Virus record (IMG/VR): IMGVR_UViG_3300035698_029289
Location: 1 to 64,000 of that record
Reading direction: 5' to 3' (one strand)
DNA: 64,000 bases
Source of the DNA: a virus
Shown here: piece after piece, positions 1-64,000 of the stretch
Numbering within the stretch: the first letter of the stretch is position 1
How the letters are laid out: the number at the start of each line of letters is the position of its first letter
Translations under genes and position numbers: made by a program
Notes under the pieces: generated by a model
The model's input: only the letters and a program-made list of their open reading frames with translations
Database searches by the model: none
Told to the model about the DNA's origin: nothing

Positions 1-122
1 CGGTATAATGTAGCTTGTTCCCAAACTTTGTCTTTGCTCTTTCTTCTTTTGTTTATCTCCAATGCGTTTTTTCTCGCTATCTTGATAACATTCTTTAATG
101 CTTCATAAGTTTCTTTGTCCAT
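1..122 (-). CDS. small early protein, truncated by window edge
   Basis: ATG at 122 preceded by AAAGGTGGTGA RBS; reads MDKETYEALKNVIKIARK and stays open to the edge. Confidence 0.6.
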   Translation of the reverse strand, partial: MDKETYEALKNVIKIARKNALEINKRRKSKDKVWEQATLY

Positions 123-138
123 ATTTTTCACCACCTTT

Positions 139-330
139 CTATTTAGCTTCTTTAGAATTTTGTTCGTCAAAGGTTGTTTCTTCGTAGTGAAGGGAATACC
201 ATTCTTTACCAGACACACCACAATCTTCACACCGAAACGGATAATAAAGCTGGTTTCCGTCATTCACACAGGTTTCCCAGTCTATGTTTTCGCTTCCGCA
301 TTTTGGACATTTACCTGCTTCTTGCTTCAT
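139..330 (-). CDS. small Zn-ribbon protein
   Basis: CPKC...CEDC; RBS AAAGGCGGTGA. Confidence 0.75.
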   Translation of the reverse strand: MKQEAGKCPKCGSENIDWETCVNDGNQLYYPFRCEDCGVSGKEWYSLHYEETTFDEQNSKEAK

Positions 331-364
331 ATATTTTCACCGCCTTTCTTCGTTATTCAAATAA

Positions 365-535
365 TCAAAATTCAATAACAGGGTGATTTTTGTCTAAAAC
401 ATCTGTTCTTTTAGTAATGTTCAATCTCTTGGCCGGATAATACTCATCAATCAAGGTATTAAGGATTGAAACATCAGTATTTAGCTGTTCCTTGCTCAAC
501 TGATTAAGTTTAATTAGCAATTTTTTGTATGTCAT
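365..535 (-). CDS. hypothetical early protein (56 aa, below track cutoff)
   Basis: MTYKKLLIKLNQLSKEQLNTDV...HPVIEF; RBS AAAGGCAGTGA. Confidence 0.7.
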   Translation of the reverse strand: MTYKKLLIKLNQLSKEQLNTDVSILNTLIDEYYPAKRLNITKRTDVLDKNHPVIEF

Positions 536-551
536 ATTTTCTCACTGCCTT

Positions 552-740
552 TCAGCCCTCTTTAGAGATAGATAGTCTATTATTAACATTGATTTCATAG
601 CCTCTTTTCCCCAATTCATCACAAACAAGATTAAGCCATTGAAGGTCTTTAACCGAATAACACTCAGTAACATAAATGCTATCGTTAAGAGAGTGAGCCA
701 TTTCAATCAACTGCTTGTCGTTCATTTTTTTAACTTTCAT
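552..740 (-). CDS. hypothetical early protein
   Basis: ORF track; ATGA overlap with upstream gene. Confidence 0.7.
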   Translation of the reverse strand: MKVKKMNDKQLIEMAHSLNDSIYVTECYSVKDLQWLNLVCDELGKRGYEINVNNRLSISKEG

Positions 741-1015
741 TTATCCTCTAAAATGTATTCACTAATCATCTCTAAAGTTTCCCAATAACCGCCATCGCAA
801 TACGCATCTCCCATTTTACTCGCCAAGTGCTTCATATCGTTGTCATCAAACTTAGCTATTTTCTTCGGGGTTAAAAAAGCCATCAAATCAATCCGGCAGA
901 CACTTGAAACCTCAAATGGTTTGTTAAGGCAGTCGAGGCAAATGCCGGTAGCCTTTACAGCCTTTGGTGTATGCTCGCCATACTCGAATTTCTTTTGACA
1001 ATTTTTACAAATCAT
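737..1015 (-). CDS. Zn-finger hypothetical protein
   Basis: CKNC...CLDC; RBS GCAGGTGA. Confidence 0.7.
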   Translation of the reverse strand: MICKNCQKKFEYGEHTPKAVKATGICLDCLNKPFEVSSVCRIDLMAFLTPKKIAKFDDNDMKHLASKMGDAYCDGGYWETLEMISEYILEDK

Positions 1016-1185
1016 ATTTTCTCACCTGCTTCAAGATCAAGCGTTTTCTCTATTAGTTCGGTTAGCTTTTCTTTACAAACCGGACACAAGAGAAAAGAAT
1101 AATCAATGTCTTTCTCAAAGTCTTTCGGGTTCTCCCAAGAAAACAAGTTATCGGTTTTCTTTCCGCAAAAATAACATTCATTCAT
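1012..1185 (-). CDS. small Zn-finger protein
   Basis: CYFC...CPVC; RBS AGGGCGGTA before ATG 1185. Confidence 0.65.
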   Translation of the reverse strand: MNECYFCGKKTDNLFSWENPKDFEKDIDYSFLLCPVCKEKLTELIEKTLDLEAGEKI

Positions 1186-1493
1186 ATTTTTACCGCCCTT
1201 CAAACACTCTCATAAACTTCCTTGTCGCATTTCTCAACCGCAATAAGATAATTAGCATAGTTCTCTTTACAAAAAGCTACTGCTTCTTTATCGTTTGTTA
1301 GCAAAACTTTAATTTTCATATAGTGTAGATAGAATTACGAACATCTAAAATCTTTATTTCCTCTTGCTTTTCCAATTCCCGGCATTTGATTAACATTTTC
1401 TCAAACAATTTTTCATTTGAGTATTGTAAAATTGTTGTTTTGTAAGTTTTAGGATTAACTATAAAAATCTCTTTTGAAAAATCTTCTGTCATA

Positions 1494-1961
1494 TTATTTT
1501 ACCTCTCTGGTTAGGCGATCAAATGCTTTTAGCAAGCCATCGAAAGATGAGTAGTGGTTAGAGCCACCAGTCCAGTCTTTATCGTGTTTAGCAGTTCTAA
1601 CAAGAATGTTGTTATACCAGCTATCAGGAAAAAACCTAACATCACTTATGCTAAAATAAGCAATTTTACCAGTCTTTTTATTCTTGACAAACCCAGAGAC
1701 CCCAAAATGCCCCCTTGACCAGTTAAGCAATTCATAATCAGCGCCAATCATTTTTTTTAGGGTTTGTTTATAGTCTTTGGCAAATTGAGCAAACTCTGGT
1801 GTTAATCCGCTTGAGCTTTCAAAAGGATAGCCGAGCCATTGATCCATCCCTTTTTCTTTTCCGGCGCGTTTCTTTAGTTCTTTTAATGCTCCCAATGCTT
1901 GTTTGGTTGCTTCCAGGCTGGCTTCTTGTTCTGCTATTCTTTTATCGTATAAGGTTTTCAT
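1494..1961 (-). CDS. conserved phage hypothetical protein
   Basis: 155 aa ORF with SRGHFGVSGF...LVRTAKHDKDWTGGSN motif. Confidence 0.75.
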   Translation of the reverse strand: MKTLYDKRIAEQEASLEATKQALGALKELKKRAGKEKGMDQWLGYPFESSSGLTPEFAQFAKDYKQTLKKMIGADYELLNWSRGHFGVSGFVKNKKTGKIAYFSISDVRFFPDSWYNNILVRTAKHDKDWTGGSNHYSSFDGLLKAFDRLTREVK

Positions 1962-2073
1962 TTTTTCCCCTCGGCTTTCGCCACTTTGTTCAAGTATTTG
2001 AGATATTGCTTCTTCGTCATTATCTTCTCAGCGATTTCCAACTTGATGTTGGCGTTCAATTCATTGCTCATAA

Positions 2074-2313
2074 TTATTTTGTCCTCGATAGTAAAACTCT
2101 AACTCCGTCCATATACCAAACATACCAAACCGAGCCTTCAGTGTTCATTCTCTCTTTAATGGTATCCCAGTTGTTGCCATAGCATTTTTTAATCAAGTTC
2201 CTGGCGCTTACCTTGCCATTGATTGCTTGTTCATATAGCGAGTTCATCAAGTCGCAGGAGTCTATTTCCTGCTGGCTTTCAAACTGCCAAACATCACCGA
2301 TTTGTTTTCTCAT
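2074..2313 (-). CDS. hypothetical protein
   Basis: ORF track; part of overlapping leftward array. Confidence 0.65.
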   Translation of the reverse strand: MRKQIGDVWQFESQQEIDSCDLMNSLYEQAINGKVSARNLIKKCYGNNWDTIKERMNTEGSVWYVWYMDGVRVLLSRTK

Positions 2314-2480
2314 ACTATCATTATCCCCTTTAGCCCGGCCAATGCTCTTTCTTCAAGCCGGTCAAACTCTGGTTTGTCAAACTTATTCATCAACTCAAGG
2401 GTCCGGGCGTTTCTTTCGCTTTCAATGGCGCGGGCTTTGATTTCTTTTAATGAAGTGTAATTCAGGTTATCTCTTTCCAT
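2310..2480 (-). CDS. hypothetical protein (56 aa)
   Basis: MERDNLNYTSLKEIKARAIES...; overlaps both neighbours. Confidence 0.55.
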   Translation of the reverse strand: MERDNLNYTSLKEIKARAIESERNARTLELMNKFDKPEFDRLEERALAGLKGIMIV

Positions 2481-2703
2481 ATTTCCTCTCTATATACTCC
2501 TCAGCAGTTTCACAGCATAAAGCTAGGAATGATGGGTGAATACCAAGATTGCTTTCAGTCTTTTTGATTATATTTCCGAAGGTCTTGCCTTTTATCCTCT
2601 TGAAGTCTTGCCAAAAGAAAACCAATTTCTTATCTGCTTCTTTGTTTGATCTATCGAAGTTCGAGGCGCTTATTGTTTTGTGTAGCTTCTTCCACTTATT
2701 CAT
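2467..2703 (-). CDS. hypothetical protein
   Basis: Likely start ATG 2703 (MNKWKK), downstream of a leftward TTGACA promoter at 2765. Confidence 0.6.
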   Translation of the reverse strand: MNKWKKLHKTISASNFDRSNKEADKKLVFFWQDFKRIKGKTFGNIIKKTESNLGIHPSFLALCCETAEEYIERKYGKR

Positions 2704-2964
2704 ATCTTTTAACTCTAACTTTAGGCTTCTATGATAACAGTAACATACAGAAATTAGTTTGTCAAGTGCCAATTTAGGCAGGGAATAGGGACTTGACTCT
2801 ATATCAGCAACCCTTTTTGTTTTTATACTGGGACTATCTTTAACCATAATAATAGGATAGGGGAGGGGTAGTTTTTTTGGAGTTATCCCTCTCCATTTTC
2901 CCCTTTTATAGGCACAAAAATCCAATTTCAGAGTCCTATAACTATTTCCTAACAACATTTCCGG

Positions 2965-3282
2965 TTATTCTTCTTTCAATTCTTCCCACGCCTCGTAAAG
3001 CAACCGATTATTTACCAAATACTGCCCAGACATTATGGCTTTGATAAAATCAGGCTTGCCCTCTTGGTTTTTAGCAAATCCAAATTCCTCGATGGCGTCC
3101 TCGATGTCGCTATAATTATCCTTCGCCCACTCAAGTAGGGCAGAGGTATAAACATCAACATTACTATCAGCCAGCTCGATGATGGTATCTTGAATGTTAT
3201 TTTCGATGGCTTCTTCAAGTTCTTTTTTACCGCCAAAGCAGTCAATTAACTGCTCTTTTGCGTCTTTTATATTTTCAATCAT
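2965..3282 (-). CDS. acidic hypothetical protein
   Basis: RBS AAAGGAGGTGA before ATG 3282; Asp/Glu-rich. Confidence 0.75.
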   Translation of the reverse strand: MIENIKDAKEQLIDCFGGKKELEEAIENNIQDTIIELADSNVDVYTSALLEWAKDNYSDIEDAIEEFGFAKNQEGKPDFIKAIMSGQYLVNNRLLYEAWEELKEE

Positions 3283-3403
3283 ATTTTTCACCTCCTTTTT
3301 CTGCTCAAAAACTACCCTATAATAAAAATCAGGTTTTGTTGATTATAGGCTTAAAATGGCATCTTCTCCCATCGGTGGGTAGTGAATTGCTTTAGGCCCA
3401 TAG

Positions 3404-3598
3404 TTAAACCTTTGTTAGCTTGTAAATCTTGATGGTTTTTTCTATTTCTTTAATTTCTTTGGCATCTTCCTCGGTGTTGTCTATCCATTCAAGAATTGCC
3501 TTGTTGACTGCTGGCAGGGAGTCAAAAACCTGTTCGGGATATACTCCGGTAGTGATGACGCTTTCATTGTAGCCTTGAAAAGTCGCTATATATTTCAT
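3404..3598 (-). CDS. hypothetical protein
   Basis: RBS AAGGGGGTGA. Confidence 0.7.
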   Translation of the reverse strand: MKYIATFQGYNESVITTGVYPEQVFDSLPAVNKAILEWIDNTEEDAKEIKEIEKTIKIYKLTKV

Positions 3599-3671
3599 AA
3601 ATTCTCACCCCCTTCTTTAAGACCTCATCTGGGGGGGCTTCCAGGCTTTCAGAAACCCCGCCAGTCAAGCC

Positions 3672-3920
3672 TTAAGCCTCTCTCAGTCCCTCCCAAACTT
3701 CAACCCAATTTACTTGCCTCAGGCTCATATTGATTAAATCAGTAAATAAACCTTTCTCAAGTAAACCTTGTTCATCCGCCCAGTTTTCAACCATTTCTTT
3801 TAACATTTCTGGGGTTTTACAGGCTTTTGCCATCTCACAGCTTCCCTCGTCATTTGTTAGCCAAAGGTTGGCGTTCCAGGTTTCCCAGTTCGTCCAGCCG
3901 TTGTATTTTTTATCGGTCAT
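3672..3920 (-). CDS. conserved phage early protein (YNGWTNWETW family)
   Basis: N-terminal YNGWTNxETW motif; RBS GGGGAGGTGA. Confidence 0.8.
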   Translation of the reverse strand: MTDKKYNGWTNWETWNANLWLTNDEGSCEMAKACKTPEMLKEMVENWADEQGLLEKGLFTDLINMSLRQVNWVEVWEGLREA

Positions 3921-4013
3921 ATTTTCTCACCTCCCCTCAGTAAGCTACTAAAATCCAAATGTAGATGGATAGTAAAATCATCAATAACCGGAGAAAGTCA
4001 AAAGCGTCTTTTT

Positions 4014-4217
4014 TCATAGGCCTGATCCTCTATAATTCATCACTAAAAACCTAAGCCACTTTTCGCCCTTCTTTTTTCTTTGGGTGATGATAACTTCGCC
4101 TTGCTTGTTGTTTTCGAGAAGAAGCCGCCGGGCGGCGTTTAATGCTCCGCGCTGACTGGTTCGGAGTAATGAGCCAGTCGGGTCATTGTCATTTCTCAAT
4201 CTGAGCTGGTAGGACAT
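4014..4217 (-). CDS. hypothetical protein, first gene of leftward unit
   Basis: ATG 4217 lies 10 nt after the -10 box. Confidence 0.55.
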   Translation of the reverse strand: MSYQLRLRNDNDPTGSLLRTSQRGALNAARRLLLENNKQGEVIITQRKKKGEKWLRFLVMNYRGSGL

Positions 4218-4227
4218 AGCACCCTTA

Positions 4228-4256
4228 ATCTTACTAGAGTTAGAAACCCTTGTCAA
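4228..4256 (-). promoter_or_regulatory. sigma70 promoter of leftward early genes
   Basis: TTGACA(4256-4251)-17 nt-TAAGAT(4233-4228). Confidence 0.7.
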
Positions 4257-4642
4257 TAGTCAATTTATTTATTATTATAGGCGTTTATACCTGGGGACTA
4301 GGCCTATAAGTCGAGTTTTTACTATTGGATTGGGCGTGGTTTTTTACTATGGGTTGGCGCGCTTAGGGGTTTTTGCGCTATCAATTCCCCTTCCTTTCTT
4401 TCTTTTATAGATGATTTATTCCTTTATGTTCTTATATTACATCTCCCCTCTTACATTCTCCCCTTTCCTTCCTTTTTTTTGATGAGGTTTTATTTTAGGG
4501 GGGTGGGGGTGGGGGCTTGTGGTTGTTCTCCCTGAGAAAGCGATGGGGGTTTTTATGAAATGGGTAAGGGATTAATGAATTTTTGAGGGTGCAAGCGTAT
4601 TCCCACCCCCCTCCCAAAAATTCCCACCAAAATTAGCCACCC

Positions 4643-4730
4643 CCAGGCACAAGCGCTTAATACTATGTCTTCAAGAAATAAAATTTCCCAATAAATTTTC
4701 AAGTTTCCAGGCATAAAACCTTCATACTAT
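4643..4730 (+). repeat. 24-nt imperfect direct repeat in non-coding region
   Basis: CCAGGCACAAGCGCTTAATACTAT (4643-4666) vs CCAGGCATAAAACCTTCATACTAT (4707-4730), 19/24 identical. Confidence 0.6.
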
Positions 4731-4848
4731 TGATTTCCCGCGAACTCTCTGCTATAATTCCTCATATGTGGTTGTACTGGCTCATTCTTTTTGTGTTCTC
4801 TCTGATTCCAGGCCCTAAGAGGTATTAAATGGCTAAAGTAATTACATT

Positions 4849-5043
4849 ATGGCTTATGCAATAGATCCTAGCCAGAAAGAGATTGATAAACTGAACTTCG
4901 ATTTAGCTGTTGCTGGTAGTATTGTTAGGCTATGGAAACTTTATTGTTCTGATAAAAATGTTCGAGAAAATACTAACCTAGTATCAGGATCTCCAGTATT
5001 TAATGCTAATGGTTTCATTTTATGGTTAAAGGAAAAGAAATGA
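4849..5043 (+). CDS. hypothetical protein
   Basis: ORF track. Confidence 0.5.
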   Translation: MAYAIDPSQKEIDKLNFDLAVAGSIVRLWKLYCSDKNVRENTNLVSGSPVFNANGFILWLKEKK

Positions 5044-5199
5044 AAAGTAAAGAACCATCTATGCCAATGACAAAAAAACAAAAGAAGTTTTATGAAAAAA
5101 TGGGATGGTCAACTGAATGGGTAACGAAAAGAATGGCAATTAAAAGAATGGCTGATTTGTTTGAGCAGAAGAGAAAGAATAGGAAGGGAGTGGAATAGA

Positions 5200-5439
5200 A
5201 TGAAAACTAAATTTGGCTACAATGCTAATAATAAAAAAAGCGACTGGGTTTTAATCCAGTTTGAAAAGCTAAGCAAAGAGCAAATGAAGCATTTGCACGA
5301 AGCAGAACAAGAATTATCAGCAGCAGGGATTAGTTTTGACACAGGCTATGATTTTGAAACAAAAACCAGAGATTGGGAATTTGACTGGTCGCTTAAAGGA
5401 GCAAGGGTAAGCGTTAAAAAGAATAGGAGGAAGGTATGA
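5200..5439 (+). CDS. hypothetical protein
   Basis: ATG 5200 with GGAG upstream; AGISFDTG...RDWEFDWSLKG motif. Confidence 0.7.
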   Translation: MKTKFGYNANNKKSDWVLIQFEKLSKEQMKHLHEAEQELSAAGISFDTGYDFETKTRDWEFDWSLKGARVSVKKNRRKV

Positions 5440-5783
5440 AAATCGCCTTTGATTTCAATGGTGTTTTGGACATTTATCCCAACATCTTCTTTCCATTGAT
5501 TCATCTTCTCCGTATTTCTGGTCATCAAGTGATTTTATGCACCGGCAATGCTAGTAAAGCATTTCCCCAAGAGTTTAAAGATCAGTTTGATTTCTGTATA
5601 TTTTGCGATGGGCCCGAAGAAGAGAAGAGGTTAACTGGGCGGGTGGCCAAGAATCATGTTGAAAAGATGAAGTATTGGAAAGCTGCGGCGCTCAAGAAGC
5701 ATAAAGTCGATTTACTGTTTGATGATTTCGCCGATGTGATAAAAGGAACTCCCTGTGTTAGAATAGGGCCGGAAACCATATGA
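5436..5783 (+). CDS. HAD-superfamily hydrolase-like protein
   Basis: IAFDFNGVL motif I, ILCTG motif II, K and LFDD motif IV. Confidence 0.7.
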   Translation: MKIAFDFNGVLDIYPNIFFPLIHLLRISGHQVILCTGNASKAFPQEFKDQFDFCIFCDGPEEEKRLTGRVAKNHVEKMKYWKAAALKKHKVDLLFDDFADVIKGTPCVRIGPETI

Positions 5784-6067
5784 ATTGGAACAAAATCTCT
5801 CCGAAAAGAAAAAATGAAAGCTATCTTATTTATGTTGAACATGAAGGTAGTGATTTTAAGGTTATTGGTGATTGGGATCCATGGATGTTTAAGGAACTCA
5901 AAAAAAAGAAATGGTTTCTTGTTCGCTCAGGAGATGTGATGGAAAAAGTCTATCCCGCCTTTGCCACTCTTGTCAAAGGTGTTGATAACTGGGACTTCGT
6001 TTTCGAGAGGCTAAAAGAGGCAAATACCAAAAAAACTCTCACTGAGTATTTGTTCCAAAAAATTTGA
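5780..6067 (+). CDS. hypothetical protein
   Basis: ATGA overlap with upstream gene. Confidence 0.6.
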   Translation: MNWNKISPKRKNESYLIYVEHEGSDFKVIGDWDPWMFKELKKKKWFLVRSGDVMEKVYPAFATLVKGVDNWDFVFERLKEANTKKTLTEYLFQKI

Positions 6068-6101
6068 CTTTCCAAACATAAGTGCTTTATACTTTCTTTA
6101 C

Positions 6102-7130
6102 ATGAGGGTTTTAGTTACTGGTAGCGCTGGATTCATGGGAGGCCATTTGGTTGATTCCCTGGTGGCAACGGGAAAACATCAGGTTTATGGAGTTGATGAT
6201 CTCTCGGGAGGATACAAAAGAAATATCAATCCCCAATCGCACTTCAAGAAGCTTGACCTTCGCAATCGGAAGAAAACAGCAAAGTACATTGCCAAAATCA
6301 AGCCGGAGCTTCTTTTTTACTTAGCGGCTGATGCTTCAGAGGGAAGAAGTCAATTTACCCCGATTTCGGCTACTGAGAGAAATTATTTGGCATATTTGTA
6401 TACCTTGATTCCCTGTATCAGAAACGGAATCAAAAAGGTGGTCTTAACAAGCAGCATGAGCGTTTACGGCGCACAGAAGCCACCGTTTTCCGAGGACATG
6501 CCGAAGAAGCCGGAAGACATCTACGGCATCGCCAAAACCGCCATGGAGGAGGCAACCAAGGTTTTGGCCAAAGTCCATCAATTCAAATATGTGATTGTCC
6601 GGCCCCACAATGTCTACGGCCCGAGACAGAACTGTTCTGATCCCTACAGGAACGTGATTGGCATTTTCATCAACCGCCTTTTGTACAATAAGAATTTTTA
6701 CATTTACGGAGACGGCGAGCAGAAAAGAGCCTTCACTTATATCGATGACTTCACTCCCTATTTCATGAGAATCGGATTTTTGGACAGTTGCGACGGAGAA
6801 ATCATCAATATCGGTCCCACCAAGAAATATACCATCAATCAGTTGGCCGAGACTGTCCTGAGATGCTTTTTCCCGGATAGAAAGATTCCCGAGAACTTCA
6901 GGCCTCAATATTTGCCTCCCAGACCCCAAGAGGTCAAAGAAGCCTATTGCACCAAAGAAAAGGCGAAAAGACTCTTGGATTATCAACCGAAGGTTTCTTT
7001 AAAAGAGGGAGTCCAAAGGATGGTGGCTTGGGCAAGGAAAATCGGTCCCCAGAAATTCAAATATTTAAAGAGCGGCCTGGAGCTTGAAAGCAAAGATGTG
7101 CCACTGACTTGGAGTAAAAAATTAATTTAA
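6102..7130 (+). CDS. NAD-dependent epimerase/dehydratase (UDP-sugar epimerase-like extended SDR)
   Basis: TGSAGFMG Rossmann motif, YGIAK catalytic motif, RPHNVYGP, IYGDGEQKRAFTYIDD. Confidence 0.93.
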   Translation: MRVLVTGSAGFMGGHLVDSLVATGKHQVYGVDDLSGGYKRNINPQSHFKKLDLRNRKKTAKYIAKIKPELLFYLAADASEGRSQFTPISATERNYLAYLYTLIPCIRNGIKKVVLTSSMSVYGAQKPPFSEDMPKKPEDIYGIAKTAMEEATKVLAKVHQFKYVIVRPHNVYGPRQNCSDPYRNVIGIFINRLLYNKNFYIYGDGEQKRAFTYIDDFTPYFMRIGFLDSCDGEIINIGPTKKYTINQLAETVLRCFFPDRKIPENFRPQYLPPRPQEVKEAYCTKEKAKRLLDYQPKVSLKEGVQRMVAWARKIGPQKFKYLKSGLELESKDVPLTWSKKLI

Positions 7131-7133
7131 TTG

Positions 7134-7210
7134 GGTATCCGAGCGGATTCGAACCGCCACCATTCCGGGTTCACAGCCCAGTGCTCTAAACCAATTGAGC
7201 TACGGACACC
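7134..7210 (-). tRNA. tRNA-His(GTG)
   Basis: Cloverleaf; anticodon arm CTGGG-CTGTGAA-CCCGG; G-1:C73; no encoded CCA. Confidence 0.93.
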
Positions 7211-7219
7211 ATATTGTTG

Positions 7220-7292
7220 TGGAAAGTTCTGGAGTTGAACCAGAATCCCCTGATTTTCAGTCAAGTGCCGTGACCACCTTGGCTAACTTTCC
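7220..7292 (-). tRNA. tRNA-Phe(GAA)
   Basis: CTTGA-CTGAAAA-TCAGG; T-loop TTCAACT. Confidence 0.92.
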
Positions 7293-7300
7293 TTATTTTG

Positions 7301-7371
7301 TACCGTTACGGAGAATCGAACTCCGGTTATTGGGATGAAAACCCAACGTCCTGCCACTAGACTATAACGGC
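7301..7371 (-). tRNA. tRNA-Glu(TTC)
   Basis: TTGGG-TTTTCAT-CCCAA; T-loop TTCGATT. Confidence 0.9.
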
Positions 7372-7375
7372 TTTG

Positions 7376-7450
7376 CGAGGTCGATGGGATTTGAACCCAC
7401 GGTCTACGGCTTGACAAGCCGGCGCTTTGTCCGGACTAAGCTACGACCTC
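7376..7450 (-). tRNA. tRNA-Asp(GTC)
   Basis: CCGGC-TTGTCAA-GCCGT; G73. Confidence 0.92.
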
Positions 7451-7455
7451 TAGTG

Positions 7456-7529
7456 TGGACCCGAGGAGATTCGAACTCCTAACCTACTCTGTGCAAAAGA
7501 GTCGCTCTAGCCGTTAGAGCTACGAGCCC
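7456..7529 (-). tRNA. tRNA-Ala(TGC)
   Basis: ACTCT-TTTGCAC-AGAGT; G3:U70 present. Confidence 0.93.
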
Positions 7530-7533
7530 TTGT

Positions 7534-7618
7534 TGGCGGAAGATAGAGGAATTGAACCTCTCTGTCCCGAAGGACACGGTTTTCAAGACCGAGGCGACCC
7601 AGTACGCTTTAATCTTCC
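7534..7618 (-). tRNA. tRNA-Ser(TGA)
   Basis: CGGT-CTTGAAA-ACCG; long variable arm TGTCC-TTCG-GGACA; G73 and CCA. Confidence 0.88.
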
Positions 7619-7623
7619 TTGTG

Positions 7624-7711
7624 CGGAAGAGGCGAGATTTGAACTCGCGTATGGAAAAACCAATTCTCCCTTAGCGGGGGAGCACGGTCAACCGGCGCCG
7701 TTTTCGCTTCC
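7624..7711 (-). tRNA. tRNA-Ser(GCT), C33 variant
   Basis: CTCCC-CCGCTAA-GGGAG; long variable arm; G73. Confidence 0.82.
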
Positions 7712-7786
7712 TAATTTTCTTCTTCTTCTTTTAAGCTTCCTTGCCCTTCTTTTGGCCAGGTTCTTTTTTTTCTTCGATTTTGCCAT
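7688..7786 (-). CDS. putative 32-aa Lys/Arg-rich peptide
   Basis: MAKSKKKKNLAKRRARKLKRRRRKLGSENGAG; fills the Pro-Ser tRNA spacer and its 3' end overlaps tRNA-Ser. Confidence 0.45.
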   Translation of the reverse strand: MAKSKKKKNLAKRRARKLKRRRRKLGSENGAG

Positions 7787-7789
7787 TTG

Positions 7790-7861
7790 TCAGGGATGGG
7801 AATTCCGAGATCCCGGCCTCGCGGGCCCAGGCCGCGCGCTCTGCCTCTGAGCTAATCCCTG
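7790..7861 (-). tRNA. tRNA-Pro(TGG), C33 and atypical T-arm
   Basis: Acceptor CAGGGAT/ATCCCTG-A; CGCGG-CCTGGGC-CCGCG; T-arm GGGAT-CTCGGAA-TTCCC. Confidence 0.8.
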
Positions 7862-7864
7862 ATA

Positions 7865-8065
7865 TTACTTTGATTTTACCTCATATTCTCCTACATAGTC
7901 AATGTAATCTTCATCCGCGGAAAAGGTGACTCCTTTTACCGGGGCATCTTCGTCTTTTCCGTGACCCGGAATATAGAGATCGACATAATCATACATCCTG
8001 GTAAAACACCACATTCCGACCCACATTAAGATTCCGCTGATAATTCTTTCTATTTTATCTTTCAT
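7865..8065 (-). CDS. small protein with N-terminal hydrophobic helix
   Basis: Fills the Tyr-Pro tRNA spacer exactly. Confidence 0.65.
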   Translation of the reverse strand: MKDKIERIISGILMWVGMWCFTRMYDYVDLYIPGHGKDEDAPVKGVTFSADEDYIDYVGEYEVKSK

Positions 8066-8067
8066 AG

Positions 8068-8152
8068 TGCCGCCTAGAGGTATCGAACCTCTCTAATCTT
8101 CTCAGATTTCGGCTTTACAGGCCGAGTCGCATCCTTAACGATTTACGACGGC
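8068..8152 (-). tRNA. tRNA-Tyr(GTA)
   Basis: TCGGC-CTGTAAA-GCCGA; long variable arm; A73. Confidence 0.88.
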
Positions 8153-8602
8153 TTACCACCAAAGAGCGTGATACCATTTCACAAATAACTTCATTCCTTT
8201 CTCTCTCTGCTTTTCCAGTTTTTTCCATTGTTTGATAGTTGGTGTGTCATCTTGCTTTTTTGCCGCTTCAAACCCTTTTATCATTTGATTTAGTATTTCA
8301 TCCCATTTTTTGTATGCCTTTTTCCATTGTTTTTCTGTCAAATCTGGTTCTCCAAGTGAAGCAGGGCAGCTTCTTTGGTATTTCTTCATACTTCTTAGTG
8401 CATCGGGGATCCAACTGGATAGATAGTAGTCCAAACCCCAAGCGTCGCAGTCAGACCAACCTCTTTTGCCTCGTTGGATAAACCATTTGATCTCCGTCAG
8501 TATCTCTCCTGGTTTTTCTAATACTCTTTCGATTGGCCACCAAATGTTTGCCTCCAACCACTCAAGCTTTGTTTTTGGTTTCCATTCCTCTAATTTTTTC
8601 AT
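8153..8602 (-). CDS. conserved phage hypothetical protein
   Basis: True start ATG 8602 (MKKLEEW); QRGKRGWSDCDAWGLDYYL...WDEILNQMIKGF...GMKLFVKWYHALW. Confidence 0.8.
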   Translation of the reverse strand: MKKLEEWKPKTKLEWLEANIWWPIERVLEKPGEILTEIKWFIQRGKRGWSDCDAWGLDYYLSSWIPDALRSMKKYQRSCPASLGEPDLTEKQWKKAYKKWDEILNQMIKGFEAAKKQDDTPTIKQWKKLEKQREKGMKLFVKWYHALWW

Positions 8603-8678
8603 GGTCCGAGTTAGGAGATTCGAACTCCTACTATCTGCTTGGAAAGCAGAGATGCTAGCCATTAAACATTAAACTCGG
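8602..8678 (-). tRNA. tRNA-Gly(TCC), atypical C1:G72 and A73
   Basis: TCTGC-TTTCCAA-GCAGA; CCA encoded. Confidence 0.88.
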
Positions 8679-8679
8679 T

Positions 8680-8754
8680 TGGTTGCGAAGCTAGGTTTCG
8701 AACCTAGATTACGAAGGCCAGAACCTCGCGTACTACCAGTTATACTACCTCGCA
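8680..8754 (-). tRNA. tRNA-Gln(CTG)
   Basis: CGAGG-TTCTGGC-CTTCG; U1:A72; CCA. Confidence 0.9.
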
Positions 8755-9251
8755 TTATATTTTTTGTTTCTACCAGAAAAGGTTGGTGTTTGGCTATTGC
8801 AGTTTGGGCAAAGCAACCTAAGGTTTTCTAGTCTATTATCGTTTTTAATTCCGTTGATATGGTCTAAAACTAACACTAAAGGTTTCCCTCGCCATTCGGG
8901 TTTAAGCCTACAGTCGGAATTTGCACACTTGTTTTCAAGCAACCCCGCCCTAAAAAGCCTAATTTTGAGACGCCATCGATTACTATAGGTAGAGTTTCTA
9001 ACAAGTATTTCCTCGAGTGGGCGTCCACTGTTAGGGAATTTTCTTCCTTTGTTGCTATTTAGGCCTGTTGGAATGTGCGAATAATCAACTTTGTCTGATT
9101 TAAGCCTTGTTTTTAATGTTCTAATATTCCCACCGATATTATTGAGTTTAAAATGTTGTAGTATAGCAGAAAAAGTTTTGCTTTTAACAACAAGTTTTTC
9201 CAATTCACTTTTTGGAATTTTCCATATTGGACTTCGTTTTCTCCTATTCAT
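8745..9251 (-). CDS. HNH endonuclease
   Basis: LVLDHINGIKNDNRLENLRLLCPNCNSQT; own promoter TTGACA(9286)-17-TACCAT(9263). Confidence 0.92.
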   Translation of the reverse strand: MNRRKRSPIWKIPKSELEKLVVKSKTFSAILQHFKLNNIGGNIRTLKTRLKSDKVDYSHIPTGLNSNKGRKFPNSGRPLEEILVRNSTYSNRWRLKIRLFRAGLLENKCANSDCRLKPEWRGKPLVLVLDHINGIKNDNRLENLRLLCPNCNSQTPTFSGRNKKYNAR

Positions 9252-9307
9252 ACTAAAATGGTAACATATCTTAATAGACTTGTCAAGAACCTACCATTTT
9301 AGTTCTA

Positions 9308-9383
9308 TGGTTGCCAGACTAGGATTTGAACCTAGAATTTGCAACTTCAAGGGCTGCCGTGTTACCGATTACACTACCTGGCA
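9308..9383 (-). tRNA. tRNA-Gln(TTG), C33 variant
   Basis: GCAGC-CCTTGAA-GTTGC; U1:A72; CCA. Confidence 0.87.
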
Positions 9384-9384
9384 T

Positions 9385-9461
9385 TGGCGGCACGAGACAG
9401 GAATCGAACCTGTATTCTCTCGTTTTGGAGACGAGTGCTTTCCCAGTTAAGCTACCCGGCC
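9385..9461 (-). tRNA. tRNA-Trp(CCA)
   Basis: CTCGT-CTCCAAA-ACGAG; G73 and CCA; one bulged base in acceptor stem. Confidence 0.9.
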
Positions 9462-9468
9462 TTATTTG

Positions 9469-9598
9469 TGGGGATAACAGAGTTGTAGCTGCCAGTGTGC
9501 CTCACTATCACTCCCTTGATGTACAATCCAAAATACTTACAACGAAGTGTAAGATTTAACACTCGCACTTCCGGTCTGTTTTAAAGACGCTATCCCCA
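9469..9598 (-). ncRNA. putative structured RNA B
   Basis: 10-bp closing stem TGGGGATAGC/GTTATCCCCA plus internal hairpins, inside tRNA operon. Confidence 0.5.
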
Positions 9599-9609
9599 TT
9601 AAGCGGTCA

Positions 9610-9711
9610 ATTGACTGCTTAGTGAGACGAGCAATGGATTTTATGCTAGAAATGGGCCAAGAGACCAAAATCCCTCTGCTCCACCAACCTCCGCCTCACT
9701 AAATTGTCAAT
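9610..9711 (-). ncRNA. putative rod-shaped RNA A
   Basis: TTGAC..TTAGTGAGGCG / CGTCTCACTAA..GTCAA, then GAGCA..GGATTTT / AAAATCC..TGCTC. Confidence 0.5.
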
Positions 9712-9713
9712 GT

Positions 9714-9787
9714 TGGCTCCAAGGCTGGGAATCGAACCCAGAACCAGTGATTAACAGTCACGCGTGATACCGTTTCACCACCCTGGA
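9714..9787 (-). tRNA. tRNA-Asn(GTT)
   Basis: GTGA-CTGTTAA-TCAC; U1:A72; G73 and CCA. Confidence 0.93.
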
Positions 9788-9805
9788 ATATTTCCTACTA
9801 ATCAA

Positions 9806-9834
9806 AGAATAGACAACTTTTAGTGTCTTGTCAA
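9806..9834 (-). promoter_or_regulatory. sigma70 promoter of tRNA operon
   Basis: TTGACA(9834-9829)-17 nt-TATTCT(9811-9806). Confidence 0.7.
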
Positions 9835-10799
9835 GTGTTCTTTTTTTTGGTTAAAGCAAGATGAATAACTTTATTCTTAAATATCGTTGCTTCTCCCAAA
9901 TAGTCGCCCATTTCTAGTCCTACGGTTTTGCCATTTTTGTCTTTGAAAAGATTTTTCTGACCGAAATCCAAACCGAGAACTTTTCGGGCGGTTGCCCGTG
10001 CCTTGCTTGATTTGTATTCAAAGACAGAATCTTTGTCTTCAAGATATTTGGCCAAGGTTTCATTTTCTTTGTTCAGGACTGCTTTAGAAATTGCTGTCCA
10101 AGAATCGGCCAAATCAAAACATTCAATGGCTTCCACTCCATCGACGGAAATCAAAACCAAACCAGTTTGCCAGTCGAGTTTCGGCACTGCCTTAATAATC
10201 TTCTCAATGGACTTAGAAAATGTTTTCATGCTTTGAGCTAGGTCATCTGCCTTTATGTCTCCGATGGTATCTTCAAGATTTTCTTTTACAAATGATGAGG
10301 CCATCATGGTATGACTATAATTCATCGCAGCGTTCCAAACATTGGCTTGAGCATTGCCAAGCCCACCTCCACCACTTGTTTTATATAATGTTCGTTCAAC
10401 AGAAGAAGGAGTAATTCCTCCAACATCCATCGCGGCTCCAGAAAAGATTCCTTTGCTCTGGTGGACACAAACCACCTTGATTTCGGCAGTTTCTTCAGGC
10501 ATTACTATCCTACTAAGCACCGCCGCTCTTTCTTGCGTTTGTCCTTTGAATATCTCTCCAGCCCTGACGAAAAGAGGCTTCTTGTCATTGTTGGTGACAA
10601 AAACCTGATTAATGCTCCCCGAGTCTTTGATTTTGACTTTTTTGGCTTCAGAAAGAGTTATGTAGTTTCTTTTTGCCTTTGATTTATTGAGAATCGGCAA
10701 TATCGCAAAGAGCGAGTCTTTGTTATATCGCCAAGGCTTGCCGAACTCAAAACCTTTCTTTTCCCCTTTGATTGCTTCTAAAAATTGATTAATTTTCAT
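9831..10799 (-). CDS. ARPP-1/DUF6569-like protein
   Basis: GSINQVFVTNNDKKPLFVRAGEIFKGQTQER...IKVVCVHQ...QANVWN pattern and terminal VIHL. Confidence 0.7.
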   Translation of the reverse strand: MKINQFLEAIKGEKKGFEFGKPWRYNKDSLFAILPILNKSKAKRNYITLSEAKKVKIKDSGSINQVFVTNNDKKPLFVRAGEIFKGQTQERAAVLSRIVMPEETAEIKVVCVHQSKGIFSGAAMDVGGITPSSVERTLYKTSGGGGLGNAQANVWNAAMNYSHTMMASSFVKENLEDTIGDIKADDLAQSMKTFSKSIEKIIKAVPKLDWQTGLVLISVDGVEAIECFDLADSWTAISKAVLNKENETLAKYLEDKDSVFEYKSSKARATARKVLGLDFGQKNLFKDKNGKTVGLEMGDYLGEATIFKNKVIHLALTKKKNT

Positions 10800-11146
10800 T
10801 TATTTTCACCCCCCCTCTTTTCTAAAAACTTCTCCAAATACTTAATACGGTCTTTTTCTAATACCATTTGTTGAAGGTGATAAGCCCATGGTTCTGCCTC
10901 TGATTCTATTACACCACCAATGGGATTGACTTGTTTAACTGTTTTTGTTTTTCCCCAAAAAGCCTTAGCAAAGGAAGGGGAGAAATAAAATCTTTCGCCC
11001 AAAGACATCCCATCGCTTAGTATCCATTTTCCAGTATGTGCATCCCAATCAACTGATATTGGAAAACTTTTATCCAAATCAATATCCCACCCATTCTTAA
11101 CGGCTTTCTCTATTGCTAGTTTTAGTATCTGTTCGTTAGTCATCAT
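10796..11146 (-). CDS. conserved phage hypothetical protein
   Basis: ILKLAIEKAVKNGW...FAKAFWG...WAYHLQQMVL. Confidence 0.75.
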   Translation of the reverse strand: MMTNEQILKLAIEKAVKNGWDIDLDKSFPISVDWDAHTGKWILSDGMSLGERFYFSPSFAKAFWGKTKTVKQVNPIGGVIESEAEPWAYHLQQMVLEKDRIKYLEKFLEKRGGENK

Positions 11147-11343
11147 TCACACCCACAAGTTCTTTTATAAACATTATGCAAGGGACACATTTCAAGATTA
11201 GTTGAGGGAGAAGAAAATTTCTCCATTTTGGCAGTTGTAGTGAGGAAGCCAATGGTTTGACCATGACAAGTGACTTCAACTGGGGCATTGTCAAATATTT
11301 TCCGGGAACTTTTTTGAAGTTCTCTCATAGATATGCGTTTCAT
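11143..11343 (-). CDS. Phd/YefM-like DNA-binding protein with C-terminal Cys/His cluster
   Basis: ISMRELQKSSRKIFDNAPVEVTCHGQTIGFL resembles the Phd fold; CPLH...CGC. Confidence 0.55.
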   Translation of the reverse strand: MKRISMRELQKSSRKIFDNAPVEVTCHGQTIGFLTTTAKMEKFSSPSTNLEMCPLHNVYKRTCGCE

Positions 11344-11352
11344 ATTTTACAT

Positions 11353-11435
11353 ATATTATCACTTATATTTTCTCTTGTCAACCCCCAATCTAACTATAAA
11401 ACAATTTTGACAAATTGAGTTTTTTGTTTTATATT
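11353..11435. promoter_or_regulatory. divergent sigma70 promoter pair
   Basis: Leftward TTGACA(11381)-17-TAATAT; rightward TTGACA(11408) then TATATT about 11430. Confidence 0.6.
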
Positions 11436-11442
11436 ATTAATT

Positions 11443-11949
11443 ATGGAAGAGCTGAAGGACTACCTCATTGAAAGCTTCAATGCTGGTGACACGGCTTCTG
11501 ATTGTGCAAGGCAACTAAATTTCTCCCGTCAATATATTCACCAATTGATTCGTTTTTTTGAAATTGACTATCGTAAATACCTTAGGAGGTGGAGGAAGGC
11601 TCGCCACAAGCCAAAGAAAAGGAATTGTGAGTTATGCAATCGGCGATTCATTGTCAATAAAAACGGGGCTACGGTTAAATTTTGTTCGAAAGAATGCAAA
11701 AAGGAGTTTGATAGGGCTTATAGAAGAGTACAAATGAAAGTCTATCTGAAAGTTTATCGTCAAACCGAAAAATTCAAGAAATATCGAAAAAAAGTCCAAA
11801 AGAGGAAATATGAGCGACGAAACTGGGCAATTACCAGAATATGTCCCGTTTGCTTACAGGAATTTCATCCACGACTTGTTAATTTGAAAATGAAGTATTG
11901 TTCGCATGATTGTTATTATTCTCGGGGAAAAGTTGACAACTCAAGTTGA
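11443..11949 (+). CDS. HTH plus Zn-finger putative regulator
   Basis: TASDCARQLNFSRQYIHQL HTH; two CxxC...(F/Y)CSxxC fingers. Confidence 0.7.
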   Translation: MEELKDYLIESFNAGDTASDCARQLNFSRQYIHQLIRFFEIDYRKYLRRWRKARHKPKKRNCELCNRRFIVNKNGATVKFCSKECKKEFDRAYRRVQMKVYLKVYRQTEKFKKYRKKVQKRKYERRNWAITRICPVCLQEFHPRLVNLKMKYCSHDCYYSRGKVDNSS

Positions 11950-11973
11950 TGTGATATATTATAGGAATTAACC

Positions 11974-12342
11974 ATGAAATTCTCGCTTCCAGAATTCCTC
12001 AAACGACACAAACACGATTGGGAGTTGGTTGCCAAAACTGTTTCTGAACCCAAAAATATTTCCACTAATAACTTAACCACAAGTTTTTCTCAAGATTTCT
12101 TGGATAAATTGATTTTCGGAATGACTACGTATGTTTGGGAGTGTGTGGAGTGTGGTGCAACAAGGAAACAAGAGTGTCTGGGGACTGAAAATACTTCCCT
12201 GGACGAAATTCTTGATAGGGTGGATAGTTACGGTAGCCAGCAGGTTGCTAGGGGGAACAAGCAGTATGTGGTTGTCCACCGCTCACCTCAACCACACCCC
12301 ATTAATCCGATGCCACAAAGGCTTCCAATTAGAAAACAATGA
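11974..12342 (+). CDS. Zn-ribbon hypothetical protein
   Basis: HKHDW...CVECG; upstream TTGACA(11933)-17-TATATT. Confidence 0.65.
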   Translation: MKFSLPEFLKRHKHDWELVAKTVSEPKNISTNNLTTSFSQDFLDKLIFGMTTYVWECVECGATRKQECLGTENTSLDEILDRVDSYGSQQVARGNKQYVVVHRSPQPHPINPMPQRLPIRKQ

Positions 12343-12351
12343 TAGCAAAAC

Positions 12352-12852
12352 ATGCCCACAAAGAAGATTAAAAAAGACCTTCGGAATATATCTTCACTCA
12401 AGCTATGGAGCAAAAACCCTCGTTATATCAAAAAAGAAGATTTCAAGCGCCTCAAAAAATCCATCAAAAAATTCGGGCAATTTAAGCCCATTATTATTAC
12501 CAGTGAGGGTGTTATCGTTGGTGGAAACATGAGATTGCGGGCGATGAGGGAATTGGGTATCAAGAAGATTTGGGTTTCAGAAATAGATGTTCAGACAACA
12601 AGCGAGATTTTGAAAATTTCTCTTTTGGACAATGAGGGTTTCGGCAAATATGACGAAGAAGCCCTGGCGGAACTTCTTTCGCAAGAGACCATTGACATTC
12701 CGCTAGAAGATTATAAGATAAATGTTGGGAAAAACATCAACCTGCAAAAAGTGCTCGACAAGTTTGCTCCGTCGGGGGAAGACATTTTGGATGACATAGA
12801 AGAACCGGAAATGATTACTTGCCCGAAGTGTGGGCATAAATTTGAACCATGA
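12352..12852 (+). CDS. ParB-like nuclease domain protein
   Basis: KNPRYI...LKKSIKKFG..KPIII....IVGGNMRLRA; C-terminal CPKCGHKF. Confidence 0.88.
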   Translation: MPTKKIKKDLRNISSLKLWSKNPRYIKKEDFKRLKKSIKKFGQFKPIIITSEGVIVGGNMRLRAMRELGIKKIWVSEIDVQTTSEILKISLLDNEGFGKYDEEALAELLSQETIDIPLEDYKINVGKNINLQKVLDKFAPSGEDILDDIEEPEMITCPKCGHKFEP

Positions 12853-13006
12853 AACAACACAAAGTGAAATTTAGAAAATGTCGTTTTTGTAAAAAGAAGG
12901 TTGAAAATGGACCAGGACTTCATATTGTTCTTGATTTTAAGAAAAAAAGTACGGAATTTTATCATTTAGGTTGTGCTATAAAGAATAATTTAATGTGGGG
13001 AAAAGA

Positions 13007-13390
13007 ATGAAACAACACATAACTAAAACCCAGCTAAATGAATTGAGTGAGAAGGGGAAGGAGAGGCTGAGGAAGTGGTGGATTAAAAGACATCTTAAGA
13101 ATGTAGATGAGTTAAGGATTACAATTTTTGGTAAGGGTGATAAAAAAGAAGCTCAAGATAATCATGATAAAAAAATGGCACAGAGAGAATATCAAGAGCA
13201 TGGTAGGTTTCTCTCCGTCGGAATGATGATAGAGTTTTTGGATGAGAAATATAAAAAGAATCCTTGGCCTGATTTCTGGGATGATAGAAAGGAAAACAGA
13301 AGAATTGATGAAATTGATGTAATAATTTCTTGGAAAGATGAACTCTGTGATGCCCTGTTTTTGGCTGTGAAAGAAGTATTAGAAAAATGA
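13007..13390 (+). CDS. conserved phage hypothetical protein
   Basis: MKQHIT..QLNELS...LSVGMMIEFL...ELCDALF.AVKEVL. Confidence 0.7.
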   Translation: MKQHITKTQLNELSEKGKERLRKWWIKRHLKNVDELRITIFGKGDKKEAQDNHDKKMAQREYQEHGRFLSVGMMIEFLDEKYKKNPWPDFWDDRKENRRIDEIDVIISWKDELCDALFLAVKEVLEK

Positions 13391-13905
13391 AGAAAAAGAA
13401 AGCAAGAACTAAGCCCTATGTTCGACCATACACAAGAACGGCAGTTTTACTTCCCAAAACTCAAAGATATAACTGGCTCGTCATGAAAAAGACTTTCCTT
13501 GCCGATCCAACAATTTCTCTCACCGACCTTGCGAAGAAATACAAAGTTTCTCAAAAGACTCTTCTCAATAAAGCTCGAAGAGAAAGATGGATGGCTTTGC
13601 GTGAAGAAATTCAGAAAAGAGCAGAGGAAAGAATGATTAGGGCAACAGAGGAAAAGCTCTCTGAGGTTAAAATGAGACATTCTCAAATCGGTAAAATGCT
13701 TCAACATGAAGGAGTAAAGGCTATTCGTAAAGGGAAAGGGCCTAAAACTCCAAAACAAGCCCTAAAATTCACAACGGAAGGGGTGAGAATTGAAAGGGAG
13801 GCTGAGGGTGTGGAGAAAAGAGGACCGGCTATCGTCAACATTGTTCAACAACAAAAAGCGGTTGTAGACAAATACAGATTTGAAGAAGGTGAGGTGGTGG
13901 AGTGA
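13387..13905 (+). CDS. putative terminase small subunit
   Basis: HTH (SLTDLAKKYKVSQKTL...ERW) plus helical oligomerisation region, upstream of large terminase. Confidence 0.65.
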   Translation: MKKKKARTKPYVRPYTRTAVLLPKTQRYNWLVMKKTFLADPTISLTDLAKKYKVSQKTLLNKARRERWMALREEIQKRAEERMIRATEEKLSEVKMRHSQIGKMLQHEGVKAIRKGKGPKTPKQALKFTTEGVRIEREAEGVEKRGPAIVNIVQQQKAVVDKYRFEEGEVVE

Positions 13906-14645
13906 AAGAAACTAGGGATAGAAAAATAGTAAGGAAACTCATTGATGACTATGGAGAGGAGTTTGTTGAGAAAGTGTGGCCCAAATTGCCGGGAAGCGAG
14001 TATGGCAACTTGGAAAGCATGGTTCTTTATTGTTTTTTGCGTCACTATAAGCCGAAGTATGTTTTGGAAGTAGGAACAGAGGTTCATGGTCGGACGACAC
14101 ACATTGTTCATAAAGCTCTTTTGGCTAATGGCGAATTTCAAAAACACATCATGTCCGACTTGGAGGGGAAAGTAGAAAAGGCTTTCGGGAATTTATGTCG
14201 AGATTTGCCGGTTAACCAGGAAAAGGTTAAGCTCTTGTCGGGGGTGATTCAACAGACTTTCAGAAAAATTGATCTTTCTATGGTCGATTTCTTGCTTATT
14301 GATGCCGATCACCAGCGAGATTTTGCAACTTTTTACCTAGATGAACTTATTCCGCCGTTGGAAGACGGAACTTATGTTCATATCCATGATGTTAATTTGT
14401 CCGGGAATTGGAGTTGGAGGCCTGCTCCAGACAGTGAAGTCGAAGAATTTCTTGAGCGCAGGTCAAAGGGGCGATTTCCTTTGAAAAAACTTTTCTGGTT
14501 GGAAGACTGGTGCATTAATCTAAAATATGTAGACAACAGAAATAAGATTAATGAACGCTTTCCTTTTATTGGGTCGTTTTCGGAATCGGAAACTGGGCTT
14601 CCTTATTCAAGTTCTGCATCCTATTGGGAGAAACTGGGAAAATGA
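13902..14645 (+). CDS. class I SAM-dependent methyltransferase (Methyltransf_24-like)
   Basis: VLEVGT, DFLLIDADH, VHIHD motifs. Confidence 0.85.
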   Translation: MKETRDRKIVRKLIDDYGEEFVEKVWPKLPGSEYGNLESMVLYCFLRHYKPKYVLEVGTEVHGRTTHIVHKALLANGEFQKHIMSDLEGKVEKAFGNLCRDLPVNQEKVKLLSGVIQQTFRKIDLSMVDFLLIDADHQRDFATFYLDELIPPLEDGTYVHIHDVNLSGNWSWRPAPDSEVEEFLERRSKGRFPLKKLFWLEDWCINLKYVDNRNKINERFPFIGSFSESETGLPYSSSASYWEKLGK

Positions 14646-14938
14646 GTAAAATATCCAAGGGAAATTATTATGAAAATAAAGCACGCGATACTTTGAGAAA
14701 GTGGGGGTATAAAGTTGAGAAGCCAGTGAGGACAAAATTCAGTCGCAAAGATTTTTTCGATTTATTCGATCTTTTTGCCATCCGCGAACTTGATGCCAAG
14801 TTAATCCAAGTGAAACTCAATAGGTGGCCATCAGGAGAACTCGTCCGTAAATTGAGGGCTTTTAAACATCCGAGAGGCATTAAGATTGAGGCGTGGCGAT
14901 ACAAAAAGCACAAAGGTTTTAGCATAAGGGAATATTGA
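14642..14938 (+). CDS. PD-(D/E)xK nuclease, Holliday junction resolvase-like
   Basis: KGNYYE..ARD.L..WGY, DFFDLFDLFA, LIQVK. Confidence 0.8.
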   Translation: MSKISKGNYYENKARDTLRKWGYKVEKPVRTKFSRKDFFDLFDLFAIRELDAKLIQVKLNRWPSGELVRKLRAFKHPRGIKIEAWRYKKHKGFSIREY

Positions 14939-15814
14939 ATGGTAATTAATCGCAAGAAATTCATTGAGGAACAATTTTTGATTCTCAGCAAAGAGAATAA
15001 GGTGGTTCCATTTCATTTTTGGCCCGTTCAAGAAAAGTATTATAATATGTTGGTTGGTGATTATGGGCCGGAATTAAAAGGAACAAGGGAGATCATTTTG
15101 AAGGCAAGGCAGCAGGGATTTTCAGCTTTGGTTCTAGCACTTTTCACAGTCGATTTTATTACTAACCCGAACAGTGTTTCAATTTGTATTTCCCATAGGA
15201 AGGATGCCACTCAAATGTTGTTCAAGCGCGTGAAGTTTTTTCTTGAGAGCTATTGTAATAAACACAAGTGGGATATTAAGAGATATTTAGCGACTGATAG
15301 CAAAAACGAGATAGAGAATAGGACAAATAATGCCTATTTTTATATTGGTACAGCTGGATCGAAGGTTGGTGGCAGAGGAGGAACTGTGCAAAATATACAT
15401 TTTTCCGAGGGTGCGTATTATTTGGACACCGACAGAATCACGGCCAGAGAAATGATTGAAGGAACGAGTCAACAGGTTGCTCAGGGAACTGGAATAATTT
15501 TTATTGAATCCACAGCCAATGGTTATGGGAACTATTATCAGCATGTTTGGGAAAAGGCAAAGAGGGGAGAAAGCACTTATAGGCCAAGATTCTTTAGTTG
15601 GGAGGAGTTTTATGACAAAGAATGGGTTGAAAAGAAAAGGGGCGACTTTGAATCGGAAGCAATGTGGAAGCAAGAATATCCTCTGACAGCTCGAGAGGCA
15701 TTCATTTCCTCTGGAACTCCATTTTTCGATCATGCTGTATTAGAAAAATTATTGGAAAAACAGGTTGAACCAATAAAAATGGGAAGGCTTGCCCAGGATG
15801 GGCAGTGGATTTAA
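14939..15814 (+). CDS. terL: terminase large subunit, ATPase domain
   Basis: LKARQQGFS Walker A, IHFSE Walker B, ESTANG coupling motif, WKQEYP. Confidence 0.92.
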   Translation: MVINRKKFIEEQFLILSKENKVVPFHFWPVQEKYYNMLVGDYGPELKGTREIILKARQQGFSALVLALFTVDFITNPNSVSICISHRKDATQMLFKRVKFFLESYCNKHKWDIKRYLATDSKNEIENRTNNAYFYIGTAGSKVGGRGGTVQNIHFSEGAYYLDTDRITAREMIEGTSQQVAQGTGIIFIESTANGYGNYYQHVWEKAKRGESTYRPRFFSWEEFYDKEWVEKKRGDFESEAMWKQEYPLTAREAFISSGTPFFDHAVLEKLLEKQVEPIKMGRLAQDGQWI

Positions 15815-16452
15815 TGGCAAAATTACCACTGAAAGATCCATTTCGACTCTACCGCCAATTGGAGGATGGTGAACAATTTTGTATCTTTGGCGATCCAGCA
15901 GAGGGAAGAGATTTTTGTGCAGCAGCAGTGGTCAGTAAAAGACATGGAGATTTTCCCTTAATTTATAATAATCGCACAGAAAGCTCTCAATTTGGCTATG
16001 ATATTCATAAAATAGCGAAATATATCCACCGCAAAACTGATTTGTGGCCAATGGTTGCTATTGAAAGAAATGTCGGTGCGGCGACAATCTTTGTTTTGCA
16101 GGAATTGAATTATCCCCGTATGTTCAGAATGCCTGTTTTTGATAGTGCGACTCACAAGGAAACTACCAAAATCGGTTGGCTTACAACAAGGGCGACTCGT
16201 AGCAAAATGTTGAATGATTTTGCCATGGCATTGAGGCAGGGCCAAGCTATGGTTTACGACCAGGAAGCCATCGAGCAAATGTTGGCTTTTGTTTACAAGT
16301 TAGGGCGGGGGCAAATCGAGGCGGGGAAGAAAGATGACTTGGTGATTGCTCACAGTGGAGCATGGCAGCTTTATTTGCTTGTTCCGACCCTCAGTGACGC
16401 AGATGAAGATATAGACTGGGAAGAAGAAAGAAGGAAGTGGAGGTTCAAATAA
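15814..16452 (+). CDS. terminase large subunit, RNase H-like nuclease domain (separate ORF)
   Basis: IFGDPAEGRD, AIERN, GWLTTRATR, KDDLVIA. Confidence 0.9.
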   Translation: MAKLPLKDPFRLYRQLEDGEQFCIFGDPAEGRDFCAAAVVSKRHGDFPLIYNNRTESSQFGYDIHKIAKYIHRKTDLWPMVAIERNVGAATIFVLQELNYPRMFRMPVFDSATHKETTKIGWLTTRATRSKMLNDFAMALRQGQAMVYDQEAIEQMLAFVYKLGRGQIEAGKKDDLVIAHSGAWQLYLLVPTLSDADEDIDWEEERRKWRFK

Positions 16453-16742
16453 TGTCAAAGAAATTTATTGATTACCATAAACAGAAAAGTCACAATGAAA
16501 GAATGATTTCCGAGCTTTTGCGGAAAGTGCGACCAGACATTTGGGTTTTAATGGATTTGATAGACAAGACGGATATGAACCCAATAATAGTATTTAAGTT
16601 TCTGAGGCAAGTCAACAATGTCATTCTGGGGTCGGGGTGGGGGCAAGTGACGCTAGTAATTAACAATAGGGTGGCAAAATATATTCGCGGTGAGGACACA
16701 GATAAAATCGAAGCAGAGATTGTTTTGCCACGACCAAAATAG
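16452..16742 (+). CDS. small protein with DUF2292/YezD-like C-terminal motif
   Basis: SGWGQVTLVINNRVAKYI resembles G(Y/F)GxVxIxIxxG; ends 8 nt before the leader-1 promoter. Confidence 0.55.
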   Translation: MSKKFIDYHKQKSHNERMISELLRKVRPDIWVLMDLIDKTDMNPIIVFKFLRQVNNVILGSGWGQVTLVINNRVAKYIRGEDTDKIEAEIVLPRPK

Positions 16743-16749
16743 TCAACTA

Positions 16750-16860
16750 TTGACAAGACAAAATTTTTGTTGTAGTGTTTAATTAACAGTTACTTGAAGC
16801 GAAAAAGCGCTAGAGGACTGCAATATACCCGAGTGGGCGTGATTGCAGTCCTTTTTATTT
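16750..16860 (+). promoter_or_regulatory. late leader 1: promoter, conserved hairpin, overlapping terminator
   Basis: TTGACA-17-TAGTGT; CAGTTACTT-GA-AGCG-AAAAAG-CGCT-A-GAGGACTG; terminator AGGACTGCAAT/ATTGCAGTCCT-TTTTATTT. Confidence 0.8.
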
Positions 16861-16872
16861 GAATTATTAACT

Positions 16873-18942
16873 ATGGCCCAAAAGAAGAAAGAAAGAAAAC
16901 CAAAAGGTGTTATCGCCTTTTCAGAGTTAAAGAATCACTACGATTTAGCCAATGATGAGACTGACAAAAGACGGACGGGTCGAGGAAAAATCGGAACGAT
17001 TTCTTTTGACGAAGCAGACGAGTTGTTCCGTTCTTGGCTCGATGAAGATAGTTGGCCATATGATGCTCTCCTTTTTGATCCTCGCGTTTTCACTTTTATT
17101 TTTGAAAAGACTTCAAGGTTAATCTCCAACAAACTCAGAGGAAGATTGATTCCCCGAGAAGGTGGAGATATGTTGGCGGCTCATATCAATAACGAGTTAT
17201 TGAGTTTTCAATGGGATCAGGCGACTCATAGCGGCTCAATGATTTCAAAATGGGCTTTAATGGATTTGAATGCGAGGAAGTATGGCGCTGCTTTTGCTTT
17301 GTGTAAATGGCGCTATGAGCTTGCTCCTGATGAGAAAGTTTTGTTTGACGGACCGGGAATGCAAATTTTGAATAATAGAGATTGTCTCCCCGATCCGGCG
17401 GCGACAGACATTGAGTCTTGTAACTGGTTCCAAGCTAGGCAATATGTTACTTTTCAAGACCTTGAAAGGGTTAATGATAGAGCGCGAACGAAGCCTGTTT
17501 ACAAAAATCTTGATAAATTAAGAACAGTAATTAGCCAGAAAGCAGAGAAGAGCGGTGGAGATTCCCGAGACATTAACTGGACATCTCGAAATCGACAAAT
17601 TTCTGGACTTACCACAGATCCGGTTGGAAAAGACGCTGCCTTCAAGACAGTAGAGATTGTGACAGAATACCGGAAAGGTCGCTGGATCACCTTTTCGCCC
17701 CGACATGGAGTCATCCTTCGAGATATTGCCAATCCATATCACAATAATGAGATTCCGATTGTAATGCTTCGCTATTATCCGATCGATGACGACTTGTATG
17801 GCATGAGCGAAATTGAGCCAGTTAAAGGATTGCAAAAGGCAATCAATGCCATCCTCTCTCAATATGTGGATGAAATCAACCAAAAGCTTTATACGCCTAT
17901 TGCTGTCGGTCCTGGTGTTCGGCAGCACACATTGCGATGGGGAAAGGGTGCGAGGTGGATTATGAACAATCCAATGACAGACTTTCGATTGGTTGAATCT
18001 CGGTCGAATGCGGCACAATTCTTCAACAATACCTATTCTGTATTAGTGGCCGCTTTAATGAATTCTATCGGAGAAACTTCTTTGGGAGTTTCCAATATTA
18101 GCAGGTTTCAAGCAGAAAAGACTGCGACTGAGGTGAAACAGCTTGTTTCTCAAAGAAATGCACGGGATAATTTCAATCAGACATTTTTGGGAGAGGCGCT
18201 TAAAAGACAAATGATTCTGTGGCATACCATGAATCAAGTAATGATATTCAGCGATCCAGAAAAGAAATCCTATGTTATTCGGATTATTGGAAGAGACGCA
18301 ATCCGATACTTTGAAGAAAGCGGGATTGGGGCTTATGGCTTGACCGAAGAGGGAGCAAAATTGCTTCAAGAAAACACAGAAAGGACGATGGCAGAAGGAG
18401 GCGAAGAAACAGGAATTCCAGAGGACTTCATGATTCCAATGTCGCCAGTGTCAATGGGAGAAGAAGAGGAGGCTATCCCCAAGTTTTCTCTTGACATGAG
18501 CAAGCAACTTGGTACTTTAGTTATAGAGCCAGAGGATTTAAAAGGAAATTATGATTTCATTGCCGATGTGGAATCGATGGCTTTATCGGCAGGAGAACAG
18601 CAAATGCAAGGAAGAAAAGCTGCTTTCAATATGCTTCTTTCTAATCCGCTGGTAGTAGAATTTTTGGCAAAGGAAAAAGTGAGACCGAAGTTTAAAGATT
18701 TGTTTGTTGCATGGCTTGAGGATGTTGGAATGAAAGATGCTGAGAAGTTCTTTGAAAATATTCCGCCTGAGGAAATGCTTGGTCCACCGGGAATGGGACA
18801 ACCAGGAATGGGTCAGCCCGGAATGGCTCCGCAGGGAATGGGACAGCCACCAATGACAATGGGTAGTCCTATGCCAGGAGGTCCAGGCGGCGTGGCTCCA
18901 TTAGCTCCTTCTCCGAGAGCGAGAGGAGGTGGAACAGTTTAA
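16873..18942 (+). CDS. portal protein (P22-like)
   Basis: About 690 aa after terminase; NPY..NEIP...YGMSEIEPV..LQ..IN, KTATEV; PGMGQ-repeat tail. Confidence 0.9.
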   Translation: MAQKKKERKPKGVIAFSELKNHYDLANDETDKRRTGRGKIGTISFDEADELFRSWLDEDSWPYDALLFDPRVFTFIFEKTSRLISNKLRGRLIPREGGDMLAAHINNELLSFQWDQATHSGSMISKWALMDLNARKYGAAFALCKWRYELAPDEKVLFDGPGMQILNNRDCLPDPAATDIESCNWFQARQYVTFQDLERVNDRARTKPVYKNLDKLRTVISQKAEKSGGDSRDINWTSRNRQISGLTTDPVGKDAAFKTVEIVTEYRKGRWITFSPRHGVILRDIANPYHNNEIPIVMLRYYPIDDDLYGMSEIEPVKGLQKAINAILSQYVDEINQKLYTPIAVGPGVRQHTLRWGKGARWIMNNPMTDFRLVESRSNAAQFFNNTYSVLVAALMNSIGETSLGVSNISRFQAEKTATEVKQLVSQRNARDNFNQTFLGEALKRQMILWHTMNQVMIFSDPEKKSYVIRIIGRDAIRYFEESGIGAYGLTEEGAKLLQENTERTMAEGGEETGIPEDFMIPMSPVSMGEEEEAIPKFSLDMSKQLGTLVIEPEDLKGNYDFIADVESMALSAGEQQMQGRKAAFNMLLSNPLVVEFLAKEKVRPKFKDLFVAWLEDVGMKDAEKFFENIPPEEMLGPPGMGQPGMGQPGMAPQGMGQPPMTMGSPMPGGPGGVAPLAPSPRARGGGTV

Positions 18943-19277
18943 TGACAGATAAATCGCAACCAGATATTGAAAAGGGAAGAAAATTGAACAGAAAAGAAAT
19001 AGGGGAATTGAGGGAAGGGCAGGGTGTTTATGAAATGACTCAAACACCTGGGTGGCAAACCGTAAAAGGATGGTTGGAAGACAGAGCGTTTCATAGTTGG
19101 GTAGACCCACGTGAAACCAAGTCAAAAAAGGAGTGGGAATGGCAAGAACTAAATGCCTTCCACTCAGCGGATGTGTCAAGCCAGTTGTTAATAGATATTC
19201 AAAGGGCTGTTGAAAGGTCGGAGTATCTTGACAAAGTGAAAAAGGGTGAAATAAAAGAAAGGCGAATGAGAATTTAA
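18942..19277 (+). CDS. portal-adjacent head assembly protein
   Basis: TAATG coupling; MTQTPGWQTVKGWL motif. Confidence 0.7.
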   Translation: MTDKSQPDIEKGRKLNRKEIGELREGQGVYEMTQTPGWQTVKGWLEDRAFHSWVDPRETKSKKEWEWQELNAFHSADVSSQLLIDIQRAVERSEYLDKVKKGEIKERRMRI

Positions 19278-19366
19278 TGAAAGGAGGTGTAAGAATAATG
19301 GAATTTGGAAGTTTTTTAAAAGGCAAAAAGAAAAAGAAAAAAAAGAAAAAGAAGGAGGCGAAATAA

Positions 19367-19570
19367 ATGCCATATCGCAGGAGCGGAACTAAAGTCTTAC
19401 ACAAAAAAGGAGGCAAGTGGAAAGTAAAACAAACTTGCCGCTCTGAAGCTGCTGCCAAAAGAGCCATGAGCTTATTGAGAGGCTTGGAATCTGGTAGCAT
19501 TAAGCCAAGCCAAGTTGGGAAAGGAAAGTTTGCCAAAAAAAGGAAAACTAGCCGGAAGAGAAAGAAATAA
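19367..19570 (+). CDS. small basic protein
   Basis: GGAGG RBS; Lys/Arg-rich. Confidence 0.7.
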   Translation: MPYRRSGTKVLHKKGGKWKVKQTCRSEAAAKRAMSLLRGLESGSIKPSQVGKGKFAKKRKTSRKRKK

Positions 19571-19836
19571 TGCCTAAAAAATTGCCTGATTTGCCGGGTT
19601 CGGATGAAAGCACTTTAAAAACTAACAGAATGGATTCTTTCTACGAGAAGAAGCCAAGTGATATTTGGAAAGGATATGTGGAGAACATAAAATTGAAAGG
19701 GCGAAAGAAATGTTCTCATAAATTTAGACATATTCAAAGAGGAATAGAATGCGAAAAATGTCACATCGGTTTTGTAGGAGAAGGATTGAGGATTAAAAAC
19801 GGGCACATTTTCTTCGGTAATCAAAGATTTCTTTGA
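19570..19836 (+). CDS. Zn-binding hypothetical protein
   Basis: CSH...CEKC; TAATG coupling. Confidence 0.65.
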   Translation: MPKKLPDLPGSDESTLKTNRMDSFYEKKPSDIWKGYVENIKLKGRKKCSHKFRHIQRGIECEKCHIGFVGEGLRIKNGHIFFGNQRFL

Positions 19837-19954
19837 TTGTCGAAATTAGTGTACCTTTAAAAATAAATTAGAGGGAATATTTTATCATTCACCTAAGCGG
19901 TAATGCTTGCCGCCTATAACCATTATTAAATAGAGCATAAGAAAGGAGGTGAAA

Positions 19955-20923
19955 ATGACAATAAATACAGGGCTTAAAAGACCCCCTGAGAAGGTAGAAC
20001 CTCAGGCTGGAGCAAAGCCTACTCCAGAGAAAAAAGAACCTGTTCCTCAGGTTAAGGAGGTTGAAACCGAAACCCAACCAAAACCAGGAACAGAGGGGGA
20101 GTTGCCAGGAGGCGCTTCGGAGAGGACCCGAGAGCAATTTGACAAGCTCAAAAGTAGCAATCAAAGACTGCTCGAGGCAAACAAACTTCTCCAAGGAGAA
20201 ATAGCTAGAAGGGTTCAAAGTGAACAAACTTTTGCCCCGATTCAGCAAATTCCAGGAGTGCCACAAGCGCCGACACAGGCGCCATTGCAAACTCCAACTC
20301 AACCAGCTCAAGTTCCTGCGCCCGATGTTGAGCAATTCGTCGCTGTAGATCCTATTACTGGGGAGCGGTATCTTAATGAACCTAAACTCGGTCAGGCAAT
20401 CGCCGACGCAAATGCTCGAGCAAAGAGGGCAGAAAAGTCAGTTCAGAACTATATTTTGCAACAGAGATCGATTGAGGAAGAGCAACAGACGCGAGAAGCG
20501 TTTACTGCTCACCCCGAGCTTAATCCGAAGTCAAAAAAGTTCGAGAAAGGACTGCATACAAGAACACGAGCGCTTCTCTTGGATTCGATGATGAATCCAA
20601 GTGACTATGACAATCATTCTTTGAGTTTCAAAGAAGCAGGAGATTTAGCAAAGAAGCAATCAGCAAAAGATGCTAAAGAACTGACAAAGAAAGTCGATGA
20701 AGAAAGTCAAAAAGCACTTGAAGCCAAAGAGCAAGCTAGTCTAGCGGTAGAGGGGAAACCGGGAACACCGTCCCCCTCACAAGAACCATCTGAGGAGCTT
20801 GCTAACTTAGCGAAGAAAACCCGTGAGGGAGATATTTGGGCATTAGCTCGAAGATTGCAAAATACTCCACACACTGGAACACCAACTTCTTCGACAGAAG
20901 AAGGAACCGAAGAGAAGAAATAG
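19955..20923 (+). CDS. capsid scaffolding protein
   Basis: Pro/Glu-rich coiled coil directly upstream of capsid; RBS AAAGGAGGTGA. Confidence 0.8.
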   Translation: MTINTGLKRPPEKVEPQAGAKPTPEKKEPVPQVKEVETETQPKPGTEGELPGGASERTREQFDKLKSSNQRLLEANKLLQGEIARRVQSEQTFAPIQQIPGVPQAPTQAPLQTPTQPAQVPAPDVEQFVAVDPITGERYLNEPKLGQAIADANARAKRAEKSVQNYILQQRSIEEEQQTREAFTAHPELNPKSKKFEKGLHTRTRALLLDSMMNPSDYDNHSLSFKEAGDLAKKQSAKDAKELTKKVDEESQKALEAKEQASLAVEGKPGTPSPSQEPSEELANLAKKTREGDIWALARRLQNTPHTGTPTSSTEEGTEEKK

Positions 20924-21000
20924 TGCGAGAGAGTTGTGCCTCCCGTGCTATGACCGGGAGGTCAATTATCCTGCACAAGAAAGGAGTGTGAAAAAATTAT

Positions 21001-21909
21001 ATGGCGTGGGGATTAATTACATATCAAGATGCCGCGCGTAGAGAAGATCTATTGGATGTTATCGGAGATGTATCTCCTGATGAGACTCCACTTTTGACTC
21101 TTTTCGGCACAAGCACGGCAAAAGGAACTCTGCACGAATGGCTGGCATACTCAGTCTCAAGACCAACTTCGGTATCTGCCGATGTTGAAGGAGCTGATAC
21201 CACATTCGGAGATTTGACTCAACCCAACAGAGTAGTCAATGTTACCCAAATTATTAAAGAACCGGTTCAAGTTTCTCGAACCGAGCGACGGGTTAATGTG
21301 GCTGCAATGGGAGATCCGTATGCTTTCCAAAAAGCAGAAGCACTTCGTCGTCTAAAAATGAATATGGAGTATGCTTTACTGAATGCTGCGAAAGCCTCTG
21401 GATCGTCTGGTTTGGCTCGTCAAATGAATGGAATCGATGCTTTCATCACAACTACTGTTACTGCTCGAAACTCAGGAACTTCGTTTTCTGAAACTGAGCT
21501 AGAAGCTATGGTTTCTGATGCCTGGACAACAGTCGATCCCGACAAGGTATTTGACATGCTTCTTTGTACTTTCAAAATCAAGCAGAAAATTGCCGGGTTC
21601 TCTGGAAACTCTACTAGATATATTGATGCAACTGAACGAAGACTTGTTAAAGACGTGTTGGTTTATGATTCCGCTGGTGGATCTCACAGAATCTTTGCAC
21701 ACAAAGATGTGAGGAACTCAGCAGGTTCAACAACTATCTTGGGCCTACGAGAAGATTTGTACAAGACTGCGTATCTCGACAAACCAATGTTTGAAGAACT
21801 TGCTAAAACAGGTGATGCGGACAAGGGTCACTGGGTAACAGAATTTACGCTTGAGTCTATAGCAGAGAAGGCTAGTTTGAAGCGAACAGGGTATAATCAA
21901 AACGGGTAG
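21001..21909 (+). CDS. major capsid protein (SU10/DUF5309-like)
   Basis: REDLLDVI..VSP.ETP, HEW, NVTQII...VQVS.T, RQMNGI, LAKTGDADK....TEFTLE. Confidence 0.92.
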   Translation: MAWGLITYQDAARREDLLDVIGDVSPDETPLLTLFGTSTAKGTLHEWLAYSVSRPTSVSADVEGADTTFGDLTQPNRVVNVTQIIKEPVQVSRTERRVNVAAMGDPYAFQKAEALRRLKMNMEYALLNAAKASGSSGLARQMNGIDAFITTTVTARNSGTSFSETELEAMVSDAWTTVDPDKVFDMLLCTFKIKQKIAGFSGNSTRYIDATERRLVKDVLVYDSAGGSHRIFAHKDVRNSAGSTTILGLREDLYKTAYLDKPMFEELAKTGDADKGHWVTEFTLESIAEKASLKRTGYNQNG

Positions 21910-21961
21910 TAATACCCGAATGGTTGATATTTTATCCTGGTTTTGGTAGTATGAGAATACT

Positions 21962-22381
21962 ATGAAAACCAAAAGTTGCACTTTTAAAGCTTGTAATAGA
22001 AAACATTATGCCAAAGGTTATTGCCGAAAGCATTACCGACAGCGTATTGGTGAATCTGCCACTAGATGGCAAGTAATTAAATCTGATCCTGTTCTTTATG
22101 AACATTGGAGAGAACTCCAAAGAAAATGGAGCAGAAACCATAAAAGGGATCATCGGAAACATTCTGATAAAATCTACTTTGGTGGTAACAGAGAAATTGC
22201 GATTCAGCGAGACAATGAAAAGTGTGTTCGATGTGGAATGACACGGGAGGAACATCTTGCCAAATGGAAGAAAGACCTTCATGTTAATCACAAAGACCAC
22301 ACTAAAAGGAATGATTTGGATAATCTTGAAACATTATGTCTTCCTTGTCATGCTTCTAAAAGTCACTATAGTAAGAGATAA
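21962..22381 (+). CDS. HNH endonuclease
   Basis: RDNEKCVRCG...LHVNHKD...NDLDNLETLCLPCH; own promoter TTGATA(21924)-17-TAGTAT. Confidence 0.9.
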   Translation: MKTKSCTFKACNRKHYAKGYCRKHYRQRIGESATRWQVIKSDPVLYEHWRELQRKWSRNHKRDHRKHSDKIYFGGNREIAIQRDNEKCVRCGMTREEHLAKWKKDLHVNHKDHTKRNDLDNLETLCLPCHASKSHYSKR

Positions 22382-22529
22382 AATTACCTTGGTTTAAGTT
22401 ACAACCAGAACGGTTAAGGTGTAACATAGGCTTAGAGGGAGACAAAAAACATGCGGACATTTACCGCATTACCCTTGAATAAAATAAATGCGCACTCTAT
22501 GAACTGCCAAAGTTTGCATAGAGTACAAA

Positions 22530-22919
22530 ATGCCAAAGACAATAGTTTATGACAAATTATCGGGAAAACTGCGAAGATGGATGGATGTCCAAGACGCAGA
22601 ACATATAGTGCAACTTAGAAAAAAGAAGGGCAAGTGGACCGTCATTAAAGATTTAATTAAAATATGGATGGAAAGAAGCCCTGAGGAATTCAAAGGGTTT
22701 AAAGTTCATTTGAAAGACATTAAAGAAACGAGGCTTGACAAGAAATTCGGTCAAACACATAGCAAGAAACAAGAGAGAAGGTTAATATTGGTATTTCCGA
22801 TGGCCTTACAGTCTCTTATCAGAACGATATATTCATCAAGTGAATTACCATTTAACCGAGCCTTTTTTCATGAGTTCGGTAAAAGATTCCGGATTTTTCA
22901 GATTCCGGAAAAACTATAG
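22530..22919 (+). CDS. hypothetical protein
   Basis: ORF track; post-capsid position. Confidence 0.7.
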   Translation: MPKTIVYDKLSGKLRRWMDVQDAEHIVQLRKKKGKWTVIKDLIKIWMERSPEEFKGFKVHLKDIKETRLDKKFGQTHSKKQERRLILVFPMALQSLIRTIYSSSELPFNRAFFHEFGKRFRIFQIPEKL

Positions 22920-22936
22920 GAGGGAGGTGAATAAAC

Positions 22937-23290
22937 ATGGCATTAGGCAAAACAATAGGCGATAGAGAATTTTCTAAGTTTGTGGAAGATGAGACTGGCA
23001 AAATAGCAGTGAGAACCCATAATCAGTTTGGAACCGCTGCTCTTGTCTCTTTGACAACATCAGTAGTGAAATCATCGGCTGGGTTTCTCCACGCAGTCAA
23101 TATTGGAGGAGTTAGTGGGCCAACCATCAGCCTTTGGGATAATACTGTTCCGAGTGGAACGTTAATTCATAGATTTCATGCAGATGCTCCTGTTGCCACT
23201 TATCTGTTTGATGTGAAATTTACAACTGGTTTGTCCATTAAGGCAGTTGGAGGTGGGATTAACCCCCAGGTTCAAATTAGTTATAAATAA
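22937..23290 (+). CDS. putative virion beta-sandwich protein
   Basis: VKSSAGFLH.VNI...ISLWDNT...FDVKFTTGL; RBS GGGAGGTGA. Confidence 0.65.
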   Translation: MALGKTIGDREFSKFVEDETGKIAVRTHNQFGTAALVSLTTSVVKSSAGFLHAVNIGGVSGPTISLWDNTVPSGTLIHRFHADAPVATYLFDVKFTTGLSIKAVGGGINPQVQISYK

Positions 23291-23316
23291 AACATCCGAG
23301 TATTTTTTGTGATATA

Positions 23317-25860
23317 ATGAAAAAACTTGGGGTTACGAAATTGATGACTAAACAAAATAGCGGGCCCAAAATCGCCCTCAACATGATCTTGTCGGAGAAC
23401 GAACCCATAGACATGGTTAAAAGGGCAATTGATAGCGTTCGACGCTATGTTGATGGAATTTACATAACCGTCACTTATAAAAAGAAAAAGCCTAAAAAAA
23501 CTCCTCTTTTGAAACTCCTTCGTGATTACAAAGTTAAAGTGAGTTTATTCAAGTGGGTTTATGATTTTTCCGAAGCAAGAAATTTCGCCATGGTTCAAGT
23601 TCCTCGGGACTATTTTTATCTTTTTTGGATTGACGCTGATGACGTTGTTCAGGAAGCAGAACATCTTCCTCGGATTGTTCGGGAATCATATTTGATGGAT
23701 GCTTCTGCGGTTTTTTTCGACTATTGGTATAAAGTTGATTTGGATGAGCAAGGGAAGGTGAGAGAAGTGGTTATTGAGCATAAAAGAGAAAGGCTTATCA
23801 AGACTGATGGAACATACAAATGGATCGGCAAGCTTCACGAGACACTTATTCCTCAAAAAAAAGAGAATGTTAAACAGGTTTTCAGGAAGGAATGTATTAT
23901 CGTTCACCTTAATACCGAAGAGCGAGAAAATAAAAATCTTGAGCGCAATATCAAAATTCTCGAAGAGGCTGCTCGGGAAGAAAAACATAAAGATCCCCGG
24001 ACGCTTCTTTATCTTGCAAAAGCCTATTTTGACAAAGGGAAATTAAGGGATGTTAAAAATCGTAAATTATGGTTTGATATGACTAGGGCACTTTTGTATG
24101 AATATATTGAGGGAACAGGCAAGCCAGGGCAAGAAGGTTATCAGGAAGGTTCTGGATGGAATCAAGAAAGGGCAGTCGCTTGGGGTTATCTTTCTGATAT
24201 GCACCGCCTTGAAGGACGATTGAATGCTGCCATTAAAACGATTAACAATGCTATCGTTGAGGACCCAACTTTCCCTAAATATTATTTGGATTTAGCAATG
24301 ACTTGGACTTTAAAACAGAAATGGGAGAAGGCTGAACATTGGTTGAGAGTAGCACTTCATACCCCAATGCCTAAAACTACTCAAATCCTTAATCCCCGAG
24401 ATATGAAAGCGCAGGCGTTAGAGATTGATTACAACATTGCCAGGGCGAAACAAGATTTGAATAGAAGCGTTAAGGCTGCGGAAAAACTGGTAGAAATCTT
24501 GCCCAATGTTAAGGGGATAAGAGAGCGTCTTGAGGAAGCAAAAGTTCTTAAAGCAACCAATCAAGCGGCCCAGTCTGTTATCTATTTGGCAAAGTATCTT
24601 GAGGCATCAAAAGAACCCCAAAAAATTATTCCTCTTATTCAGGCTATCCCTGCGACAATACAAGGAGAAGAAATTATATCTCAAATGAGACATCGATACT
24701 TGCCATCTCGGATTTGGGATAAAGATGAAATTGCCATTTTGTGTGGACCTGGATTTGAGAAGTGGTCTCCGAAGAACATTAAACAAGGCTTGGGTGGATC
24801 TGAATCGGCAGTTATTTACCTTAGTCGAGAACTGAAAAAGCTGGGTTACAAGATTACCGTTTTTGGAGATCCTCAGGGTGATGCGGGAGACTATGGCGGA
24901 GTTCAATTCCGACCATGGCATGAGATTAATATTAAAGATTCTTTTAACATTTTGGTTTTGTGGCGAGCCCTTGGTTTTGCGGACAACAATTTCTCGGCGA
25001 ATCAAACTTATTTATGGATGCACGATGTCCCCAATAATGCTGATTTCATAAAAGAAAGGTTGGCAAAGATTGATAAAATTATTCCTCTGTCTCAGTATCA
25101 TAAATCTCTATTTAGAATGCAGGAAGACGGAGATTTTGTAGAAATTCCCGATGAAAAGTTCTGGGTTTCTACCAATGGTATTGTTCCTGTGAAAATTAAC
25201 AAAAAGTGGAAGCGTGATCTTTATAGGTGTATTTGGACTTCTAGCTATGATCGAGGACTGGTTTATCTTTTAAATATTTGGTCTGATGTGAAAAAGGCAG
25301 TACCAAAGGCGAATCTTCACATTTATTATGGGTGGAATTTATATGACCGCCTTCATGCAGAGAATCCTGCCAGAATAGAGTGGAAAGCAAAAGTTTCCAA
25401 AATGATGCAACAACCAGGAATCGTTCATCATGGAAGGGTTGGACACAAAGAGTTGAATAGGGCTTATGCAGGATCAGCCATTTTTTCATACCCGACTGAT
25501 TTCCAGGAAATAAATTGTATAAGTGCTATGTCTGCACAGGCCTATGGAGCGATTCCAGTTTGCACAAACTATGCAGCTCTGAAAGAAACTGTTCAACATG
25601 GAATTAAGGTGGACGTAGATATTACTACGAAAACAGACCAAAAAGCATACACAAAGGAATTAATTTCTCTTTTGAAGAACACAAAAAAACAGGAAGAAAT
25701 AAGAAAGCCGATGATGGAATGGGCACAAAAATTCTTCCTATGGAAGAATACGGCCGCAAGTTGGAATCGTCAATTCCGGAAGAAAACTAAGTCCATAAAA
25801 GGAAAAAAACTTTTAAGAAAAGGGGGTGAAAACAATGCAGGACACAACAAAAAGGCCTAA
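23317..25860 (+). CDS. GT2-TPR-GT4 multidomain glycosyltransferase
   Basis: DFSEARN, WIDADD, HE (GT-A); TPR helices; GGSE, TSSYDRGL, EINCISAMSAQA (GT-B); start may be ATG 23344. Confidence 0.9.
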   Translation: MKKLGVTKLMTKQNSGPKIALNMILSENEPIDMVKRAIDSVRRYVDGIYITVTYKKKKPKKTPLLKLLRDYKVKVSLFKWVYDFSEARNFAMVQVPRDYFYLFWIDADDVVQEAEHLPRIVRESYLMDASAVFFDYWYKVDLDEQGKVREVVIEHKRERLIKTDGTYKWIGKLHETLIPQKKENVKQVFRKECIIVHLNTEERENKNLERNIKILEEAAREEKHKDPRTLLYLAKAYFDKGKLRDVKNRKLWFDMTRALLYEYIEGTGKPGQEGYQEGSGWNQERAVAWGYLSDMHRLEGRLNAAIKTINNAIVEDPTFPKYYLDLAMTWTLKQKWEKAEHWLRVALHTPMPKTTQILNPRDMKAQALEIDYNIARAKQDLNRSVKAAEKLVEILPNVKGIRERLEEAKVLKATNQAAQSVIYLAKYLEASKEPQKIIPLIQAIPATIQGEEIISQMRHRYLPSRIWDKDEIAILCGPGFEKWSPKNIKQGLGGSESAVIYLSRELKKLGYKITVFGDPQGDAGDYGGVQFRPWHEINIKDSFNILVLWRALGFADNNFSANQTYLWMHDVPNNADFIKERLAKIDKIIPLSQYHKSLFRMQEDGDFVEIPDEKFWVSTNGIVPVKINKKWKRDLYRCIWTSSYDRGLVYLLNIWSDVKKAVPKANLHIYYGWNLYDRLHAENPARIEWKAKVSKMMQQPGIVHHGRVGHKELNRAYAGSAIFSYPTDFQEINCISAMSAQAYGAIPVCTNYAALKETVQHGIKVDVDITTKTDQKAYTKELISLLKNTKKQEEIRKPMMEWAQKFFLWKNTAASWNRQFRKKTKSIKGKKLLRKGGENNAGHNKKA

Positions 25861-26038
25861 GGGCAAATGTGCTTATTGTGGAAAGGAAATTACCATTGAT
25901 TCTGTTCGGAATGCTAAGGTTATTTATTGTTGTCGTGCTTGTGCTTCCATGGCCCGTTACCAAAAGCGATATGTCGGTCCTAGAAGCGGAAGAGGCGATA
26001 TGCCTACATGGGATAGGAGAAAATTCAAGAGGTCTTAA
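25835..26038 (+). CDS. small Zn-finger protein
   Basis: CAYCG...YCCRAC; RBS GGGGGTGA. Confidence 0.65.
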   Translation: MQDTTKRPKGKCAYCGKEITIDSVRNAKVIYCCRACASMARYQKRYVGPRSGRGDMPTWDRRKFKRS

Positions 26039-26862
26039 TGAAAAAAGTAAAATTGGCTTTCATTTGCGACATGCCGAAAGAACATTTTCTCCACTGGAAT
26101 GATGGTCTTGCTGCTGCTCTTCGCTATTTAGTCAAAAAATACGACTGGGAGGTAAAGATTTACAACTTGCCGTCAATGGAAGCTCCAGAAGTCTCCGAAG
26201 ACTCAGATTTTCACCTTTTTTGGGGAGCACTTGATCAGAAACAGCATCATCATCGTTTTTTCAAGAAACAGGGATTGTGTTTCGGTGGTGGTCCCACTTA
26301 TCACCAGAACGCCAACAATTTTGACATTATATTTGCTGAAAGCAGGGTTGATTTGGAGGAACTCAAGAAATCGGGGGTGAAAACAATGCAGGCTTTTGGG
26401 ACTAATACTAAACTCTTTCGGCCAATTCCTGAACAACCTAAGATTTGGGATTTTATTTATGCCGCAGCCTTTGCCAAGTGGAAACAACACGATGTATTTG
26501 TTCAACAGATTAAAGACAAGAAAGCATTGGCCGTAGGATACATGCAACCAGGAGGATGGGAAAAAGTATGTTATGAAATTTGCTTGAAGAATGGAGTGAT
26601 GGTAATGCCATGGGTTCCTTATAGTGTCATGCCGTGGCTTTACAACGCCTCTAGGGCGTGTTTAATAACCGCTGACACTACTGGAGGATGTCAGAGACAA
26701 GTTCTTGAAGCAAAGGCCTGTGGTATCCCTGTTTCAATAGTTTCCAGTTCGCCAAAACTTGAAGAACTTGCTGATTTAACAAGAAAGGAAATTCTGAGGG
26801 ATTGGAGCGAAAAGGCTTATGGGGAAAAGTTGAAAAAGGGGATAGAAGAGGTTTTAAAATGA
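26038..26862 (+). CDS. GT-B glycosyltransferase (GT4-like)
   Basis: NTKLFRP, WKQH, GGCQRQVLEAKACGIP. Confidence 0.8.
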   Translation: MKKVKLAFICDMPKEHFLHWNDGLAAALRYLVKKYDWEVKIYNLPSMEAPEVSEDSDFHLFWGALDQKQHHHRFFKKQGLCFGGGPTYHQNANNFDIIFAESRVDLEELKKSGVKTMQAFGTNTKLFRPIPEQPKIWDFIYAAAFAKWKQHDVFVQQIKDKKALAVGYMQPGGWEKVCYEICLKNGVMVMPWVPYSVMPWLYNASRACLITADTTGGCQRQVLEAKACGIPVSIVSSSPKLEELADLTRKEILRDWSEKAYGEKLKKGIEEVLK

Positions 26863-27701
26863 AGAAACCAAAGATGATTTTCAATTACGATTATGATTTG
26901 CCTCCTTTTCCGGAGCGCAGAGAGAATAGCGTTCCCTTTTTGCTTCAACAAGCATGTGGAGAATATTTTGATGTATATGAAAGAGGCGAAATCCCACGAG
27001 AAGAAGCAGATGTGATTTTTAACACCTTGCCTCTCCCGCACAACGGGTTTTTAGAAGGGAAAGTGACGATGTATTGGGACACCGTTCCATTAGAGAAAAT
27101 TTGGAAAGAATATTTTGACCGTTCACAGGCAATTTTCTATGTCGTTCCTTCTTATCAGTCATTTTACCCAAGGGACAAGTCCCATCTCCTTTTACCAGCC
27201 ATTAATGAAAATTATCGCTATTTTCCATCCGACTTTGCTTATGATGTTGGTTTCCTCGGGAGTGAAGTAGAGGCATGGAGGATTAATCTGCTTGACGAGT
27301 TAGAAAAACACTTTAAGCTATTGAGGGGAGCGACTGAGATTGGTGTCCCTTCAGCGAAACTTTTATCCAAATGTAGGTTGGTTTTGTCTGTACAGGACTA
27401 CCATGAGAAAAAGGTTGGCATCGAGTATCGGTTGTTTACTTTCGGCAATGTTCGCCCCATTCTTGTTCACTTTAACCTAGACTACAAACACGTCGGTGAA
27501 CCATATGTTCATTATATTCCCTATAGCAATAAAGATGATATTATAGGGCAAATTGATTATTACTTGAAGCGTAAGAAAAAAAGAGAAACGGTTGGAGAGA
27601 ATTTGAAGAAGCGATTGGCTCAACATCATACTTATGAGAAGCGAGCGAAAAAAGTTTATGATGTTTTTTGTAAAATAACAAAGGGGCAATGGAAAAAGTA
27701 A
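26859..27701 (+). CDS. CgeB-like glycosyltransferase
   Basis: YDVGFLGS, RLF, HHTYEKRA. Confidence 0.75.
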   Translation: MKKPKMIFNYDYDLPPFPERRENSVPFLLQQACGEYFDVYERGEIPREEADVIFNTLPLPHNGFLEGKVTMYWDTVPLEKIWKEYFDRSQAIFYVVPSYQSFYPRDKSHLLLPAINENYRYFPSDFAYDVGFLGSEVEAWRINLLDELEKHFKLLRGATEIGVPSAKLLSKCRLVLSVQDYHEKKVGIEYRLFTFGNVRPILVHFNLDYKHVGEPYVHYIPYSNKDDIIGQIDYYLKRKKKRETVGENLKKRLAQHHTYEKRAKKVYDVFCKITKGQWKK

Positions 27702-28201
27702 AAACACGAATAAAGCCCATAAAAGTTTTGGTTGTTGGTTCTTCTGGCAGGAGAGGCAGAAAAGTAATGAAATTTCTCAAAGACAGAGGGTTTCTTGTTT
27801 TCGGTGCTGACAGAATTGCTCAAGAAGAGGACATAAAAGGAACAACAAGGTTTTTCAAGTTGAATCTACGACATCGGGATAGCATTTGGTTGATGTTTAA
27901 TGTTGTTAAGCCGCATGCATTGGTTTATTGTGCCATCGCTAGGGGGAATAGGGGAAACTATGGGACTTTTTTTAGCGTTTTATCCATGGCAATTAAATTT
28001 GGGATAAAAAAGGTGATGGTAATTGTTACGAAACCCCCAATTCACAAAAAACCTAAAGACTTGTTGGAAATAGAAGAGCTTGCTATTGTCTCGGCGACTC
28101 AGCTATTGGCGAAGAAACATGATTTTAAACATGATGTTGTTACTCAAGGGGATAATTTATTGAAAAAAATCAAGAGATTTTTGAAAGAAAGGAGTTTGTG
28201 A
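27689..28201 (+). CDS. degenerate NAD-dependent epimerase-like Rossmann protein
   Basis: VLVVGSSGRRG, KPHALVYCA; no YxxxK seen. Confidence 0.55.
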   Translation: MEKVKTRIKPIKVLVVGSSGRRGRKVMKFLKDRGFLVFGADRIAQEEDIKGTTRFFKLNLRHRDSIWLMFNVVKPHALVYCAIARGNRGNYGTFFSVLSMAIKFGIKKVMVIVTKPPIHKKPKDLLEIEELAIVSATQLLAKKHDFKHDVVTQGDNLLKKIKRFLKERSL

Positions 28202-28205
28202 AAGA

Positions 28206-28838
28206 ATGAAACGTATTTCTGTTGTGCTTCTAGCTTGCATTTTTAGCGAGAAATTACTCCGTTTAACCGAGGATTGCCTGCTTTCGCTAGAAAACCAATA
28301 TGATGAGCTTATTTTTGTCGATAATGCCAGTCATATGTTAAAAGAAAAATGGCGGAATATGGCGGATGTTTACATCAGAAATAATAAGAACCTTGGTTTT
28401 TCATTAGCCTACAATCAAGGATTCAAATTGACAACAGGAGACTATATTTGTGTTGTGACGAATGACACAAGGATTGAAAAGGGCAAGTTAAAAGATTTAA
28501 CATCCTTGGCAGATAAGGGTTATGTTTTCCCAACATTTACCAACAAGGATAAACCCGATTGGGATGGAGCATTTTACATGTTTTCAAGAAAGACAATGGA
28601 AAAGAATGGAATTTACGACCCGATTATGCGAAATTATTTCAGCGATTTGGATTTATTCTATCGGGCAAAGAAAAAAGGATTGGCTTTGACAAAAACCGAT
28701 AAGGTTGTAGTTTTCCACCATGAAGAGCAAACCTATAGGCCATTGGGGACAAGGGACTTTGTTTACGATGAAGACCACCGGAAGTTTGTTAAAAAACACA
28801 AAATTGATCCTTTGGTAGATTATTATAATTTTATATAA
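28206..28838 (+). CDS. GT2 glycosyltransferase
   Basis: FVDNAS, NLGFSLAYNQG, TND, YFSDLD. Confidence 0.88.
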   Translation: MKRISVVLLACIFSEKLLRLTEDCLLSLENQYDELIFVDNASHMLKEKWRNMADVYIRNNKNLGFSLAYNQGFKLTTGDYICVVTNDTRIEKGKLKDLTSLADKGYVFPTFTNKDKPDWDGAFYMFSRKTMEKNGIYDPIMRNYFSDLDLFYRAKKKGLALTKTDKVVVFHHEEQTYRPLGTRDFVYDEDHRKFVKKHKIDPLVDYYNFI

Positions 28839-29533
28839 TGATGAACAAGACTAAGAAAAAGATTACCGCTGTAGTCTTACATTACTATTCACAAAGAACA
28901 AAGAATGTTGAAAAAATTATTAATGCTTTGCAGTTAGGAATATTAGCTCCAGACAAAATAATTCTCTTCAATAACAACAAAGACGTTCAATATCCGAAAA
29001 CCAAGGGAGTAAGCGTCATTAATAGTGACACCAATTATGGAGGTCGGGGGCGTTACCCCATTGCTTTACTTGAACCCAGTGATTATTATTTTTTCATCGA
29101 TGACGATATGTCTCCCAGTAAAAATACCTTGAAGAACTTTATGAAATATGCAGAAGAAGGTTGTTGCCTTGGCTACATAGGAAAAGTTATTACTGAAAAC
29201 GAAGATTATATGAGTGCTAAAGCGTTTTTTGGTGATGAAATGTCGAAAGTTACGGACGTAGATCTTTTAGTAGGCAATGGTAGTATTTTTGTGTCTTTCA
29301 CTGCTCTTTTTAAAATGTTTGAAACGGAAAAAGGGTTATTAAAAGAAGGTTTTATTTTCGGTAGAGAAGAAGACATTATTTTAAGCATGAGCAATGATCC
29401 GAAAGTGATTCCCGCAAAATACGATGAAGACCTTATCAAGTTGCCAGAGGAGGGTGTTGGGTATTGGAGAGACCCTAGCCATATTAATTTGAGAGACGAG
29501 ATGGTAAGGAGGCTTTATAGGAGGGCTAAATGA
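28838..29533 (+). CDS. GT-A glycosyltransferase
   Basis: LFNN, FFIDDD, EEDIILS. Confidence 0.75.
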   Translation: MMNKTKKKITAVVLHYYSQRTKNVEKIINALQLGILAPDKIILFNNNKDVQYPKTKGVSVINSDTNYGGRGRYPIALLEPSDYYFFIDDDMSPSKNTLKNFMKYAEEGCCLGYIGKVITENEDYMSAKAFFGDEMSKVTDVDLLVGNGSIFVSFTALFKMFETEKGLLKEGFIFGREEDIILSMSNDPKVIPAKYDEDLIKLPEEGVGYWRDPSHINLRDEMVRRLYRRAK

Positions 29534-29913
29534 TTATTGGCTATGCCTATCTTGTGGGAGATGTCCTTCATTTTGGGCACATTCAACATTTGAAAAATTG
29601 TAAAGCATTATGTGACAAATTGATTGTAGGCGTGTTGACTGATGGGGCCTGCATGGAAAAGAAACAAAAGCCAATAATTCTTTTTAAGGAAAGAATGGAA
29701 TTAGTAACTGAATTAAAGAGCGTTGACTCGGTTGTTACACAAGAAAAATATTCGCCTATAGAAAACCTTCAAGCAATTCAACCGGACATTTTTTTTGAGA
29801 GCACAAGCCATAAGCCTCCAGTAGAGAATCCTTGGGGAAGAACTATCGTTATGCCTTATTTTCCTGAACAATCAAGTAGTAAAATAAAGGAGAAAATTCG
29901 TGGCAAGTCGTAA
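29530..29913 (+). CDS. cytidylyltransferase (TagD/RfaE-like)
   Basis: DVLHFGH, LIVGVLTD, ER, SSSKIK. Confidence 0.88.
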   Translation: MIIGYAYLVGDVLHFGHIQHLKNCKALCDKLIVGVLTDGACMEKKQKPIILFKERMELVTELKSVDSVVTQEKYSPIENLQAIQPDIFFESTSHKPPVENPWGRTIVMPYFPEQSSSKIKEKIRGKS

Positions 29914-30274
29914 ATCATCAGCTTTGAAAAGTTTGATTTGGCGAATAATAGGCGTGCTCATTCTTGGAGCTGTTACATATTTTTTCACTAGGAAGTGGGT
30001 TGTTACTGGGTTGATTGCTTTTTGGCACAATTTTTCTTTTATTTGGATATTTTATGCTCATGAAAGATTTTGGCTTTGGTTTAAAAAGCCCAATCATCCG
30101 ATTAAAGCAATTACTTATGAAATCATTTTAGGCATGGGAATAGGAGGCTTAATTGTCTATCTTTTTACTGGTCAATGGTCAAAAGTAACCAGAATTACTG
30201 GAACCTACACAGCAATAAAGCTTATAATGTATTATATTAATGAGAAAGTTTGGAGTAAAATAGAAAAGAGGTAA
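29900..30274 (+). CDS. DUF2061-like membrane protein (duplicated motif)
   Basis: S.LKS..WR...FYAHERFW and YYINEKVW. Confidence 0.7.
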   Translation: MASRKSSALKSLIWRIIGVLILGAVTYFFTRKWVVTGLIAFWHNFSFIWIFYAHERFWLWFKKPNHPIKAITYEIILGMGIGGLIVYLFTGQWSKVTRITGTYTAIKLIMYYINEKVWSKIEKR

Positions 30275-30277
30275 AAA

Positions 30278-30781
30278 ATGGCTAGAAAAATGCCGTTCGA
30301 AAATAAAGAAAAAGCAGATAAGTTTTTAGAAATCTGGGATGATATTTGTAATGAATTAGGTATTCGACGTTCATTAATTTATGGGACTGCTTTGGGGTTT
30401 TATCGTGAAGGTGGTTATATCAAAGGTGACAGCGATATTGACGTTAGGGTTTTTTGCAAAAGAGATAAATGGGATAAAATGGTAGCGAAATTACACGAAA
30501 AGGGTGTTACTCAAACTCTTCCACATGGGTTTGGTTTCTATAAAGATGCTGTTCTCATGTGTATTGAAAGATGTGAAAGAGTTGGCGTAGTAACTTATCA
30601 GGACGGTTGGGAGATTACATGCTTGCCTTATTATGAATTTGAGACTATTGAATATAATGGCAGGAAATATAATATTCCACATCCGATTGAAAAATATCTT
30701 GAGCAAAGATATGGAGCAGACTGGAGGACACCTAAACCAGGAGCAAAGGCTCAACCTGGTGTTGGTATTCGCATAAAATAA
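30278..30781 (+). CDS. LicD/fukutin-family phosphotransferase
   Basis: GTALGFYREG..I.GDSDID; YLEQRYGADWRTP. Confidence 0.88.
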   Translation: MARKMPFENKEKADKFLEIWDDICNELGIRRSLIYGTALGFYREGGYIKGDSDIDVRVFCKRDKWDKMVAKLHEKGVTQTLPHGFGFYKDAVLMCIERCERVGVVTYQDGWEITCLPYYEFETIEYNGRKYNIPHPIEKYLEQRYGADWRTPKPGAKAQPGVGIRIK

Positions 30782-30790
30782 AGGAGATAT

Positions 30791-31738
30791 ATGAAAAAAG
30801 TTTTAGTCAGTGGAAGTGGCGGTTTTATAGGCCACCATCTATGTAGATTTTTAAAGAAAAGGGGATATTGGGTTCGTGGTGCAGATTTAGTTCACTCTCC
30901 ATTCCTTAAAGTTGATGAAATTGATGAGTTTTTGATACTAGACTTGCGTATTGGCGAAAATTGCCTCAAAGCAACAGAGGGAATCGATGAAGTTTATGCT
31001 TTAGCTGCTATGAATGGGAGTATTGAGTACACTTCAAAGGTAAAAGCAGAAATTGTTCACGATAATGTCCTCATTAACACCAATACGGCTCAGGCATGTG
31101 TAGATAATGGAGTAAAACGGCTATTTTTCTCTTCTTCAGCCTGTGTTTACCCAATTAATAAGCAAGATACAGATGAAGTGATCGCTTTAAGGGAAGAAGA
31201 CGCCTATCCGGCCATGCCTGACAGCGAATATGGGTGGGAAAAGCTATTTTCTGAGAGAATGTACAAGTCCTTTGAAGAAGATTGCGGATTAGAGGTAAGA
31301 ATTGCGAGATTTTTCAACATTTATGGCCCAGAAGGGCATTATGATGAGTTATTGGCCAAGGCCCCAACAGCAATTTCAAGAAAAGTAGCCTTAACAAAGG
31401 ATGGAAAAGTAAAGATTTGGGGAGATGGGGAGCAAAAGCGTTCATTTACCTACATTGATGACTGTCTGGAGGCAATATACAAGCTAACGCAGTCAAATAT
31501 CAATACCCCAACGAATATCGGGACCACAGACCTTCTCACGATAAACGAATTGGCCTATTTGATAGGAAAAATCGCTGGTAAAAAGATTAAACTCGTTCAT
31601 CAATTAGATAAAGCACAGGGAGTAAGAACAAGACAATCCGATCAATCAAAAATAGAGAGATTACTTGGATGGAAGAGGAAAGTTAAGCTAAAAGAGGGTC
31701 TTAAAAATACTTATGACTGGGTGAAAGGGGAACTATGA
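30791..31738 (+). CDS. NAD-dependent epimerase (GDP-mannose 3,5-epimerase-like)
   Basis: SGSGGFIG, SSSACVYP, DAYPAMPDSEYGWEKLFSER, IWGDGEQKRSF. Confidence 0.88.
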   Translation: MKKVLVSGSGGFIGHHLCRFLKKRGYWVRGADLVHSPFLKVDEIDEFLILDLRIGENCLKATEGIDEVYALAAMNGSIEYTSKVKAEIVHDNVLINTNTAQACVDNGVKRLFFSSSACVYPINKQDTDEVIALREEDAYPAMPDSEYGWEKLFSERMYKSFEEDCGLEVRIARFFNIYGPEGHYDELLAKAPTAISRKVALTKDGKVKIWGDGEQKRSFTYIDDCLEAIYKLTQSNINTPTNIGTTDLLTINELAYLIGKIAGKKIKLVHQLDKAQGVRTRQSDQSKIERLLGWKRKVKLKEGLKNTYDWVKGEL

Positions 31739-32583
31739 ACAATAATGTCCAAGCACTAATCTTTTCGTATAATCGTCCAATGCAATTGGATCTTTTGTTG
31801 AGCAGTATTAAAAGGAATATTACTGGCTTTGATAAAATTTTCGTTACCTTCAATTATTCCAATGACAAATTTCTTAAAGGCTATGAGATGTTGATGAAAA
31901 AGGGGTTGGCAGATGAATGGCACTGTGATAAAGACTTTGCCTACACTCCTGGCTTTAAGGACTATCTCGTGGGGTTAATGGGTACTAAATATCAACACAC
32001 TTGTATCTTCTCTGATGACGATATTGTTTTTGGAAAGGCTTCCATGGATGATGTTGTTTCCCTCATAACGAATGATGTTATTTCTTTCCCCTTGAGATCT
32101 GGCCTTAATGCCAATTACAGTTTTTATGGTGGAACCACTATAATCGAAAATCCATGGGGAGAATATGAGGATTTGGGAAAGTTCATTAAATGGGATTGGA
32201 CAACATATAATCCAAAGCGTTGCAATGGTTATCCTATAGCATTTGGAGATGGTGGTGTTTACAGGACTCAAGTAATAAGAAATTTACTGAAAAGGGTTGA
32301 GGGACAATCACCTAATGAGATAGAAAGACATTTGAATGAAAAAGAATCGAGGAAGGTCATCACTCAACACAATCTGGCTGCATACAAACATAGCGTATTA
32401 GTAAGCACACCGGTTAATTTGGTGCAAACATTTTCTCCTTTGTTTCATGGTGAAAAATTCAGTTACCCTGTTGGAGAATTAAATGACGCATATTTAAAAG
32501 GATATATTATTGATTATGATAAAATAGATTTTAGTAATATTAAAGGAACTCATCAAGAGTTAAAATTACCATTAAGGAGGTAA
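31735..32583 (+). CDS. putative GT-A glycosyltransferase
   Basis: FSYNRPMQLDLLL.S, FSDDD. Confidence 0.7.
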   Translation: MNNNVQALIFSYNRPMQLDLLLSSIKRNITGFDKIFVTFNYSNDKFLKGYEMLMKKGLADEWHCDKDFAYTPGFKDYLVGLMGTKYQHTCIFSDDDIVFGKASMDDVVSLITNDVISFPLRSGLNANYSFYGGTTIIENPWGEYEDLGKFIKWDWTTYNPKRCNGYPIAFGDGGVYRTQVIRNLLKRVEGQSPNEIERHLNEKESRKVITQHNLAAYKHSVLVSTPVNLVQTFSPLFHGEKFSYPVGELNDAYLKGYIIDYDKIDFSNIKGTHQELKLPLRR

Positions 32584-32586
32584 AAT

Positions 32587-33177
32587 ATGGCTTGTCCATC
32601 AATAAGAGCATTTGATTTTTTACTTAAAAAGAAAAAGGATTTAGTTGGTGTAGAAGTAGGAGTATTAGCAGGAAGTCATGCTCTTAAAATGTTACAATTT
32701 CTTGATATAAAAACTCTTTATTTAGTTGATCCTTATTTTAAATATAAGTCTAAATATAAGTCTGGAGAATTTGAATGGGATAATAGAAAATGGGAAGCAA
32801 TTGCAAAAGAAAAGCTACAAAAATATAAAGATAAAATAAAATGGATTAAAACTACATCAGTTAAAGCAGTTGTTGAGTTTAAAGATGAAAGTTTAGATTT
32901 TGCTTACATAGATGCCAATCATGAATATAAATTTACATTAGAAGATACTGAATTATGGACACCAAAAGTAAAACAGGGTGGAATCGTAGGTGGACACGAT
33001 CATGTACCTAATCATCCTGGAGTAGCAAAAGCTGTAAAAGAATATTGTGATAAAAATAAAATTGAATATAAAACTAAATATTTTATAAATAAAAAAGTTA
33101 ATATTGATTGGGCATTTAAAAAAGGTGGCAAGTTAGGAGTTTGGGAAATTCCTAAAAGTAATATACCTGAACCATGA
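32587..33177 (+). CDS. Methyltransf_24-like SAM methyltransferase
   Basis: GVEVGV, LVDPY, LDFAYIDANH, GGHD; unusually AT-rich. Confidence 0.88.
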   Translation: MACPSIRAFDFLLKKKKDLVGVEVGVLAGSHALKMLQFLDIKTLYLVDPYFKYKSKYKSGEFEWDNRKWEAIAKEKLQKYKDKIKWIKTTSVKAVVEFKDESLDFAYIDANHEYKFTLEDTELWTPKVKQGGIVGGHDHVPNHPGVAKAVKEYCDKNKIEYKTKYFINKKVNIDWAFKKGGKLGVWEIPKSNIPEP

Positions 33178-34031
33178 ACAAACTCTGCATAGCAATTAGA
33201 AGCCTTAACCGACCAGAATATTTAAAACAATGTTTGGAGTCTTTGGAAGCTAATACCTATTTAAGCGGTGTAGATTTCCATTTCTTTCAAGATGGAGCAG
33301 TTAACCAATTTTCTGGCATTAGGCATGCCACTGATGAAGACATTAAAGCTTCATTAAAAGTCTTTCTGGATTCTAAATTACCTAATAAAACAATCTTTAT
33401 TAGTTCGTCTAATGTTGGTCCAATTATCAGGAATAAACTCCAATTAGGACATGTGTTCCCGCGATACGAATATGGAGTGTTTATTGATAATGACCTCATT
33501 TTCAACAAGTATTACATCAAGACATTAAAGGTTTTGTTCGAACAGTTCAAAAATAGCGATGCTGGCTCGATTCAAACATCTTTTAGGCATCATGAAAATA
33601 GTCTTCAATCTTTTGAAGAGGCTGAAAGGCTTCAGGATAAAGTAGCTTATGGATTTTCTCATAGGTGGGAGATTGGTTTATGGAGGGAGAGCTGGGAAAA
33701 AATCAAACCCCAAATGGCACCATATTTCGAAATGACTGAGAAATGTGATTTCAAAGAGCTTTTATACAATCATGATATTTATGAAGATATTCGGGTCAAA
33801 CTACGGGAGATTTATGGGCAGTCAGGGAATGTCACAACAGAAGATTACGCTTTGGAAAGATCGGTAGAAAAAGCAGGATATAAGGGGTTGCACACTTTAA
33901 CATTACGGCACAAAACAATTGGAGAAAAAGGAATGTATAGTTTTAGGTCAACTCGATTTAAGGATGGAAATTATGCTGGAATCGAATTGTACAATGTCGG
34001 CAATGTGGAGGAATATGAGGTTCATAAATAA
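33174..34031 (+). CDS. GT-A glycosyltransferase
   Basis: NRPEYL...LESL, FQDG, FIDND. Confidence 0.75.
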   Translation: MNKLCIAIRSLNRPEYLKQCLESLEANTYLSGVDFHFFQDGAVNQFSGIRHATDEDIKASLKVFLDSKLPNKTIFISSSNVGPIIRNKLQLGHVFPRYEYGVFIDNDLIFNKYYIKTLKVLFEQFKNSDAGSIQTSFRHHENSLQSFEEAERLQDKVAYGFSHRWEIGLWRESWEKIKPQMAPYFEMTEKCDFKELLYNHDIYEDIRVKLREIYGQSGNVTTEDYALERSVEKAGYKGLHTLTLRHKTIGEKGMYSFRSTRFKDGNYAGIELYNVGNVEEYEVHK

Positions 34032-34728
34032 ATTGTACGATAAACACAAGGGGCAAGCAATATGGATTTGTGGAAGCGGGCCAACTCTTGATGATTACCC
34101 TGATAACTTTCTTGATGACAAGATAGGGATTACCCTTCACCTAGCGACGCTCAAATACCCCCAGGCGAGCTATCGTTACTTCAATGAGTATGATAGGCTA
34201 GAATATCTTATTAAACAGGATCCTACGGTCTTAGAGAGGAAAAACATTTTTGGTTGGCCGTTTTATAGGAGAACGGAAGAAGAGTCGGCCAGATTAACAG
34301 AGAAAGCTACCAAGGCATATTATTTAAAACTGACTCCTTACCCGCCTAATGGCATGGCAAAAGACATTTTTACTGAAGTTGGAGTAAGCGCCATGAAGAA
34401 GCAAGTAAAGGATGCCAAGAGAGCCAGAGTAATTAAATTCGGAGGATATGGTACTTGTGCTCATGGCTGCTTGTATACAGCGATAATGATGGGTGGCAAC
34501 CCGATTTTTATGATTGGGTGTGGGTTTAAATCAATAGGCGACAAGGAACACTTTAATGAAGCCAACATTATTGACAAGAAAATGAGACCCAAAATAGCAT
34601 TATTTTCCGACCAGAGCAGAACAAAAAGAATGTTTACAGGAACGAAGGCAATAATTGAAGGCTGCAAGGAGCAAGGGATTAAAATTCACTGGTGCAAAAA
34701 TTATGAACAAACTTGTCGTTTCCATTAG
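34015..34728 (+). CDS. DUF115/Maf-like glycosyltransferase domain protein
   Basis: HKGQAIWICGSGPTL, MGGNPIFMIG. Confidence 0.65.
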   Translation: MRFINKLYDKHKGQAIWICGSGPTLDDYPDNFLDDKIGITLHLATLKYPQASYRYFNEYDRLEYLIKQDPTVLERKNIFGWPFYRRTEEESARLTEKATKAYYLKLTPYPPNGMAKDIFTEVGVSAMKKQVKDAKRARVIKFGGYGTCAHGCLYTAIMMGGNPIFMIGCGFKSIGDKEHFNEANIIDKKMRPKIALFSDQSRTKRMFTGTKAIIEGCKEQGIKIHWCKNYEQTCRFH

Positions 34729-34740
34729 GGGCAAAACTTT

Positions 34741-35292
34741 ATGATGTTGGAAATGTCGAAAAATACCAAATCACCAATTAAGCTGTTTATTGGCTGCGGT
34801 CCATTGCCAATACACCAGTACCACTGTCAATTCATCGACGATAGTTGGACTTTGATTGACTTGTATGTGAATGATCCTAAAATCGTTAAAATGGACGCTA
34901 GGTGCTTGGATTATGATGATAATTCCGTGGAGAAAATATATTCCTCCCACCTTTTGGAACACTTTGCCAAAAAAGAAGTTGTGCCTATTCTTACAGAGTG
35001 GTGGCGCGTATTGAAAGATGGTGGTAAACTAAGACTAAATGTTCCGAATCTCGAATGGGCAGCAAAGTGCTTATTGGGAAAAGTCAAAAGTGATTATTTT
35101 ATTACTACAGAAATGATTTTGGATATTTTTTATGGGAATCAAGCCCATAAAGGTGAGTTCCATAAAACTGGGTTCACCAAGGAGTTGCTTGAAAAATATT
35201 TAAAGGGAGTAGGTTTTAAAAACATCAAGGTTTGGACTGAATATGAAGCTCATAACATGAATTGTTTATTAGTTACCGCGAGGAAACCATGA
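34741..35292 (+). CDS. SAM methyltransferase (Methyltransf_11-like)
   Basis: IGCG, IYSSHLLEH, EWWRVLKDGG...VPN. Confidence 0.88.
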   Translation: MMLEMSKNTKSPIKLFIGCGPLPIHQYHCQFIDDSWTLIDLYVNDPKIVKMDARCLDYDDNSVEKIYSSHLLEHFAKKEVVPILTEWWRVLKDGGKLRLNVPNLEWAAKCLLGKVKSDYFITTEMILDIFYGNQAHKGEFHKTGFTKELLEKYLKGVGFKNIKVWTEYEAHNMNCLLVTARKP

Positions 35293-36149
35293 AAGTAGGT
35301 ATTTTTTCAGAAGACGATAGTCACACGCGTGGCTTTTATAGCAAAATTGATGGGCTGATAAAGGCCTCCAAAAAACTCGGCCTTGATTACTCAAGGTGTG
35401 GAAATGGAGAAAAGTATGATGTAGTAATCAACTGGGAACCATTTGGCTCAGTAAGAAAGGGAAGCCGGCTCACAATTGTTTGGGTATGGGATACCTATAG
35501 ACATAGCATGAGAGCTCAATTAGGGAATGTTGGTGGTGACAAAACAGAAGCCTTTGATGTTCTGTTCCGGGCCCATGCTACTTTTTATCACGGCGAAGAC
35601 ATAAATCCACGTTTAAGACCAACTTATTGGATGCCGCCTGCTGTTGATTCGGAGGTTTTCAAGAGAAATCCTGAAATAAAACAGAAATATGATATTTCTT
35701 GGGTGGGGCAACAGAGATACATGCCCGAATTCGAAATACTAAAAAAACATTTTAAATTTTTTCGATGTTTTGGGTCAAAGCCTTATCTTGAGTATGTAGA
35801 AGCTCTTTGCCAGGGAAAACTTATTCTAAATGCCCCCATTGCTCATGAAACCAACAAGCGAGTAATGGAAGTAATGGCTATCGGCCCAGCTTTAATGTCA
35901 TGGGGGCCGGATTATAGTTTGCTAGCAACTCCAGATAAGCATTTTGTATGTTATAATTCGATTAGAGAAAACATTGAAAGCATTGATAAATTTGAGAAGA
36001 GGCTAGTTGAAAAGGTAAGTACTTATCTTGGCAGTCAAGAGGAACTTGATAGAATAGCGAAAGCGGGCCGGCAACTTGTCAAAGAACAGTTTACATTTGA
36101 GTGCCAAGTAAAAAGAATAGAAATAATTATTAAAAGACACTTAAAGTAA
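35289..36149 (+). CDS. CgeB-like glycosyltransferase
   Basis: KYDISWVG, NKRVME, RIAKAGRQLV. Confidence 0.75.
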   Translation: MKVGIFSEDDSHTRGFYSKIDGLIKASKKLGLDYSRCGNGEKYDVVINWEPFGSVRKGSRLTIVWVWDTYRHSMRAQLGNVGGDKTEAFDVLFRAHATFYHGEDINPRLRPTYWMPPAVDSEVFKRNPEIKQKYDISWVGQQRYMPEFEILKKHFKFFRCFGSKPYLEYVEALCQGKLILNAPIAHETNKRVMEVMAIGPALMSWGPDYSLLATPDKHFVCYNSIRENIESIDKFEKRLVEKVSTYLGSQEELDRIAKAGRQLVKEQFTFECQVKRIEIIIKRHLK

Positions 36150-36157
36150 GAAGGGGG

Positions 36158-36355
36158 GTGAAAAAATCTATGGTAGCAAAGTTTCAGGACTTAGCCAACC
36201 TATCTGTCGGATTAGCAACAGCAGTAAATAGCCATTTAATGTCAGTCGAGGAAGCCAGGATTATTTTGAAGCGCCACCTCGTTGACAAAGGACTAAAAAT
36301 ATTGCCTACTCGCAAAAGTAGTCCCGTCAAGGCAAAAGAGGAAAAGGATAAATAA
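36158..36355 (+). CDS. hypothetical protein
   Basis: RBS GGGGGGTGA; start likely ATG 36170. Confidence 0.55.
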   Translation: MKKSMVAKFQDLANLSVGLATAVNSHLMSVEEARIILKRHLVDKGLKILPTRKSSPVKAKEEKDK

Positions 36356-36427
36356 TAAAGTACAAATTATTTGCCTATAAACGAATTGTCGTTTAAATCA
36401 TGGGCAGAAAGGAGTGTGAAAAAATAA

Positions 36428-36916
36428 ATGCCATTAGTGAGAATTTTGAAAGATTATGGTCCAACTGAAGGTTGGAGCGTTGGCGACATCGTTGACATTA
36501 CCAATCCGTGGACTTTGATTGATGAGGGAAAGGTTGTTTTAGTAGATGAAAAGGGTAACCCTATGGAGAGGCCTGGTCTTTTGCATTGTCCGATTTGTTC
36601 ATACAATGCTACTACTGCTCTTGATCTAGCTCAACACATTATTGATTTCCACCCTCGCAAGTCGAAGCAACCGCAAGCAATTAGGAAGGGTCTTGTCGAA
36701 AGAAAAGGGAAAATTGAAGCCAAGCCTGGTCTTCCGCCCAAGGAAGCACTGGCAAAAGTAGAAAAAGAAGGAATAGAAGAACAGATAAGTGATGAAGAAG
36801 CCACTGTACAAAAAGAGAAGGTTCGTCGACAAAGGCTTTTGAATTTGGAAAAGGCTCGAGCAGCAAAAAGAGTCATAAAAGCCAGGAAAGAAAAAAAGGA
36901 AGGAAAGAGTGCTTAA
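36428..36916 (+). CDS. hypothetical protein with small beta domain and C2H2 finger
   Basis: VRILKD...GDIVDI...LIDEG; CPIC...H...H. Confidence 0.7.
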   Translation: MPLVRILKDYGPTEGWSVGDIVDITNPWTLIDEGKVVLVDEKGNPMERPGLLHCPICSYNATTALDLAQHIIDFHPRKSKQPQAIRKGLVERKGKIEAKPGLPPKEALAKVEKEGIEEQISDEEATVQKEKVRRQRLLNLEKARAAKRVIKARKEKKEGKSA

Positions 36917-37658
36917 AATCAGCGTAATTAGCCCTAGCGTACGCAAGGCAGGATTAAAGGTTGTTGCTCGATCTTTGGAACGGCAATCATTCCCTCAAGA
37001 AGATTGGGAATGGATTATAGTATCGCCTTTTGATCCTGAAATTTTTTCTATGGATAAAAATTGGTATTGGATTGAAGACCCGCCAAAAAACAAAGGAGAT
37101 TATTGGAACTTAAATAAAGCCTATAACGCTGCTCTTCGAAAAGCAGAAGGACAATTAATTATCAGTTGGCAAGATTGGCTTTGGGCAAAAGAAGATGCAC
37201 TTGAGAAATTTTGGTTTTGGTTCAAGGAAAAAGGAGATAAGTGGGCAGTGACGGGAAGTGGTCATCAATACCAGCGGTTGGATGAGTTCGGCAAGCCGAT
37301 AATTCAAATTTGGACCGATCCGAGAAGGTCTAATGCGACAAAGAATGGTGGGGCCTATGAATGTTCCCCCATAGAATGGGAAATTAACTTTGCTTCAGCA
37401 CCCAGAAAGGCTTTTTATGACATCGGTGGTTTTGACGAGGGCCTTGATAAAATGGCTGGAATGGATAATGTTTCTATTTGTGAAAGAATGGATGAGTTGG
37501 GATACAGGTTTTGGATTGACCACGGGCTAGAATGCCGAGGGATAAAACATGGAAGGCTTCCCGAATGGGATAAAATGCACGCTATGCACGGATTTTATGA
37601 ACAAAGGAAAAAAGAATTGAAATTACAAGGGAAATGGCCTGTTTTGGGTTATTTGTAA
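36909..37658 (+). CDS. GT2 glycosyltransferase
   Basis: KISVISP, AYNAAL, WQD, IGGFDE. Confidence 0.85.
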   Translation: MLKISVISPSVRKAGLKVVARSLERQSFPQEDWEWIIVSPFDPEIFSMDKNWYWIEDPPKNKGDYWNLNKAYNAALRKAEGQLIISWQDWLWAKEDALEKFWFWFKEKGDKWAVTGSGHQYQRLDEFGKPIIQIWTDPRRSNATKNGGAYECSPIEWEINFASAPRKAFYDIGGFDEGLDKMAGMDNVSICERMDELGYRFWIDHGLECRGIKHGRLPEWDKMHAMHGFYEQRKKELKLQGKWPVLGYL

Positions 37659-37659
37659 C

Positions 37660-37760
37660 TTGACAGGATCCCTTTAATTTAGTTAGAATGATTTAATACC
37701 TCCGAAGCAGCAAATTGCTAGGGGGGAACAAGAGACAAATTTTATTTGTCTTTTTTTGTT
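37660..37760 (+). promoter_or_regulatory. late leader 2
   Basis: TTGACA-18-TAGAAT; CCTCC-GA-AGCA-GCAAAT-TGCT-A-GGGGG; terminator AGACAAAT/ATTTGTCT-TTTTTT. Confidence 0.8.
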
Positions 37761-37763
37761 GCC

Positions 37764-38316
37764 ATGAATGATGAGATAGTTACCACACCATTGCCAGAAG
37801 GGAAAGAAAAATTGGGGAAAGATCGGCCCGAGACGGAACAGGAAGTTAGAGTAACAAAACAACTAGAGCAATTTCAAACAGAAAAGAAAGAAAAAATTGC
37901 TAAGCCAATCTATAAAAAAGAGCCTCCCGTAAAAGCAGAGGTCGAAGAAAAAGTCAAGGAAGCAGTTGAAGAGGAGGTCAAAGAAAAAGAGCCAGTTGTT
38001 TCTCCGGAAGACTATTACTTGACTGATCCTCTTTTTTATAAAGTGGCGAATTATTTCGGGCTAGCACAAAGAGATTGGAGCATTGCCAAAGACAAATTGT
38101 CTGTGATTGTTGACTGGGCTGTTCTTAGAACTCAATCACGGAAAGCCGCTGATGTTTTAACAGCGATTCGTGCATTAGAGGATGAGATTACCTCGCCTGG
38201 TCTGGGAGAAAGAAGATATGCCAATGTTCACAAATTTGTTCGCTTATTGGGTCAAAAAGAATCTTTAGAAAAAGAGTTAAAAGTTTATAAAAAACATGAA
38301 GTAAAGGAGGTGGTAA

Positions 38317-38324
<8 letters not shown>
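37764..38324 (+). CDS. hypothetical protein
   Basis: ATG 37764 follows leader 2. Confidence 0.7.
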
Positions 38325-40639
<2,315 letters not shown>

Positions 40640-40674
40640 GTTGACATAACATAAAGTTATGCTATACTTAAAGC

Positions 40675-41175
40675 ATGGCAAAAGTGAGACTGAATAAATA
40701 TATAGATTGTGGAGATTACTACGAAGTTATCCTCACAAATAAGGATAGAAAAGAAATTGCTAGGGCGAAAGTTGATAAAGGGGATGTGGAGAAGGTGAAA
40801 ATATGCCGATGGGGGTTAAATAGCACTACGGGAACTACGCAAGGGTGGGTAAATAAAAGGATGACTGCTATGCACATAGTTATTTTGGGAAAGAAGGATG
40901 GCTATGTAACAGACCATATAAATCATGATGTGTTGGACAATCGGAGAAGTAACATACGGCACGCAACGAAAAGTCAGAATGCAATGAATCAGCGGGATGT
41001 CGCTGGTGTTTATTTTGTCAAGCGGGTTACAGTAAAGACAAAAAAGTGGGCTGCGCAAATTTACAAAGATGGCAAGCACATTACTCTTGGATACTTTTTA
41101 ACAAGGGAAGAAGCCACGAAAGCTAGAAGGGAAGCAGAAAAAAAGTATTATGAAGAATTTGCTTATAGGGATTAA
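40675..41175 (+). CDS. HNH-AP2 homing endonuclease
   Basis: DHINHDVLDNRRSNIR; GVYF...KWAAQI...LGYF...EEA..ARREAE; promoter TTGACA(40641)-16-TATACT. Confidence 0.92.
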   Translation: MAKVRLNKYIDCGDYYEVILTNKDRKEIARAKVDKGDVEKVKICRWGLNSTTGTTQGWVNKRMTAMHIVILGKKDGYVTDHINHDVLDNRRSNIRHATKSQNAMNQRDVAGVYFVKRVTVKTKKWAAQIYKDGKHITLGYFLTREEATKARREAEKKYYEEFAYRD

Positions 41176-41195
41176 TTTTATTACTCATACTTAAA

Positions 41196-41972
41196 ATGGC
41201 TCAAAAATATTGGTCAAAACTAGAAGATGATGGCGACATAACTACTCCTGAGGTTGGTCCTGCTGGGACGAAGGATGGCTCTCCTACATATGTAGCCTGT
41301 AAATTTAATAATGGGATTTATGTTGATGTTGATGCGGAGGGCTATCATTTCCCTAACAATCCGACAGTTATTACAGGAGCTACTAAAGGGACAGTCGAAT
41401 TTTGGATAAAACCAGACTTTGACCTTGTAAATGGAATCCCTGCTACTGCAAGGCATCATATGTTTGTTGAGTATAACCCCGCTGGAAGTGCTTGGTTGCT
41501 TTTTTATATTCATGGTGGTGAGGGAATTAGAATTTATAGAGCGGATGATTCTAATGTAGCAGTAGACGCAGTAGATTCAACAACAGACTGGACAGCGGGA
41601 GATTTAGTTCACCTTGCTTTTGTCTGGGATGCAGCTGCAGGCTTTGATAGCACTAAGACCCTAGCTGTTTATGTTAATGGCGTTCAAACTGCTTCTAGCA
41701 CAACTGCCCTAGGAACATTTACTGATGATACTTCTGATATTCATGTAGGGTGGTGGCCAACGGTAGCAGACAAGGAAATGGACAGTGCTTTGGACAACCT
41801 CAAGATTCATGATGTTGCCAAGACTGATTTTTCGGATAAGGATACTGAGGATACTTCACCAGTAGTAGGCCCTCCCGGCATCAAAACAATCAACGACCTT
41901 GCTATAGCCAGTATTAAAACTGTAAATGATGTGGCGATTGGTTCAGTAAAAACAATTCAGGATGCTTCGTGA
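41196..41972 (+). CDS. LamG/ConA-like domain virion protein
   Basis: GTVEFWIKP, HLAFVWD, VYVNG, LDNLKI; terminal IKTIND repeats. Confidence 0.8.
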   Translation: MAQKYWSKLEDDGDITTPEVGPAGTKDGSPTYVACKFNNGIYVDVDAEGYHFPNNPTVITGATKGTVEFWIKPDFDLVNGIPATARHHMFVEYNPAGSAWLLFYIHGGEGIRIYRADDSNVAVDAVDSTTDWTAGDLVHLAFVWDAAAGFDSTKTLAVYVNGVQTASSTTALGTFTDDTSDIHVGWWPTVADKEMDSALDNLKIHDVAKTDFSDKDTEDTSPVVGPPGIKTINDLAIASIKTVNDVAIGSVKTIQDAS

Positions 41973-41992
41973 TATAATGATTTTTAGAGTTT

Positions 41993-43063
41993 ATGCGACA
42001 AACATGGGAACAGGCTCAAAAGTGGGAAAAGGATTGGCAAGGTAACTGCGTCAATAGAGTTGCTGGCGAATTAAACCATGTTCAAAACATTGCTCCCAAA
42101 ATGGGCCTGAAACTTTCCTCAAACTACAGCGTTGATTTGAAAGGCATCCGTGTATTAGACATCGGTGGGGGCTCGGTTTCAATACTCCTCCAATGTACCA
42201 ATGTGAAAGGCAAGGTGGTTGACCCGCTTAAATATCCGGATTGGGTTTATGCTCGCTATGATTGTGCTGGAATAGAATGGGAGATTAAAAAGGGCGAGGA
42301 TATTGATGAAATTGGTTACGATGAAGTGTGGATTTATAATTGCCTTCAACACACAGAGAATCCCAAAAAGATAGTTGAGAACGCTAAGAAGGCTGGCAAG
42401 CTAATTAGAATGTATGAGTGGGTAGATATTCCAGTTAGCGATGGACATATTCATACTTTGAGGGAAAACGAGTTGAATGAATGGCTAGGGGGTGAAGGGA
42501 GAGTGGAATTAAACGACAAGGGTTTTAAGCGCTATTTTGGAATATTTCCAACCAATGTTAATACTAAAGAATACTGGAATGACATTCATCGAAGAGATGG
42601 CAAAGATACTTGGCGGGTAAAAGATGAGTTGAACGATTATGTTTTAAGCAAAGTAAAGGGGTCTGTTTTAGAACTAGGCTGTGGGGTTGGAGTATTTGCC
42701 CGCAAGGTTAAGGATAAATACTTGGGCTTGGATATTTCTCCTGTTGCAGTCAGGATAATGAAAGAGCAAGGTTTTAATGCCGAGGTAAGGAATATTCCAC
42801 CAATCAACACAGGCAAATTTGATACAATAGTTGGCCTGGAGTTTCTGGAACATATAGACGATAGGTTGAAAGTAATCAAAGAAGCTAGTAAACTTTGTCA
42901 ACAAGCAATTTTCTCAGTACCCGATGACTGTATGCCACCAGAGGAAATAGCAGAGCATAGGGTAATGTTTAATAAAGAATCGTTTAAAAAGTTCTTGGAA
43001 AAGGCTTTTGAGAATGTAGAAATTGTCTCAATAGATAAGTATTTAGTGGGAGTTTGCAAATGA
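41993..43063 (+). CDS. tandem two-domain SAM methyltransferase
   Basis: VLDIGGG...NCLQH and VLELGCGVG...LEFLEH. Confidence 0.88.
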   Translation: MRQTWEQAQKWEKDWQGNCVNRVAGELNHVQNIAPKMGLKLSSNYSVDLKGIRVLDIGGGSVSILLQCTNVKGKVVDPLKYPDWVYARYDCAGIEWEIKKGEDIDEIGYDEVWIYNCLQHTENPKKIVENAKKAGKLIRMYEWVDIPVSDGHIHTLRENELNEWLGGEGRVELNDKGFKRYFGIFPTNVNTKEYWNDIHRRDGKDTWRVKDELNDYVLSKVKGSVLELGCGVGVFARKVKDKYLGLDISPVAVRIMKEQGFNAEVRNIPPINTGKFDTIVGLEFLEHIDDRLKVIKEASKLCQQAIFSVPDDCMPPEEIAEHRVMFNKESFKKFLEKAFENVEIVSIDKYLVGVCK

Positions 43064-43707
43064 GTAACTATAATAAAGAATCCAATGTTCTTTTCATACA
43101 CAATTCAAGGGTTGTAGGAACGGCTATGGAAGTTCGGAAAGAGATTGGTGGTGGTGGGCATCATAACATTTATTATTTTAAGCAACGGCTAACAGATAAA
43201 GAATTTGAAGAAGCGTTTAAGTTTGCTTTTGTTAGAAACCCCTTTGATCGTGTTGTTGCAGCATTTCTCCGTAACGAAATCAGGTGTAAAGGCTTCAATC
43301 TTAAAAATACAAAGAAAGCACTCGCCGATTGGTTTAGAGATGAGCCAAAGAATGATCACCTTTCTTATTCTGAAAAGGGCTTGCGTGCCACATTGAATGT
43401 TAAGGTGGGAGTATCACAGATTGGGCTAATGTCTTTTGCTCCACAGTGGTATTACCTCTGTGATGAAGATGGAAATATTCCACTAGATTTCATTGGTCGC
43501 TTTGAGAATAAGGAATCAGATTGGAAGAAAGTATGTAAAACTTTAAACATTGAATATAAGAAACTTTCACTTATGATGTTTGACCGTCATTATGACCAGT
43601 CTTTGTATCGTGATTATTACACACCAGAGTCGGAAGCTCTTGTTAGGGAAGTGTATAAGCGTGATTTTGAGCTATTTGATTATTCGGAGGACTTATGGGC
43701 AAAATAG
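43060..43707 (+). CDS. carbohydrate sulfotransferase (Sulfotransfer_2-like)
   Basis: FIH, FKFAFVRNPFDR, LDFIGRFE, Y..DFELFDY. Confidence 0.85.
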   Translation: MSNYNKESNVLFIHNSRVVGTAMEVRKEIGGGGHHNIYYFKQRLTDKEFEEAFKFAFVRNPFDRVVAAFLRNEIRCKGFNLKNTKKALADWFRDEPKNDHLSYSEKGLRATLNVKVGVSQIGLMSFAPQWYYLCDEDGNIPLDFIGRFENKESDWKKVCKTLNIEYKKLSLMMFDRHYDQSLYRDYYTPESEALVREVYKRDFELFDYSEDLWAK

Positions 43708-45533
43708 CAATCTGTATCGCCAGCTATAATTCTGCCAGGTTTCTTCCGGCGTTGTTCGATAGTTTGAAAAAGCAAACCTTCAAGGATTTCAAGGTTTATA
43801 TTGTTTATGATGGTTCTACTGATAACACACTGGAGATAATCAAAAAGTATCAAAAAGAACTTTCGATTGTGGTTGCCGATTATAAACCAACAGCGAGGGT
43901 GGGGTTAAACAAAAACCGAGTAGTGGCTATGGCTCTGCGGGACAAACCAAATTATATCCAAATGATAGATGCTGATGATAAGGTTCTGCCTCGGTTTTTA
44001 GAGGTCGGAGTAGAGAGAATAAAAAAAGGCGATGTTGATTGGGTGATTACTTGGGGAAGGTTATTTGGAGGCAGGAAGGGTTATATCCACAGCGAAATCC
44101 CTACTTTAGATGAGTTAATGAAGGATAATAACAAACTTCATAGTTGGGGAATGTTCAAGAGTGAGATTTTAGAGAATCGCAATTTCTCTAAAAAACTCAC
44201 TAGCGGAGTAGATTGGAAACTTTGGATTGATTTGACAGATGATGGCTGTAAGGGAACTATTATTAAAAAGGAACTATATTTGAAAAGGTGGCATGATAAG
44301 AGCATAACCGTTGTTGAAGGGAAGAAGGAGAAGAAACATTTTAGATTTCACCTTTTGGGCTTGGTTCATCTTCCGTGTACTAGAAAGTATATGAGCTGTG
44401 CTTTTACTCAGAAGAATTATAAGTTGGCTCAGATGCTTCTCTCCTTGGGACACGAAGTTATCTATTATGGCGCGGAAGGATCAAATGTTCCTTGCACTAA
44501 ATTTGTTCAAACTCATACTTTGAGAGATATTCGGCAGGACTATGGTGATGGCGACAATCGTTTTGAGATAGGCTACGATTGGACTAATTGCGATTTTCGG
44601 CACGACTTCAATACCAAAAGGAAACCAGCGACTTTGAAGTTTTACGCCAAATGTATTGAGGAGATAAATAAGGCTAAGAAAGATGATGATTTCCTTTTAT
44701 GTACCCAGGGGCCATATTTCAAGCCGATCGCCAATGCTGTTAATCTTTTCTTGACTTGTGAGCCAGGAATAGGCTATAGGGGTTCTTATATGAAGTTCAG
44801 AGCTTTTGAAAGTTCTTACATTCAGAGTTTTACTTATGGATCAGAGCATCCCAGACAATGTATTAATGGCAGTTATTATGACCGAGTGATTCCTAATTAC
44901 TTTGATCCAAAAGATTTTGAGTATTCTGACAAAAAAGACGATTACTATTTCTTCATTGGCCGGATGATCAAGAGAAAAGGGATAATGACTGCTTATTTAG
45001 TTTGTGAGTATTTAAAAAAGAAGCTTATCATTGCCGGGCAAGGTGCTCATGTTGATAAGCGAGGTTATCTTATTCCCAATAAAAATCCCGATTTTGAGTT
45101 GCCACCAGGACATTGGGAGTATGTGGGCTTTGTTGATGTTCCTAAGAGGAAAAAGCTAATGGCTCATGCCATTGCTACTTTCACTCCCACCGAGTATCTT
45201 GAATGTTTTGCCGGTACTCATGTTGAGTCAATGCTTTCAGGCACGCCTCCAATCACCACTAATTTCGCTGTTTTCCCTGGGACTTTGCCTGATTATTTCG
45301 CTAATGGAATAGTGGGTTTTCGGTGTAATACACTAAACGATTTTGTTGAGGCTGCTAAAAAGGCCCAAAAGATGACTAAAAAAGACTATCGGAAAATAAG
45401 GAAATATGGGGAGAGATTTTTGATGGACAATGTTAAATGGGAGTTTGAAAAGTGGTTTCGCGACCTCATGATGGTTTACGAATCGGCGATTGATTCAACT
45501 AAGAAGGGGTGGCATAGAATATATGGTATTTAA
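43695..45533 (+). CDS. GT2-GT4 fusion glycosyltransferase
   Basis: YNSARFL, DGSTD, IDADD; FIGRMIKRKG, YLECFAGTHVESMLSGTP. Confidence 0.9.
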   Translation: MGKIAICIASYNSARFLPALFDSLKKQTFKDFKVYIVYDGSTDNTLEIIKKYQKELSIVVADYKPTARVGLNKNRVVAMALRDKPNYIQMIDADDKVLPRFLEVGVERIKKGDVDWVITWGRLFGGRKGYIHSEIPTLDELMKDNNKLHSWGMFKSEILENRNFSKKLTSGVDWKLWIDLTDDGCKGTIIKKELYLKRWHDKSITVVEGKKEKKHFRFHLLGLVHLPCTRKYMSCAFTQKNYKLAQMLLSLGHEVIYYGAEGSNVPCTKFVQTHTLRDIRQDYGDGDNRFEIGYDWTNCDFRHDFNTKRKPATLKFYAKCIEEINKAKKDDDFLLCTQGPYFKPIANAVNLFLTCEPGIGYRGSYMKFRAFESSYIQSFTYGSEHPRQCINGSYYDRVIPNYFDPKDFEYSDKKDDYYFFIGRMIKRKGIMTAYLVCEYLKKKLIIAGQGAHVDKRGYLIPNKNPDFELPPGHWEYVGFVDVPKRKKLMAHAIATFTPTEYLECFAGTHVESMLSGTPPITTNFAVFPGTLPDYFANGIVGFRCNTLNDFVEAAKKAQKMTKKDYRKIRKYGERFLMDNVKWEFEKWFRDLMMVYESAIDSTKKGWHRIYGI

Positions 45534-45571
45534 AATTAGTAATTAGTTTTTTAGAAAGGAGGTGAAGAAGC

Positions 45572-45772
45572 ATGGATGGTGGATATGGTGGCATTATTGT
45601 TCTTGCCGATAAAATTAGAGACTTGGAGAGAGGCCGGTCGAGGTTAAATCGCAAAATTGATGCCTTGGCTGAAGCACTAGGGAAAACAATGGAATTGGTA
45701 CCCGAAAGATATGAGGTGCAAGATATTGAGAAAACAGAGGAGGAAGTAGCAGAAACCCCAGCAGAATATTAA
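45572..45772 (+). CDS. small coiled-coil protein
   Basis: RBS AAAGGAGGTGA. Confidence 0.65.
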   Translation: MDGGYGGIIVLADKIRDLERGRSRLNRKIDALAEALGKTMELVPERYEVQDIEKTEEEVAETPAEY

Positions 45773-45777
45773 TTCCC

Positions 45778-45876
45778 TTGACAAAGGATAATTATCCTTA
45801 GTATAGTTAAATTACATATTCTCCGAAGCAGCAAATTGCTAGGAGAAGGCAAGCTTTATTGGCTTGCCTTTTTTGT
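45778..45876 (+). promoter_or_regulatory. late leader 3
   Basis: TTGACA-18-TATAGT; TTCTCC-GA-AGCA-GCAAAT-TGCT-A-GGAGAA; terminator AAGGCAAGC/GCTTGCCTT-TTTT. Confidence 0.82.
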
Positions 45877-45910
45877 TGATTTATCAATACCGCGAAGGAG
45901 GTGAAAATTT

Positions 45911-46228
45911 ATGGGAGATTTAGTAAACCTATGGGGAGAATCAGGTCGAAGTATCATCAATGATGACACATCGCCAACCCTTACTCTTAAAAATATAGAG
46001 TCTACTGCTACCACTGGTGGCAGTGCTCTTCAAGTTGAGGCTTTGGGTACTGGTCCTACTCTTAATGTTATAGTTTCAGGAACTTCTGGAACAACTCTTA
46101 AATTGAACAACCTTGCAAAAGGTTATGTCTCAACTAACTCATTATCTACTATTTCCTATGCCATGAGGGTAGACATTGGTGGAGTGATTTTTTACATGCC
46201 AGTTTATCTCGGTGTAGAAATAGCATAA
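45911..46228 (+). CDS. short fibre-like virion protein
   Basis: Ser/Thr-rich; C-terminus paralogous to next gene. Confidence 0.7.
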   Translation: MGDLVNLWGESGRSIINDDTSPTLTLKNIESTATTGGSALQVEALGTGPTLNVIVSGTSGTTLKLNNLAKGYVSTNSLSTISYAMRVDIGGVIFYMPVYLGVEIA

Positions 46229-46292
46229 AGAGAGTAAAAAAGTTTAAAAGTTTTATTTCCGGATCACTCATAATTAAGGAGGTGATAAGTAT

Positions 46293-46895
46293 ATGCAGTT
46301 TTTACGTAACGAAAGTCAGGAAGCAAGAGCGGCTTATGAAAACCTCTTGAAGTCATCGGAGGGTGGTTATGTTAATGCCACTGGTGACACAATGACAGGT
46401 AATCTTATAGTGCCTACAGTGACAATTACTAGCTTGGTTTCTGGAGCACGATTTCAAGGAAAAGACATTATCCTTTCCAGCCTTGCTTCAATAAGAAGGG
46501 TGGAATCAGTTCTTTATCGAGGAATAAATCAAGTTCTAACCAGCATTGCTTCTATTGCAAGGGTGGAATCCCCTTATTATGAAGGAATCAAGTTGAATAT
46601 TACAAGCTTGATTTCTGCGGCAAGGGTTAAAACCCTAAGAGCAGACACCATTCATCTTAACGTATCAAGCTTAGCTTCTATAGCTAGGGTTGGTGGAAAA
46701 GTTGAAGTTTGGTCTGATCTTGCTGGCCCAGCGATTGATTTCAATGTCTCTGGACCGTCTGGAACAGTTTTCAAGATAGGCAATATCGAACAAGGTTATG
46801 TCTCAACTAACTCAACAGCGACTATTTCCTTTGCTATGAGGGTTGATATTGGCGGAACAATTTATTATATGCCAGTTTATTTGGGCAAAGCCTAA
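46293..46895 (+). CDS. fibre-like virion protein
   Basis: YVNATGDTMTGNL motif; SLAS/SIAR repeats. Confidence 0.75.
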   Translation: MQFLRNESQEARAAYENLLKSSEGGYVNATGDTMTGNLIVPTVTITSLVSGARFQGKDIILSSLASIRRVESVLYRGINQVLTSIASIARVESPYYEGIKLNITSLISAARVKTLRADTIHLNVSSLASIARVGGKVEVWSDLAGPAIDFNVSGPSGTVFKIGNIEQGYVSTNSTATISFAMRVDIGGTIYYMPVYLGKA

Positions 46896-46912
46896 TAAGG
46901 AAGTTTGATAAA

Positions 46913-47530
46913 ATGGCCTTGTGTAAATGCGGTTGCGGTCGTGAAACAAAAATTGTTTGTGGTAAACCAAATCGGTTTATTCATGGGCATAGTGGGAATT
47001 TTTATAAAAATGGGCACGAGTTTCAAGGAGACATAGCAAGGTCAAACTATTTCAAAAAAGGTTACACTCCTTGGAACAAAGATAAAAAAGGGGTTTTTTC
47101 TGTGGAAGCACGTAAAAAACAATCAGAAGCCGCCAAAAATCAAAAAAATAGAAATATTGAGGGATTGAAATTAGGCTGGGGATATTGGAGGGATAAACAT
47201 AACCCACATATGGTTGGAGAAAAGAATCCTAATTACAAAGGAGGCATTAGTAAAATTAAAAAGAATAGTCGTCGATTAGACATGGAAACGCTTGAGTATA
47301 AACAATGGCGAAGAGCGGTTTTTAAGAGAGATTATTGGACATGTTTGTCTTGTGGTGAGTCTAAGGGTGGAAATTTTATAGCTCACCATATTAAAAAATA
47401 TGATGACTATCCTTCTTTAAAATATAATGTTGATAATGGATTTACACTTTGTGGAAAATGTCACCTATTTACATATGGGTATGAAGAAGATTATGAAAAA
47501 TATTTTTTGGAGATATTAAAATGGCAATAA
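46913..47530 (+). CDS. HNH endonuclease (NUMOD-type N-terminus)
   Basis: CKCGCG, PWNK, WRRAVFKRDYWTC..C, AHHI, NGFTLCGKCH. Confidence 0.9.
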   Translation: MALCKCGCGRETKIVCGKPNRFIHGHSGNFYKNGHEFQGDIARSNYFKKGYTPWNKDKKGVFSVEARKKQSEAAKNQKNRNIEGLKLGWGYWRDKHNPHMVGEKNPNYKGGISKIKKNSRRLDMETLEYKQWRRAVFKRDYWTCLSCGESKGGNFIAHHIKKYDDYPSLKYNVDNGFTLCGKCHLFTYGYEEDYEKYFLEILKWQ

Positions 47531-48213
47531 CAGTAGACGAGGTACAAAGTCGCATAGCAAGTTTAGTTGATCAGTCAATAACTACTCCTACTCAAACAGG
47601 GAGTGAATATGCGCTAAGATTGAAATATCTGAATCGGGCTATCTCCGAATGGGGACAAGCCTTTGATTGGGAAGCGTTGCGGAAAGATTATTGGCCTGGG
47701 GTAACGGGAGTTTCTCAGGCCTCCATTTCTTTGCCTGACGATTTTCATAAAGTGGCGGGTTTCCCCCTATATTATTCGGGTGGAGTATCCGGAGGTGAAG
47801 AGCGGGAGGTTATTAATGCAGAAGCAACAAAGCTGTATTCTAGCACCGACAAATACTGCTATGTGCTGGGGGACAGGGCAAATGGTCACACCCTAGTCTG
47901 GAGCCCCGGGACGCTAGCTTCTGGCGCCTCTCTGAAGATTCCTTACTATTCTTATGTAACCTCCGTTGCTTCGCCGGCGAATGAAATTATCGTGTCCGAC
48001 CCAGGGTTTGTGGTTAATCGAGTAATTGCCTATATTTTCGAAAGCCGGTCGGATGAGAGGTTTCAGGAAACAGAAGTGAAAGCCCGGGAAAGTTTAATTG
48101 AGATGATTAATTCGGAACAAGTACGGAAATTCTCTTCGTATGGGGCAGGAACGAGCAAAAATGTACAAGGAGATCTCCGGCTCTACCACGGTTTTAGGGT
48201 GGGCCGGGATTAG
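47521..48213 (+). CDS. head-tail adaptor / tail tubular A-like protein
   Basis: LNRAI..W, SLPDDF; sits before nozzle gene. Confidence 0.65.
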   Translation: MAITVDEVQSRIASLVDQSITTPTQTGSEYALRLKYLNRAISEWGQAFDWEALRKDYWPGVTGVSQASISLPDDFHKVAGFPLYYSGGVSGGEEREVINAEATKLYSSTDKYCYVLGDRANGHTLVWSPGTLASGASLKIPYYSYVTSVASPANEIIVSDPGFVVNRVIAYIFESRSDERFQETEVKARESLIEMINSEQVRKFSSYGAGTSKNVQGDLRLYHGFRVGRD

Positions 48214-48216
48214 GCT

Positions 48217-48999
48217 ATGAGGGATAAGAAGGGAAAGTTCCAAAAAGGCCATGCCCCATGGAATAAGGGAAAGACTGGAGTTTATTCGGAAGAACGACTA
48301 GAGGAATTAAGCCATTGTGCCAAAACTGGAGTGACGGGAATGTTGGGGAAAAAGCATAGCGAAGGAACAAAAGAAAAAATGAGCATAGTTAAAAGAGGAA
48401 AAGTGTTTTCCGAAAAACATAAGAAAAACTTAAGCAAGGCACATAGGAAAAGAGGAACAATTCCTCCTAGGTGGTGGGAAGATCCCATTCTTGCCACTAA
48501 AACCATGGGGAAGCTAAAGAAGAAAAAAGTGGTTATTCGGTGTGGAGTTTGTGGAAAAAAGTTTAAAGTTATTCCTTCTAGGGCTAAAACGGCTAATTTC
48601 TGTTCAAAGCAATGTCATAATAAATCAATGATTGGTCGTCTTCTTACTAAAGAGTGGAAAGAAAAAATGATTAAAAATACCCTAATGGCGATGTTAAAAC
48701 GTCCCACCTCTCTTGAAAAACAAATGATTGCCCTAATCAAAAAACACAATCTTCCCTATAAATATGTTGGTGATGGGGGCTTTTTAATAGGCTATAAAAA
48801 TCCCGATTTCGTAAACATTAATGGAGAAAAGAAATTGATTGAAATTGGCAATGAATTTCATCACAAACCGCCATACACGAAGAATCGGAGGAAACACTTC
48901 GCCAAATACGGTTGGGAAAGCTATATTTTTATAGGAGATGAATTGGATGAGGGAAAAATACTAAAAATCCTAGGGAGTAAATTATGTTACAACGATTAA
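48217..48999 (+). CDS. NUMOD3 plus Vsr/DUF559-like endonuclease
   Basis: GKKHSEGTKEKMS; PTSLEK...YKYVGDG...PDF...LIEI...FHH. Confidence 0.8.
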   Translation: MRDKKGKFQKGHAPWNKGKTGVYSEERLEELSHCAKTGVTGMLGKKHSEGTKEKMSIVKRGKVFSEKHKKNLSKAHRKRGTIPPRWWEDPILATKTMGKLKKKKVVIRCGVCGKKFKVIPSRAKTANFCSKQCHNKSMIGRLLTKEWKEKMIKNTLMAMLKRPTSLEKQMIALIKKHNLPYKYVGDGGFLIGYKNPDFVNINGEKKLIEIGNEFHHKPPYTKNRRKHFAKYGWESYIFIGDELDEGKILKILGSKLCYND

Positions 49000-50918
49000 A
49001 ACAACCAAAATTTAAAGCACCACGTCAAGCCGTAGCTGATTGGGACAATTTTCGCGGAGGATTAAATTCTTTACTTCGTCCCACAGAACTTGCAAAGAAC
49101 GAATTGGCTCAAATGGAGAATTTAATGCTTATCGGTCGTGGAGTTCCCACTAAGCGATGGGGAACACAAAATTATTTCCTTGCAGGAGTGACTGGTTACG
49201 GCAGAGGTTTGTTTCACGCCAAATCGGCTGTGGGAACAAGTGAGGTTTTAGGCATTACTGACTGGGGGCTTTTGGTCAAAAGAAGCGGAGCAAGTTATAC
49301 GGTTTTGACTGGTGCTTCCTGGGGATCGGGATATAACCTTGAAGCCACGCAGCTTAATAATAGGGTATATTTGGTCAACGGACAGAGAGAGTTGGTAAGA
49401 TATGACTTTTCCACCCTGACAGGGTTTCCCACATTGTCGGTTCCAGCTGGTGTGGCGGCAACTAACCTTTCGGGGGCAACCGGTGACACTACTTATTCAT
49501 GGAGAATTGCCGCAACTTCTCAAGTGGGAGAAACGCTTGGATCAGCGGCCGTTGCCATGGCGAGCCTGCCCCAAGAACTTTCTGATACGAGCATTAGAGT
49601 TCAATGGACGCCAGTTTCGGCAGCCTCAGGGGACCTTACCGGTTATAATATTTATCGGGGTTCACCCGGTGATGAAACATGGTTGGCTTTTGTGGACGAT
49701 GATACTAGCTCTTATGATGATGCGGGCTTAGATGTATCGCAACTGCGGGTGCCTCAAACCAAAGATACAACCGGAGGACCGATTGCCAAATGGATTATCC
49801 GGTACGAAGACAGATTGATTCTTGCTGGGATTTCTGGTGAACCCACTAAAATCATGATTTCGGGAAGAGTTCCGAACCAAGACAAATTCACTTGGCCTTA
49901 TGGAGGAGGATATGTTTTGGTCGATCCCGACACAGGAGATGAGATAACTGGTCTTGCCGTTCACCAGGGAAAGATTATTGTTTTCAAGGAAAATTCTGTT
50001 TGGCAAGTAACTCTTAGTACAATAACAGTTGGCAATTTCACGATTCTTGAGCCTTCTTATGAATTGATTACTGCTTCTCAGGGTTGCACCAGCCACCGAT
50101 CGATTGTGCCGGTTGAAAACGATTTGCTTTTCTGCAACAGGCAGGGTGTATATATCTTGGGATTCGAACCCAATATTTTGGCAGCTGTTTTGAGAACCAA
50201 TGAGTTGTCAGTGAAAATCCGGCCATTTTTTGAAGCGATTACTCCGACAGACTTTGATGATGCTAGTGCGAATTACTTTGACCACAAGTATGTTTTGTCT
50301 TTTCCTGGTGCCAAAAAATGTATTGTCTTTGATAGGGAAAGAGCCGCTTGGGTCGGACCATGGACCACGGGGTTTGGAACAAACAAGTTTATTAAATATG
50401 TTGATTCGGGCAATGTTGAAAGATTGCTGGGAATAGATGCAGAAGACAATTATGTCAGTGAATTTTCAAAGACGTTGAATAGCGACAAGGGAACTGCCTT
50501 CAGGACTCTTTTGAAAACACGGAAAGAAGATTTTGGAGACTGGACGATTTTCAAGACCATCAATGAATCATTTTTATCTTTCAGGAATGTTTTGGGGAGT
50601 GTTAATATCAATATTTTCTTGGAGGGAAGAGCGGGAGAGATAATCACCGCCAAAACATTTTCCATTGTCAGCCAAAAGGGTGTTTCCGGCTGGGGAACCG
50701 ATCAATGGGGATTGACTCAATGGGGGTTATCAAAGAATGACGCAGAACTGTCTTCAGAAGAATTAATTAGGCAGGCGTTGCTTTATAAAACCGCACGGAC
50801 TTTCCAGGTGGAATTGATTTCGTCTGCCACAAGAGACAACTATGAATTACTAGGCATTAAGACTTTCTCTACCTTGCAAGGGCGTGGCTCAAGCCCATCT
50901 GATTGGAGAGCCTCTTAA
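48984..50918 (+). CDS. tail nozzle / packaged-DNA stabilisation protein (gp10-like)
   Basis: NFRGGLN N-terminus, Fn3-like GYNIYRG, propeller EITGLA...IVFKE...GCTSHRSI. Confidence 0.8.
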   Translation: MLQRLKQPKFKAPRQAVADWDNFRGGLNSLLRPTELAKNELAQMENLMLIGRGVPTKRWGTQNYFLAGVTGYGRGLFHAKSAVGTSEVLGITDWGLLVKRSGASYTVLTGASWGSGYNLEATQLNNRVYLVNGQRELVRYDFSTLTGFPTLSVPAGVAATNLSGATGDTTYSWRIAATSQVGETLGSAAVAMASLPQELSDTSIRVQWTPVSAASGDLTGYNIYRGSPGDETWLAFVDDDTSSYDDAGLDVSQLRVPQTKDTTGGPIAKWIIRYEDRLILAGISGEPTKIMISGRVPNQDKFTWPYGGGYVLVDPDTGDEITGLAVHQGKIIVFKENSVWQVTLSTITVGNFTILEPSYELITASQGCTSHRSIVPVENDLLFCNRQGVYILGFEPNILAAVLRTNELSVKIRPFFEAITPTDFDDASANYFDHKYVLSFPGAKKCIVFDRERAAWVGPWTTGFGTNKFIKYVDSGNVERLLGIDAEDNYVSEFSKTLNSDKGTAFRTLLKTRKEDFGDWTIFKTINESFLSFRNVLGSVNINIFLEGRAGEIITAKTFSIVSQKGVSGWGTDQWGLTQWGLSKNDAELSSEELIRQALLYKTARTFQVELISSATRDNYELLGIKTFSTLQGRGSSPSDWRAS

Positions 50919-50922
50919 TCCC

Positions 50923-51020
50923 TTGACAAGGAAGCGAATTGTTGTTTTAATTAATTATAGAGTCTGTTAAGCGGGAAACGCTCGCAGACGACAATAGGGT
51001 CTAACCGACCCTTTTTTATT
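50923..51020 (+). promoter_or_regulatory. late leader 4
   Basis: TTGACA-17-TTTAAT with TG; GTCTGT-TA-AGCG-GGAAA-CGCT-C-GCAGAC; terminator AGGGTC/GACCCT-TTTTT. Confidence 0.75.
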
Positions 51021-51046
51021 GGAATAAATTAAAAGAAAGGAAGAAA

Positions 51047-51727
51047 ATGTCCTGGCCTAAAGGAAAACCAACATGGAATAAAGGGAAAATTGAATGGAAA
51101 AAGTGTAAAGTGTGTGGGAAGAAAATTAGAAAGTGGCGAGTTTATTGTTCGAAAGAATGTGTATCAATTGGAAGAAGTGGAGAAAATAGATGTGGATTTA
51201 AAAAAGGACATATTCCTTGGAACAAAGATATGAAAAGGAGTGAAGAATTTAAAAAGGCATGCCGAGAGAGAGCACTTAGATTAAAACAAAAACCACCCAA
51301 ATATAATAAAAGAGGAAAAAATCATTGGAATTGGAAAGGTGGTTTACCAGTTTGTGTTGAGTGTGGGAAAATAATCTCTAGGTATAGGACTCGATGTCTC
51401 AAGTGTCATCTTGGAACAAAAAGAATGACTACTTTAGAAAAGAAAGTTCAGAATGTGATTAATAAATATAAATTGCCATATAAATTTGTTGGAAATGGAG
51501 AATTTTTTATTGAAAGGAAAAATCCTGATTTCATTAATATAAATGGAGAGAAAAAAGCTATTGAAGTTTATTGGAAGCGACACAAAGATAAATTTAAAAA
51601 GGGAGGATTTGTGGGTTGGAAAAAAGAAAGAGAAACAGTTTTTTCTAAGTATGGTTGGACAATTATTTTTTTAGATGAAAATAACATGATAGAAGAAAAA
51701 ATATTAGAAGCCTTAAGAAAGGGGTGA
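51047..51727 (+). CDS. Zn-finger plus Vsr/DUF559-like endonuclease
   Basis: PWNK repeats; TTLEK...LPYKFVGNG...NPDFININGEKKAIEV; C-terminus paralogous to 48217 gene. Confidence 0.8.
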   Translation: MSWPKGKPTWNKGKIEWKKCKVCGKKIRKWRVYCSKECVSIGRSGENRCGFKKGHIPWNKDMKRSEEFKKACRERALRLKQKPPKYNKRGKNHWNWKGGLPVCVECGKIISRYRTRCLKCHLGTKRMTTLEKKVQNVINKYKLPYKFVGNGEFFIERKNPDFININGEKKAIEVYWKRHKDKFKKGGFVGWKKERETVFSKYGWTIIFLDENNMIEEKILEALRKG

Positions 51728-51732
51728 GTTGA

Positions 51733-52554
51733 ATTTCAGCAAAACTCTGGGAATCGGCAGGCGTAAACGCTTTTCAGACAACCCTTAATGGATCAATAGC
51801 AAGTGACACTACAACCATTACTCTGTCTTCAGTAACAAACTTGGTTGCCCCAAGTATTCTTGTTATTGACCGGCAAGATGGTGTTGGAAATGATACTCCA
51901 ACGAAAAGAGAATACATTTCTTTTACTGGAATTAGCGGGAATGATCTTACAGGAGTCACTCGTGGGGTAGCCAGTTCTACTGCTCAGGCCCACTCTTCCG
52001 GTGCTTTAGTTGAAGCGATCCCTTCTGCAACTCACTGGACGGATTTAGTAGATTTCTTACAGGTAGAACACTCTTCTGCTGGGAAGCATGTTCTCTCCAC
52101 GGTGACTATTGCTTATGCTGAGGTGGCAAGATTGGTTGTGACTTCTTTAGCCTCACTTGCTGTTGTAAATGTAAAAGGACAATTTGTGTGGACAAGTGCA
52201 GGAGCTCTAGTAACTTCTTTGGCAACTGCTCCTGGGGATAGTCATTTACCTTTTTTGAGAGCAAGGAAGAATTTGACTTTAAATGGTGTTTGGGCAGGTT
52301 TAAATTCTGCTCCTTCAACAGCAGCATTTCAGGCTAATATCAGTTATCGTTCAGAACCAACAGGGGCTCATACGACCCTTTTGTCAACCGCATTAACGAT
52401 TGACGTGGGCGAATATGAGTCGAGAACTGCGGCGACTCCAGTAGTTTTAGGATTGACAAGTTTAGCATCAGGGACTCTTTTGAGCCCGAGCATTGATGCT
52501 CCGGGTGATGGAGGAGACCTCACTTTGACTATAGCTGCGACAGAGCGACCATAA
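51733..52554 (+). CDS. tail/virion protein, probable ATT start
   Basis: Frame open from ATT 51733 (ISAKLWESAG...TTLNGSI) with GGGGTGA RBS; EYISFTG...LTGVTRG...AHSSGA motif. Confidence 0.75.
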   Translation: MSAKLWESAGVNAFQTTLNGSIASDTTTITLSSVTNLVAPSILVIDRQDGVGNDTPTKREYISFTGISGNDLTGVTRGVASSTAQAHSSGALVEAIPSATHWTDLVDFLQVEHSSAGKHVLSTVTIAYAEVARLVVTSLASLAVVNVKGQFVWTSAGALVTSLATAPGDSHLPFLRARKNLTLNGVWAGLNSAPSTAAFQANISYRSEPTGAHTTLLSTALTIDVGEYESRTAATPVVLGLTSLASGTLLSPSIDAPGDGGDLTLTIAATERP

Positions 52555-53132
52555 TGGCAAACATACTTATTAATTCTGATTTTGAGAATGGAAGTGGAGA
52601 CCGAACCACAGAAGGGTGGCTTGGCAATAGTTCTGCTTATGGTACTTATCTTATGGCTGCTTATGGAACTTTATCCTTTCAGGCTACCGCTTATCATGGT
52701 TCTCAGGCTATTAAACTTGATGTTGGACAAAGCTCTTGGCTTGAAGTAAGTAATGTTGATACAAATGATACTAATGCAATCAAGGCCTATTGTCCTGCGA
52801 TTACAGGAAACACAAAATATAAACTTACTGGATGGCAGAAAAGCGATGGCTTCAGCGTTGGTGTTCAAGGATTATGTGTTTATATTAGGGAATTTGATTC
52901 GGATGGAGCTGTTATTGTTAATTTGGCTACGGATGGTATGTTAGGCACTCAAGACTGGACAGAAGTAACACACACTTGGACAACTCACGCTGATGCCGCC
53001 TACATAGGAATTACCTATATAAGGGCACACGGAGATGGAGGAGCTACTGGCGATTTATATGCCGATTACTTTAGTTTGGAAGAAGTAGGAGAAGAAGAAA
53101 AAAACAACATTTATGGATATTTTAATTGCTAG
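52554..53132 (+). CDS. CBM4/9-like carbohydrate-binding virion protein
   Basis: NILINSDFE, YKLTGW.K, GTQDWTE, YADYFSL. Confidence 0.7.
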   Translation: MANILINSDFENGSGDRTTEGWLGNSSAYGTYLMAAYGTLSFQATAYHGSQAIKLDVGQSSWLEVSNVDTNDTNAIKAYCPAITGNTKYKLTGWQKSDGFSVGVQGLCVYIREFDSDGAVIVNLATDGMLGTQDWTEVTHTWTTHADAAYIGITYIRAHGDGGATGDLYADYFSLEEVGEEEKNNIYGYFNC

Positions 53133-53134
53133 AC

Positions 53135-53791
53135 ATGAGAAATAAAAACATTATACATAAATGTAAAAACTGTGGAAAGAAATTTTTCCATCGGTCGAAA
53201 GGAGCTAATAAATATTGTTCTCATAAATGTTATGTCGAACATTATTGGACAAAGGAAAGACGAGAAGCTCAAGCAATAAAAAGTAGAAAAAGAATATTAA
53301 GTAAAAATCCTATGGAAAATAAAGAAAATAGAAAAAAAGTAAGTTTGTCTAAACTAGGAAAAAAAAGAAAGCCATTTAGTAAAAAATGCAAAGAAAATAT
53401 GAGCAATGCTCATAAGGGAGAAAAGAGTTGGTTTTGGGGAAAAAAGGGAAGTCAGCATCCTGGTTGGAGAGGTGGTTTATCATCATTGAATCAATTAATT
53501 AGAAGCAATGGTTTAATGGACTCTTGGAGAAGAAAAATATTCGAAAGAGACAATTTTACTTGTCAGGAGTGTAAAGGAAATGGGCGGTTAGTAGCACATC
53601 ATATTGTTACTTTCATAACTCTCTTGCGAAAAAACCATATAACAACAGTAAAAGAGGCAGAAAAATGTGATGAACTATGGAATCTTGATAATGGTATAAC
53701 TCTATGTAAAAAGTGTCATGACCCTACGATTAAAAGAGAGAAATTATATGAAGAAAGATACAAGGAAATTATTGAAAGTTTCAATGTTTAA
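53135..53791 (+). CDS. HNH endonuclease
   Basis: WRRKIFERDNFTCQEC, AHHI, NGITLCKKCH. Confidence 0.9.
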   Translation: MRNKNIIHKCKNCGKKFFHRSKGANKYCSHKCYVEHYWTKERREAQAIKSRKRILSKNPMENKENRKKVSLSKLGKKRKPFSKKCKENMSNAHKGEKSWFWGKKGSQHPGWRGGLSSLNQLIRSNGLMDSWRRKIFERDNFTCQECKGNGRLVAHHIVTFITLLRKNHITTVKEAEKCDELWNLDNGITLCKKCHDPTIKREKLYEERYKEIIESFNV

Positions 53792-53796
53792 CTAAT

Positions 53797-53967
53797 ATGC
53801 CAGGACCAGGAAGTCGCATTTCTACTTGGAAAATTTGCCCAGAATGTGGAGAGGAATTTTTATCTTACACAAGGAAGATTTGTGAGGATTGTTATCAAAG
53901 ATTGAGATATCAAAGAAAGAAGAAAAAGTTACTTCAAAAGAAAAAAGAATTGTTGAACATAAAATGA
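53797..53967 (+). CDS. small Zn-finger protein (56 aa)
   Basis: CPECG...CEDC then basic tail. Confidence 0.6.
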   Translation: MPGPGSRISTWKICPECGEEFLSYTRKICEDCYQRLRYQRKKKKLLQKKKELLNIK

Positions 53968-54119
53968 AAGAAAAGGATTTTGTTATCAGGAAATATTGGG
54001 GTTCTTTTGGCATCAGAAGAAGTGCTAAACCAACTGTTGAATCAGCTGAACTAACTCGTGATGAAAAGAACGCCGAATGGGTGCGAAAAAAAAATAAAGA
54101 GGCGGAAAGCTGGCTTTAA
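53964..54119 (+). CDS. hypothetical protein
   Basis: ATGA overlap. Confidence 0.45.
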   Translation: MKEKDFVIRKYWGSFGIRRSAKPTVESAELTRDEKNAEWVRKKNKEAESWL

Positions 54120-54178
54120 TCAGTTTACTGGATTTTACAAAGGGCGTTGGTGGGTTAAGGGTAGACCGATGAAAAGAA

Positions 54179-54472
54179 ATGAAAGAAAGGTTGTGGAAGG
54201 CAATATCAGAAATAGACGGAGAAATCTTTTCTCTGGGAATGAAAGATGCCGAAATAATCCGCTTACCTGAAAGTGAATGGATTGAAGGAGGAGAACATGG
54301 TATTTTTGCGACAAGACATAAGTCAGATGCCGAAAAAGTTATTTACTCTGCCGAACATAGAAAGGTTTTGTCAATACCATTAAACATGAAAGTGATACCT
54401 ATTATTGGTGAGATAAAGGATGATAGAGGGAAGACAGTAGTTTGTGAAAGGATTTTAATAGAAGGTGAATAA
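54179..54472 (+). CDS. hypothetical protein
   Basis: ORF track. Confidence 0.6.
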   Translation: MKERLWKAISEIDGEIFSLGMKDAEIIRLPESEWIEGGEHGIFATRHKSDAEKVIYSAEHRKVLSIPLNMKVIPIIGEIKDDRGKTVVCERILIEGE

Positions 54473-56432
54473 AGAAATAGGATTACACTATTTAGGGGGT
54501 GACTTTAAGACAAGAACCCAAATCAGACGGAAACTTCTCTCTGAGGAGTTGACTGCTCCGCTCCAATTAACAAAACCTGCTTTAGTTAGAACCTTCGCTG
54601 AATGGCAGCCGATTATAAACAGACGGCAAAAAGAATACCAGGAACTCCTTGGAATACCAGAAACAATCCACATTGAAATCGCTACTGAAAAACCAATCCT
54701 GCTTGTCCCCATAGGGGATGTTCATGCCGAGCATCCTGAAACCAATCTTGAACAATTTGGTAAAGACATAGATTTAGCAAAATCAGTTAATGCGTATTTT
54801 ATCACTTTAGGAGATTTAACCAATAGTATCTTCTGGAAAGCAGAACCTTCCTTAATGACTGCCCAAGAGTCAACAATGTATATCAGGTCGGCCTTGAAAT
54901 ATATGGCGGAAGATGGACACCTTTTGGCTTCATGGCTTGGCGACCATGATTGTCTTGATGAGAAAACGGAAGTATATACAAAACGAGGTTGGTTAAAATG
55001 GAATGAGCTTAATGAAAAGGATAATCTTTTGACTATAAACCCCGATGGTGGGTTGTTAGAATGGCATAAATACGAAAAGAAAATTGTTGAAGATTTTGAT
55101 GGAGAGCTAATTCATATCAAGGGTAAAAATATTGACTTGTTGGGAACAGAAAACCATCGGGTGTTTTATCAAAAGCGAAGAACTGATAAATATGATTTTA
55201 TCCCCTTGGAACAGTTTGCTAGTTTAAAGTGGGCAGACCATTATGGAATTCCTAATGCTTCAACTTTTAATTTTAGTGATTATCCGATATCAGATGAACT
55301 AATTCGATTGGTGGCGTGGTTGATTACTGATGGGTGGATTCAAACAAGAAAAGGCTATGGTTATCAACGGGTATGTTATACACAAAAGGAAGAGGATGCT
55401 CATTTAATTACTGATATTTTGGATGGACTTGGTTTTAAGTATTCTGCTAAAAGAAGGATTAGAACAAGAGATAAAATTGATGGCATGAAAATTAAATCCT
55501 TAAAGCCATCTATTGATATAGGAGTTTGTTCCAAAGATTCTAAGAAAATTTTAGATTTGATTAAAGATAAAAAATCCATGCCGTCATGGGTTTATAAATT
55601 GAGTGATAGGCAGTTTGACGCTTTTCTGGATTCTTTGATTGATGGTGATGGAACTCGGCTTCCGAGAATGAAGAATTGTGCTTGTTTCTATCAAAAGAGC
55701 AAGAAATTGATTGATGAATTACAGGCTTTGTGTGCGATGCACAATATTAAAACCAACATTTACGAGTATAAAAACCGAATGGGGAATAAGCAATATCGGC
55801 TCAATATAAATTTTAGGAAAGACACTCGATTGGTTTCTCCAAAAGCGGTTAGAGAAAATTACAAGGGGAAGATTTGGGATGTTTCAATACCACCTAACAG
55901 AAACTTCTTTGTTAGAAGAAATGGCAAAGCGTATTTTACTGGTAATTCTTGGGCTTTTGACAAACACGGAAGCCATACACTTTACGCTGATTTTTGGGAG
56001 AAGTTTAACGCCCATTTACTAGACGGAGTATCTTATGTTGATATTGGACTTAATAACGGAGATACAGTCCAGAAATACGGGATAGTTGGCTCTCATCGCC
56101 ACCCTGGCCACAGTATCTACAATTCCAGCCATCAATGTTTAAGACAATGGAGAGATGAGGGAGTAGGGTCTCTTATTAGTATTTCTGCTCACAAACACAC
56201 TAAGGCCCATAATCAACAAACCCATAAACTTTATGGTGGAAAAGAGGTTGTGTTTCATTCTGTTGCCATAGGAACATATAAAGAATCAGACCGATATAGC
56301 AGAAAACACGGTTGGCCACGCAAGGGAGAAAAGACAGCTGGAGCGTTTGGAATAGTGCTTTATCCAGGCAAGGAAAAAATTCACATTTTCTGGGAATTAG
56401 AAGATGCGGTAGACGCACTAAGCAAGGCTTGA
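54465..56432 (+). CDS. calcineurin-like metallophosphoesterase with intein
   Basis: GDVH, GDL, GDHD, SH, AHKH motifs. Confidence 0.85.
   Translation: MNKEIGLHYLGGDFKTRTQIRRKLLSEELTAPLQLTKPALVRTFAEWQPIINRRQKEYQELLGIPETIHIEIATEKPILLVPIGDVHAEHPETNLEQFGKDIDLAKSVNAYFITLGDLTNSIFWKAEPSLMTAQESTMYIRSALKYMAEDGHLLASWLGDHDCLDEKTEVYTKRGWLKWNELNEKDNLLTINPDGGLLEWHKYEKKIVEDFDGELIHIKGKNIDLLGTENHRVFYQKRRTDKYDFIPLEQFASLKWADHYGIPNASTFNFSDYPISDELIRLVAWLITDGWIQTRKGYGYQRVCYTQKEEDAHLITDILDGLGFKYSAKRRIRTRDKIDGMKIKSLKPSIDIGVCSKDSKKILDLIKDKKSMPSWVYKLSDRQFDAFLDSLIDGDGTRLPRMKNCACFYQKSKKLIDELQALCAMHNIKTNIYEYKNRMGNKQYRLNINFRKDTRLVSPKAVRENYKGKIWDVSIPPNRNFFVRRNGKAYFTGNSWAFDKHGSHTLYADFWEKFNAHLLDGVSYVDIGLNNGDTVQKYGIVGSHRHPGHSIYNSSHQCLRQWRDEGVGSLISISAHKHTKAHNQQTHKLYGGKEVVFHSVAIGTYKESDRYSRKHGWPRKGEKTAGAFGIVLYPGKEKIHIFWELEDAVDALSKA
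54951..55946 (+). mobile_element. intein with LAGLIDADG endonuclease (332 aa)
   Basis: HD|CLDEKTEVYTKRGW, TENH block B, LITDGW and LIDGDG, FFVRRNGKAYFTGN|S. Confidence 0.93.
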
Positions 56433-56507
56433 AAATAAGATGTCCAGTATTTTCTTTTCTTATTGGAGAAATGGTATAATAATGAAAATGAGGACAGAAT
56501 AAATATT

Positions 56508-57026
56508 ATGCCAAAAGGAGTTTATTTTCGTACTGAAGCAACTAGAAAGAAAATAAGTGAAGCCCGTATGGGTAAAAAGCTTTCTGAAAAAACTAAACGG
56601 AAATTGAGTGAAATTCATAAACGGATTGGCACTAGGCCACTTTCTCGTAAAGGCATCATTTTGAGTGAAGAGCTTAAAAAGAAACTAAGTAAAATTCATA
56701 AAAAAATCGGAACTATGCCGCCACACCCTAAAGGAAAAGACCATCCTAACTGGAAAGGTGGCTTCTCGCTTTATCCTATTGATTGGACAGAAACCCTAAA
56801 AGAATCTATCAGACAAAGAGATAACTGTGTTTGTCAGTTATGCGGAATACATCAAGGCGAATTAAAAGGATTTCATAAGAAACTAGATGTTCACCATATT
56901 GATTATAATAAAGATAATCTAAATCCAGACAACTTGATTTCACTTTGTAAAAGTTGTCACTTGAAAACTAATTATAATCGGGAATATTGGCTTGAATATT
57001 TTCAACAAAAGGAAGTGAAAATATAA
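56508..57026 (+). CDS. NUMOD3 plus HNH endonuclease
   Basis: SEKTKRKLSE repeats; IRQRDNCVCQLC, VHHIDYNKDN..NLISLCKSCH. Confidence 0.92.
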   Translation: MPKGVYFRTEATRKKISEARMGKKLSEKTKRKLSEIHKRIGTRPLSRKGIILSEELKKKLSKIHKKIGTMPPHPKGKDHPNWKGGFSLYPIDWTETLKESIRQRDNCVCQLCGIHQGELKGFHKKLDVHHIDYNKDNLNPDNLISLCKSCHLKTNYNREYWLEYFQQKEVKI

Positions 57027-57090
57027 ATGATAAACTGGCGTGATGGAATATTGAACAGGCGATAGATTTTATGGCAATCTGATTATTCCC

Positions 57091-57187
57091 TTGACAAAGG
57101 TGGAGGCATGGTTTAATAATGTATTATATGTTCATAAGGCGGTTTAATCGCTAGTGAACAAGAAGAGCCGATAATTGGCTCTTTTTT
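57091..57187 (+). promoter_or_regulatory. late leader 5
   Basis: CCCTTGACAA, AT-rich -10 region; GTTCAT-AA-GGCGG-TTTAA-TCGCT-A-GTGAAC; terminator AGAGCCGA/TTGGCTCT-TTTTT. Confidence 0.75.
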
Positions 57188-57199
57188 AATGGAGAGAAT

Positions 57200-57481
57200 A
57201 TGGCAACAAAAAATAACTTGTTAGAAAAAATTTGGGTTATTATTCGCGAAGATTCAAAAAAGTTAAACAAAATCGGTATTCATGTCGCCGTTCTTAATAA
57301 GGAAATGGGTGGAGTTCAAAAAGATATTAGTGCGATTAGGCTTTGGCAAAGAAGTCTTACGAAGAGGTTCGTCGGTCGTGCTGAATTTGATCCCGTAAAG
57401 AAGATTGTATTTGGGGCTGTAAAAATAATATTAGTGGTAGTCTTTGGAGCGATTATAGGACTTGTAATTATCTCGAGATAA
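57200..57481 (+). CDS. coiled-coil plus C-terminal TM protein (possible holin-like)
   Basis: EFDPVKKIVFGAVKIILVVVFGAIIGLVI. Confidence 0.6.
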   Translation: MATKNNLLEKIWVIIREDSKKLNKIGIHVAVLNKEMGGVQKDISAIRLWQRSLTKRFVGRAEFDPVKKIVFGAVKIILVVVFGAIIGLVIISR

Positions 57482-57544
57482 CTTTGCGAGCAAATTTAAA
57501 GAAAAAAAGGTAAAGGAGAAGGAAAATAACTAGCACCTTAATCA

Positions 57545-57673
57545 TTAAGAGCGCCAGGGGTGATTGAGAATTACTAATAAAACGCCGAGGCCAAAAAATA
57601 AATCAAGGCCATAGAACCAATAGGAAAGGCAGAACATTATGATAGAAAGAAACCAAGCGATTTTTTTAATCAT
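57545..57673 (-). CDS. 42-aa antisense membrane protein
   Basis: MIKKIAWFLSIIMFCLSYWFYGLDLFFGLGVLLVILNHPWRS; TGTTATAAT extended -10 just upstream. Confidence 0.55.
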   Translation of the reverse strand: MIKKIAWFLSIIMFCLSYWFYGLDLFFGLGVLLVILNHPWRS

Positions 57674-57723
57674 TATTAAAGATATTATAACACAAAATTT
57701 TAAAAGAAGGGAGGTGAACAATA

Positions 57724-59022
57724 ATGGGATGGTTAAGTAATATGTGGGGAAAAGTTCAGGATGTTTGGGGAGGAGGGCTTCCGGCACGGCCACAAGAACA
57801 GAGGCCAATTCTTCCTTTAGGAGTAGGTCCTGCGGGAATTACGCCACCATGGGGAGCTAGGCCAGTTCAGGCTGCTGCTCCAACTACACCTCAAACTCAA
57901 TGGAGGACTCCTGAGCAAGAAGCTCAATTAAGGGCTTTTGATATTGCTCAGCGCAGTGGTGGAGTACCATCTGGTGGAAGTTATCCAGGAGCAGCTCCAG
58001 GGCCAGCAACAGCAGGGCCAGCAGCAGCAGGGCCAACAGGTCCTTCTGCAGAAGAGATAGCAAGACAAAGAGAATTGGAAGAGATTGAAGGCATATTCGG
58101 ACAAACTAAAGACTATCTTGGAACTCTCGAAGCACGATATCGGGAAGAACTTCCGGCATCTGAGCAGAGAGTAGCAACTTCTTATGAAGCAGCATTAGTT
58201 CCCATTGAGGAAAGAGCTGCTACTCAAGCAGGTCTTATTTCAGGTCAGGAGGAAACGGTTTCGAAAGAAGAGGCTTCTGCCTTGGCTCAAGCTCGCCAGC
58301 GCTATGGTGAACTTCAACAGGGAATTATTTCTCGGTTTGGAGCTGGAACCTCAGCAGGACCAGCAGCAAGCGAGATTTTGGCAAGGGAGACACAGAGAAC
58401 GTTTGCGGGTGTTCAAGAAGCAGCTCAAACAGCCATGACTGATCTTACTTCAGAGTCACGACGGCTTTCAGATTTTGTCGGCAGACAAAAGGAAGTCCTG
58501 GCAAAACAAAAAGCCGATAGCATCAAAGAAATTAGACTCAAGTTCAATGCTGGATTGGCTCAAATTCAAGCGATGAAAGGTCAATCAGAGATAGAAAAAG
58601 CAAAGGCTCGCCTTGGAACAATGCAAGCATATCAACAGCAGGCATTTCAAATTGCACAGGCAGACAAAGCCTTTGAAAGACAACTGGAGTTATTCGAAAC
58701 AACCAAACAGGATCAACTATCACAGCAATTCATAACGAAGACTGGAATTGCACCTGAGGCAGCTTTAACATATCAAAGACTTCTAGCGGGTGGCAAAGGA
58801 TATACACCGGCCGCAGCAGCAGAAGTAATGGAATTTCCAACCACTGGATTCGGAGGAGGAGTAAGTCCTTTCGCTACGGGATGGCAACATGACCCTGCTT
58901 CTAATATTTGGTATAACGAACAAACGGGAGAAAGGCTTCCTTACGGACAATCTCCGGGAGGAGCAGGGCAAGGTATGGGTGCGGGAAGTATGTACGACTT
59001 GAATATACCAGGTCAAGGATAA
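57724..59022 (+). CDS. internal virion / ejection protein
   Basis: Gln/Ala/Gly-rich coiled coil; RBS GGGAGGTGA; post-nozzle position. Confidence 0.7.
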   Translation: MGWLSNMWGKVQDVWGGGLPARPQEQRPILPLGVGPAGITPPWGARPVQAAAPTTPQTQWRTPEQEAQLRAFDIAQRSGGVPSGGSYPGAAPGPATAGPAAAGPTGPSAEEIARQRELEEIEGIFGQTKDYLGTLEARYREELPASEQRVATSYEAALVPIEERAATQAGLISGQEETVSKEEASALAQARQRYGELQQGIISRFGAGTSAGPAASEILARETQRTFAGVQEAAQTAMTDLTSESRRLSDFVGRQKEVLAKQKADSIKEIRLKFNAGLAQIQAMKGQSEIEKAKARLGTMQAYQQQAFQIAQADKAFERQLELFETTKQDQLSQQFITKTGIAPEAALTYQRLLAGGKGYTPAAAAEVMEFPTTGFGGGVSPFATGWQHDPASNIWYNEQTGERLPYGQSPGGAGQGMGAGSMYDLNIPGQG

Positions 59023-59031
59023 GGAGTAACT

Positions 59032-62000
59032 ATGCCGAATAACGCTTTACAGGAAGCAACCAGTTTCTTTAGGCGTGGCGTGGCTACAATAAAGTCTCTT
59101 CCGAAAAAGATTAAGAAAGCAGTCGTGCCAAGCCTGGAAAAGTTAGAACGTGACTATCAAAAAGAAGTCGCAAAGGCTTTTAGTGGTTACAAAAAGCTCA
59201 AAGTAAGTTACCCCGGACAAATCGCTCAAAGAGCCTATCAGTTGGCAAGGGCTAGACCAGCAGAGCGTCTTCAAGTCTTCAAAGGAGTCCCAGAAGCCGC
59301 TTGGAAAGGAATAATAAAGCCTTTGGTGAAACCGCTCGGAGAAATTCCTGTTATGCCAGCTGGAGGGTTTTTTCAACCGCCTCCAACTGAAATTAAAACT
59401 ACTGGCCCAAAACCTTGGCAATTTAAAGTTACAACCAAGCCAAGAGAAGAACCACCAATTAAATTAAAAGAATTCTTCGAGCCAAAAGAATATATCGGCG
59501 GCAAAGTAGGAAGGGCAATATCAGGAACAATTTACGACATTATCGGTTCTTTAACGCCAGAACACTACATTAGAGCGATTCCCAAATTTGGCTATAAAAT
59601 TTCTCCAAAAGGTGCATTTAAAGGGGCTTTGTCTATGCTTGGCATTTCTCAAATCTTGAAGAAATTGAACACAGGCAAAGACTTAACTAAAGAAGAGGCG
59701 GCTGTAGTTGGAATAATGGGGGCAGTCATTGGAGCGGTGGAACCCCGCCCACTTAGTTCAGCTTCTACCACGGAATTAGGAGCGGCTCGGAAAAGATTGG
59801 CTAAAAATTATGGTTTTGAGTTAAAAGATTTTAGTAATTCGGAGATATTAAAAAGGAAAGCGACAAAGGTTTGGTTAGATATTCATCCAGACAGACATCC
59901 AGAGAATCCTGCTGCTTATGAAAAACCAATGGCTCAATTCAACCGAGATTTTGAAATCGTTAGTTCTGCTAAACCTCCCTCTCTCAAGCTACCGAATATT
60001 TTAGAGTGGCTCAAAACCCTGTGGAGTAAACCAAAAGCAGGAGAAAAGGCTTTAATAAAGGTTAAGCAACCACCTGTTGGAATGCCTCCTGTTCCAGTCG
60101 GAGCAGGTCCCCTTGTTCCTGTGGGTCCACCACCTCCACCAAGTGCCATAGTTCCGCCCAAACTGCCAATTGGAGAGGGCAGGATTTCTCCAGCCGAACA
60201 GCAACGAATAACCCAAATGAAAATTAGCGAAGCCGAGACTAAGGCAATAGAAGAAATGAAGCCGAAGCTAAGAGTCCGGGGAGCATTGGAGGGATTGCCA
60301 CTTGAGGCGGCAATTCCGACACCGCTGGAAGAAGCGATAAGGGCAAAAGAACCTAGAATCAAAATAGAACCAGAACCTTTGGTAAAAGTTAGGCCACCAG
60401 TAGAGAAAGCCCCAGCAATTCCCACAGAACTAGAACCATTTAAATTTCAAGATGTCAACCAAGAGAAAATTATACACATGGAGTGGGATAAAGGAAATCC
60501 ATATCGTCACGATCTTGAAGGTGCTGGAGATATTTTCAGAGAATTAACAAAAAGAAGGTCTGACTTTGGTTATATTACAGAAAAGGTAAATAGAATTGAT
60601 AGGCTACTAACCGGCATTGAAACTGGGAAATTACATCCAGATGATAGCTTGGAGGCAGCATTGAAGCAAAATGCTGATAGATTAAAACAACTTGAAAGTC
60701 TTTGGAATAAACAACCAATTACAAACGAGGCACAAGGCGTAGCAAGAGACTTAAATATTGCGTTGATTAAGGGAGATTATAAAACCGCAAGAACACTACT
60801 TGAACAAATAAAATCTCCAGATTTCTACGCCCAAGTTACTAAAGAAGTAAAACCACCAGTAGAGAAAGTGCCAGGCGTATCAATAGATGTAGCTGAACTC
60901 GATAGGGCTGTAGCGAAGCTACCGAAAGAACCCGTTGATAATATTATTGCAAAGATTAAGGAAAAACTTGCAGTAGAGACTAATTCTCTTGAGGTTTCTG
61001 CTCTTCGACAAGAATTAAAGGTGTTTATAGAAGGGAAAAAGATGGGTGCTACCGAATTTCCTAATATGGAATTATCAGCTGAACTTAACAAGTTAACTCG
61101 GGATGGTGTTCCAGTAGCAGAGGCACTAGAAAGGGTTTTATCAAAACCATCAACAGAAGAAGCATTAGGGGTAGCAAAAGAAGCCAGAATTTTGGCTGAA
61201 GCAAGAAAAGAAGTTAAAGAAGAGTTTGGAGCGGGCTATGAATTGAAAACTGGGGGAGAACTACAAAACATTCTAAAAAGAATGGTTCCTACAAAAGAAG
61301 GAGAATGGTCATTGCCTCGAATTATAGATGGAGAACCGGTAAAGTGGGATGAAATCGGCAGAGACTTAGGTTTCCCCGGCAAGAAGTTTAAGGAAATAGA
61401 ACTGACAGAGGGAGAAAATGTTGTTGTTGATGCTGATCTCTACAATATGTTTGTTCAACTCAAGGGCGGTCAACCGGGTGCCAGACCGACAAGAATAAAA
61501 GTGAGGAAGCCAAGAATTTCAAAAGCCAGAATCAAGAAGTGGCATGAGAAATTGCCTTCAGAAGCTTTCAAGGTAGTTCAAAACTACTTGGGTGAAGTTA
61601 CGGGGGTAGTCGTTGAGCCTAGCAAGAAGGTTAGAGCTAAAATTATTTCACGGGAGCTACAACCAAAGATAAAAGAAGAAAGAGAGTTTTTGAAAAGCCT
61701 CGGGAAAGCCCCTTCTTTGCCAAAGCAAGTTGACAAGATTGCGAGAATGATAAGAAAGGCGACAGATGATGCTCTCAAAAAGAAGATTGCCACTAGAACC
61801 ACAGAAGCGGGCAATGAGGTTCCAATAATAAGAGGCGGTCAAACTATAGGTCGAGAGTTAGTTGATGATGCGAGCAAACTAAAAGACATTCGTTCAATAG
61901 AAAAAATTGGTGTTGATTATGAGCGGAATTTCGAGAAAGTGTTTGGGGATAGAATAGGATTGGTAAAGAGAGAAATCCTTAATCCTTATCTTGATGCTAA

Positions 62001-64000
62001 AACTGAGAGGTCGGACTTTGAAGCAATGAAAAGAGAAGAGTTAACGGAAAAAATTGTTGAGAAATATGGTATCCGCAAGGGGTCGAAAGAATCGGCGGCA
62101 GTCCAGGCATATGGAGAAAAAGAGATGAGCCTGGAAGATTTGCAGAAAGGGTTCCCCGAAAAATGGGAAGGCATTGTTAAGGCGGATGAATGGTTTAGAA
62201 AAGAATATGACGCACTTCTTCTAAAAGTCAACAAGATTAGGGTGCAAATAGGGAAAAAACCAATCGAGGCACGAGAGGATTATTATCGTCACTTTTGGGA
62301 ACTATCTGGCTTTGAGGGGTTTGTCAATGTTTTCAGACAAAGCTATGAAGTCGATCCTCTCTTGGTCGGTGTTTCCGAGTATACCCAACCCATTAGCCGC
62401 TGGTTGTCTTTCGCCCAGCGACGATTCGGAATCGGCGGTTATAAAATGGATGCCATCGGCGGCTATCTTAATTATCTCAAGCCGGCAAGTTATGCCATTT
62501 ATATCGATCCTCATATCGGGAAATTTAGGGCATTGAAAGATGCATTAGCGGAACAGACAAAAGACACCAAACACTTGAACAACTTTATTTGGTTTTTGAA
62601 TCAATATGCCAATGGGTTGGCAGGTAAAACTAATGCCCTTGATCGCCCTATCAACGATATCTTGGGGCGGAAGTTGAGCATTTTGGTTAGAGGTTTAAAT
62701 CGACGAATTAAAAACAATATCATCTTGGGGAACCTTAGTCCACAATTGGCTCAAGTTCTTAACCTTCCTCAGTCATTGGCGACTGCTGGAGTGAAAAATA
62801 ATATGGCAGCAAGTTGGGAGGCGATCACAAATGGCATTGTTAGGGAAAAAGGGAAAGACTTTGTTTTTGAAAACTCGGGGTTCATACGCGAAAGAAGTCG
62901 GGCATATAAGAAATTCGATCCCACTTTATTTGAGAAACCGAGTCAACTTGCTGGATGGATTGGCAGGACACTAGAAGAACTTACCACACGAATTACTTGG
63001 GGAGCCCAATTTAGAAGTGCTATTGAAAGGGGGCTGGACAAAGAAGAGGCAATCCGTTTTGCGGAAAGAGAAACAAAGAGAGTAATGGCTGGACGGTTAG
63101 TCGGAGATTTGCCGATTGCCTATCAATCCCAATATCTTGGCAATATGGCTTTAGCTTTTCAACTTGAGGTTGGCAATGCAATTCTTTATTACAAGGATAT
63201 TGTTTCAGAGCAAATTCCTTTTACTAAAGGTTGGAAAAAAGTTCTTGGAACTCTTGTCAAATTAATGGTTTGGTCATGGGCATTTAATGCAGTATTTAAG
63301 AGGATGCGTGGGAATAAGCCACTTTTAGACCCAATAGATGCTGTTACTGATGCTCTTTTCGAAGAAGACATGACTGCTCTTGAAAGAGGAGGAAGGCTGG
63401 TTGGTGAATTCCTTGCAAATGTTCCGGGCGGACACTACCTTGCTCGACTTTATCCCGAGGAAGGAATTATGATACCGACAGCAATAGAAGAAGAACCGAT
63501 TCGTTTGCCGACCAGAAGAGCATTGTTCGGAAGAGAATTTGCGGGAAGATGGGGGGTTCCACCCGTTATTTCCGGCCTGACTAGGCCCGAATTGATTATC
63601 CCTCAGGTGGGAGGAGCTCAAATCAAAAAAACATGGGACGCTTGGCAGGCAGTCAAGCGCGGAGCTTCCGTCACTGCTACTGGTAGGGAAAGATTTCCCA
63701 TTGAAGGCCTTGCTGATAAAATCCAAGCCCTTCTTTTCGGACAATATTCAATCCCAGAAGCGCAAGAATATTTTGATGAACTGGAGAAAATTGATAGGCT
63801 CAAAAGACAAGAAATTAGCGAACGTATGGATGAGGCTGCTACTGCCATGGCTTTTATCAGAGATTACCAACGAGTGGCAACTCCGGAAGAACGATTAAAG
63901 ATTTTCAATGATTATAAAAGCAAGGGATTGCTTAATGAAAGAGTTGAAGCAAGAATCAAGCGATATGTAAAGGAACAAAGGAAGGAAATCGGAGTAACCG
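59032..64000 (+). CDS. giant ejection / polyvalent protein (>1650 aa, truncated by window)
   Basis: ATG 59032 after AAGGAG; frame appears open to the end and is absent from the track because it has no stop; J-domain at about 59785-59961. Confidence 0.85.
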   Translation, partial: MPNNALQEATSFFRRGVATIKSLPKKIKKAVVPSLEKLERDYQKEVAKAFSGYKKLKVSYPGQIAQRAYQLARARPAERLQVFKGVPEAAWKGIIKPLVKPLGEIPVMPAGGFFQPPPTEIKTTGPKPWQFKVTTKPREEPPIKLKEFFEPKEYIGGKVGRAISGTIYDIIGSLTPEHYIRAIPKFGYKISPKGAFKGALSMLGISQILKKLNTGKDLTKEEAAVVGIMGAVIGAVEPRPLSSASTTELGAARKRLAKNYGFELKDFSNSEILKRKATKVWLDIHPDRHPENPAAYEKPMAQFNRDFEIVSSAKPPSLKLPNILEWLKTLWSKPKAGEKALIKVKQPPVGMPPVPVGAGPLVPVGPPPPPSAIVPPKLPIGEGRISPAEQQRITQMKISEAETKAIEEMKPKLRVRGALEGLPLEAAIPTPLEEAIRAKEPRIKIEPEPLVKVRPPVEKAPAIPTELEPFKFQDVNQEKIIHMEWDKGNPYRHDLEGAGDIFRELTKRRSDFGYITEKVNRIDRLLTGIETGKLHPDDSLEAALKQNADRLKQLESLWNKQPITNEAQGVARDLNIALIKGDYKTARTLLEQIKSPDFYAQVTKEVKPPVEKVPGVSIDVAELDRAVAKLPKEPVDNIIAKIKEKLAVETNSLEVSALRQELKVFIEGKKMGATEFPNMELSAELNKLTRDGVPVAEALERVLSKPSTEEALGVAKEARILAEARKEVKEEFGAGYELKTGGELQNILKRMVPTKEGEWSLPRIIDGEPVKWDEIGRDLGFPGKKFKEIELTEGENVVVDADLYNMFVQLKGGQPGARPTRIKVRKPRISKARIKKWHEKLPSEAFKVVQNYLGEVTGVVVEPSKKVRAKIISRELQPKIKEEREFLKSLGKAPSLPKQVDKIARMIRKATDDALKKKIATRTTEAGNEVPIIRGGQTIGRELVDDASKLKDIRSIEKIGVDYERNFEKVFGDRIGLVKREILNPYLDAKTERSDFEAMKREELTEKIVEKYGIRKGSKESAAVQAYGEKEMSLEDLQKGFPEKWEGIVKADEWFRKEYDALLLKVNKIRVQIGKKPIEAREDYYRHFWELSGFEGFVNVFRQSYEVDPLLVGVSEYTQPISRWLSFAQRRFGIGGYKMDAIGGYLNYLKPASYAIYIDPHIGKFRALKDALAEQTKDTKHLNNFIWFLNQYANGLAGKTNALDRPINDILGRKLSILVRGLNRRIKNNIILGNLSPQLAQVLNLPQSLATAGVKNNMAASWEAITNGIVREKGKDFVFENSGFIRERSRAYKKFDPTLFEKPSQLAGWIGRTLEELTTRITWGAQFRSAIERGLDKEEAIRFAERETKRVMAGRLVGDLPIAYQSQYLGNMALAFQLEVGNAILYYKDIVSEQIPFTKGWKKVLGTLVKLMVWSWAFNAVFKRMRGNKPLLDPIDAVTDALFEEDMTALERGGRLVGEFLANVPGGHYLARLYPEEGIMIPTAIEEEPIRLPTRRALFGREFAGRWGVPPVISGLTRPELIIPQVGGAQIKKTWDAWQAVKRGASVTATGRERFPIEGLADKIQALLFGQYSIPEAQEYFDELEKIDRLKRQEISERMDEAATAMAFIRDYQRVATPEERLKIFNDYKSKGLLNERVEARIKRYVKEQRKEIGVT

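Follow-up and report, generated by a model that had tools for sequence, protein, structure and literature searches.

Repeated promoter-hairpin-terminator units ahead of virion gene blocks in an uncultured groundwater phage: a candidate factor-dependent late-gene switch

In this study, we analysed a stretch of 64,000 nucleotides, here called the window, from an uncultured phage of ~95 kb found in groundwater-type metagenomes; the genome to which the window belongs is ~78% complete. Five late gene blocks on the plus strand are each preceded by a unit consisting of a TTGACA promoter with its -10 box, a hairpin and an intrinsic terminator, after which the first ATG follows (Table 1). Behind unit 1 lie the genes for the portal and the major head protein (21001), behind unit 2 a collagen-like tail fibre (38684), behind unit 3 a tail-like protein and a 644-aa virion protein, and behind unit 5 a 432-aa protein, a giant protein of 1897 aa and a CHAP hydrolase. 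The original prediction had read the blocks as head, fibre, adaptor/nozzle, tail and ejection genes; the portal and head, fibre and tail-like assignments stand, while most genes of the unit 4 block are without assignment. Several HNH homing endonucleases are scattered among the late blocks. Phages of the INPHARED collection gave no DNA match to 22 kb of the region, and the only match of the portal was in a Microcystis phage at 24% identity, so that the phage has no cultured relative.

Table 1. Positions of the unit elements and of the candidate partner gene in the window.
Feature	Position	Strand	Description
96-aa protein, candidate partner	16452..16742	+	conserved; last gene of the packaging operon; ends 7 nt before the -35 box of unit 1
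Unit 1 promoter	16750..16778	+	-35 TTGACA (16750-16755), spacer 17 nt, -10 TAGTGT (16773-16778)
Unit 1 hairpin	16787..16820	+	outer stem interrupted, bulge GA, inner stem AGCG/CGCT, 3' bulge A; 3' arm common to terminator
Unit 1 intrinsic terminator	16812..16856	+	long stem and U-tract; mutually exclusive with outer stem of hairpin; portal ATG 16873
Unit 2 promoter	37660..37689	+	-35 TTGACA, spacer 18 nt, -10 TAGAAT (37684-37689)
Unit 2 hairpin	37699..37725	+	CCTCC / GA / AGCA-loop-TGCT / A / GGGGG
Unit 2 intrinsic terminator	37731..37757	+	no overlap with hairpin; ATG 37764
Unit 3 promoter	45778..45807	+	-35 TTGACA, spacer 18 nt, -10 TATAGT (45802-45807)
Unit 3 hairpin	45819..45847	+	TTCTCC / GA / AGCA-loop-TGCT / A / GGAGAA
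Unit 3 intrinsic terminator	45848..45874	+	abuts hairpin directly; ATG 45911
Unit 4 promoter	50923..50951	+	-35 TTGACA, spacer 17 nt, -10 TTTAAT (50946-50951)
Unit 4 hairpin	50962..50989	+	GTCTGT / TA / AGCG-loop-CGCT / C / GCAGAC
Unit 4 intrinsic terminator	50997..51017	+	7 nt past hairpin; ATG 51047
Unit 5 promoter	57091..57120	+	-35 TTGACA, spacer 17-18 nt, -10 TAATAA/AATAAT
Unit 5 hairpin	57129..57160	+	TGTTCAT / AA / GGCG-loop-CGCT / A / GTGAACA
Unit 5 intrinsic terminator	57161..57187	+	abuts hairpin; ATG 57200

All five units that had been proposed beforehand were present at their positions. The pattern TTGACA-N35-50-ARGCR-N4-9-YGCTM has exactly five matches in the window, all on the plus strand, compared to 0.01 expected from shuffled sequences. 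The hairpins comprise 27-34 nt and begin ~0-7 nt past the likely transcription start, and the 23 identical nt claimed to be common to copies 2 and 3 were confirmed on inspection. The late promoters have host-type TTGACA/TAnnnT boxes, and the terminators of units 2-5 are canonical, with stems of 7-11 bp and 6-7 U. Early promoters of the same genome bear neither hairpin nor terminator. The earlier reading of a sigma70-type promoter, a hairpin and a canonical terminator placed ahead of virion genes is supported. Since the stretch between terminator and ATG offers no space for a further promoter, expression of the virion genes would require read-through of the terminator. Attenuation by a leader peptide was rejected, as the leaders of units 1-5 contain no plausible open reading frame or ribosome-binding site.

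Folding with ViennaRNA gave the same architecture for copies 2-5: an outer stem, a 2x1 internal loop and an inner stem of 4-6 bp, followed by a separate terminator hairpin with U-tract (z -4.3 to -5.9). For these copies, the predicted pairing of the outer stems around a fixed 2x1 loop was thereby reproduced. The outer stem of copy 1 is broken (CAG-TA-CTT / GAG-GA-CTG) and opens in the minimum-energy fold, because its 3' arm doubles as the 5' arm of the terminator.

For comparison, relatives with 33-64% protein identity to the window phage were used, including one complete genome of 96.9 kb. They carry units at orthologous gene junctions with different stem sequences, and ~40 units from groundwater and other environmental metagenomes were counted overall. 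Pairing was found in 88.9-91.7% of cells, compared to 29-47% in slid controls; the inner helix is 98.9% paired over 24 copies. Compensatory double changes occur in 11 of 11 pairs of the hairpin. The stem covariation noticed initially in the five copies thus became far stronger with the relatives. G-U pairs are present in the stems, so that the structure exists only in RNA of the plus strand. A covariance model, as had been suggested, found 24 matches in 431 kb, all of them on the late strand, adjoining terminators and upstream of genes. The hairpin is a true, conserved, covarying and strand-specific RNA element. An unpaired A precedes the inner stem in 24/24 copies, an A is found in the loop in 23/24 and as 3' bulge in 18/24, and the first inner-stem pair is always R-Y, while the stems otherwise vary freely. 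Conserved unpaired bases within freely varying stems are typical of a ligand-binding site rather than of a mere structural hairpin. A DNA hairpin as in N4-type promoters was rejected because G-U pairs and strand bias point to RNA, and an RNase III site because 11 bp are too short.

The motif had not been recognised in the original prediction, and the Rfam 15 search likewise yielded no family match: cmscan of the whole window returned only tRNAs at gathering threshold. The only Rfam match on a unit at E<=5, STnc390, was discarded (21 bits versus a cut-off of 50, E 4.8). Scans of IMG/VR with exact patterns (the common core of units 2 and 3; an extended -35 plus hairpin pattern) gave chance matches only; L054 was a coding ATG region, and L055 and L056 were unrelated.

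Strong promoters, 60-75-nt RNAs with two hairpins, several paralogous copies and a common motif resembling a protein-binding site could also be read as a source of abundant hairpin-plus-terminator RNAs, which would titrate a protein of host or phage or serve to recruit it, with late genes expressed by leak only. The location of the units makes such a role very improbable: they always stand directly ahead of virion blocks, on the same strand and at conserved junctions, and are never free-standing; all 24 model matches lie upstream of genes.

The relation between hairpin and terminator was analysed in 28 units, i.e. the five of the window and 23 from relatives. In 18 of them, namely window unit 1 and 17 of the 23 from relatives, the 3' arm of the hairpin overlaps the terminator base by 2-4 nt or more. 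Window units 2-5 and two relatives' units (G6b, G1d) lack the overlap, and a further three relatives show a marginal one of 0-1 nt. In the overlapping units, the fold of lowest energy contains the complete terminator and an open outer stem; if the hairpin is imposed, the terminator loses 2-4 nt on the side of the U-tract. The cost of this is ~1-5 kcal/mol in most units, up to 7 in one relative and ~11 in window unit 1 and in L028. According to these folds, the majority of units show an energy balance that a bound protein could tip, and in unit 1 and the 17 relatives' units the overlap is predicted to make a RAT-like switch. The mechanism is not uniform: the RAT-type analogy drawn at the outset is backed by unit 1 and most relatives, with no overlap to back it in window units 2-5, for which simple competition cannot be the explanation.

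RAT elements have a consensus of ~29 nt with two asymmetric internal loops. Like the BglG/SacY/LicT-RAT systems of Bacillus and E. coli, the overlapping units combine a short leader hairpin bearing an asymmetric internal loop with an overlap of a few nt with the terminator 5' arm; termination would be the default, unless a protein clamped the hairpin and thereby kept the terminator from forming. In contrast to RAT, there is one internal loop instead of two quasi-symmetric ones and no sequence likeness (both judged by eye), at least five sites occur per phage genome, and window units 2-5 have no terminator overlap. Furthermore, no CAT_RBD domain (PF03123) was detected at E<=1 in a six-frame search of five genomes (G000, G001, G002, G003 and the complete G006), in which the controls matched.

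The same folding results bear on an arrangement working without any factor. Hairpins at the 5' end are established as stabilisers of Bacillus mRNAs, and the hairpin could act as such a stabiliser and as built-in competitor of the terminator, with a fixed leak that tunes the dosage of each block and stops read-through from upstream. The start of the hairpin no more than a few nt from the 5' end, the 1-5 kcal/mol between hairpin and terminator states in many relatives and the fact that relatives manage without a unit at a given junction agree with this. Neither a stabiliser nor a thermodynamic competitor, however, needs conserved unpaired As and an R-Y constraint; in units 2-5, which lack the overlap, essential genes would just be silenced by the strong terminators, and read-through transcripts from upstream would contain the same hairpin and hence escape insulation. 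Overall, we regard such a fixed attenuator or insulator as quite unlikely.

A factor acting on polymerase would cover the non-overlapping units, too. Lambda N/nut consists of a boxA beside the boxB hairpin and an arginine-rich N protein. The units resemble it in having, at several sites of a phage genome and upstream of terminators, a small hairpin with A-rich loop close to the transcript's 5' end, and an N-type mechanism would extend to units without overlap. Differences are the lack of a conserved boxA-like single-stranded element in alignments of the 28 units, an additional outer stem, the conserved 2x1 internal loop and a loop that is not GNRA-like; moreover, late instead of early genes are gated here, each site having its own promoter and terminator. 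An N-like protein was not recognised among the early genes, where profiles cannot find such proteins.

Searches for other factors in the same five genomes revealed neither a NusG NGN-domain protein (PF02357; LoaP-type) nor a phage sigma factor (Sigma70_r2), and a Pfam scan of early-region and contig-end genes recognised no regulator. Because the window genome is ~78% complete, the factor gene may have been missed and could sit in the missing part. A candidate partner of the hairpin is the 96-aa protein whose gene directly precedes unit 1. Its predicted fold comprises two long helices and a three-stranded sheet, and 8 of 15 family members show a weak likeness to DUF2292 (best E 0.023), for the function of which no literature was found. 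The window copy had no Pfam match even at E 10; Foldseek against PDB and BFVD gave nothing at E<=0.001, a wide VIA-align search reached a best Z of 4.5, and the ESM Atlas gave no usable match.

The position of this gene is also that of Q in lambdoid phages, and the order of promoter, short leader and terminator ahead of late genes is what characterises lambdoid pR'-tR'. A DNA-binding phage factor might thus engage polymerase at the promoter and render it insensitive to the terminator, with the hairpin as accessory pause or loading signal. Such a promoter-loaded, processive mechanism is in line with a TAG[T/C] box in the spacer of 30 of 41 unit promoters, compared to 13% of other TTGACA sites, with an ATA that is conserved, and often TAnnnT-like, where the transcript begins directly ahead of the hairpin, and with the non-overlapping window units 2-5, which require a mechanism independent of competition. 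On the other hand, the TAGT box is absent or displaced in window units 4 and 5, no Phage_antitermQ match was obtained at E<=1 in the five genomes (the search covered the Q family PF06530), and the recurrent overlap of 2-4 nt in relatives would be left unexplained. The mechanism of Q has been described (PMC9388147; bioRxiv 10.1101/651190). Q systems do not need an RNA hairpin that covaries and keeps its unpaired bases conserved. Compared with the lambdoid arrangement of pR', QBE, pause element and tR', the units share the strong constitutive promoter, the short terminated leader RNA with late genes behind, the small candidate gene immediately upstream and a conserved box in the promoter spacer; they differ in forming five to eight gates instead of one and in having the covarying hairpin as conserved core. 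On balance, we consider a Q-like mechanism rather unlikely.

Two further systems are similar in part. In the coat-protein operators of PP7 and MS2, a protein dimer reads the two adenines. These operators also have a lower stem, a bulged A on the 5' side, an upper stem of 2-4 bp and a loop with conserved As; unlike the units, they are translational operators of RNA phages without terminator, and the motif described here is bulged a second time, in its 3' arm. In the conAn system of Gram-positive conjugative plasmids, an RNA element past the promoter and a small protein likewise enable terminator read-through in a mobile element, along a long operon (PMC8191782). There, conAn2 is reported to be a large RNA element that occurs once per operon and antiterminates by itself, in contrast to the hairpin of ~30 nt repeated here at every block.

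From these data, we conclude that the unit is most likely a previously undescribed late-gene switch opened by a factor whose existence and identity we infer, and we assign a probability of roughly 0.55 to factor-dependent antitermination gates ahead of the virion genes. In such a gate, a host sigma70-type RNA polymerase would start at the TTGACA promoter and, by default, produce an RNA of ~60-75 nt that has the hairpin first and stops at the intrinsic terminator. A factor acting in trans, most probably a protein of the phage, would have been produced at an earlier stage of infection and would bind the hairpin by reading the bulged A, the purine-pyrimidine first inner pair, the A-rich loop and the 3' bulge, upon which polymerase would pass into the virion genes; we infer both termination and this timing. 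The overlapping form is the commonest one and would be ancestral: with the last 2-4 nt of the hairpin 3' arm also forming the base of the terminator stem, a clamped hairpin would leave this stem short of the U-tract, as in a RAT/LicT-type switch. In window units 2-5, the bound factor would have to act sterically on the abutting terminator or contact polymerase as N does via boxB. A single switch for all virion genes, as originally envisaged, is too strong a claim, since in relatives, the complete 96.9-kb genome among them, some of these junctions bear a plain TTGACA promoter instead; the gate is thus dispensable at any one site. Tentatively, a new family of phage antiterminators, possibly the 96-aa protein, might read two adenines of the bulged hairpin at the 5' end of each late transcript and suppress the terminator next to it, at no fewer than five sites in each genome and with or without competition, which would be distinct from CAT/RAT, N/nut and Q.

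To our knowledge, little has been learned of how large uncultured lytic phages time the expression of their virion genes, and the antitermination systems understood in detail are few. The unit contains a small RNA element that is strongly supported by covariation, has many natural variants (~40 units) and follows a clear logic open to testing; its signature can be used to search unannotated phage contigs for late operons. The hairpin of ~30 nt together with its terminator could find use in synthetic biology as a small orthogonal gate. If confirmed, the units would add a module of RNA-protein recognition and a way of wiring several operons to one switch, both of them new.

The original prediction had placed a promoter, a hairpin and an intrinsic terminator ahead of the first ATG at 16750, 37660, 45778, 50923 and 57091 (units 1–5), and the sequence at all five sites reads as claimed. 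Each unit consists of a TTGACA hexamer followed after 17–18 nt by a TAnnnT -10 box, a hairpin starting 31–37 nt past the -35 (~0–7 nt past the likely transcription start), and a canonical intrinsic terminator 10–50 nt ahead of the first ATG of the gene block. The combined pattern of promoter and hairpin core had exactly five matches, which are these units, all on the + strand, compared with 0.01 expected. The source contig (73,979 bp, 40% G+C, estimated 78% complete) contributes its first 64 kb as the window, and a covariance model detected no additional hairpin copies across the entire contig. The contig also has other strong TTGACA promoters, which are ungated and run directly into genes without hairpin or terminator. 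In ViennaRNA folds, units 2–5 show an outer stem of 5–7 bp that a 2×1 internal loop separates from an inner stem-loop; the terminator downstream forms a structure of its own (z of -4.3 to -5.9). Unit 1 is an exception with an interrupted outer stem; since the 3′ arm of its hairpin doubles as 5′ arm of a long terminator, the two structures are mutually exclusive.

Covariation of the hairpin stems, also claimed earlier, was borne out by two alignments. In an 11-copy alignment, generated with MAFFT and registered by hand, 91.7% of cells are paired (30–47% in slid controls), with double changes at all 11 pairs. The covariance model R1 built from it gave 24 matches in 431 kb with both strands searched; all were located on the late strand and all except perhaps one inside a unit. 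In the 24-copy alignment, pairing reaches 98.9% in the inner helix, where 4/4 pairs have compensatory changes, and 83% in the outer helix, and the covariation score is 0.88 vs 0.27 for shuffles and 0.11–0.22 for slid partners; being model-fitted, this alignment is biased towards structure, and the 11-copy alignment as well as by-eye parses of units missed by R1 agree with it. The hairpin contains frequent G-U pairs, which are C-A mismatches on the opposite strand, and the structure therefore belongs to the + strand RNA. An A directly 5′ of the inner stem was found in 24/24 copies, while A occupies the penultimate loop position in 23, another loop position in 20 and the 3′ bulge in 18 of them. 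The first pair of the inner stem is purine-pyrimidine in every copy, the stems being otherwise free to vary. Such conserved unpaired bases on a covarying scaffold have the look of a ligand-binding site. The hairpin RNA had no match to any family described in Rfam 15.

For comparison of hairpin and terminator, 28 units were folded from the leader to the U-tract, both constrained and unconstrained. In unit 1 and 17 of 23 units from relatives, the minimum-energy state is the full terminator with the outer stem of the hairpin open, and when the hairpin is enforced the terminator stem ends 2–4 nt before the U-tract. The nucleotides common to both structures are typically the CC or ACC closing the hairpin. 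Enforcing it costs ~1–5 kcal/mol in most of these units, up to 7 in the relatives' locus L003, and ~11 in unit 1 and locus L028. These overlapping units share the geometry of a switch of the RAT type, the hairpin bound by BglG/LicT antiterminators: transcription would by default terminate, unless a protein clamps the hairpin and so keeps the terminator from forming. In units 2–5 and two units of relatives (G6b, G1d), both structures coexist, either abutting or 4–7 nt apart; in three others (G1a, G1e, L031) the overlap is at most 1–2 nt and the fold keeps both intact. The hairpins of units 2–5 have greater stability, at -11 to -12 kcal/mol when folded alone. As modelled by folding, gates 2–5 are not openable by hairpin-terminator competition. 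Because competition is thus excluded, the terminators are canonical and space for a downstream promoter is absent, read-through in units 2–5 needs active help, which might be steric or might act via the polymerase. That the units are attenuators working independently of a factor appears rather unlikely. The original interpretation is partly supported, the covarying RNA motif between promoter and terminator being retained.

A close cultured phage relative was not found. The clade of relatives in IMG/VR and metagenome contigs (portal proteins 60–64% identical) includes the complete genome G006 (96,884 bp, terminal repeats) and a 96,315-bp Hainich groundwater contig; the close relatives L058 and L059–L061 originate from Hainich groundwater 0.1-μm-fraction assemblies. 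Complete relatives have ~96–97 kb with terminal repeats, and therefore the contig of the window lacks ~20 kb. Upstream of the portal, the unit is present in most relatives with varying inner stems (GGCG/CGCC, GGTA/TACC, GGTG/CACC, GAGG/CCTC, GCGG/CCGC, GATG/CATC, GACG/CGTC and others). Additional units occur at other junctions, commonly 2–5 per genome and up to four inside 6 kb, and ortholog mapping revealed that different genomes carry units at identical gene junctions. At some junctions a plain TTGACA promoter replaces the unit, as for the portal promoters of L004, L005, L043 and L046 and at 36486 and 38265 in G006. A reading in which the small RNAs themselves are the products is very improbable.

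Late virion blocks had been expected downstream of the units, and this holds in outline (portal, head, tail fibre etc.), the specific labels being confirmed only partly. A tail-like protein is encoded behind unit 3 along with a 644-aa virion protein. Most of the block behind unit 4 carries no functional assignment, and unit 5 is followed by a 432-aa protein, a giant protein with no match in Pfam or PHROG, and a CHAP hydrolase.

Coordinates of genes, promoters and shared unit junctions
Feature	Position	Strand	Relation
Operon with HNH, ParB-like, methyltransferase and terminase genes	11443-16742		
Large terminase, two ORFs (ATPase part, nuclease part)	14939-15814, 15805-16452		
96-aa ORF, candidate partner	16452-16742		ends 7 nt ahead of unit 1 -35
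Portal	16873		downstream of unit 1
Major head protein	21001		downstream of unit 1
Collagen-like tail fibre	38684		downstream of unit 2
1897-aa protein	window 59032 to contig 64725 (L027, a locus of this contig: 32-5725)		behind unit 5; CHAP-domain protein next
Junction before 47521 ortholog	unit 3; G001 29404; G002 3699(-)		
Junction before 51841 ortholog	unit 4; G001 32169		
Junction before 57724 ortholog	unit 5; G006 45011		
Junction after 36909 ortholog	unit 2; G003 23260		
Ungated TTGACA promoters	11407, 40641	+	contig
Ungated TTGACA promoters	11381, 70113, 9834, 9286, 4256	-	contig
HNH/homing-endonuclease genes	46913-47530, 48217-48999, 11443-11949, 8745-9251		
Probable HNH/homing endonuclease	51047-51727		directly behind unit 4
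Glycosyltransferase, epimerase and methyltransferase genes	23317-45533, e.g. 23317 (847 aa), 43695 (612 aa); epimerase at 6102		amid virion genes
tRNA cluster	7133-9787	-	
ARPP-1 domain protein	9831-10796	-	early region
Genes past the window end	contig 66785-73967 (L027)	-	

HNH/homing-endonuclease genes are dispersed in the virion region, which also contains genes of glycosyltransferase, epimerase and methyltransferase types. The two terminase ORFs overlap by 10 nt; the split, which could represent two subunits or a programmed frameshift, is kept in G001, G002, G003 and G006, and in G001 an HNH gene separates the halves. The tRNA cluster comprises 12 genes (His, Phe, Glu, Asp, Ala, Ser, Tyr, Gly, Gln ×2, Trp, Asn), between which small ORFs and an HNH gene are located. 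ARPP-1 was assigned by PF20208 (E 4e-29). The genes past the window end encode a DUF2201 metallopeptidase/VWA protein, an AAA ATPase and a ThiF/E1-like protein.

In a survey of unit promoters from the window and loci L001–L072, a TAG[T/C] box was found 9–11 nt past the -35 in 30 of 41, compared with 13% of other TTGACA sites, and a conserved ATA directly precedes the hairpin. Units 1–3 of the window have the TAG[T/C] box fused with the -10, and units 4–5 lack it. Both elements could be ordinary promoter/start-site context, the promoter consensus of the clade, or a DNA site used by a Q-like regulator. The last option would suit a promoter-loaded Q-like system; however, six-frame family searches covering five genomes, one of them complete, detected no Q, nor CAT_RBD, NusG-like or sigma70 region 2 proteins, and we consider such a system unlikely. 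Pfam scans found no regulator among the early and packaging-operon genes. A candidate partner of the hairpin is the 96-aa protein, whose gene immediately precedes the portal in all examined relatives with a readable junction, including those with ungated portal promoters. Its family comprises ~170 clusters of 90–110 aa proteins; 8 of 15 members give a DUF2292 signal, which is weak. The confidently predicted structure (pLDDT 86.6) has two long helices and a three-stranded sheet without significant fold match, and contacts to nucleic acid would be possible through the second helix, which is invariant and rich in Arg/Asn. The position of the gene next to unit 1 mirrors that of lambda Q, which adjoins pR′.

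Overlapping units follow the same logic as the site-specific antiterminators BglG/LicT with RAT, while for non-overlapping units the lambda-type systems N/boxB or Q are nearer; CAT_RBD and Q-family proteins were not detected in the five genomes searched, and no N-like protein was recognised among the early genes. Among bipartite systems of mobile elements, conAn comes closest; its RNA is reported to be large and single per operon (PMC8191782). With a probability of roughly 0.55, we favor the reading that the units form an antitermination gate that depends on a factor and uses a new RNA motif.

Follow-up and report, generated by a model that had tools for sequence, protein, structure and literature searches.

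A 5'-end leader hairpin that competes with a terminator ahead of the portal gene of an uncultivated phage

Introduction

The order of a promoter, then a terminator and only then a gene is a hallmark of controlled termination, and this order is found in front of the portal gene of the phage studied here (IMG/VR record IMGVR_UViG_3300035698_029289). The question raised by this locus is what decides whether transcription started at such a promoter stops at once or goes on into the gene. Antitermination as a means of timing phage late genes is a textbook subject, known from a handful of systems (N, Q, put). An initial annotation of the locus had described its leader as an exclusive switch between an antiterminator hairpin and a terminator, and had listed four further leaders of the same kind in the genome. 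Herein we analyse the structures of these leaders, their counterparts in related phages and the candidates for an acting factor.

Results

Gene order and the parts of leader 1

The virus record is a single contig of 73,979 bp with a CheckV completeness estimate of 78%, and its first 64 kb (64,000 nucleotides) constitute the window to which the coordinates below refer unless stated otherwise. Searches by megablast and tblastn against deposited phages gave no useful relative. On the + strand the genes run from 11443 to about 66700, and leader 1 is placed between a conserved ORF, here called P0001, and the portal gene, with the following parts.

16437..16742, + strand: P0001, conserved 101-aa ORF, with its stop 7 nt upstream of the -35 box of leader 1
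16750..16778, + strand: sigma-70-type promoter of leader 1, with -35 TTGACA at 16750-16755, a 17-bp spacer and -10 TAGTGT at 16773-16778
16787..16820, + strand: hairpin of leader 1, with an outer stem 16787-16795/16813-16820 of 8 bp and one bulged A
16813..16820, + strand: segment common to the hairpin and the terminator, 6 nt by strict count (16815-16820) and 8 nt with U-run pairs
16815..16860, + strand: intrinsic terminator of leader 1, with a 10-bp stem 16815-16824/16842-16851 and a U run at 16852-16860
16873..18942, + strand: portal gene, matching PHROG portal families, at the head of the putatively gated block

Transcription probably starts at about 16785, and the hairpin would thus begin at about +2 to +3. 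Within the hairpin, the inner stem AGCG/CGCT is formed by 16798-16801 with 16808-16811, an internal loop GA/A separates it from the outer stem, and the loop has 6 nt; folded alone, the hairpin has an energy of -10.0 kcal/mol. The terminator stem, which encloses a small CCC/GGG hairpin, reaches -19.8 kcal/mol by itself, while the fold of the whole leader has -28.1 kcal/mol with z = -4.8 against shuffles. The heptamer AGGACTG at 16814-16820 does belong both to the 3' arm of the hairpin and to the 5' arm of the terminator, exactly at the positions first given for it. The terminator arms had been drawn as 16814-16824/16842-16852 (11 nt), with an additional A-U pair that uses the first U of the U run.

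In total, five modules of promoter, hairpin and terminator are present in the 74-kb phage as described at the outset, and they occur only before late gene blocks, in sense orientation and one per block. The strong intergenic terminators on the + strand of the late blocks are the five module terminators and a last one at 66739-66761 (genome coordinates), the sole one without a hairpin. This arrangement of one abutting hairpin per terminator indicates a local rather than a processive action. As to the terminator at 66739-66761, it closes the + strand late block and is perhaps the only one intended to stop transcription for good.

Several other features of the genome were observed along with the modules. 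The large terminase is split into an ATPase ORF and a nuclease ORF (window 14939-15814 and 15805-16452) that overlap by a few bases, and the relatives likewise have two genes. Twelve tRNA genes are located on the minus strand in two clusters amid small minus-strand ORFs (window 7133-9787). Another minus-strand region, which is probably early (L057:3132-7066; genome 67132-71066), has genes for a DUF2201 metallopeptidase/VWA protein, for a MoxR-type AAA ATPase, for a ThiF/E1-like protein and for a weakly matching PARP/ADP-ribosyltransferase-like protein; four of these occur in the relative G001 as well.

The either-or fold of leader 1

The hairpin and the terminator of leader 1 are mutually exclusive, as the initial annotation had proposed: the terminator state has -28.1 kcal/mol, whereas forcing the outer stem gives only -16.5 kcal/mol. 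In fact the full fold at -28.1 kcal/mol consists of the terminator plus the inner stem only. Since the terminator is so much the stabler of the two, termination is expected to be the default. When the folding of the growing transcript is followed, the complete hairpin exists from 16821 to 16845, and from 16848 on the terminator replaces the outer stem. Above the shared stretch, four CAAU/AUUG pairs provide a toehold for this strand exchange. Conversely, a lock on the hairpin would leave the terminator with 4 bp of stem and its small inner hairpin. When the full leaders are folded, the outer stem of leader 1 has a pair probability of 0.0, versus 0.7-1.0 in leaders 2-5, and leader 1 alone has a true either-or fold in this genome.

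The other four modules

The remaining modules, all on the + strand, are as follows, where the gaps of leaders 2, 4 and 5 are measured from the hairpin to the G+C part of the terminator stem.

37660..37757, + strand: module 2, promoter, hairpin 37699-37725, weak terminator 37734-37750 and U run 37751-37757; gap of 8 nt
45778..45874, + strand: module 3, promoter, hairpin 45820-45846, terminator 45848-45868 and U run 45869-45874; helices 1 nt apart
50923..51017, + strand: module 4, promoter, hairpin 50962-50989, terminator 50997-51011 and U run 51012-51017; gap of 7 nt
57091..57187, + strand: module 5, promoter, hairpin 57129-57160, terminator 57165-57181 and U run 57182-57187; gap of 4 nt

A partial overlap through GAGAA had been claimed for leader 3, but it arises solely from A-U and G-U pairs with the U run and is no true overlap; in the minimum-energy fold both helices stand whole, side by side. 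That leaders 2, 4 and 5 lack a real overlap is borne out by their gaps of 8, 7 and 4 nt respectively, and their terminators are weak, with strict stems of -3.7 to -8.0 kcal/mol. These gaps mean that strand exclusion is not the whole mechanism. With four of the five copies free of overlap, either a second effect operates, be it steric or directed at the polymerase, or the core mechanism does without an overlap and leader 1 has it as an extra feature. The earlier inference of a steric or polymerase-modifying action from the non-overlapping copies is reasonable but unproven.

The hairpin as an RNA family

The leader hairpin is a real RNA element. Its five copies in this phage have five different outer-stem sequences and every one of them pairs, and the whole leaders 1-5 fold 4.3-6.4 standard deviations better than shuffles. 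Beyond the five local copies, it recurs in about 22 modules of related IMG/VR phages. When IMG/VR and JGI metagenomes were searched by way of the portal and of P0001, about 30 related loci were obtained; whole contigs were examined for five relatives more distant than the closest ones (60-74% identity in P0001). Five modules are found in G001 (at 3411, 29404, about 32168, 37992 and 38511) and three in G003. A metagenome scan yielded L056 as a new leader, besides a leader truncated at the end of its contig and another that contains inserted ORFs. In the consensus, an outer stem of 5-7 bp is followed by a 2x1 internal loop, having two 5' nucleotides that end in a near-invariant A and one 3' nucleotide, and then by an inner stem of 4-5 bp with an A/C-rich loop of 3-6 nt.

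A covariance model built from eight gapless cores retrieved 14 true instances, while a model built from three local copies alone was too narrow. In the alignment of these 14 sequences, which was fitted to the structure of the model and hence favours that structure, 96% of the cells pair and all nine pairs show compensatory double changes; none of 500 shuffles scores as high, and pairing is 28-46% when the partner is slid. RNAalifold on MAFFT alignments of the hairpin, which were out of register, found nothing, and an exact-pattern scan of IMG/VR for the core of leaders 2 and 3 matched in coding sequence only. As for known families, only tRNAs pass the Rfam gathering score in the window, and a search with leader 1 and ten leaders of relatives gave nothing credible at E <= 1-10.

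Three other readings of the element were considered and rejected. A DNA operator disagrees with outer arms that vary between copies yet pair, with the G-U pairs and with the asymmetry of the 2x1 loop, which makes no DNA palindrome; the G-U pairs and this loop point instead to a strand-specific sense RNA. A boxA-like element was considered for the UUUAAC in the 3' arms of relatives, but these bases are paired in the relatives, and none of the five copies of this phage has the sequence. Pairing of an A-rich loop with the U run fails likewise: leader 5 does not have an A-rich loop, and at termination the U run is part of the RNA:DNA hybrid. It may be added that the 3' arm and junction in many relatives, for example L040:950-965, resemble the core of the ribosomal (rrn) boxA (UUUAAC).

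The position of the hairpin is conserved as well. In nearly all modules 37-42 nt separate its first base from that of the -35 box, which corresponds to a predicted +2 to +7; the exception is the module at 38511 in G001, where the distance from the -35 box is about 60 nt. In the G002/G004 clade (G002 = L016-L019; for example G002:7700-7760, reverse strand), plain promoters with leaders of about 10 nt stand where this phage has its modules, and these must thus have been gained or lost within the lineage.

The junction across relatives

We counted the overlap in 27 modules as the hairpin nucleotides that also take part in the terminator stem, with U-run pairs excluded and partly by eye. Leader 1 has the largest value (6 nt), and it is followed by L027 (4 nt) and by L003 and the G001 module at 32168 (3 nt each). 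Thirteen portal leaders (G001, G003, L001, L002, L007, L011, L029, L030, L034, L039, L040, L042 and L050) share 2 nt and five modules share 1 nt, while overlap is absent in leader 3, whose helices are adjacent, and in leaders 2, 4, 5 and the G001 module at 37992, with gaps of 4-8 nt. Hence all of the 18 syntenic portal leaders that have a terminator, this phage included, share 1-6 nt at the same junction, and the sequences of their terminator stems differ. In the syntenic regions without a terminator (L004, L005, L009, L031, L045 and L048/49) the hairpin is absent too. The overlap in portal leaders is not due to chance, and it supports a contest of the hairpin against the terminator. In the relatives with an overlap of 1-2 nt the cost to the hairpin is little, and both helices coexist in the minimum-energy folds.

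The portal-leader terminator is nested in several relatives (L001:1690-1745, L012:3480-3535, L002:2885-2940 and L020:6690-6750): the loop of the outer stem contains an inner hairpin with a U run of its own, and another U run comes after the outer stem, so that two stop signals are combined.

Search for a putative acting factor

Profile searches were made for proteins that could act on the hairpin. The CAT RNA-binding domain (PF03123) has no match at E <= 1 in six frames of the 74-kb record; ANTAR (PF03861), Phage_antitermQ (PF06530), sigma region 4 and the Com zinc-ribbon gave no match in the phage either, and no transcription-related family was hit when about 40 ORFs from outside the virion gene blocks, early genes included, were compared with Pfam. 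Zinc ribbons of the form C-x2-C ... C-x2-C with a basic tail of the RYQ(K/R) type were observed in two small ORFs or gene tails (window 25869-26102 and 53790-53970).

P0001 is a further, weak candidate by its location, as its gene immediately precedes the portal leader in all relatives and is expressed from an ungated upstream operon, and its structure is predicted with confidence (three helices and three strands, pLDDT 87). However, the gene is kept in relatives without modules, such as G002 (62 kb), which has plain promoters at the equivalent places; its conserved residues are mostly acidic or polar rather than basic; and its model has no fold match (best Z 4.2). The DUF2292-like signal at its C-terminus is weak, with a best E of 0.023, seen in 8 of 16 relatives and missing from the phage's own copy, and we know of no function for the DUF2292 family. 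On these grounds it is very unlikely that P0001 is the antiterminator that binds the hairpin. The family itself has about 100 aa with many invariant acidic or polar residues, and it is always found between the large terminase and the portal leader; Cys/His-rich mini-ORFs occur just upstream of its homologue in L001, L002, L006 and L011.

Discussion

A proposed factor-dependent gate and its alternatives

We consider it an evenly balanced possibility that leader 1 is one of five factor-dependent stop-or-go gates on the virion genes. According to this model, the host-type promoter would fire and the first 35 or so nucleotides of the transcript would fold into the conserved two-part hairpin. By default, the stronger terminator would capture the 3' arm of the hairpin by strand exchange, and transcription would stop about 70 nt from the predicted start. 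A trans-acting factor, most likely a phage protein, would recognise the constant features of the hairpin, namely the A/C-rich loop, the A of the internal loop and the pairs with which the inner stem begins. With the outer stem thus held shut, the terminator would be denied the base of its stem beside the U run, and the polymerase would presumably read into the portal gene. The terminator-stem bases adjoining the U run are those that matter most for termination. The nucleotides in contest would number 6-8 in leader 1 and 1-4 in most relatives. As for the local copies without overlap, an extra steric or polymerase-directed effect would be needed, such as that of putRNA at the mouth of the exit channel (PMC9378689). 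The analysis shows that both structures exist and exclude each other, that the hairpin covaries, that its junction with the terminator is conserved and that hairpins are provided one per terminator; to this the model adds the probable start, the putative factor and the expected read-through.

The gaps of 4-8 nt in leaders 2, 4 and 5, which bear the same hairpin as leader 1, also fit a different explanation, in which the hairpin is a polymerase-modifying antitermination site of the nut/N or put kind. By itself or with a protein bound to it, the hairpin would dock on RNA polymerase close to the RNA exit channel and render the enzyme resistant to the terminator, and the overlap seen in leader 1 would be due to incidental crowding. 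It is in keeping with such a site that the inner stem with an A-rich pentaloop resembles boxB in general shape, that the hairpin is always a few nucleotides from the 5' end of the transcript and directly upstream of the terminator, and that putRNA blocks hairpin formation at the mouth of the exit channel, where it is located (PMC9378689). A processive system, however, has no need of an own hairpin for each terminator, and a factor-free element would render the adjacent terminator pointless. Moreover, the junction overlap is kept in 18 of 18 portal leaders despite the turnover of the terminator sequence, no single-stranded boxA-like element is common to the five copies, and one hairpin of 26-34 nt is to be compared with a two-stem put of about 70 nt. 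We therefore regard this explanation as possible but rather unlikely. The modules might otherwise be no gates at all: the hairpin could be a stabiliser of the 5' end, or the transcripts of about 70 nt could be small RNAs or protein sponges, with the late genes transcribed by leak or from other promoters. A hairpin 2-7 nt from the predicted 5' end is indeed like the 5' stabilisers of Firmicutes, a hairpin followed by a terminator is the typical layout of a small RNA, and leaders 2, 4 and 5 have weak terminators (-3.7 to -8.0 kcal/mol for the strict stems). But a stabiliser requires neither a conserved A in the internal loop nor a particular loop composition, the confinement of the modules to the fronts of late blocks, in sense orientation and one each, speaks against it, and the conserved junction of hairpin and terminator would be left without a role, which makes this reading improbable.

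Comparison with known systems

A close counterpart of the proposed gate is the RAT/LicT system, where a hairpin partly overlaps a much stabler terminator and excludes it, a factor is needed, and the action is local with one site per terminator (PMC3105407). The likeness to the BglG/SacY/LicT-RAT systems of Bacillus and E. coli covers a hairpin of about 30 nt, an asymmetric internal loop and exclusion by overlap, and it holds for leader 1 and, at 1-4 nt, for the relatives; it does not extend to leaders 2, 4 and 5, which are not overlapping, and four of the five local copies are without true overlap. RAT differs further by its consensus sequence and by a second asymmetric internal loop in a hairpin of about 29 nt, while the phage hairpin has one 2x1 loop and another sequence, begins almost with the first base of a phage late transcript and is found in a phage without a match to the CAT RNA-binding domain.

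Lambda N/nut likewise employs a phage-encoded hairpin near the promoter with a purine-rich pentaloop, and nut lets the polymerase pass terminators; but nut is processive, serves an operon from one site and needs boxA and Nus factors, whereas here a hairpin abuts each terminator and no single-stranded box is common to the five copies. The putRNA of HK022, which has about 70 nt in two stem-loops, blocks the formation of the terminator hairpin from the mouth of the exit channel (PMC9378689). It is a promoter-proximal cis RNA like the phage element, but it is factor-free, acts through the beta' zinc-binding domain and works over 10 kb, while the latter is a single hairpin of 26-34 nt tied to one terminator; canT of Tn916 is a processive cis RNA (PMC11658703). 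With the lambdoid PR'-tR'/Q system the phage shares a constitutive late promoter, a terminator at once after it and virion genes that would be held back, but the signals read by Q are a DNA site and a sigma-dependent pause, while the phage element covaries as RNA and the phage has no PF06530 match. The target of ANTAR is a pair of hairpins with hexaloops, which differs from the single hairpin of this phage, where PF03861 finds no match.

In transcriptional ON riboswitches, for example the adenine riboswitch pbuE, the 3' strand of the closing helix is also the 5' strand of the terminator, and stabilisation of the helix prevents termination. The closing helix of the phage hairpin shares its 3' strand with the terminator in the same manner, but the hairpin seems too small and plain for a ligand pocket, and no riboswitch family was matched.

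Implications for late transcription in uncultivated phages

Nothing like this hairpin gate was described in the literature that we searched, and with no match in Rfam either, the hairpin family appears to be undescribed. We tentatively suggest, at a confidence a little short of even, that it represents an undescribed antitermination system of uncultivated phages, in which a 5'-end hairpin of 26-34 nt, read by a factor, opens the terminator of each late operon through a local competition for the 1-8 nucleotides needed to close its stem. If true, it would be a phage counterpart of RAT made of a new RNA and a new protein. The natural variants with overlaps of 6-8 nt, of 1-4 nt or of none make strand exclusion and an effect at the level of the polymerase directly testable against each other. 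If confirmed, the gate would enlarge the set of N, Q and put by an RNA motif and a factor that are both new, would offer a short portable switch of about 110 bp for synthetic control, and would aid the annotation of late operons in uncultivated phages.

Follow-up and report, generated by a model that had tools for sequence, protein, structure and literature searches.

Intronless homing by free-standing endonucleases, among them SegF, SegG and the Mob genes, is a feature of T4-like phages. The process has been summarised in PMC12724721, which together with PMC10055350 also covers collaborative homing, where a free-standing endonuclease lies beside an intron-interrupted gene, as with F-CphI and cyanophage psbA or in T3/T7-like phages. 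Islands of homing-endonuclease genes (HEG-islands) in ICP1-like and other phages were described by Barth, Dunham and Seed in 2023 (PMC10055350). In fungal mitochondria, endonuclease ORFs known as mORFs replace gene ends, and the examples given in PMC3630166 include atp6 of Allomyces macrogynus, atp6, atp9, cox2 and nad3 of Glomus, atp9 of Rhizopus and cox2 of Mortierella.

We analysed a 64,000-nucleotide stretch of an uncultured salt-lake phage (the window), a late-gene region with seven free-standing homing-endonuclease genes (H1 to H7) and one intein; all features given below lie on the + strand. Five of the free-standing endonucleases are of the HNH type, with an HNH or HNH_3 domain found in H1, H2, H3, H6 and H7, and two are Vsr/EDxHD-like, H5 being assigned by fold and H4 through H5, so that every one belongs, by its nuclease domain, to a known family of homing endonucleases. 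The first-pass annotation had described duplicated gene ends behind four HNH genes and duplicated junctions at three other endonucleases; the seven are not all HNH, and those at 48217 and 51047 combine NUMOD3 with a Vsr/EDxHD-like domain. The genes are placed at the ends of the capsid, tail-fibre and other late genes. The same loci are occupied in some related genomes and empty in others, with no other rearrangement. It is probable that these genes home to the 3' borders of conserved late genes (the 5' border for the gene at 51047). The gene-end remnants found behind several of them result, with a probability of about 0.75, from one-sided homing, in which the left exchange was homologous and the right one illegitimate; they would be scars and not a built-in device.

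As in the fungal mORFs, an endonuclease ORF lies in the 3' end of a gene, a foreign C-terminal piece appears to complete that gene with no splicing, and the native C-terminal piece is displaced downstream, its DNA standing nearer to that of the endonuclease-free relative. Unlike in the fungal cases, the host is a phage in place of an organelle, HNH and Vsr/EDxHD nucleases take the place of LAGLIDADG or GIY-YIG ones, the duplications are far shorter (3–13 codons versus tens of codons), the ORFs are out of phase with the host gene and seemingly have their own promoters, and three or four cases occur within one genome. Intronless homing in T4-like phages shares with the window the free-standing genes between conserved genes; a cut in the neighbour gene of an endonuclease-free phage, co-conversion of flanking donor sequence and immunity through sequence differences would be further common points. 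In the classical T4-like cases, however, both exchanges are homologous and no gene end is duplicated, whereas in the window the gene end itself contains the right junction. HEG-islands likewise have several endonuclease genes of interchangeable families flanking essential structural genes, with small cargo-gene fragments adjoining (PMC10055350), but the fragments are described there in general and not, codon by codon, as a live replacement tail paired with a displaced native one. The layout of collaborative homing is exactly that of one relative, L007, in which a group I intron (RF00028, E 3e-10) lies 24 nt from the end of the capsid gene with an HNH gene just downstream; the window differs in having no intron and in a site broken by insertion plus replacement tail. 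The mode of invasion is not new: endonuclease ORFs of fungal mitochondria are on record as replacing gene ends in this way (PMC3630166), and HEG-islands of phages are known to contain remnants of cargo genes (PMC10055350). The window reveals no new mechanism; it extends to a phage a process recorded chiefly from fungal mitochondria and offers a codon-resolution view, several times in one genome, of how homing endonucleases can rewrite the termini of essential phage genes with neither intron nor intein.

At the capsid, tail-fibre and metallophosphatase genes, and not at gp192, the endonuclease ORF lies between two diverged versions of the gene's final codons, of which the upstream one is in frame and closes the gene. 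The major capsid protein gene (21001–21909; phrog_1328 major head protein, E 2e-56) ends in the live tail YNQNG-stop (21892–21909), and G-Y-x-x-x-G-stop is the end of 108 loci related to it. A promoter-like site, TTGATA-17-TAGTAT with TG (21924–21952), stands 9 nt before the ATG of the HNH gene H1 (21962–22381; PF01844, E 1.5e-5; phrog_1271), which has a 66% identical homologue at the same site in the relative L003. Behind H1 lies the displaced native capsid-gene end, a presumably untranslated remnant again reading YNQNG-stop (22398–22417). Of the 3318 hexapeptides that end in a stop on the + strand, no other matches the capsid tail as well as its SYNQNG-stop (22400–22417). Roughly 90 alleles are empty at the capsid-gene 3' site and about 9 are occupied. 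The remnant is identical to the empty alleles L002 and L005 at 15/15 bases, and the DNA 3' of it runs collinear with the spacer that follows the capsid gene in empty relatives. As the first-pass annotation had predicted, it is the downstream copy that the gene ends of cassette-less relatives resemble, and the DNA beyond that copy agrees with theirs as well. Over 15 bases the mean match to empty alleles is 13.9 for the remnant and 11.75 for the live tail, small numbers from short pieces. When identity along the capsid gene was plotted in a sliding window for 14 relatives, all about 70% identical in DNA, no mosaic or co-conversion tract emerged.

The collagen-like tail fibre gene (38684–40639; tail-fibre PHROGs) has the live tail LYFTHV-stop (40619–40639), and its homologues end in YFTHT, YFTHV or IFITHGA. 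It is followed by the promoter-like site TTGACA-16-TATACT with TG (40641–40668), 6 nt before the ATG of the HNH_3 gene H2 (40675–41175; PF13392, E 5e-7; phrog_99, E 5e-30). This site matches the consensus at 11/12 positions, is joint-highest in 20 kb with two others and alone among the three has TG ahead of the -10; it would give a near-leaderless transcript. The displaced native fibre end, FITHT-stop (41177–41194), leaves a single base between its stop and the next gene's ATG (41196), and in 12/12 empty (endonuclease-free) relatives the fibre stop is likewise 0–20 nt from the next ATG. Among 3319 stop-terminated hexapeptides, NFITHT-stop (41177–41194) ranks third to fourth for its match to the fibre tail; taken alone, the fibre remnant is at a level that 2% of control gene pairs attain. 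The remnant matches empty relatives at 14–16 of 21 bases and the live tail at 12–14, both being short pieces.

In the metallophosphatase gene (54465–56432) the live tail is WELEDAVDALSKA-stop at 56391–56432. The HNH gene H7 (56463–57026; PF01844, E 7e-6; probable ATG at 56508) is preceded by TGGTATAAT and followed by the displaced native end WNIEQAIDFMAI-stop (57044–57082), which resembles the live tail more than any other place in the window does: of about 64,000 positions, the one at 57044 (WNIEQAIDFM) comes closest to WELEDAVDAL, the tail's own position aside. Compared with the empty allele L052, the remnant matches at 20/24 bases and the live tail at 16/24, again over short pieces. The live tail resembles those of the family members P0002 and P0005, as would be expected if it came from a donor allele.

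The remaining borders are more varied. The HNH gene H3 (46913–47530; PF01844) lies between gp200 and the adaptor-like gp230, whose start it overlaps by 8–10 nt. The gene H4 (48217–48999) is NUMOD3 plus Vsr/EDxHD-like and is 44% identical to H5 in the nuclease domain. Its borders read GGGATTAGGCTATG and GGGAGTAAATTATG, a pattern noticed post hoc; the right copy reads P-R-E-stop (48969–48980), resembles the G-R-D-stop plus ATG junction of empty relatives and is likely a three-codon remnant of the gp230 tail G-R-D-stop. The H4 site is empty in 11/16 relatives examined, and the sites at 46913, 48217 and 51047 are all empty in the genome G001. H5 (51047–51727), also NUMOD3 plus Vsr/EDxHD-like, sits at the start of gp237; its model has I-Bth0305I as best fold match (3r3p; E 3.5e-4, TM 0.65), followed by Vsr. 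The ribosome-binding site and start are duplicated around it (51033–51051 and 51715–51737), and AAGAAAGG-N(5-14)-AT[GT]TC occurs just twice in 64 kb, at the two borders of this gene. Judged from the sequence, gp237 would start at ATT 51733 after the H5 insertion. H6 (53135–53791; NUMOD3 plus HNH by domain searches) follows gp192. Single-protein locus scans for gp230, gp655 and gp258 returned nothing, and no gp192 relatives with gene context were found in viral contigs.

The strings quoted in the first-pass annotation are all present at the places it gave. Three of its four tail duplications stand (capsid YNQNG/YNQNG, fibre YFTHV/FITHT and phosphatase WELEDAVDAL../WNIEQAIDFM..), while the fourth, FNC-stop/FNV-stop at gp192, is at chance level: IESFNV-stop ranks 59th of 3319, and gp192 homologues have no conserved FN[CV] tail. 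Its three junction duplications divide similarly. The one at 51047 is retained with its two motif copies, the one at 48217 is better read as a tail remnant, and the one at 46913 is not significant, its shared 9-mer TAAAATGGC occurring five times in the window as a generic start context.

The tail might be a constant, selected part of a compact cassette (tail, promoter and endonuclease), recoded for immunity to its own enzyme, but we consider this unlikely. Such a unit would account for what the window and L003 have in common at the capsid gene (a homologous HNH gene, the live tail and the 17 nt that follow its stop), for the tight spacing of merely 0–17 nt from endonuclease stop to remnant and for promoter-like sites directly 3' of the new stop. 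Sites of this kind precede three endonuclease genes, in agreement with the earlier proposal that several inserts carry predicted promoters of their own. Against a constant unit, the downstream remnant is confined to the window among the approximately 9 capsid alleles occupied by related HNH genes, and in L003, whose HNH and live tail are the same, the right junction falls in the intergenic spacer, so that right junctions vary despite a homologous HNH gene and left flank. Because about 8 other occupied alleles are without it and the L003 junction lies elsewhere, the remnant is best seen as a sporadic scar. Most HEGs of relatives sit cleanly between genes, and a score of at least 13 was reached by 2/21 HEG-flanked gene pairs, both in the window. 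Recoding to destroy the target site, which the first-pass annotation also proposed, was overstated, because the live capsid tail matches L009, L011 and L027 at 13/15 bases, two differences being within the spread among empty alleles, and the insertion itself splits the site.

Inserts that are group I or II introns with endonuclease ORFs, the downstream copy being the real last exon, would fit the group I introns that the capsid genes of L007 and L190 do carry. This is nevertheless highly improbable, as no intron family, and no ribozyme core around an ORF, was matched anywhere in the window at E<=0.05; the ORFs have non-coding flanks of 0–75 nt, too short for such a core; and every upstream gene already has a family-typical tail and stop. 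The inserts are thus in all probability unspliced, and the upstream copy completes the reading frame, both as first proposed. No more credible is that the direct repeats flanking the inserts arose as target-site duplications of a transposition-like insertion, or as a local tandem duplication later split by an endonuclease gene. Copies made in this way should start identical, yet the capsid copies differ at 5–7/21 bases, and it is the selected upstream copy that carries the differences, all synonymous, while the presumably untranslated downstream copy is unchanged against empty alleles (15/15). The phosphatase copies differ in length and at 6/10 residues, each matching a different natural tail type, and identical short direct repeats are found at neither gene. 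Chance similarity with no duplication at all, which does hold for the gp192 tail and the 46913 junction, is the remotest of these readings for the rest, the capsid and phosphatase remnants being the top matches in the whole window, each exactly behind an endonuclease gene.

One-sided homing would proceed as follows. A donor endonuclease from a co-infecting phage would cut the gene of the recipient close to its end, within the last few codons, and repair would then copy the donor. On the left, exchange within the conserved gene body would be homologous, bringing in the donor's last codons and completing the reading frame. On the right, poor homology would leave an illegitimate join at or near the cut, and the recipient's last 3–13 codons would persist, no longer translated, as a scar 3' of the endonuclease gene. 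The occupied allele would be immune mainly through the insertion splitting the site. We infer the cleavage specificity, the direction of transfer and the use of the promoters in this scheme.

At the capsid gene, the remnant begins 20 nt short of the native end, 4 nt from the position of the L007 intron, and by their positions the two appear to mark one break hot spot. The relative L137 aligns to the L007 intron in a 5'-truncated, decayed form behind a restored tail, although an Rfam search of L137 gave no significant hit. Between the capsid stop and H1 there may also be the vestige of an older tail, Y-P-N-G-stop (21913–21927), short and tentative but common to L003, whose stop overlaps the -35 hexamer of the H1 promoter. 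Tail-like codons occupy the same place in L176 (GYIITG-stop) and L137 (..NQNG-stop, with the stop inside TTGACA). It is conceivable, if doubtful, that the capsid 3' end holds the whole life cycle of a selfish element at one hot spot. Its stages might run, speculatively, from an empty site through intron plus HNH (L007) to a dead, 5'-truncated intron with a restored tail in front of it (L137). Equally tentatively, they might continue to HNH with a vestigial tail whose stop forms the -35 (window, L003, L176) and, in the window alone, to an additional native tail that has been displaced. Were the vestigial tail a degenerate enzyme target on the promoter, it could be an operator for autorepression, which is known for I-TevI. 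An intact capsid remnant needs recency or some selection, and it could serve as a right homology arm; were the life-cycle reading true, the remnant could be kept for further homing, and phage endonucleases and introns would have in tail replacement a regular, selectable way of supplanting each other.

Contigs from four further salt-lake runs (2017–2018) contained the occupied form, identical throughout. None of them held a joint that would remove a cassette, a result that says nothing on the absence of empty alleles, and the joints listed had short sides (<=35 nt) linking paralogous endonuclease motifs or collagen repeats. Searching a phage database with the region returned no DNA match, and no near-identical empty allele was found; the relatives are about 45–85% identical in protein, a distance at which a co-conversion tract or recent transfer is not visible, and the remnants are short (18–39 nt). 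Dead gene ends of this kind can be used for mapping where breaks and joins occurred. For annotation, short orphan peptides behind endonuclease genes would be scars and not genes, and one downstream gene (gp237) would be given an ATT start. The intein of the metallophosphatase gene (54951–55946) is missing from the homologues P0005 and L052; it starts at C163, ends at N494 followed by S495, is in frame and carries a LAGLIDADG domain (PF14528, E 2.4e-10).

The virus record totals 74 kb in IMG/VR; the window is its first 64 kb, with genes running on the + strand from ~12 kb onward, and contigs from four further salt-lake metagenome runs (2017-2018) are identical to it. A cluster of at least 10 tRNA genes, with a weak tRNA-Sec-like match below threshold, occupies 7134-9787 on the - strand. 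Gene borders in the window hold seven extra genes, all on the + strand. Domain matches identify five as HNH or HNH_3 endonuclease genes (21962, 40675, 46913, 53135 and 56463), several with NUMOD3 motifs, while the other two (48217 and 51047) combine NUMOD3 motifs with a common C-terminal domain, which in a model of 51047 (mean pLDDT 81) best matched the catalytic domain of I-Bth0305I (E = 3.5e-4, TM 0.65) and next Vsr. The metallophosphatase gene (54465-56432, + strand) carries an intein with a LAGLIDADG_3 domain (54951-55946; C163 to N494, then S495), found at the same place in 9 of 11 homologues fetched (P0002-P0004 and P0006-P0011) while P0005 and L052, also homologues, have no intein. Stops of the endonuclease ORFs fall on, or a few bases from, the start of the next gene, an arrangement that would keep translational coupling in an operon. 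Different nuclease families take turns at the same borders: related contig G003 has two Vsr/EDxHD-type genes (52779-53090 and 54479-54793) on either side of an adaptor-like gene, and in G002 one of the two sites is taken by an HNH gene.

The first-pass annotation proposed that HNH cassettes insert inside gene ends and supply a replacement terminus, leaving a diverged copy of the last codons downstream. All strings it quoted are present, and three of its four tail duplications stood out from chance, those of the major capsid protein (21001-21909, + strand; phrog_1328), the collagen-like tail fibre (38684-40639, + strand) and the metallophosphatase. Of 3318 stop-terminated hexapeptides, the capsid remnant SYNQNG-stop (22400-22417) came closest to GYNQNG; of ~64,000 positions, that of the phosphatase remnant WNIEQAIDFM (57044) gave the best non-self match; and the fibre remnant NFITHT-stop ranked 3rd-4th of 3319. 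The fourth pair, FNC/FNV at gp192 (the gene before endonuclease 53135), was at chance level: IESFNV-stop ranked 59th and gp192 homologues have unrelated ends. In a scan for tail duplications, the highest control scores came from tandem pairs in L076, L077 and G001 similar to one in the window (45911-46228 and 46293-46895), whose products have their C-terminal 50-odd residues (..VDIGG.I.YMPVYLG..) in common; the window pair consists of adjacent tandem paralogues and is no endonuclease scar.

Comparison with endonuclease-free (empty) relatives, which are distant (~45-86% protein identity), showed, as had been predicted, that their gene ends match the downstream remnant, the probable displaced native end. 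Among 28 viral and 80 metagenome capsid loci, ~90 have the order G-Y-x-x-x-G-stop, a ~100-nt spacer with two conserved hairpins and a homologue of 22530-22919, and window DNA 3' of the remnant is collinear with this spacer. Within this spacer (window 22418-22529; also L001-L028), the positions and partly the sequences of the hairpins are kept across many distant relatives. The 15 coding bases of the capsid remnant are identical in L002 and L005, and their mean match to empty alleles is 13.9/15 versus 11.75 for the live tail, that is, the in-frame codons upstream of the endonuclease gene. The one empty phosphatase locus with context, L052, ends in WNLEQAIESLTR-stop and has 20/24 bases in common with the remnant versus 16 with the live tail, which itself is similar to the P0002 and P0005 tails. 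All 12 related fibre loci are empty, with stops 0-20 nt from the next ATG, in line with the window remnant, whose stop lies one base from the next ATG; their tails (for example, YFTHT-stop and IFITHGA-stop) are slightly closer to the remnant than to the live tail. Within its collagen repeats (38700-40150), the fibre gene shows many skips and back-joins in contigs from other runs, reflecting either repeat-length variation or assembly trouble. No co-conversion tract was visible against relatives at this distance, and no near-identical empty allele was found among contigs of the four further salt-lake runs.

A search of the window at E≤0.05 gave no intron-family match, the endonuclease ORFs have 0-75 nt of non-coding flank and each upstream gene already ends in a family-typical tail, so we rejected an intron reading of the inserts and retained the splicing-free one first proposed. 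Duplication of the target site on insertion would leave two tails that are identical at first; at the capsid gene the untranslated copy has kept the empty-allele sequence and the translated one carries five synonymous differences, which led us to reject duplication as well. The further idea that the new tail is recoded to destroy its own target was not borne out, as the live capsid tail matches L009, L011 and L027 at 13/15 bases and is no more divergent than empty alleles are among themselves; deliberate recoding is unneeded because insertion itself splits the site.

Relatives reveal a more complex history at the capsid-gene end. Related HNH genes occupy this border in L003, L021, L007 (same contig as L159), L137, L168, L176 and L205, in all of which the downstream remnant is absent. 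L003 has the live tail and 17 nt after the stop in common with the window and a 66% identical HNH gene, but its right junction falls within the spacer, ~20 nt past the native stop, versus within the gene end in the window, so right junctions are variable. L007 contains an intact-looking 226-nt group I intron (3862-4087; RF00028, 45.6 bits, E = 3e-10) between K-R and T-G-Y-N-Q-N-G-stop, 24 nt from the gene end, and the HNH gene that follows contains a single in-frame stop; the window remnant starts 20 nt from the native end, 4 nt from this intron site. L137 (2290-2530) aligns to the L007 intron from the core onward and is 5'-truncated, with a complete in-frame tail, TGYSQTG-stop, at the expected place of the intron 5' end; the old second exon (..NQNG-stop) comes next, its stop inside the HNH promoter TTGACA. 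Another capsid-gene group I intron (33 bits) lies near the 5' end in L190 (142-381). Tail-like codons also separate the live stop from the HNH gene, Y-P-N-G in the window (21913-21927) and L003 and GYIITG-stop in L176 (932-952), overlapping the promoter -35 hexamer as in L137 (~2500-2520); they are possibly vestiges of an earlier tail, or else a target copy resembling an operator. Together, the occupied, intron-bearing and tail-like-codon alleles indicate that the capsid-gene end is a repeatedly broken and repaired site with layered scars.

The favoured explanation of gene-end replacement is as follows. A diverged co-infecting phage would supply a free-standing endonuclease that cuts the recipient gene a few codons short of its end, and repair would be homologous within the conserved gene body, thus copying the donor's tail. 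Far-side repair would be illegitimate, at differing spacers or neighbours, leaving the recipient tail, from about the cut onward, behind the endonuclease gene; remnant and spacer, once formed, could provide later homing with its right homology arm. The same layout is known from fungal mitochondria (Allomyces atp6; Glomus atp6, atp9, cox2 and nad3; Rhizopus atp9; Mortierella cox2), where a foreign C-terminal piece and an endonuclease ORF are inserted and the displaced native piece is closer to the endonuclease-free relative (PMC3630166). Barth and co-workers described phage HEG-islands around essential genes, with interchangeable endonuclease families and small cargo-gene fragments (PMC10055350), and both intronless and collaborative homing are established processes (PMC12724721). 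Given these precedents, the window case is a further example of a published architecture, distinguished by its three or four occurrences within a single genome and by intron-bearing relatives.

The suggestion that several cassettes carry their own promoter agrees with promoter-like sites following the new stops at three endonuclease genes, all on the + strand: TTGACA-16-TATACT (40641-40675), TTGATA-17-TAGTAT with TG (21924-21962) and TGGTATAAT before 56508. The first matches 11/12 consensus positions, joint-highest in 20 kb with two other sites, and of these top-scoring sites it alone has TG ahead of the -10. The -10 elements end 6 nt upstream of the endonuclease ATG at 40675 and 9 nt upstream of that at 21962, and the intervening bases hold no ribosome-binding site, which suggests leaderless or near-leaderless mRNAs.

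Three other endonuclease genes had been credited with duplicated stop-RBS-start junctions, of which 51047 alone is retained: AAGAAAGG-N(5-14)-AT[GT]TC is found in the window only at its two borders. At 46913 the two borders share TAAAATGGC, a frequent start context of which the window holds five copies. At 48217, between the adaptor-like protein (gp230; 47521-48213, + strand) and a 644-residue virion protein (48984-50918, + strand), the right border reads P-R-E-stop then ATG and resembles the G-R-D-stop/ATG junction seen in empty relatives, which makes a 3-codon tail remnant probable. The conserved virion gene after 51047, gp237, starts with ATT at 51733, behind a good ribosome-binding site, its conserved N-terminus offering no ATG, GTG or TTG. 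Among 19 genomes (the window and 18 homologous loci), an ATT-TCx start occurs elsewhere only in G002 (L065, 5954), likewise with an abutting endonuclease; the remaining loci start with ATG and one with TTG. A TTGACA-17-TTTAAT promoter, small hairpin and terminator form a conserved unit ahead of late gene blocks (window 50918-51046 and 57083-57199; G002 52131-52242; G003 56755-56910), and two endonuclease sites lie directly beside such units.

Follow-up and report, generated by a model that had tools for sequence, protein, structure and literature searches.

A putative homing endonuclease gene at the 3' end of a phage major capsid gene, set between a probably imported and a stranded gene ending

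Analysis of the window, a stretch of 64,000 nt that forms part of a 74 kb metagenome-derived virus record of IMG/VR, led to a complete major capsid protein gene followed by a free-standing HNH endonuclease gene and by a second copy of the last capsid codons. The features of this region are listed below.

21001..21909, plus strand: major capsid protein gene, 302 aa, complete and unspliced (Pfam PF17236 SU10_MCP, E-value 3.5e-64)
21889..21909, plus strand: functional gene end, GYNQNG and TAG; apparently imported with the endonuclease gene, and an outlier against the empty alleles
21962..22381, plus strand: free-standing HNH endonuclease gene, 139 aa (Pfam PF01844, E-value 1.5e-5, above the curated cut-off; PHROG HNH families)
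22382..22399, plus strand: right end of the inserted segment, ending GTTTAAGT, which matches the L003 cassette end GTTTCTTAAGT
22400..22417, plus strand: stranded original capsid end, YNQNG and TAA, outside the capsid frame; 18/18 nt identical to the empty-site ends of L002 and L087
22530..22919, plus strand: next conserved gene, 129 aa, synteny anchor with no known function; its homologues lie 50-193 nt past the capsid stop in 27 relatives

The capsid ORF (21001-21909) closes with ACA GGG TAT AAT CAA AAC GGG TAG, and downstream of the HNH ORF the sequence TAC AAC CAG AAC GGT TAA is located at 22400-22417 with GT directly 5' of it. Five of the six codons of the two YNQNG-stop copies are unlike, each at the third base only, and the fourth (AAC) is the same. 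In silico removal of 21891-22398 (508 nt) yields ACA GGT TAC AAC CAG AAC GGT TAA, which reads TGYNQNG and stop. The original prediction of a capsid C-terminus duplicated across an HNH gene, with synonymous third-position changes in five of six codons and a TGYNQNG end once 21891-22398 is deleted, was confirmed by the sequence in all these points. Six-frame translation of the 64 kb window gives YNQNG with a stop at these two places only, the chance expectation being about 5e-6 per 700 nt from trinucleotide frequencies. Furthermore, among 132 stop-to-stop frames of at least 90 aa, the capsid frame is the only one whose tail (last five residues and stop) recurs within 700 nt downstream. The third-base differences had also been termed "synonymous recoding"; the differences stand, but a designed feature is not needed, and the best reading is that a donor and a recipient allele had diverged in the ordinary way. 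The codon changes may additionally have been selected for altering the target site.

The sequence KRTGYNQNG is the conserved C-terminus of the capsid family (120 homologues, nearly all of 302 aa), and the upstream YNQNG copy completes the 302 aa ORF in phase, with the exact ending of the family and with no splicing. The closest homologues (P0002-P0009) present 84-88% identity, and the deposited-phage collection held no capsid relative above 34% identity. The identical capsid protein and the identical HNH protein were each recovered on three contigs, from three sources (JGI, Logan and ENA), which argues against a chimera. According to this alternative, which had accompanied the original prediction, two strain variants of the capsid 3' end would have been joined in one contig by the assembler; the record is metagenome-derived and the two copies do resemble two alleles. 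Nevertheless, the copies are separated by an entire HNH gene and its own flanks, no run common to both is long enough to mislead an assembler, and locus L003 independently carries a homologous HNH gene at the same position, so that we regard such an artefact as extremely improbable.

Thirty-five related capsid loci with flanks were gathered from viral, metagenome and genome collections, all of them about 70% identical to the window in DNA. Four are occupied by an HNH gene (L003, L021, L061 and L062), one bears an intron together with an HNH gene (L007), three are unclear and the remaining 27 are empty. Several of these empty-site alleles, whose existence the original prediction had anticipated, have exactly the reconstructed ending. 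The distance from the capsid stop to the next gene is 620 nt in the window and falls to 112 nt without the 508 nt, inside the range of 50-193 nt. The HNH genes located 3' of the capsid in L003, L021, L061 and L062 present 32-66% identity, the protein of L003 being 66% identical to that of the window. Residues C88, C91, H107, H110, N121, C126, C129 and H130 of the HNH motif do not vary among the aligned proteins of the window, L003 and L021. The HNH ORF is separate from the capsid ORF, lies in a different reading frame and has no intron or intein around it. From its sequence, the gene inside the last capsid codons looks intact and is predicted to be a selfish free-standing homing endonuclease gene. 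A packaging-type (terminase-associated) HNH was also considered and was dismissed on account of the absence of the gene from most relatives. No clear Shine-Dalgarno sequence was seen for the HNH gene of the window, and we count this against our preferred explanation. As for translation in L003, its HNH ORF has a strong ribosome-binding site (L003:3960-3980) and no in-frame ATG, GTG or TTG start. The stranded end of the window is in the same frame as the HNH ORF, 18 nt past the HNH stop (22379-22417), which could be due to chance (one case out of three).

Concerning the origin of the two copies, the downstream one equals the commonest empty-site sequence and is then followed by the native intergenic motif at native spacing, and for these two reasons it is taken as the former end of the recipient's capsid gene. 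Its local alignment with the consensus end scored above all of the 1000-2000 shuffles. The upstream copy differs from every empty allele at 3-6 of 18 nt, whereas the empty alleles differ among themselves by 2.5 nt on average over the same length. Since it is an outlier with a hairpin arm of its own and an L003-like left junction, the upstream functional copy most likely arrived with the endonuclease gene, the comparison being one with relatives of about 70% identity among which there is no close parent allele. A search for a co-conversion tract by sliding identity gave no usable signal, the synonymous sites being saturated at that level of identity. The last 18 nt are unusually conserved among the empty alleles (about 86%, compared to about 70% gene-wide), as expected of a homing target.

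The borders of the inserted segment were compared with those of L003, and one further feature was recognized at the left side.

21910..21926, plus strand: 17-nt left-flank motif common to the L003 cassette (16/17 nt identical to L003 3910-3926)

Across the 51 nt around the left junction, the window and L003 share 82% identity, compared to 69% in the HNH body and about 70% in the capsid gene. At the right side both cassettes end with GTTT..TAAGT, after which the window passes into the stranded end and L003 into the native motif. Within the 508 nt insert, 71 nt and 17 nt lie outside the HNH ORF; position 21891 is a minimal left boundary only, and the imported tract may extend further into the capsid gene. 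When viral contigs were scanned for the junction patterns, the right joint was not found elsewhere, and the sole match of the 17-mer (L076) was unrelated and due to chance. The flank just after the functional stop (window 21910-21927; L003:3910-3927) agrees in register with the native gene end at 13 of 18 nt, and its score was reached by 3 of 2000 shuffles for L003 and by 62 of 2000 for the window. This flank may represent a former gene end that has decayed, or else derive from the near-palindromic arms of the hairpin described below, which do account for part of its likeness to the gene end.

Both gene endings, as well as the intergenic region that follows, are associated with predicted hairpins.

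21887..21940, plus strand: extended hairpin comprising the last capsid codons and 30 nt past the stop (fold z-score -4.1)
22398..22425, plus strand: hairpin of the stranded end, with the 5' arm in the old codons and the 3' arm just past the old stop (z-score -4.7), laid out as in the empty alleles
22429..22470, plus strand: native intergenic motif and hairpin, homologous to the region 3' of the capsid stop in L004, L020, L025, L085 and others

The core of the hairpin at the functional end is CGGGTA / TACCCG (21903-21918), and the 3' arm that pairs with the stranded end comprises the 8 nt past the old stop. A hairpin spans the capsid stop in every related allele, its post-stop arm being complementary to, and co-varying with, the last codons of that same allele. 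Since each arm pairs with its own codons, gene end and flank seem to form one co-adapted unit that travels together. The stop-straddling hairpin is possibly a terminator or an mRNA-stabilizing element, and it may explain the conservation of the last 18 nt. The intergenic motif between the capsid and the next gene, which has no known function, consists of GGCTAGAGRGG, an A-rich run, ACG and then the hairpin. Together with its stop and arm, the upstream end has the appearance of an ordinary donor capsid terminus closely followed by an HNH gene, a resemblance which implies that the HNH gene of the donor was intergenic.

The explanation that we favor, with a probability of about 0.8, is that the HNH gene is a free-standing homing endonuclease gene whose homing site is the capsid 3' end, and that the ending of a donor was imported while that of the recipient was left stranded. 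An element-free phage would have been cut or nicked near codon 297 (ACA GG/T TAC), presumably by the HNH enzyme, and repair would have copied a segment from a donor in which the endonuclease gene lay directly past the capsid gene. The copied segment would comprise the donor's last capsid codons, the stop, the post-stop hairpin arm and the HNH gene, and would have been joined ahead of the remaining 18 nt of the recipient (TAC...TAA). The joint itself, AAGT/TAC, would be either an illegitimate join or inherited from a donor already built in this way. As an outcome, the recognition sequence would be split and the recipient's own ending would lie untranslated downstream; no splicing would be needed, since translation through the imported codons already gives the capsid protein its usual terminus. 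Taken together, the stranded ending and the empty alleles narrow the likely cut site to a few bases and provide a defined substrate for testing.

It is disputable whether this layout is a heritable cassette. In an alternative that otherwise shares the core of our explanation, the HNH gene is normally plain intergenic, and the window shows a one-off repair scar, with the left side exchanged by homology and the right side joined illegitimately at AAGT/TAC; 29 nt of the recipient (the old end and 11 nt) would have survived, and the terminus would have no role in mobility and would not be propagated as a unit. A stranded end is present in one of the five HNH-occupied alleles, namely that of the window, and in the other four none can be seen; even degenerate stranded ends are missing from L003, L021, L061, L062 and also L007. 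The closest cassette, L003, has both cassette ends and runs directly into the native motif. The resemblance of the imported end and arm to an ordinary donor terminus, with the intergenic HNH gene that it implies, fits a scar as well. Against an accident, a probable second stranded end lies past another HNH gene of the same genome and suggests recurrence, and the stranded capsid end is pristine, as would be expected if, in a heritable unit homing in the manner of an intron, it provided downstream homology that is renewed at each homing event. We consider the scar a serious candidate, with odds somewhat short of even. For the "cassette mechanism" of the original prediction, this means that the layout is supported, while a replacement terminus as an obligatory part of endonuclease mobility is contradicted by the four other occupied alleles without a stranded end.

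The probable second stranded end is an orphan ending of 12 codons at 57044-57082, past the HNH gene at 56463-57026. Its residues follow the C-terminal pattern of the gene upstream (54465-56432) and of protein P0122, with 5 identities and 4 conservative matches over 12 positions, and it is weaker than the capsid case. The upstream gene encodes a 655 aa protein with a LAGLIDADG_3 domain at residues 386-453; P0122, its one intein-less homologue in the protein search, has only 360 aa, and the product of 54465-56432 likely contains an intein. No homologues of this second case were found in the whole records of five relatives or in deposited phages. Additional HNH genes are located at 46913-47530 and 53126-53791, and two of the three HNH genes outside the capsid region harbor NUMOD3 motifs. 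Endonuclease genes abound in this genome. The minus strand also bears ten clustered tRNA genes (7134-9787).

An intron was considered as well. Were the 508 nt a self-splicing intron with an HNH ORF, the mRNA would join 21890 to 22399 and the upstream ending would be incidental. Precise removal does restore the consensus ending, the 508 nt end in G, and relatives carry group I introns in their capsid gene, one of them only 5 nt away. Specifically, codons 295 (CGT) and 296 (ACA) of the L007 capsid gene are separated by a group I intron of 226 nt that bears no ORF (L007:3862-4087; local scan, 45.6 bits, E-value 1.4e-10), 5 nt from the site of the window. It is preceded by U and ends in G, its second exon is a normal TGYNQNG end, and a broken, stop-interrupted HNH gene (L007:4196-4513) is established just past the capsid stop. 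The window element, on the other hand, has no similarity to this intron. No intron of the window matched Rfam at the gathering threshold, and RF00028 had no match at E-values up to 10 within 21600-22700; the same scans detected the group I introns of relatives at 37-46 bits. The ORF leaves no more than 71 and 17 nt of the insert free, and the 5' exon would end in G, whereas that of a group I intron usually ends in U. Above all, the unspliced ORF already has the exact conserved ending, with synonymous changes only in relation to the other copy. An intron is consequently very unlikely at this place.

The start of the stranded end, the insertion point of the L007 intron and the rise of similarity to the L003 cassette all fall within about six bases, in codons 295-297, and the capsid 3' end is an insertion hot spot. 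Apart from this site, insertions near capsid codons 16-39 were observed in L015, L016, L025, L027, L028, L007, L096, L145 and L146, 700-900 nt before the capsid body. Three of these, near the 5' end of the gene in L015, L016 and L027, score as group I introns (37-45 bits), and three carry LAGLIDADG-type ORFs. At some of these loci short N-terminal pieces are repeated upstream; the capsid gene of the window has neither such insertions nor repeated N-terminal pieces.

The arrangement is closest to the mobile-ORF gene hybrids of fungal mitochondria, reported for atp6, atp9, cox2 and nad3 of Glomus sp., atp9 of Rhizopus oryzae and cox2 of Mortierella verticillata, with expression data documenting the hybrid architecture (PMC3630166). 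The atp6 gene of Allomyces macrogynus is cited in the same article as a hybrid of this kind. In those hybrids and in the window the order is the same, namely the gene core, an inserted in-phase C-terminal piece, which is foreign in the fungi and probably so in the window, the endonuclease ORF and the native C-terminus stranded downstream; in both, the native piece is nearer to relatives than the inserted piece, the differences are largely synonymous and no splicing is involved. The fungal hybrids involve LAGLIDADG or GIY-YIG genes in organelle genomes and replace tens of codons, whereas the window has an HNH gene in a phage structural gene, with five or six codons and a stop replaced. Moreover, the insert of the window brings its own stop and hairpin, leaving the endonuclease ORF separate and not fused as in the fungal hybrids. 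To judge from its sequence, the layout long known in fungal mitochondria appears here in a phage capsid gene. The literature searched, of incomplete coverage, contained no example of a replacement terminus in phages.

If our explanation is true, the coding sequence of an essential and highly expressed phage gene is open to an endonuclease gene that simply brings along the few codons that would be missing, with neither intron nor intein. Short orphan endings located past HNH genes could help annotators to recognize recent homing.

In T4-like phages, endonuclease genes of this type are flanked by conserved genes and occur in some relatives only; their target lies in an essential gene next to them, and the flanks undergo co-conversion. 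Those elements are intergenic and have no duplicated gene end, unlike the window, and the other features are alike. Free-standing homing endonucleases and intronless homing of T4-like phages are exemplified by SegF, SegG and MobE (PMC2988022, PMC2790892). Free-standing endonuclease genes beside phage capsid or other essential genes, and their collaborative homing with introns, are likewise established (PMC10448857, PMC6083498, PMC2988022). Collaborative homing couples an ORF-less group I intron to an adjacent free-standing endonuclease gene, as in cyanophage S-PM2 psbA/F-CphI, T3/T7-like phages and the ICP1 terminase (PMC6083498; PMC10448857). L007 has the layout of collaborative homing at the same capsid site, and the window does not have the intron; also unlike collaborative homing, the target in the window is interrupted by the insertion itself and has altered codons. 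Group I introns occur in phage capsid genes, for example in Cluster J mycobacteriophages (PMC3706429). These share with the window the capsid gene as target of a mobile element, while the window element has no ribozyme and no splicing.

It is possible, though rather doubtful, that the last capsid codons represent a single homing site existing in four states: empty, with a plain intergenic HNH gene, with an HNH gene between replacement and stranded ends, and with an ORF-less group I intron next to an HNH gene. In that case the replacement-end layout, recurring at least twice in this genome, would be a general splicing-free route of entry into essential phage genes, and it could replace or accompany the pathway proposed to lead from free-standing endonuclease genes to mobile introns. 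Four such states of occupancy would provide a compact natural system for studying the evolution of homing sites, target-site immunity and partnerships between introns and endonucleases.

Finally, some members of the family have a different capsid ending, YVQTGV or YIQTGV, which was seen in L062 (894-921), in L001 (3885-3912) and in proteins P0021, P0030, P0039, P0043 and P0063. It adjoins a double HNH gene in L062 and is also present in L001, which is free of HNH genes. This ending may be a target-site variant tied to another endonuclease lineage.
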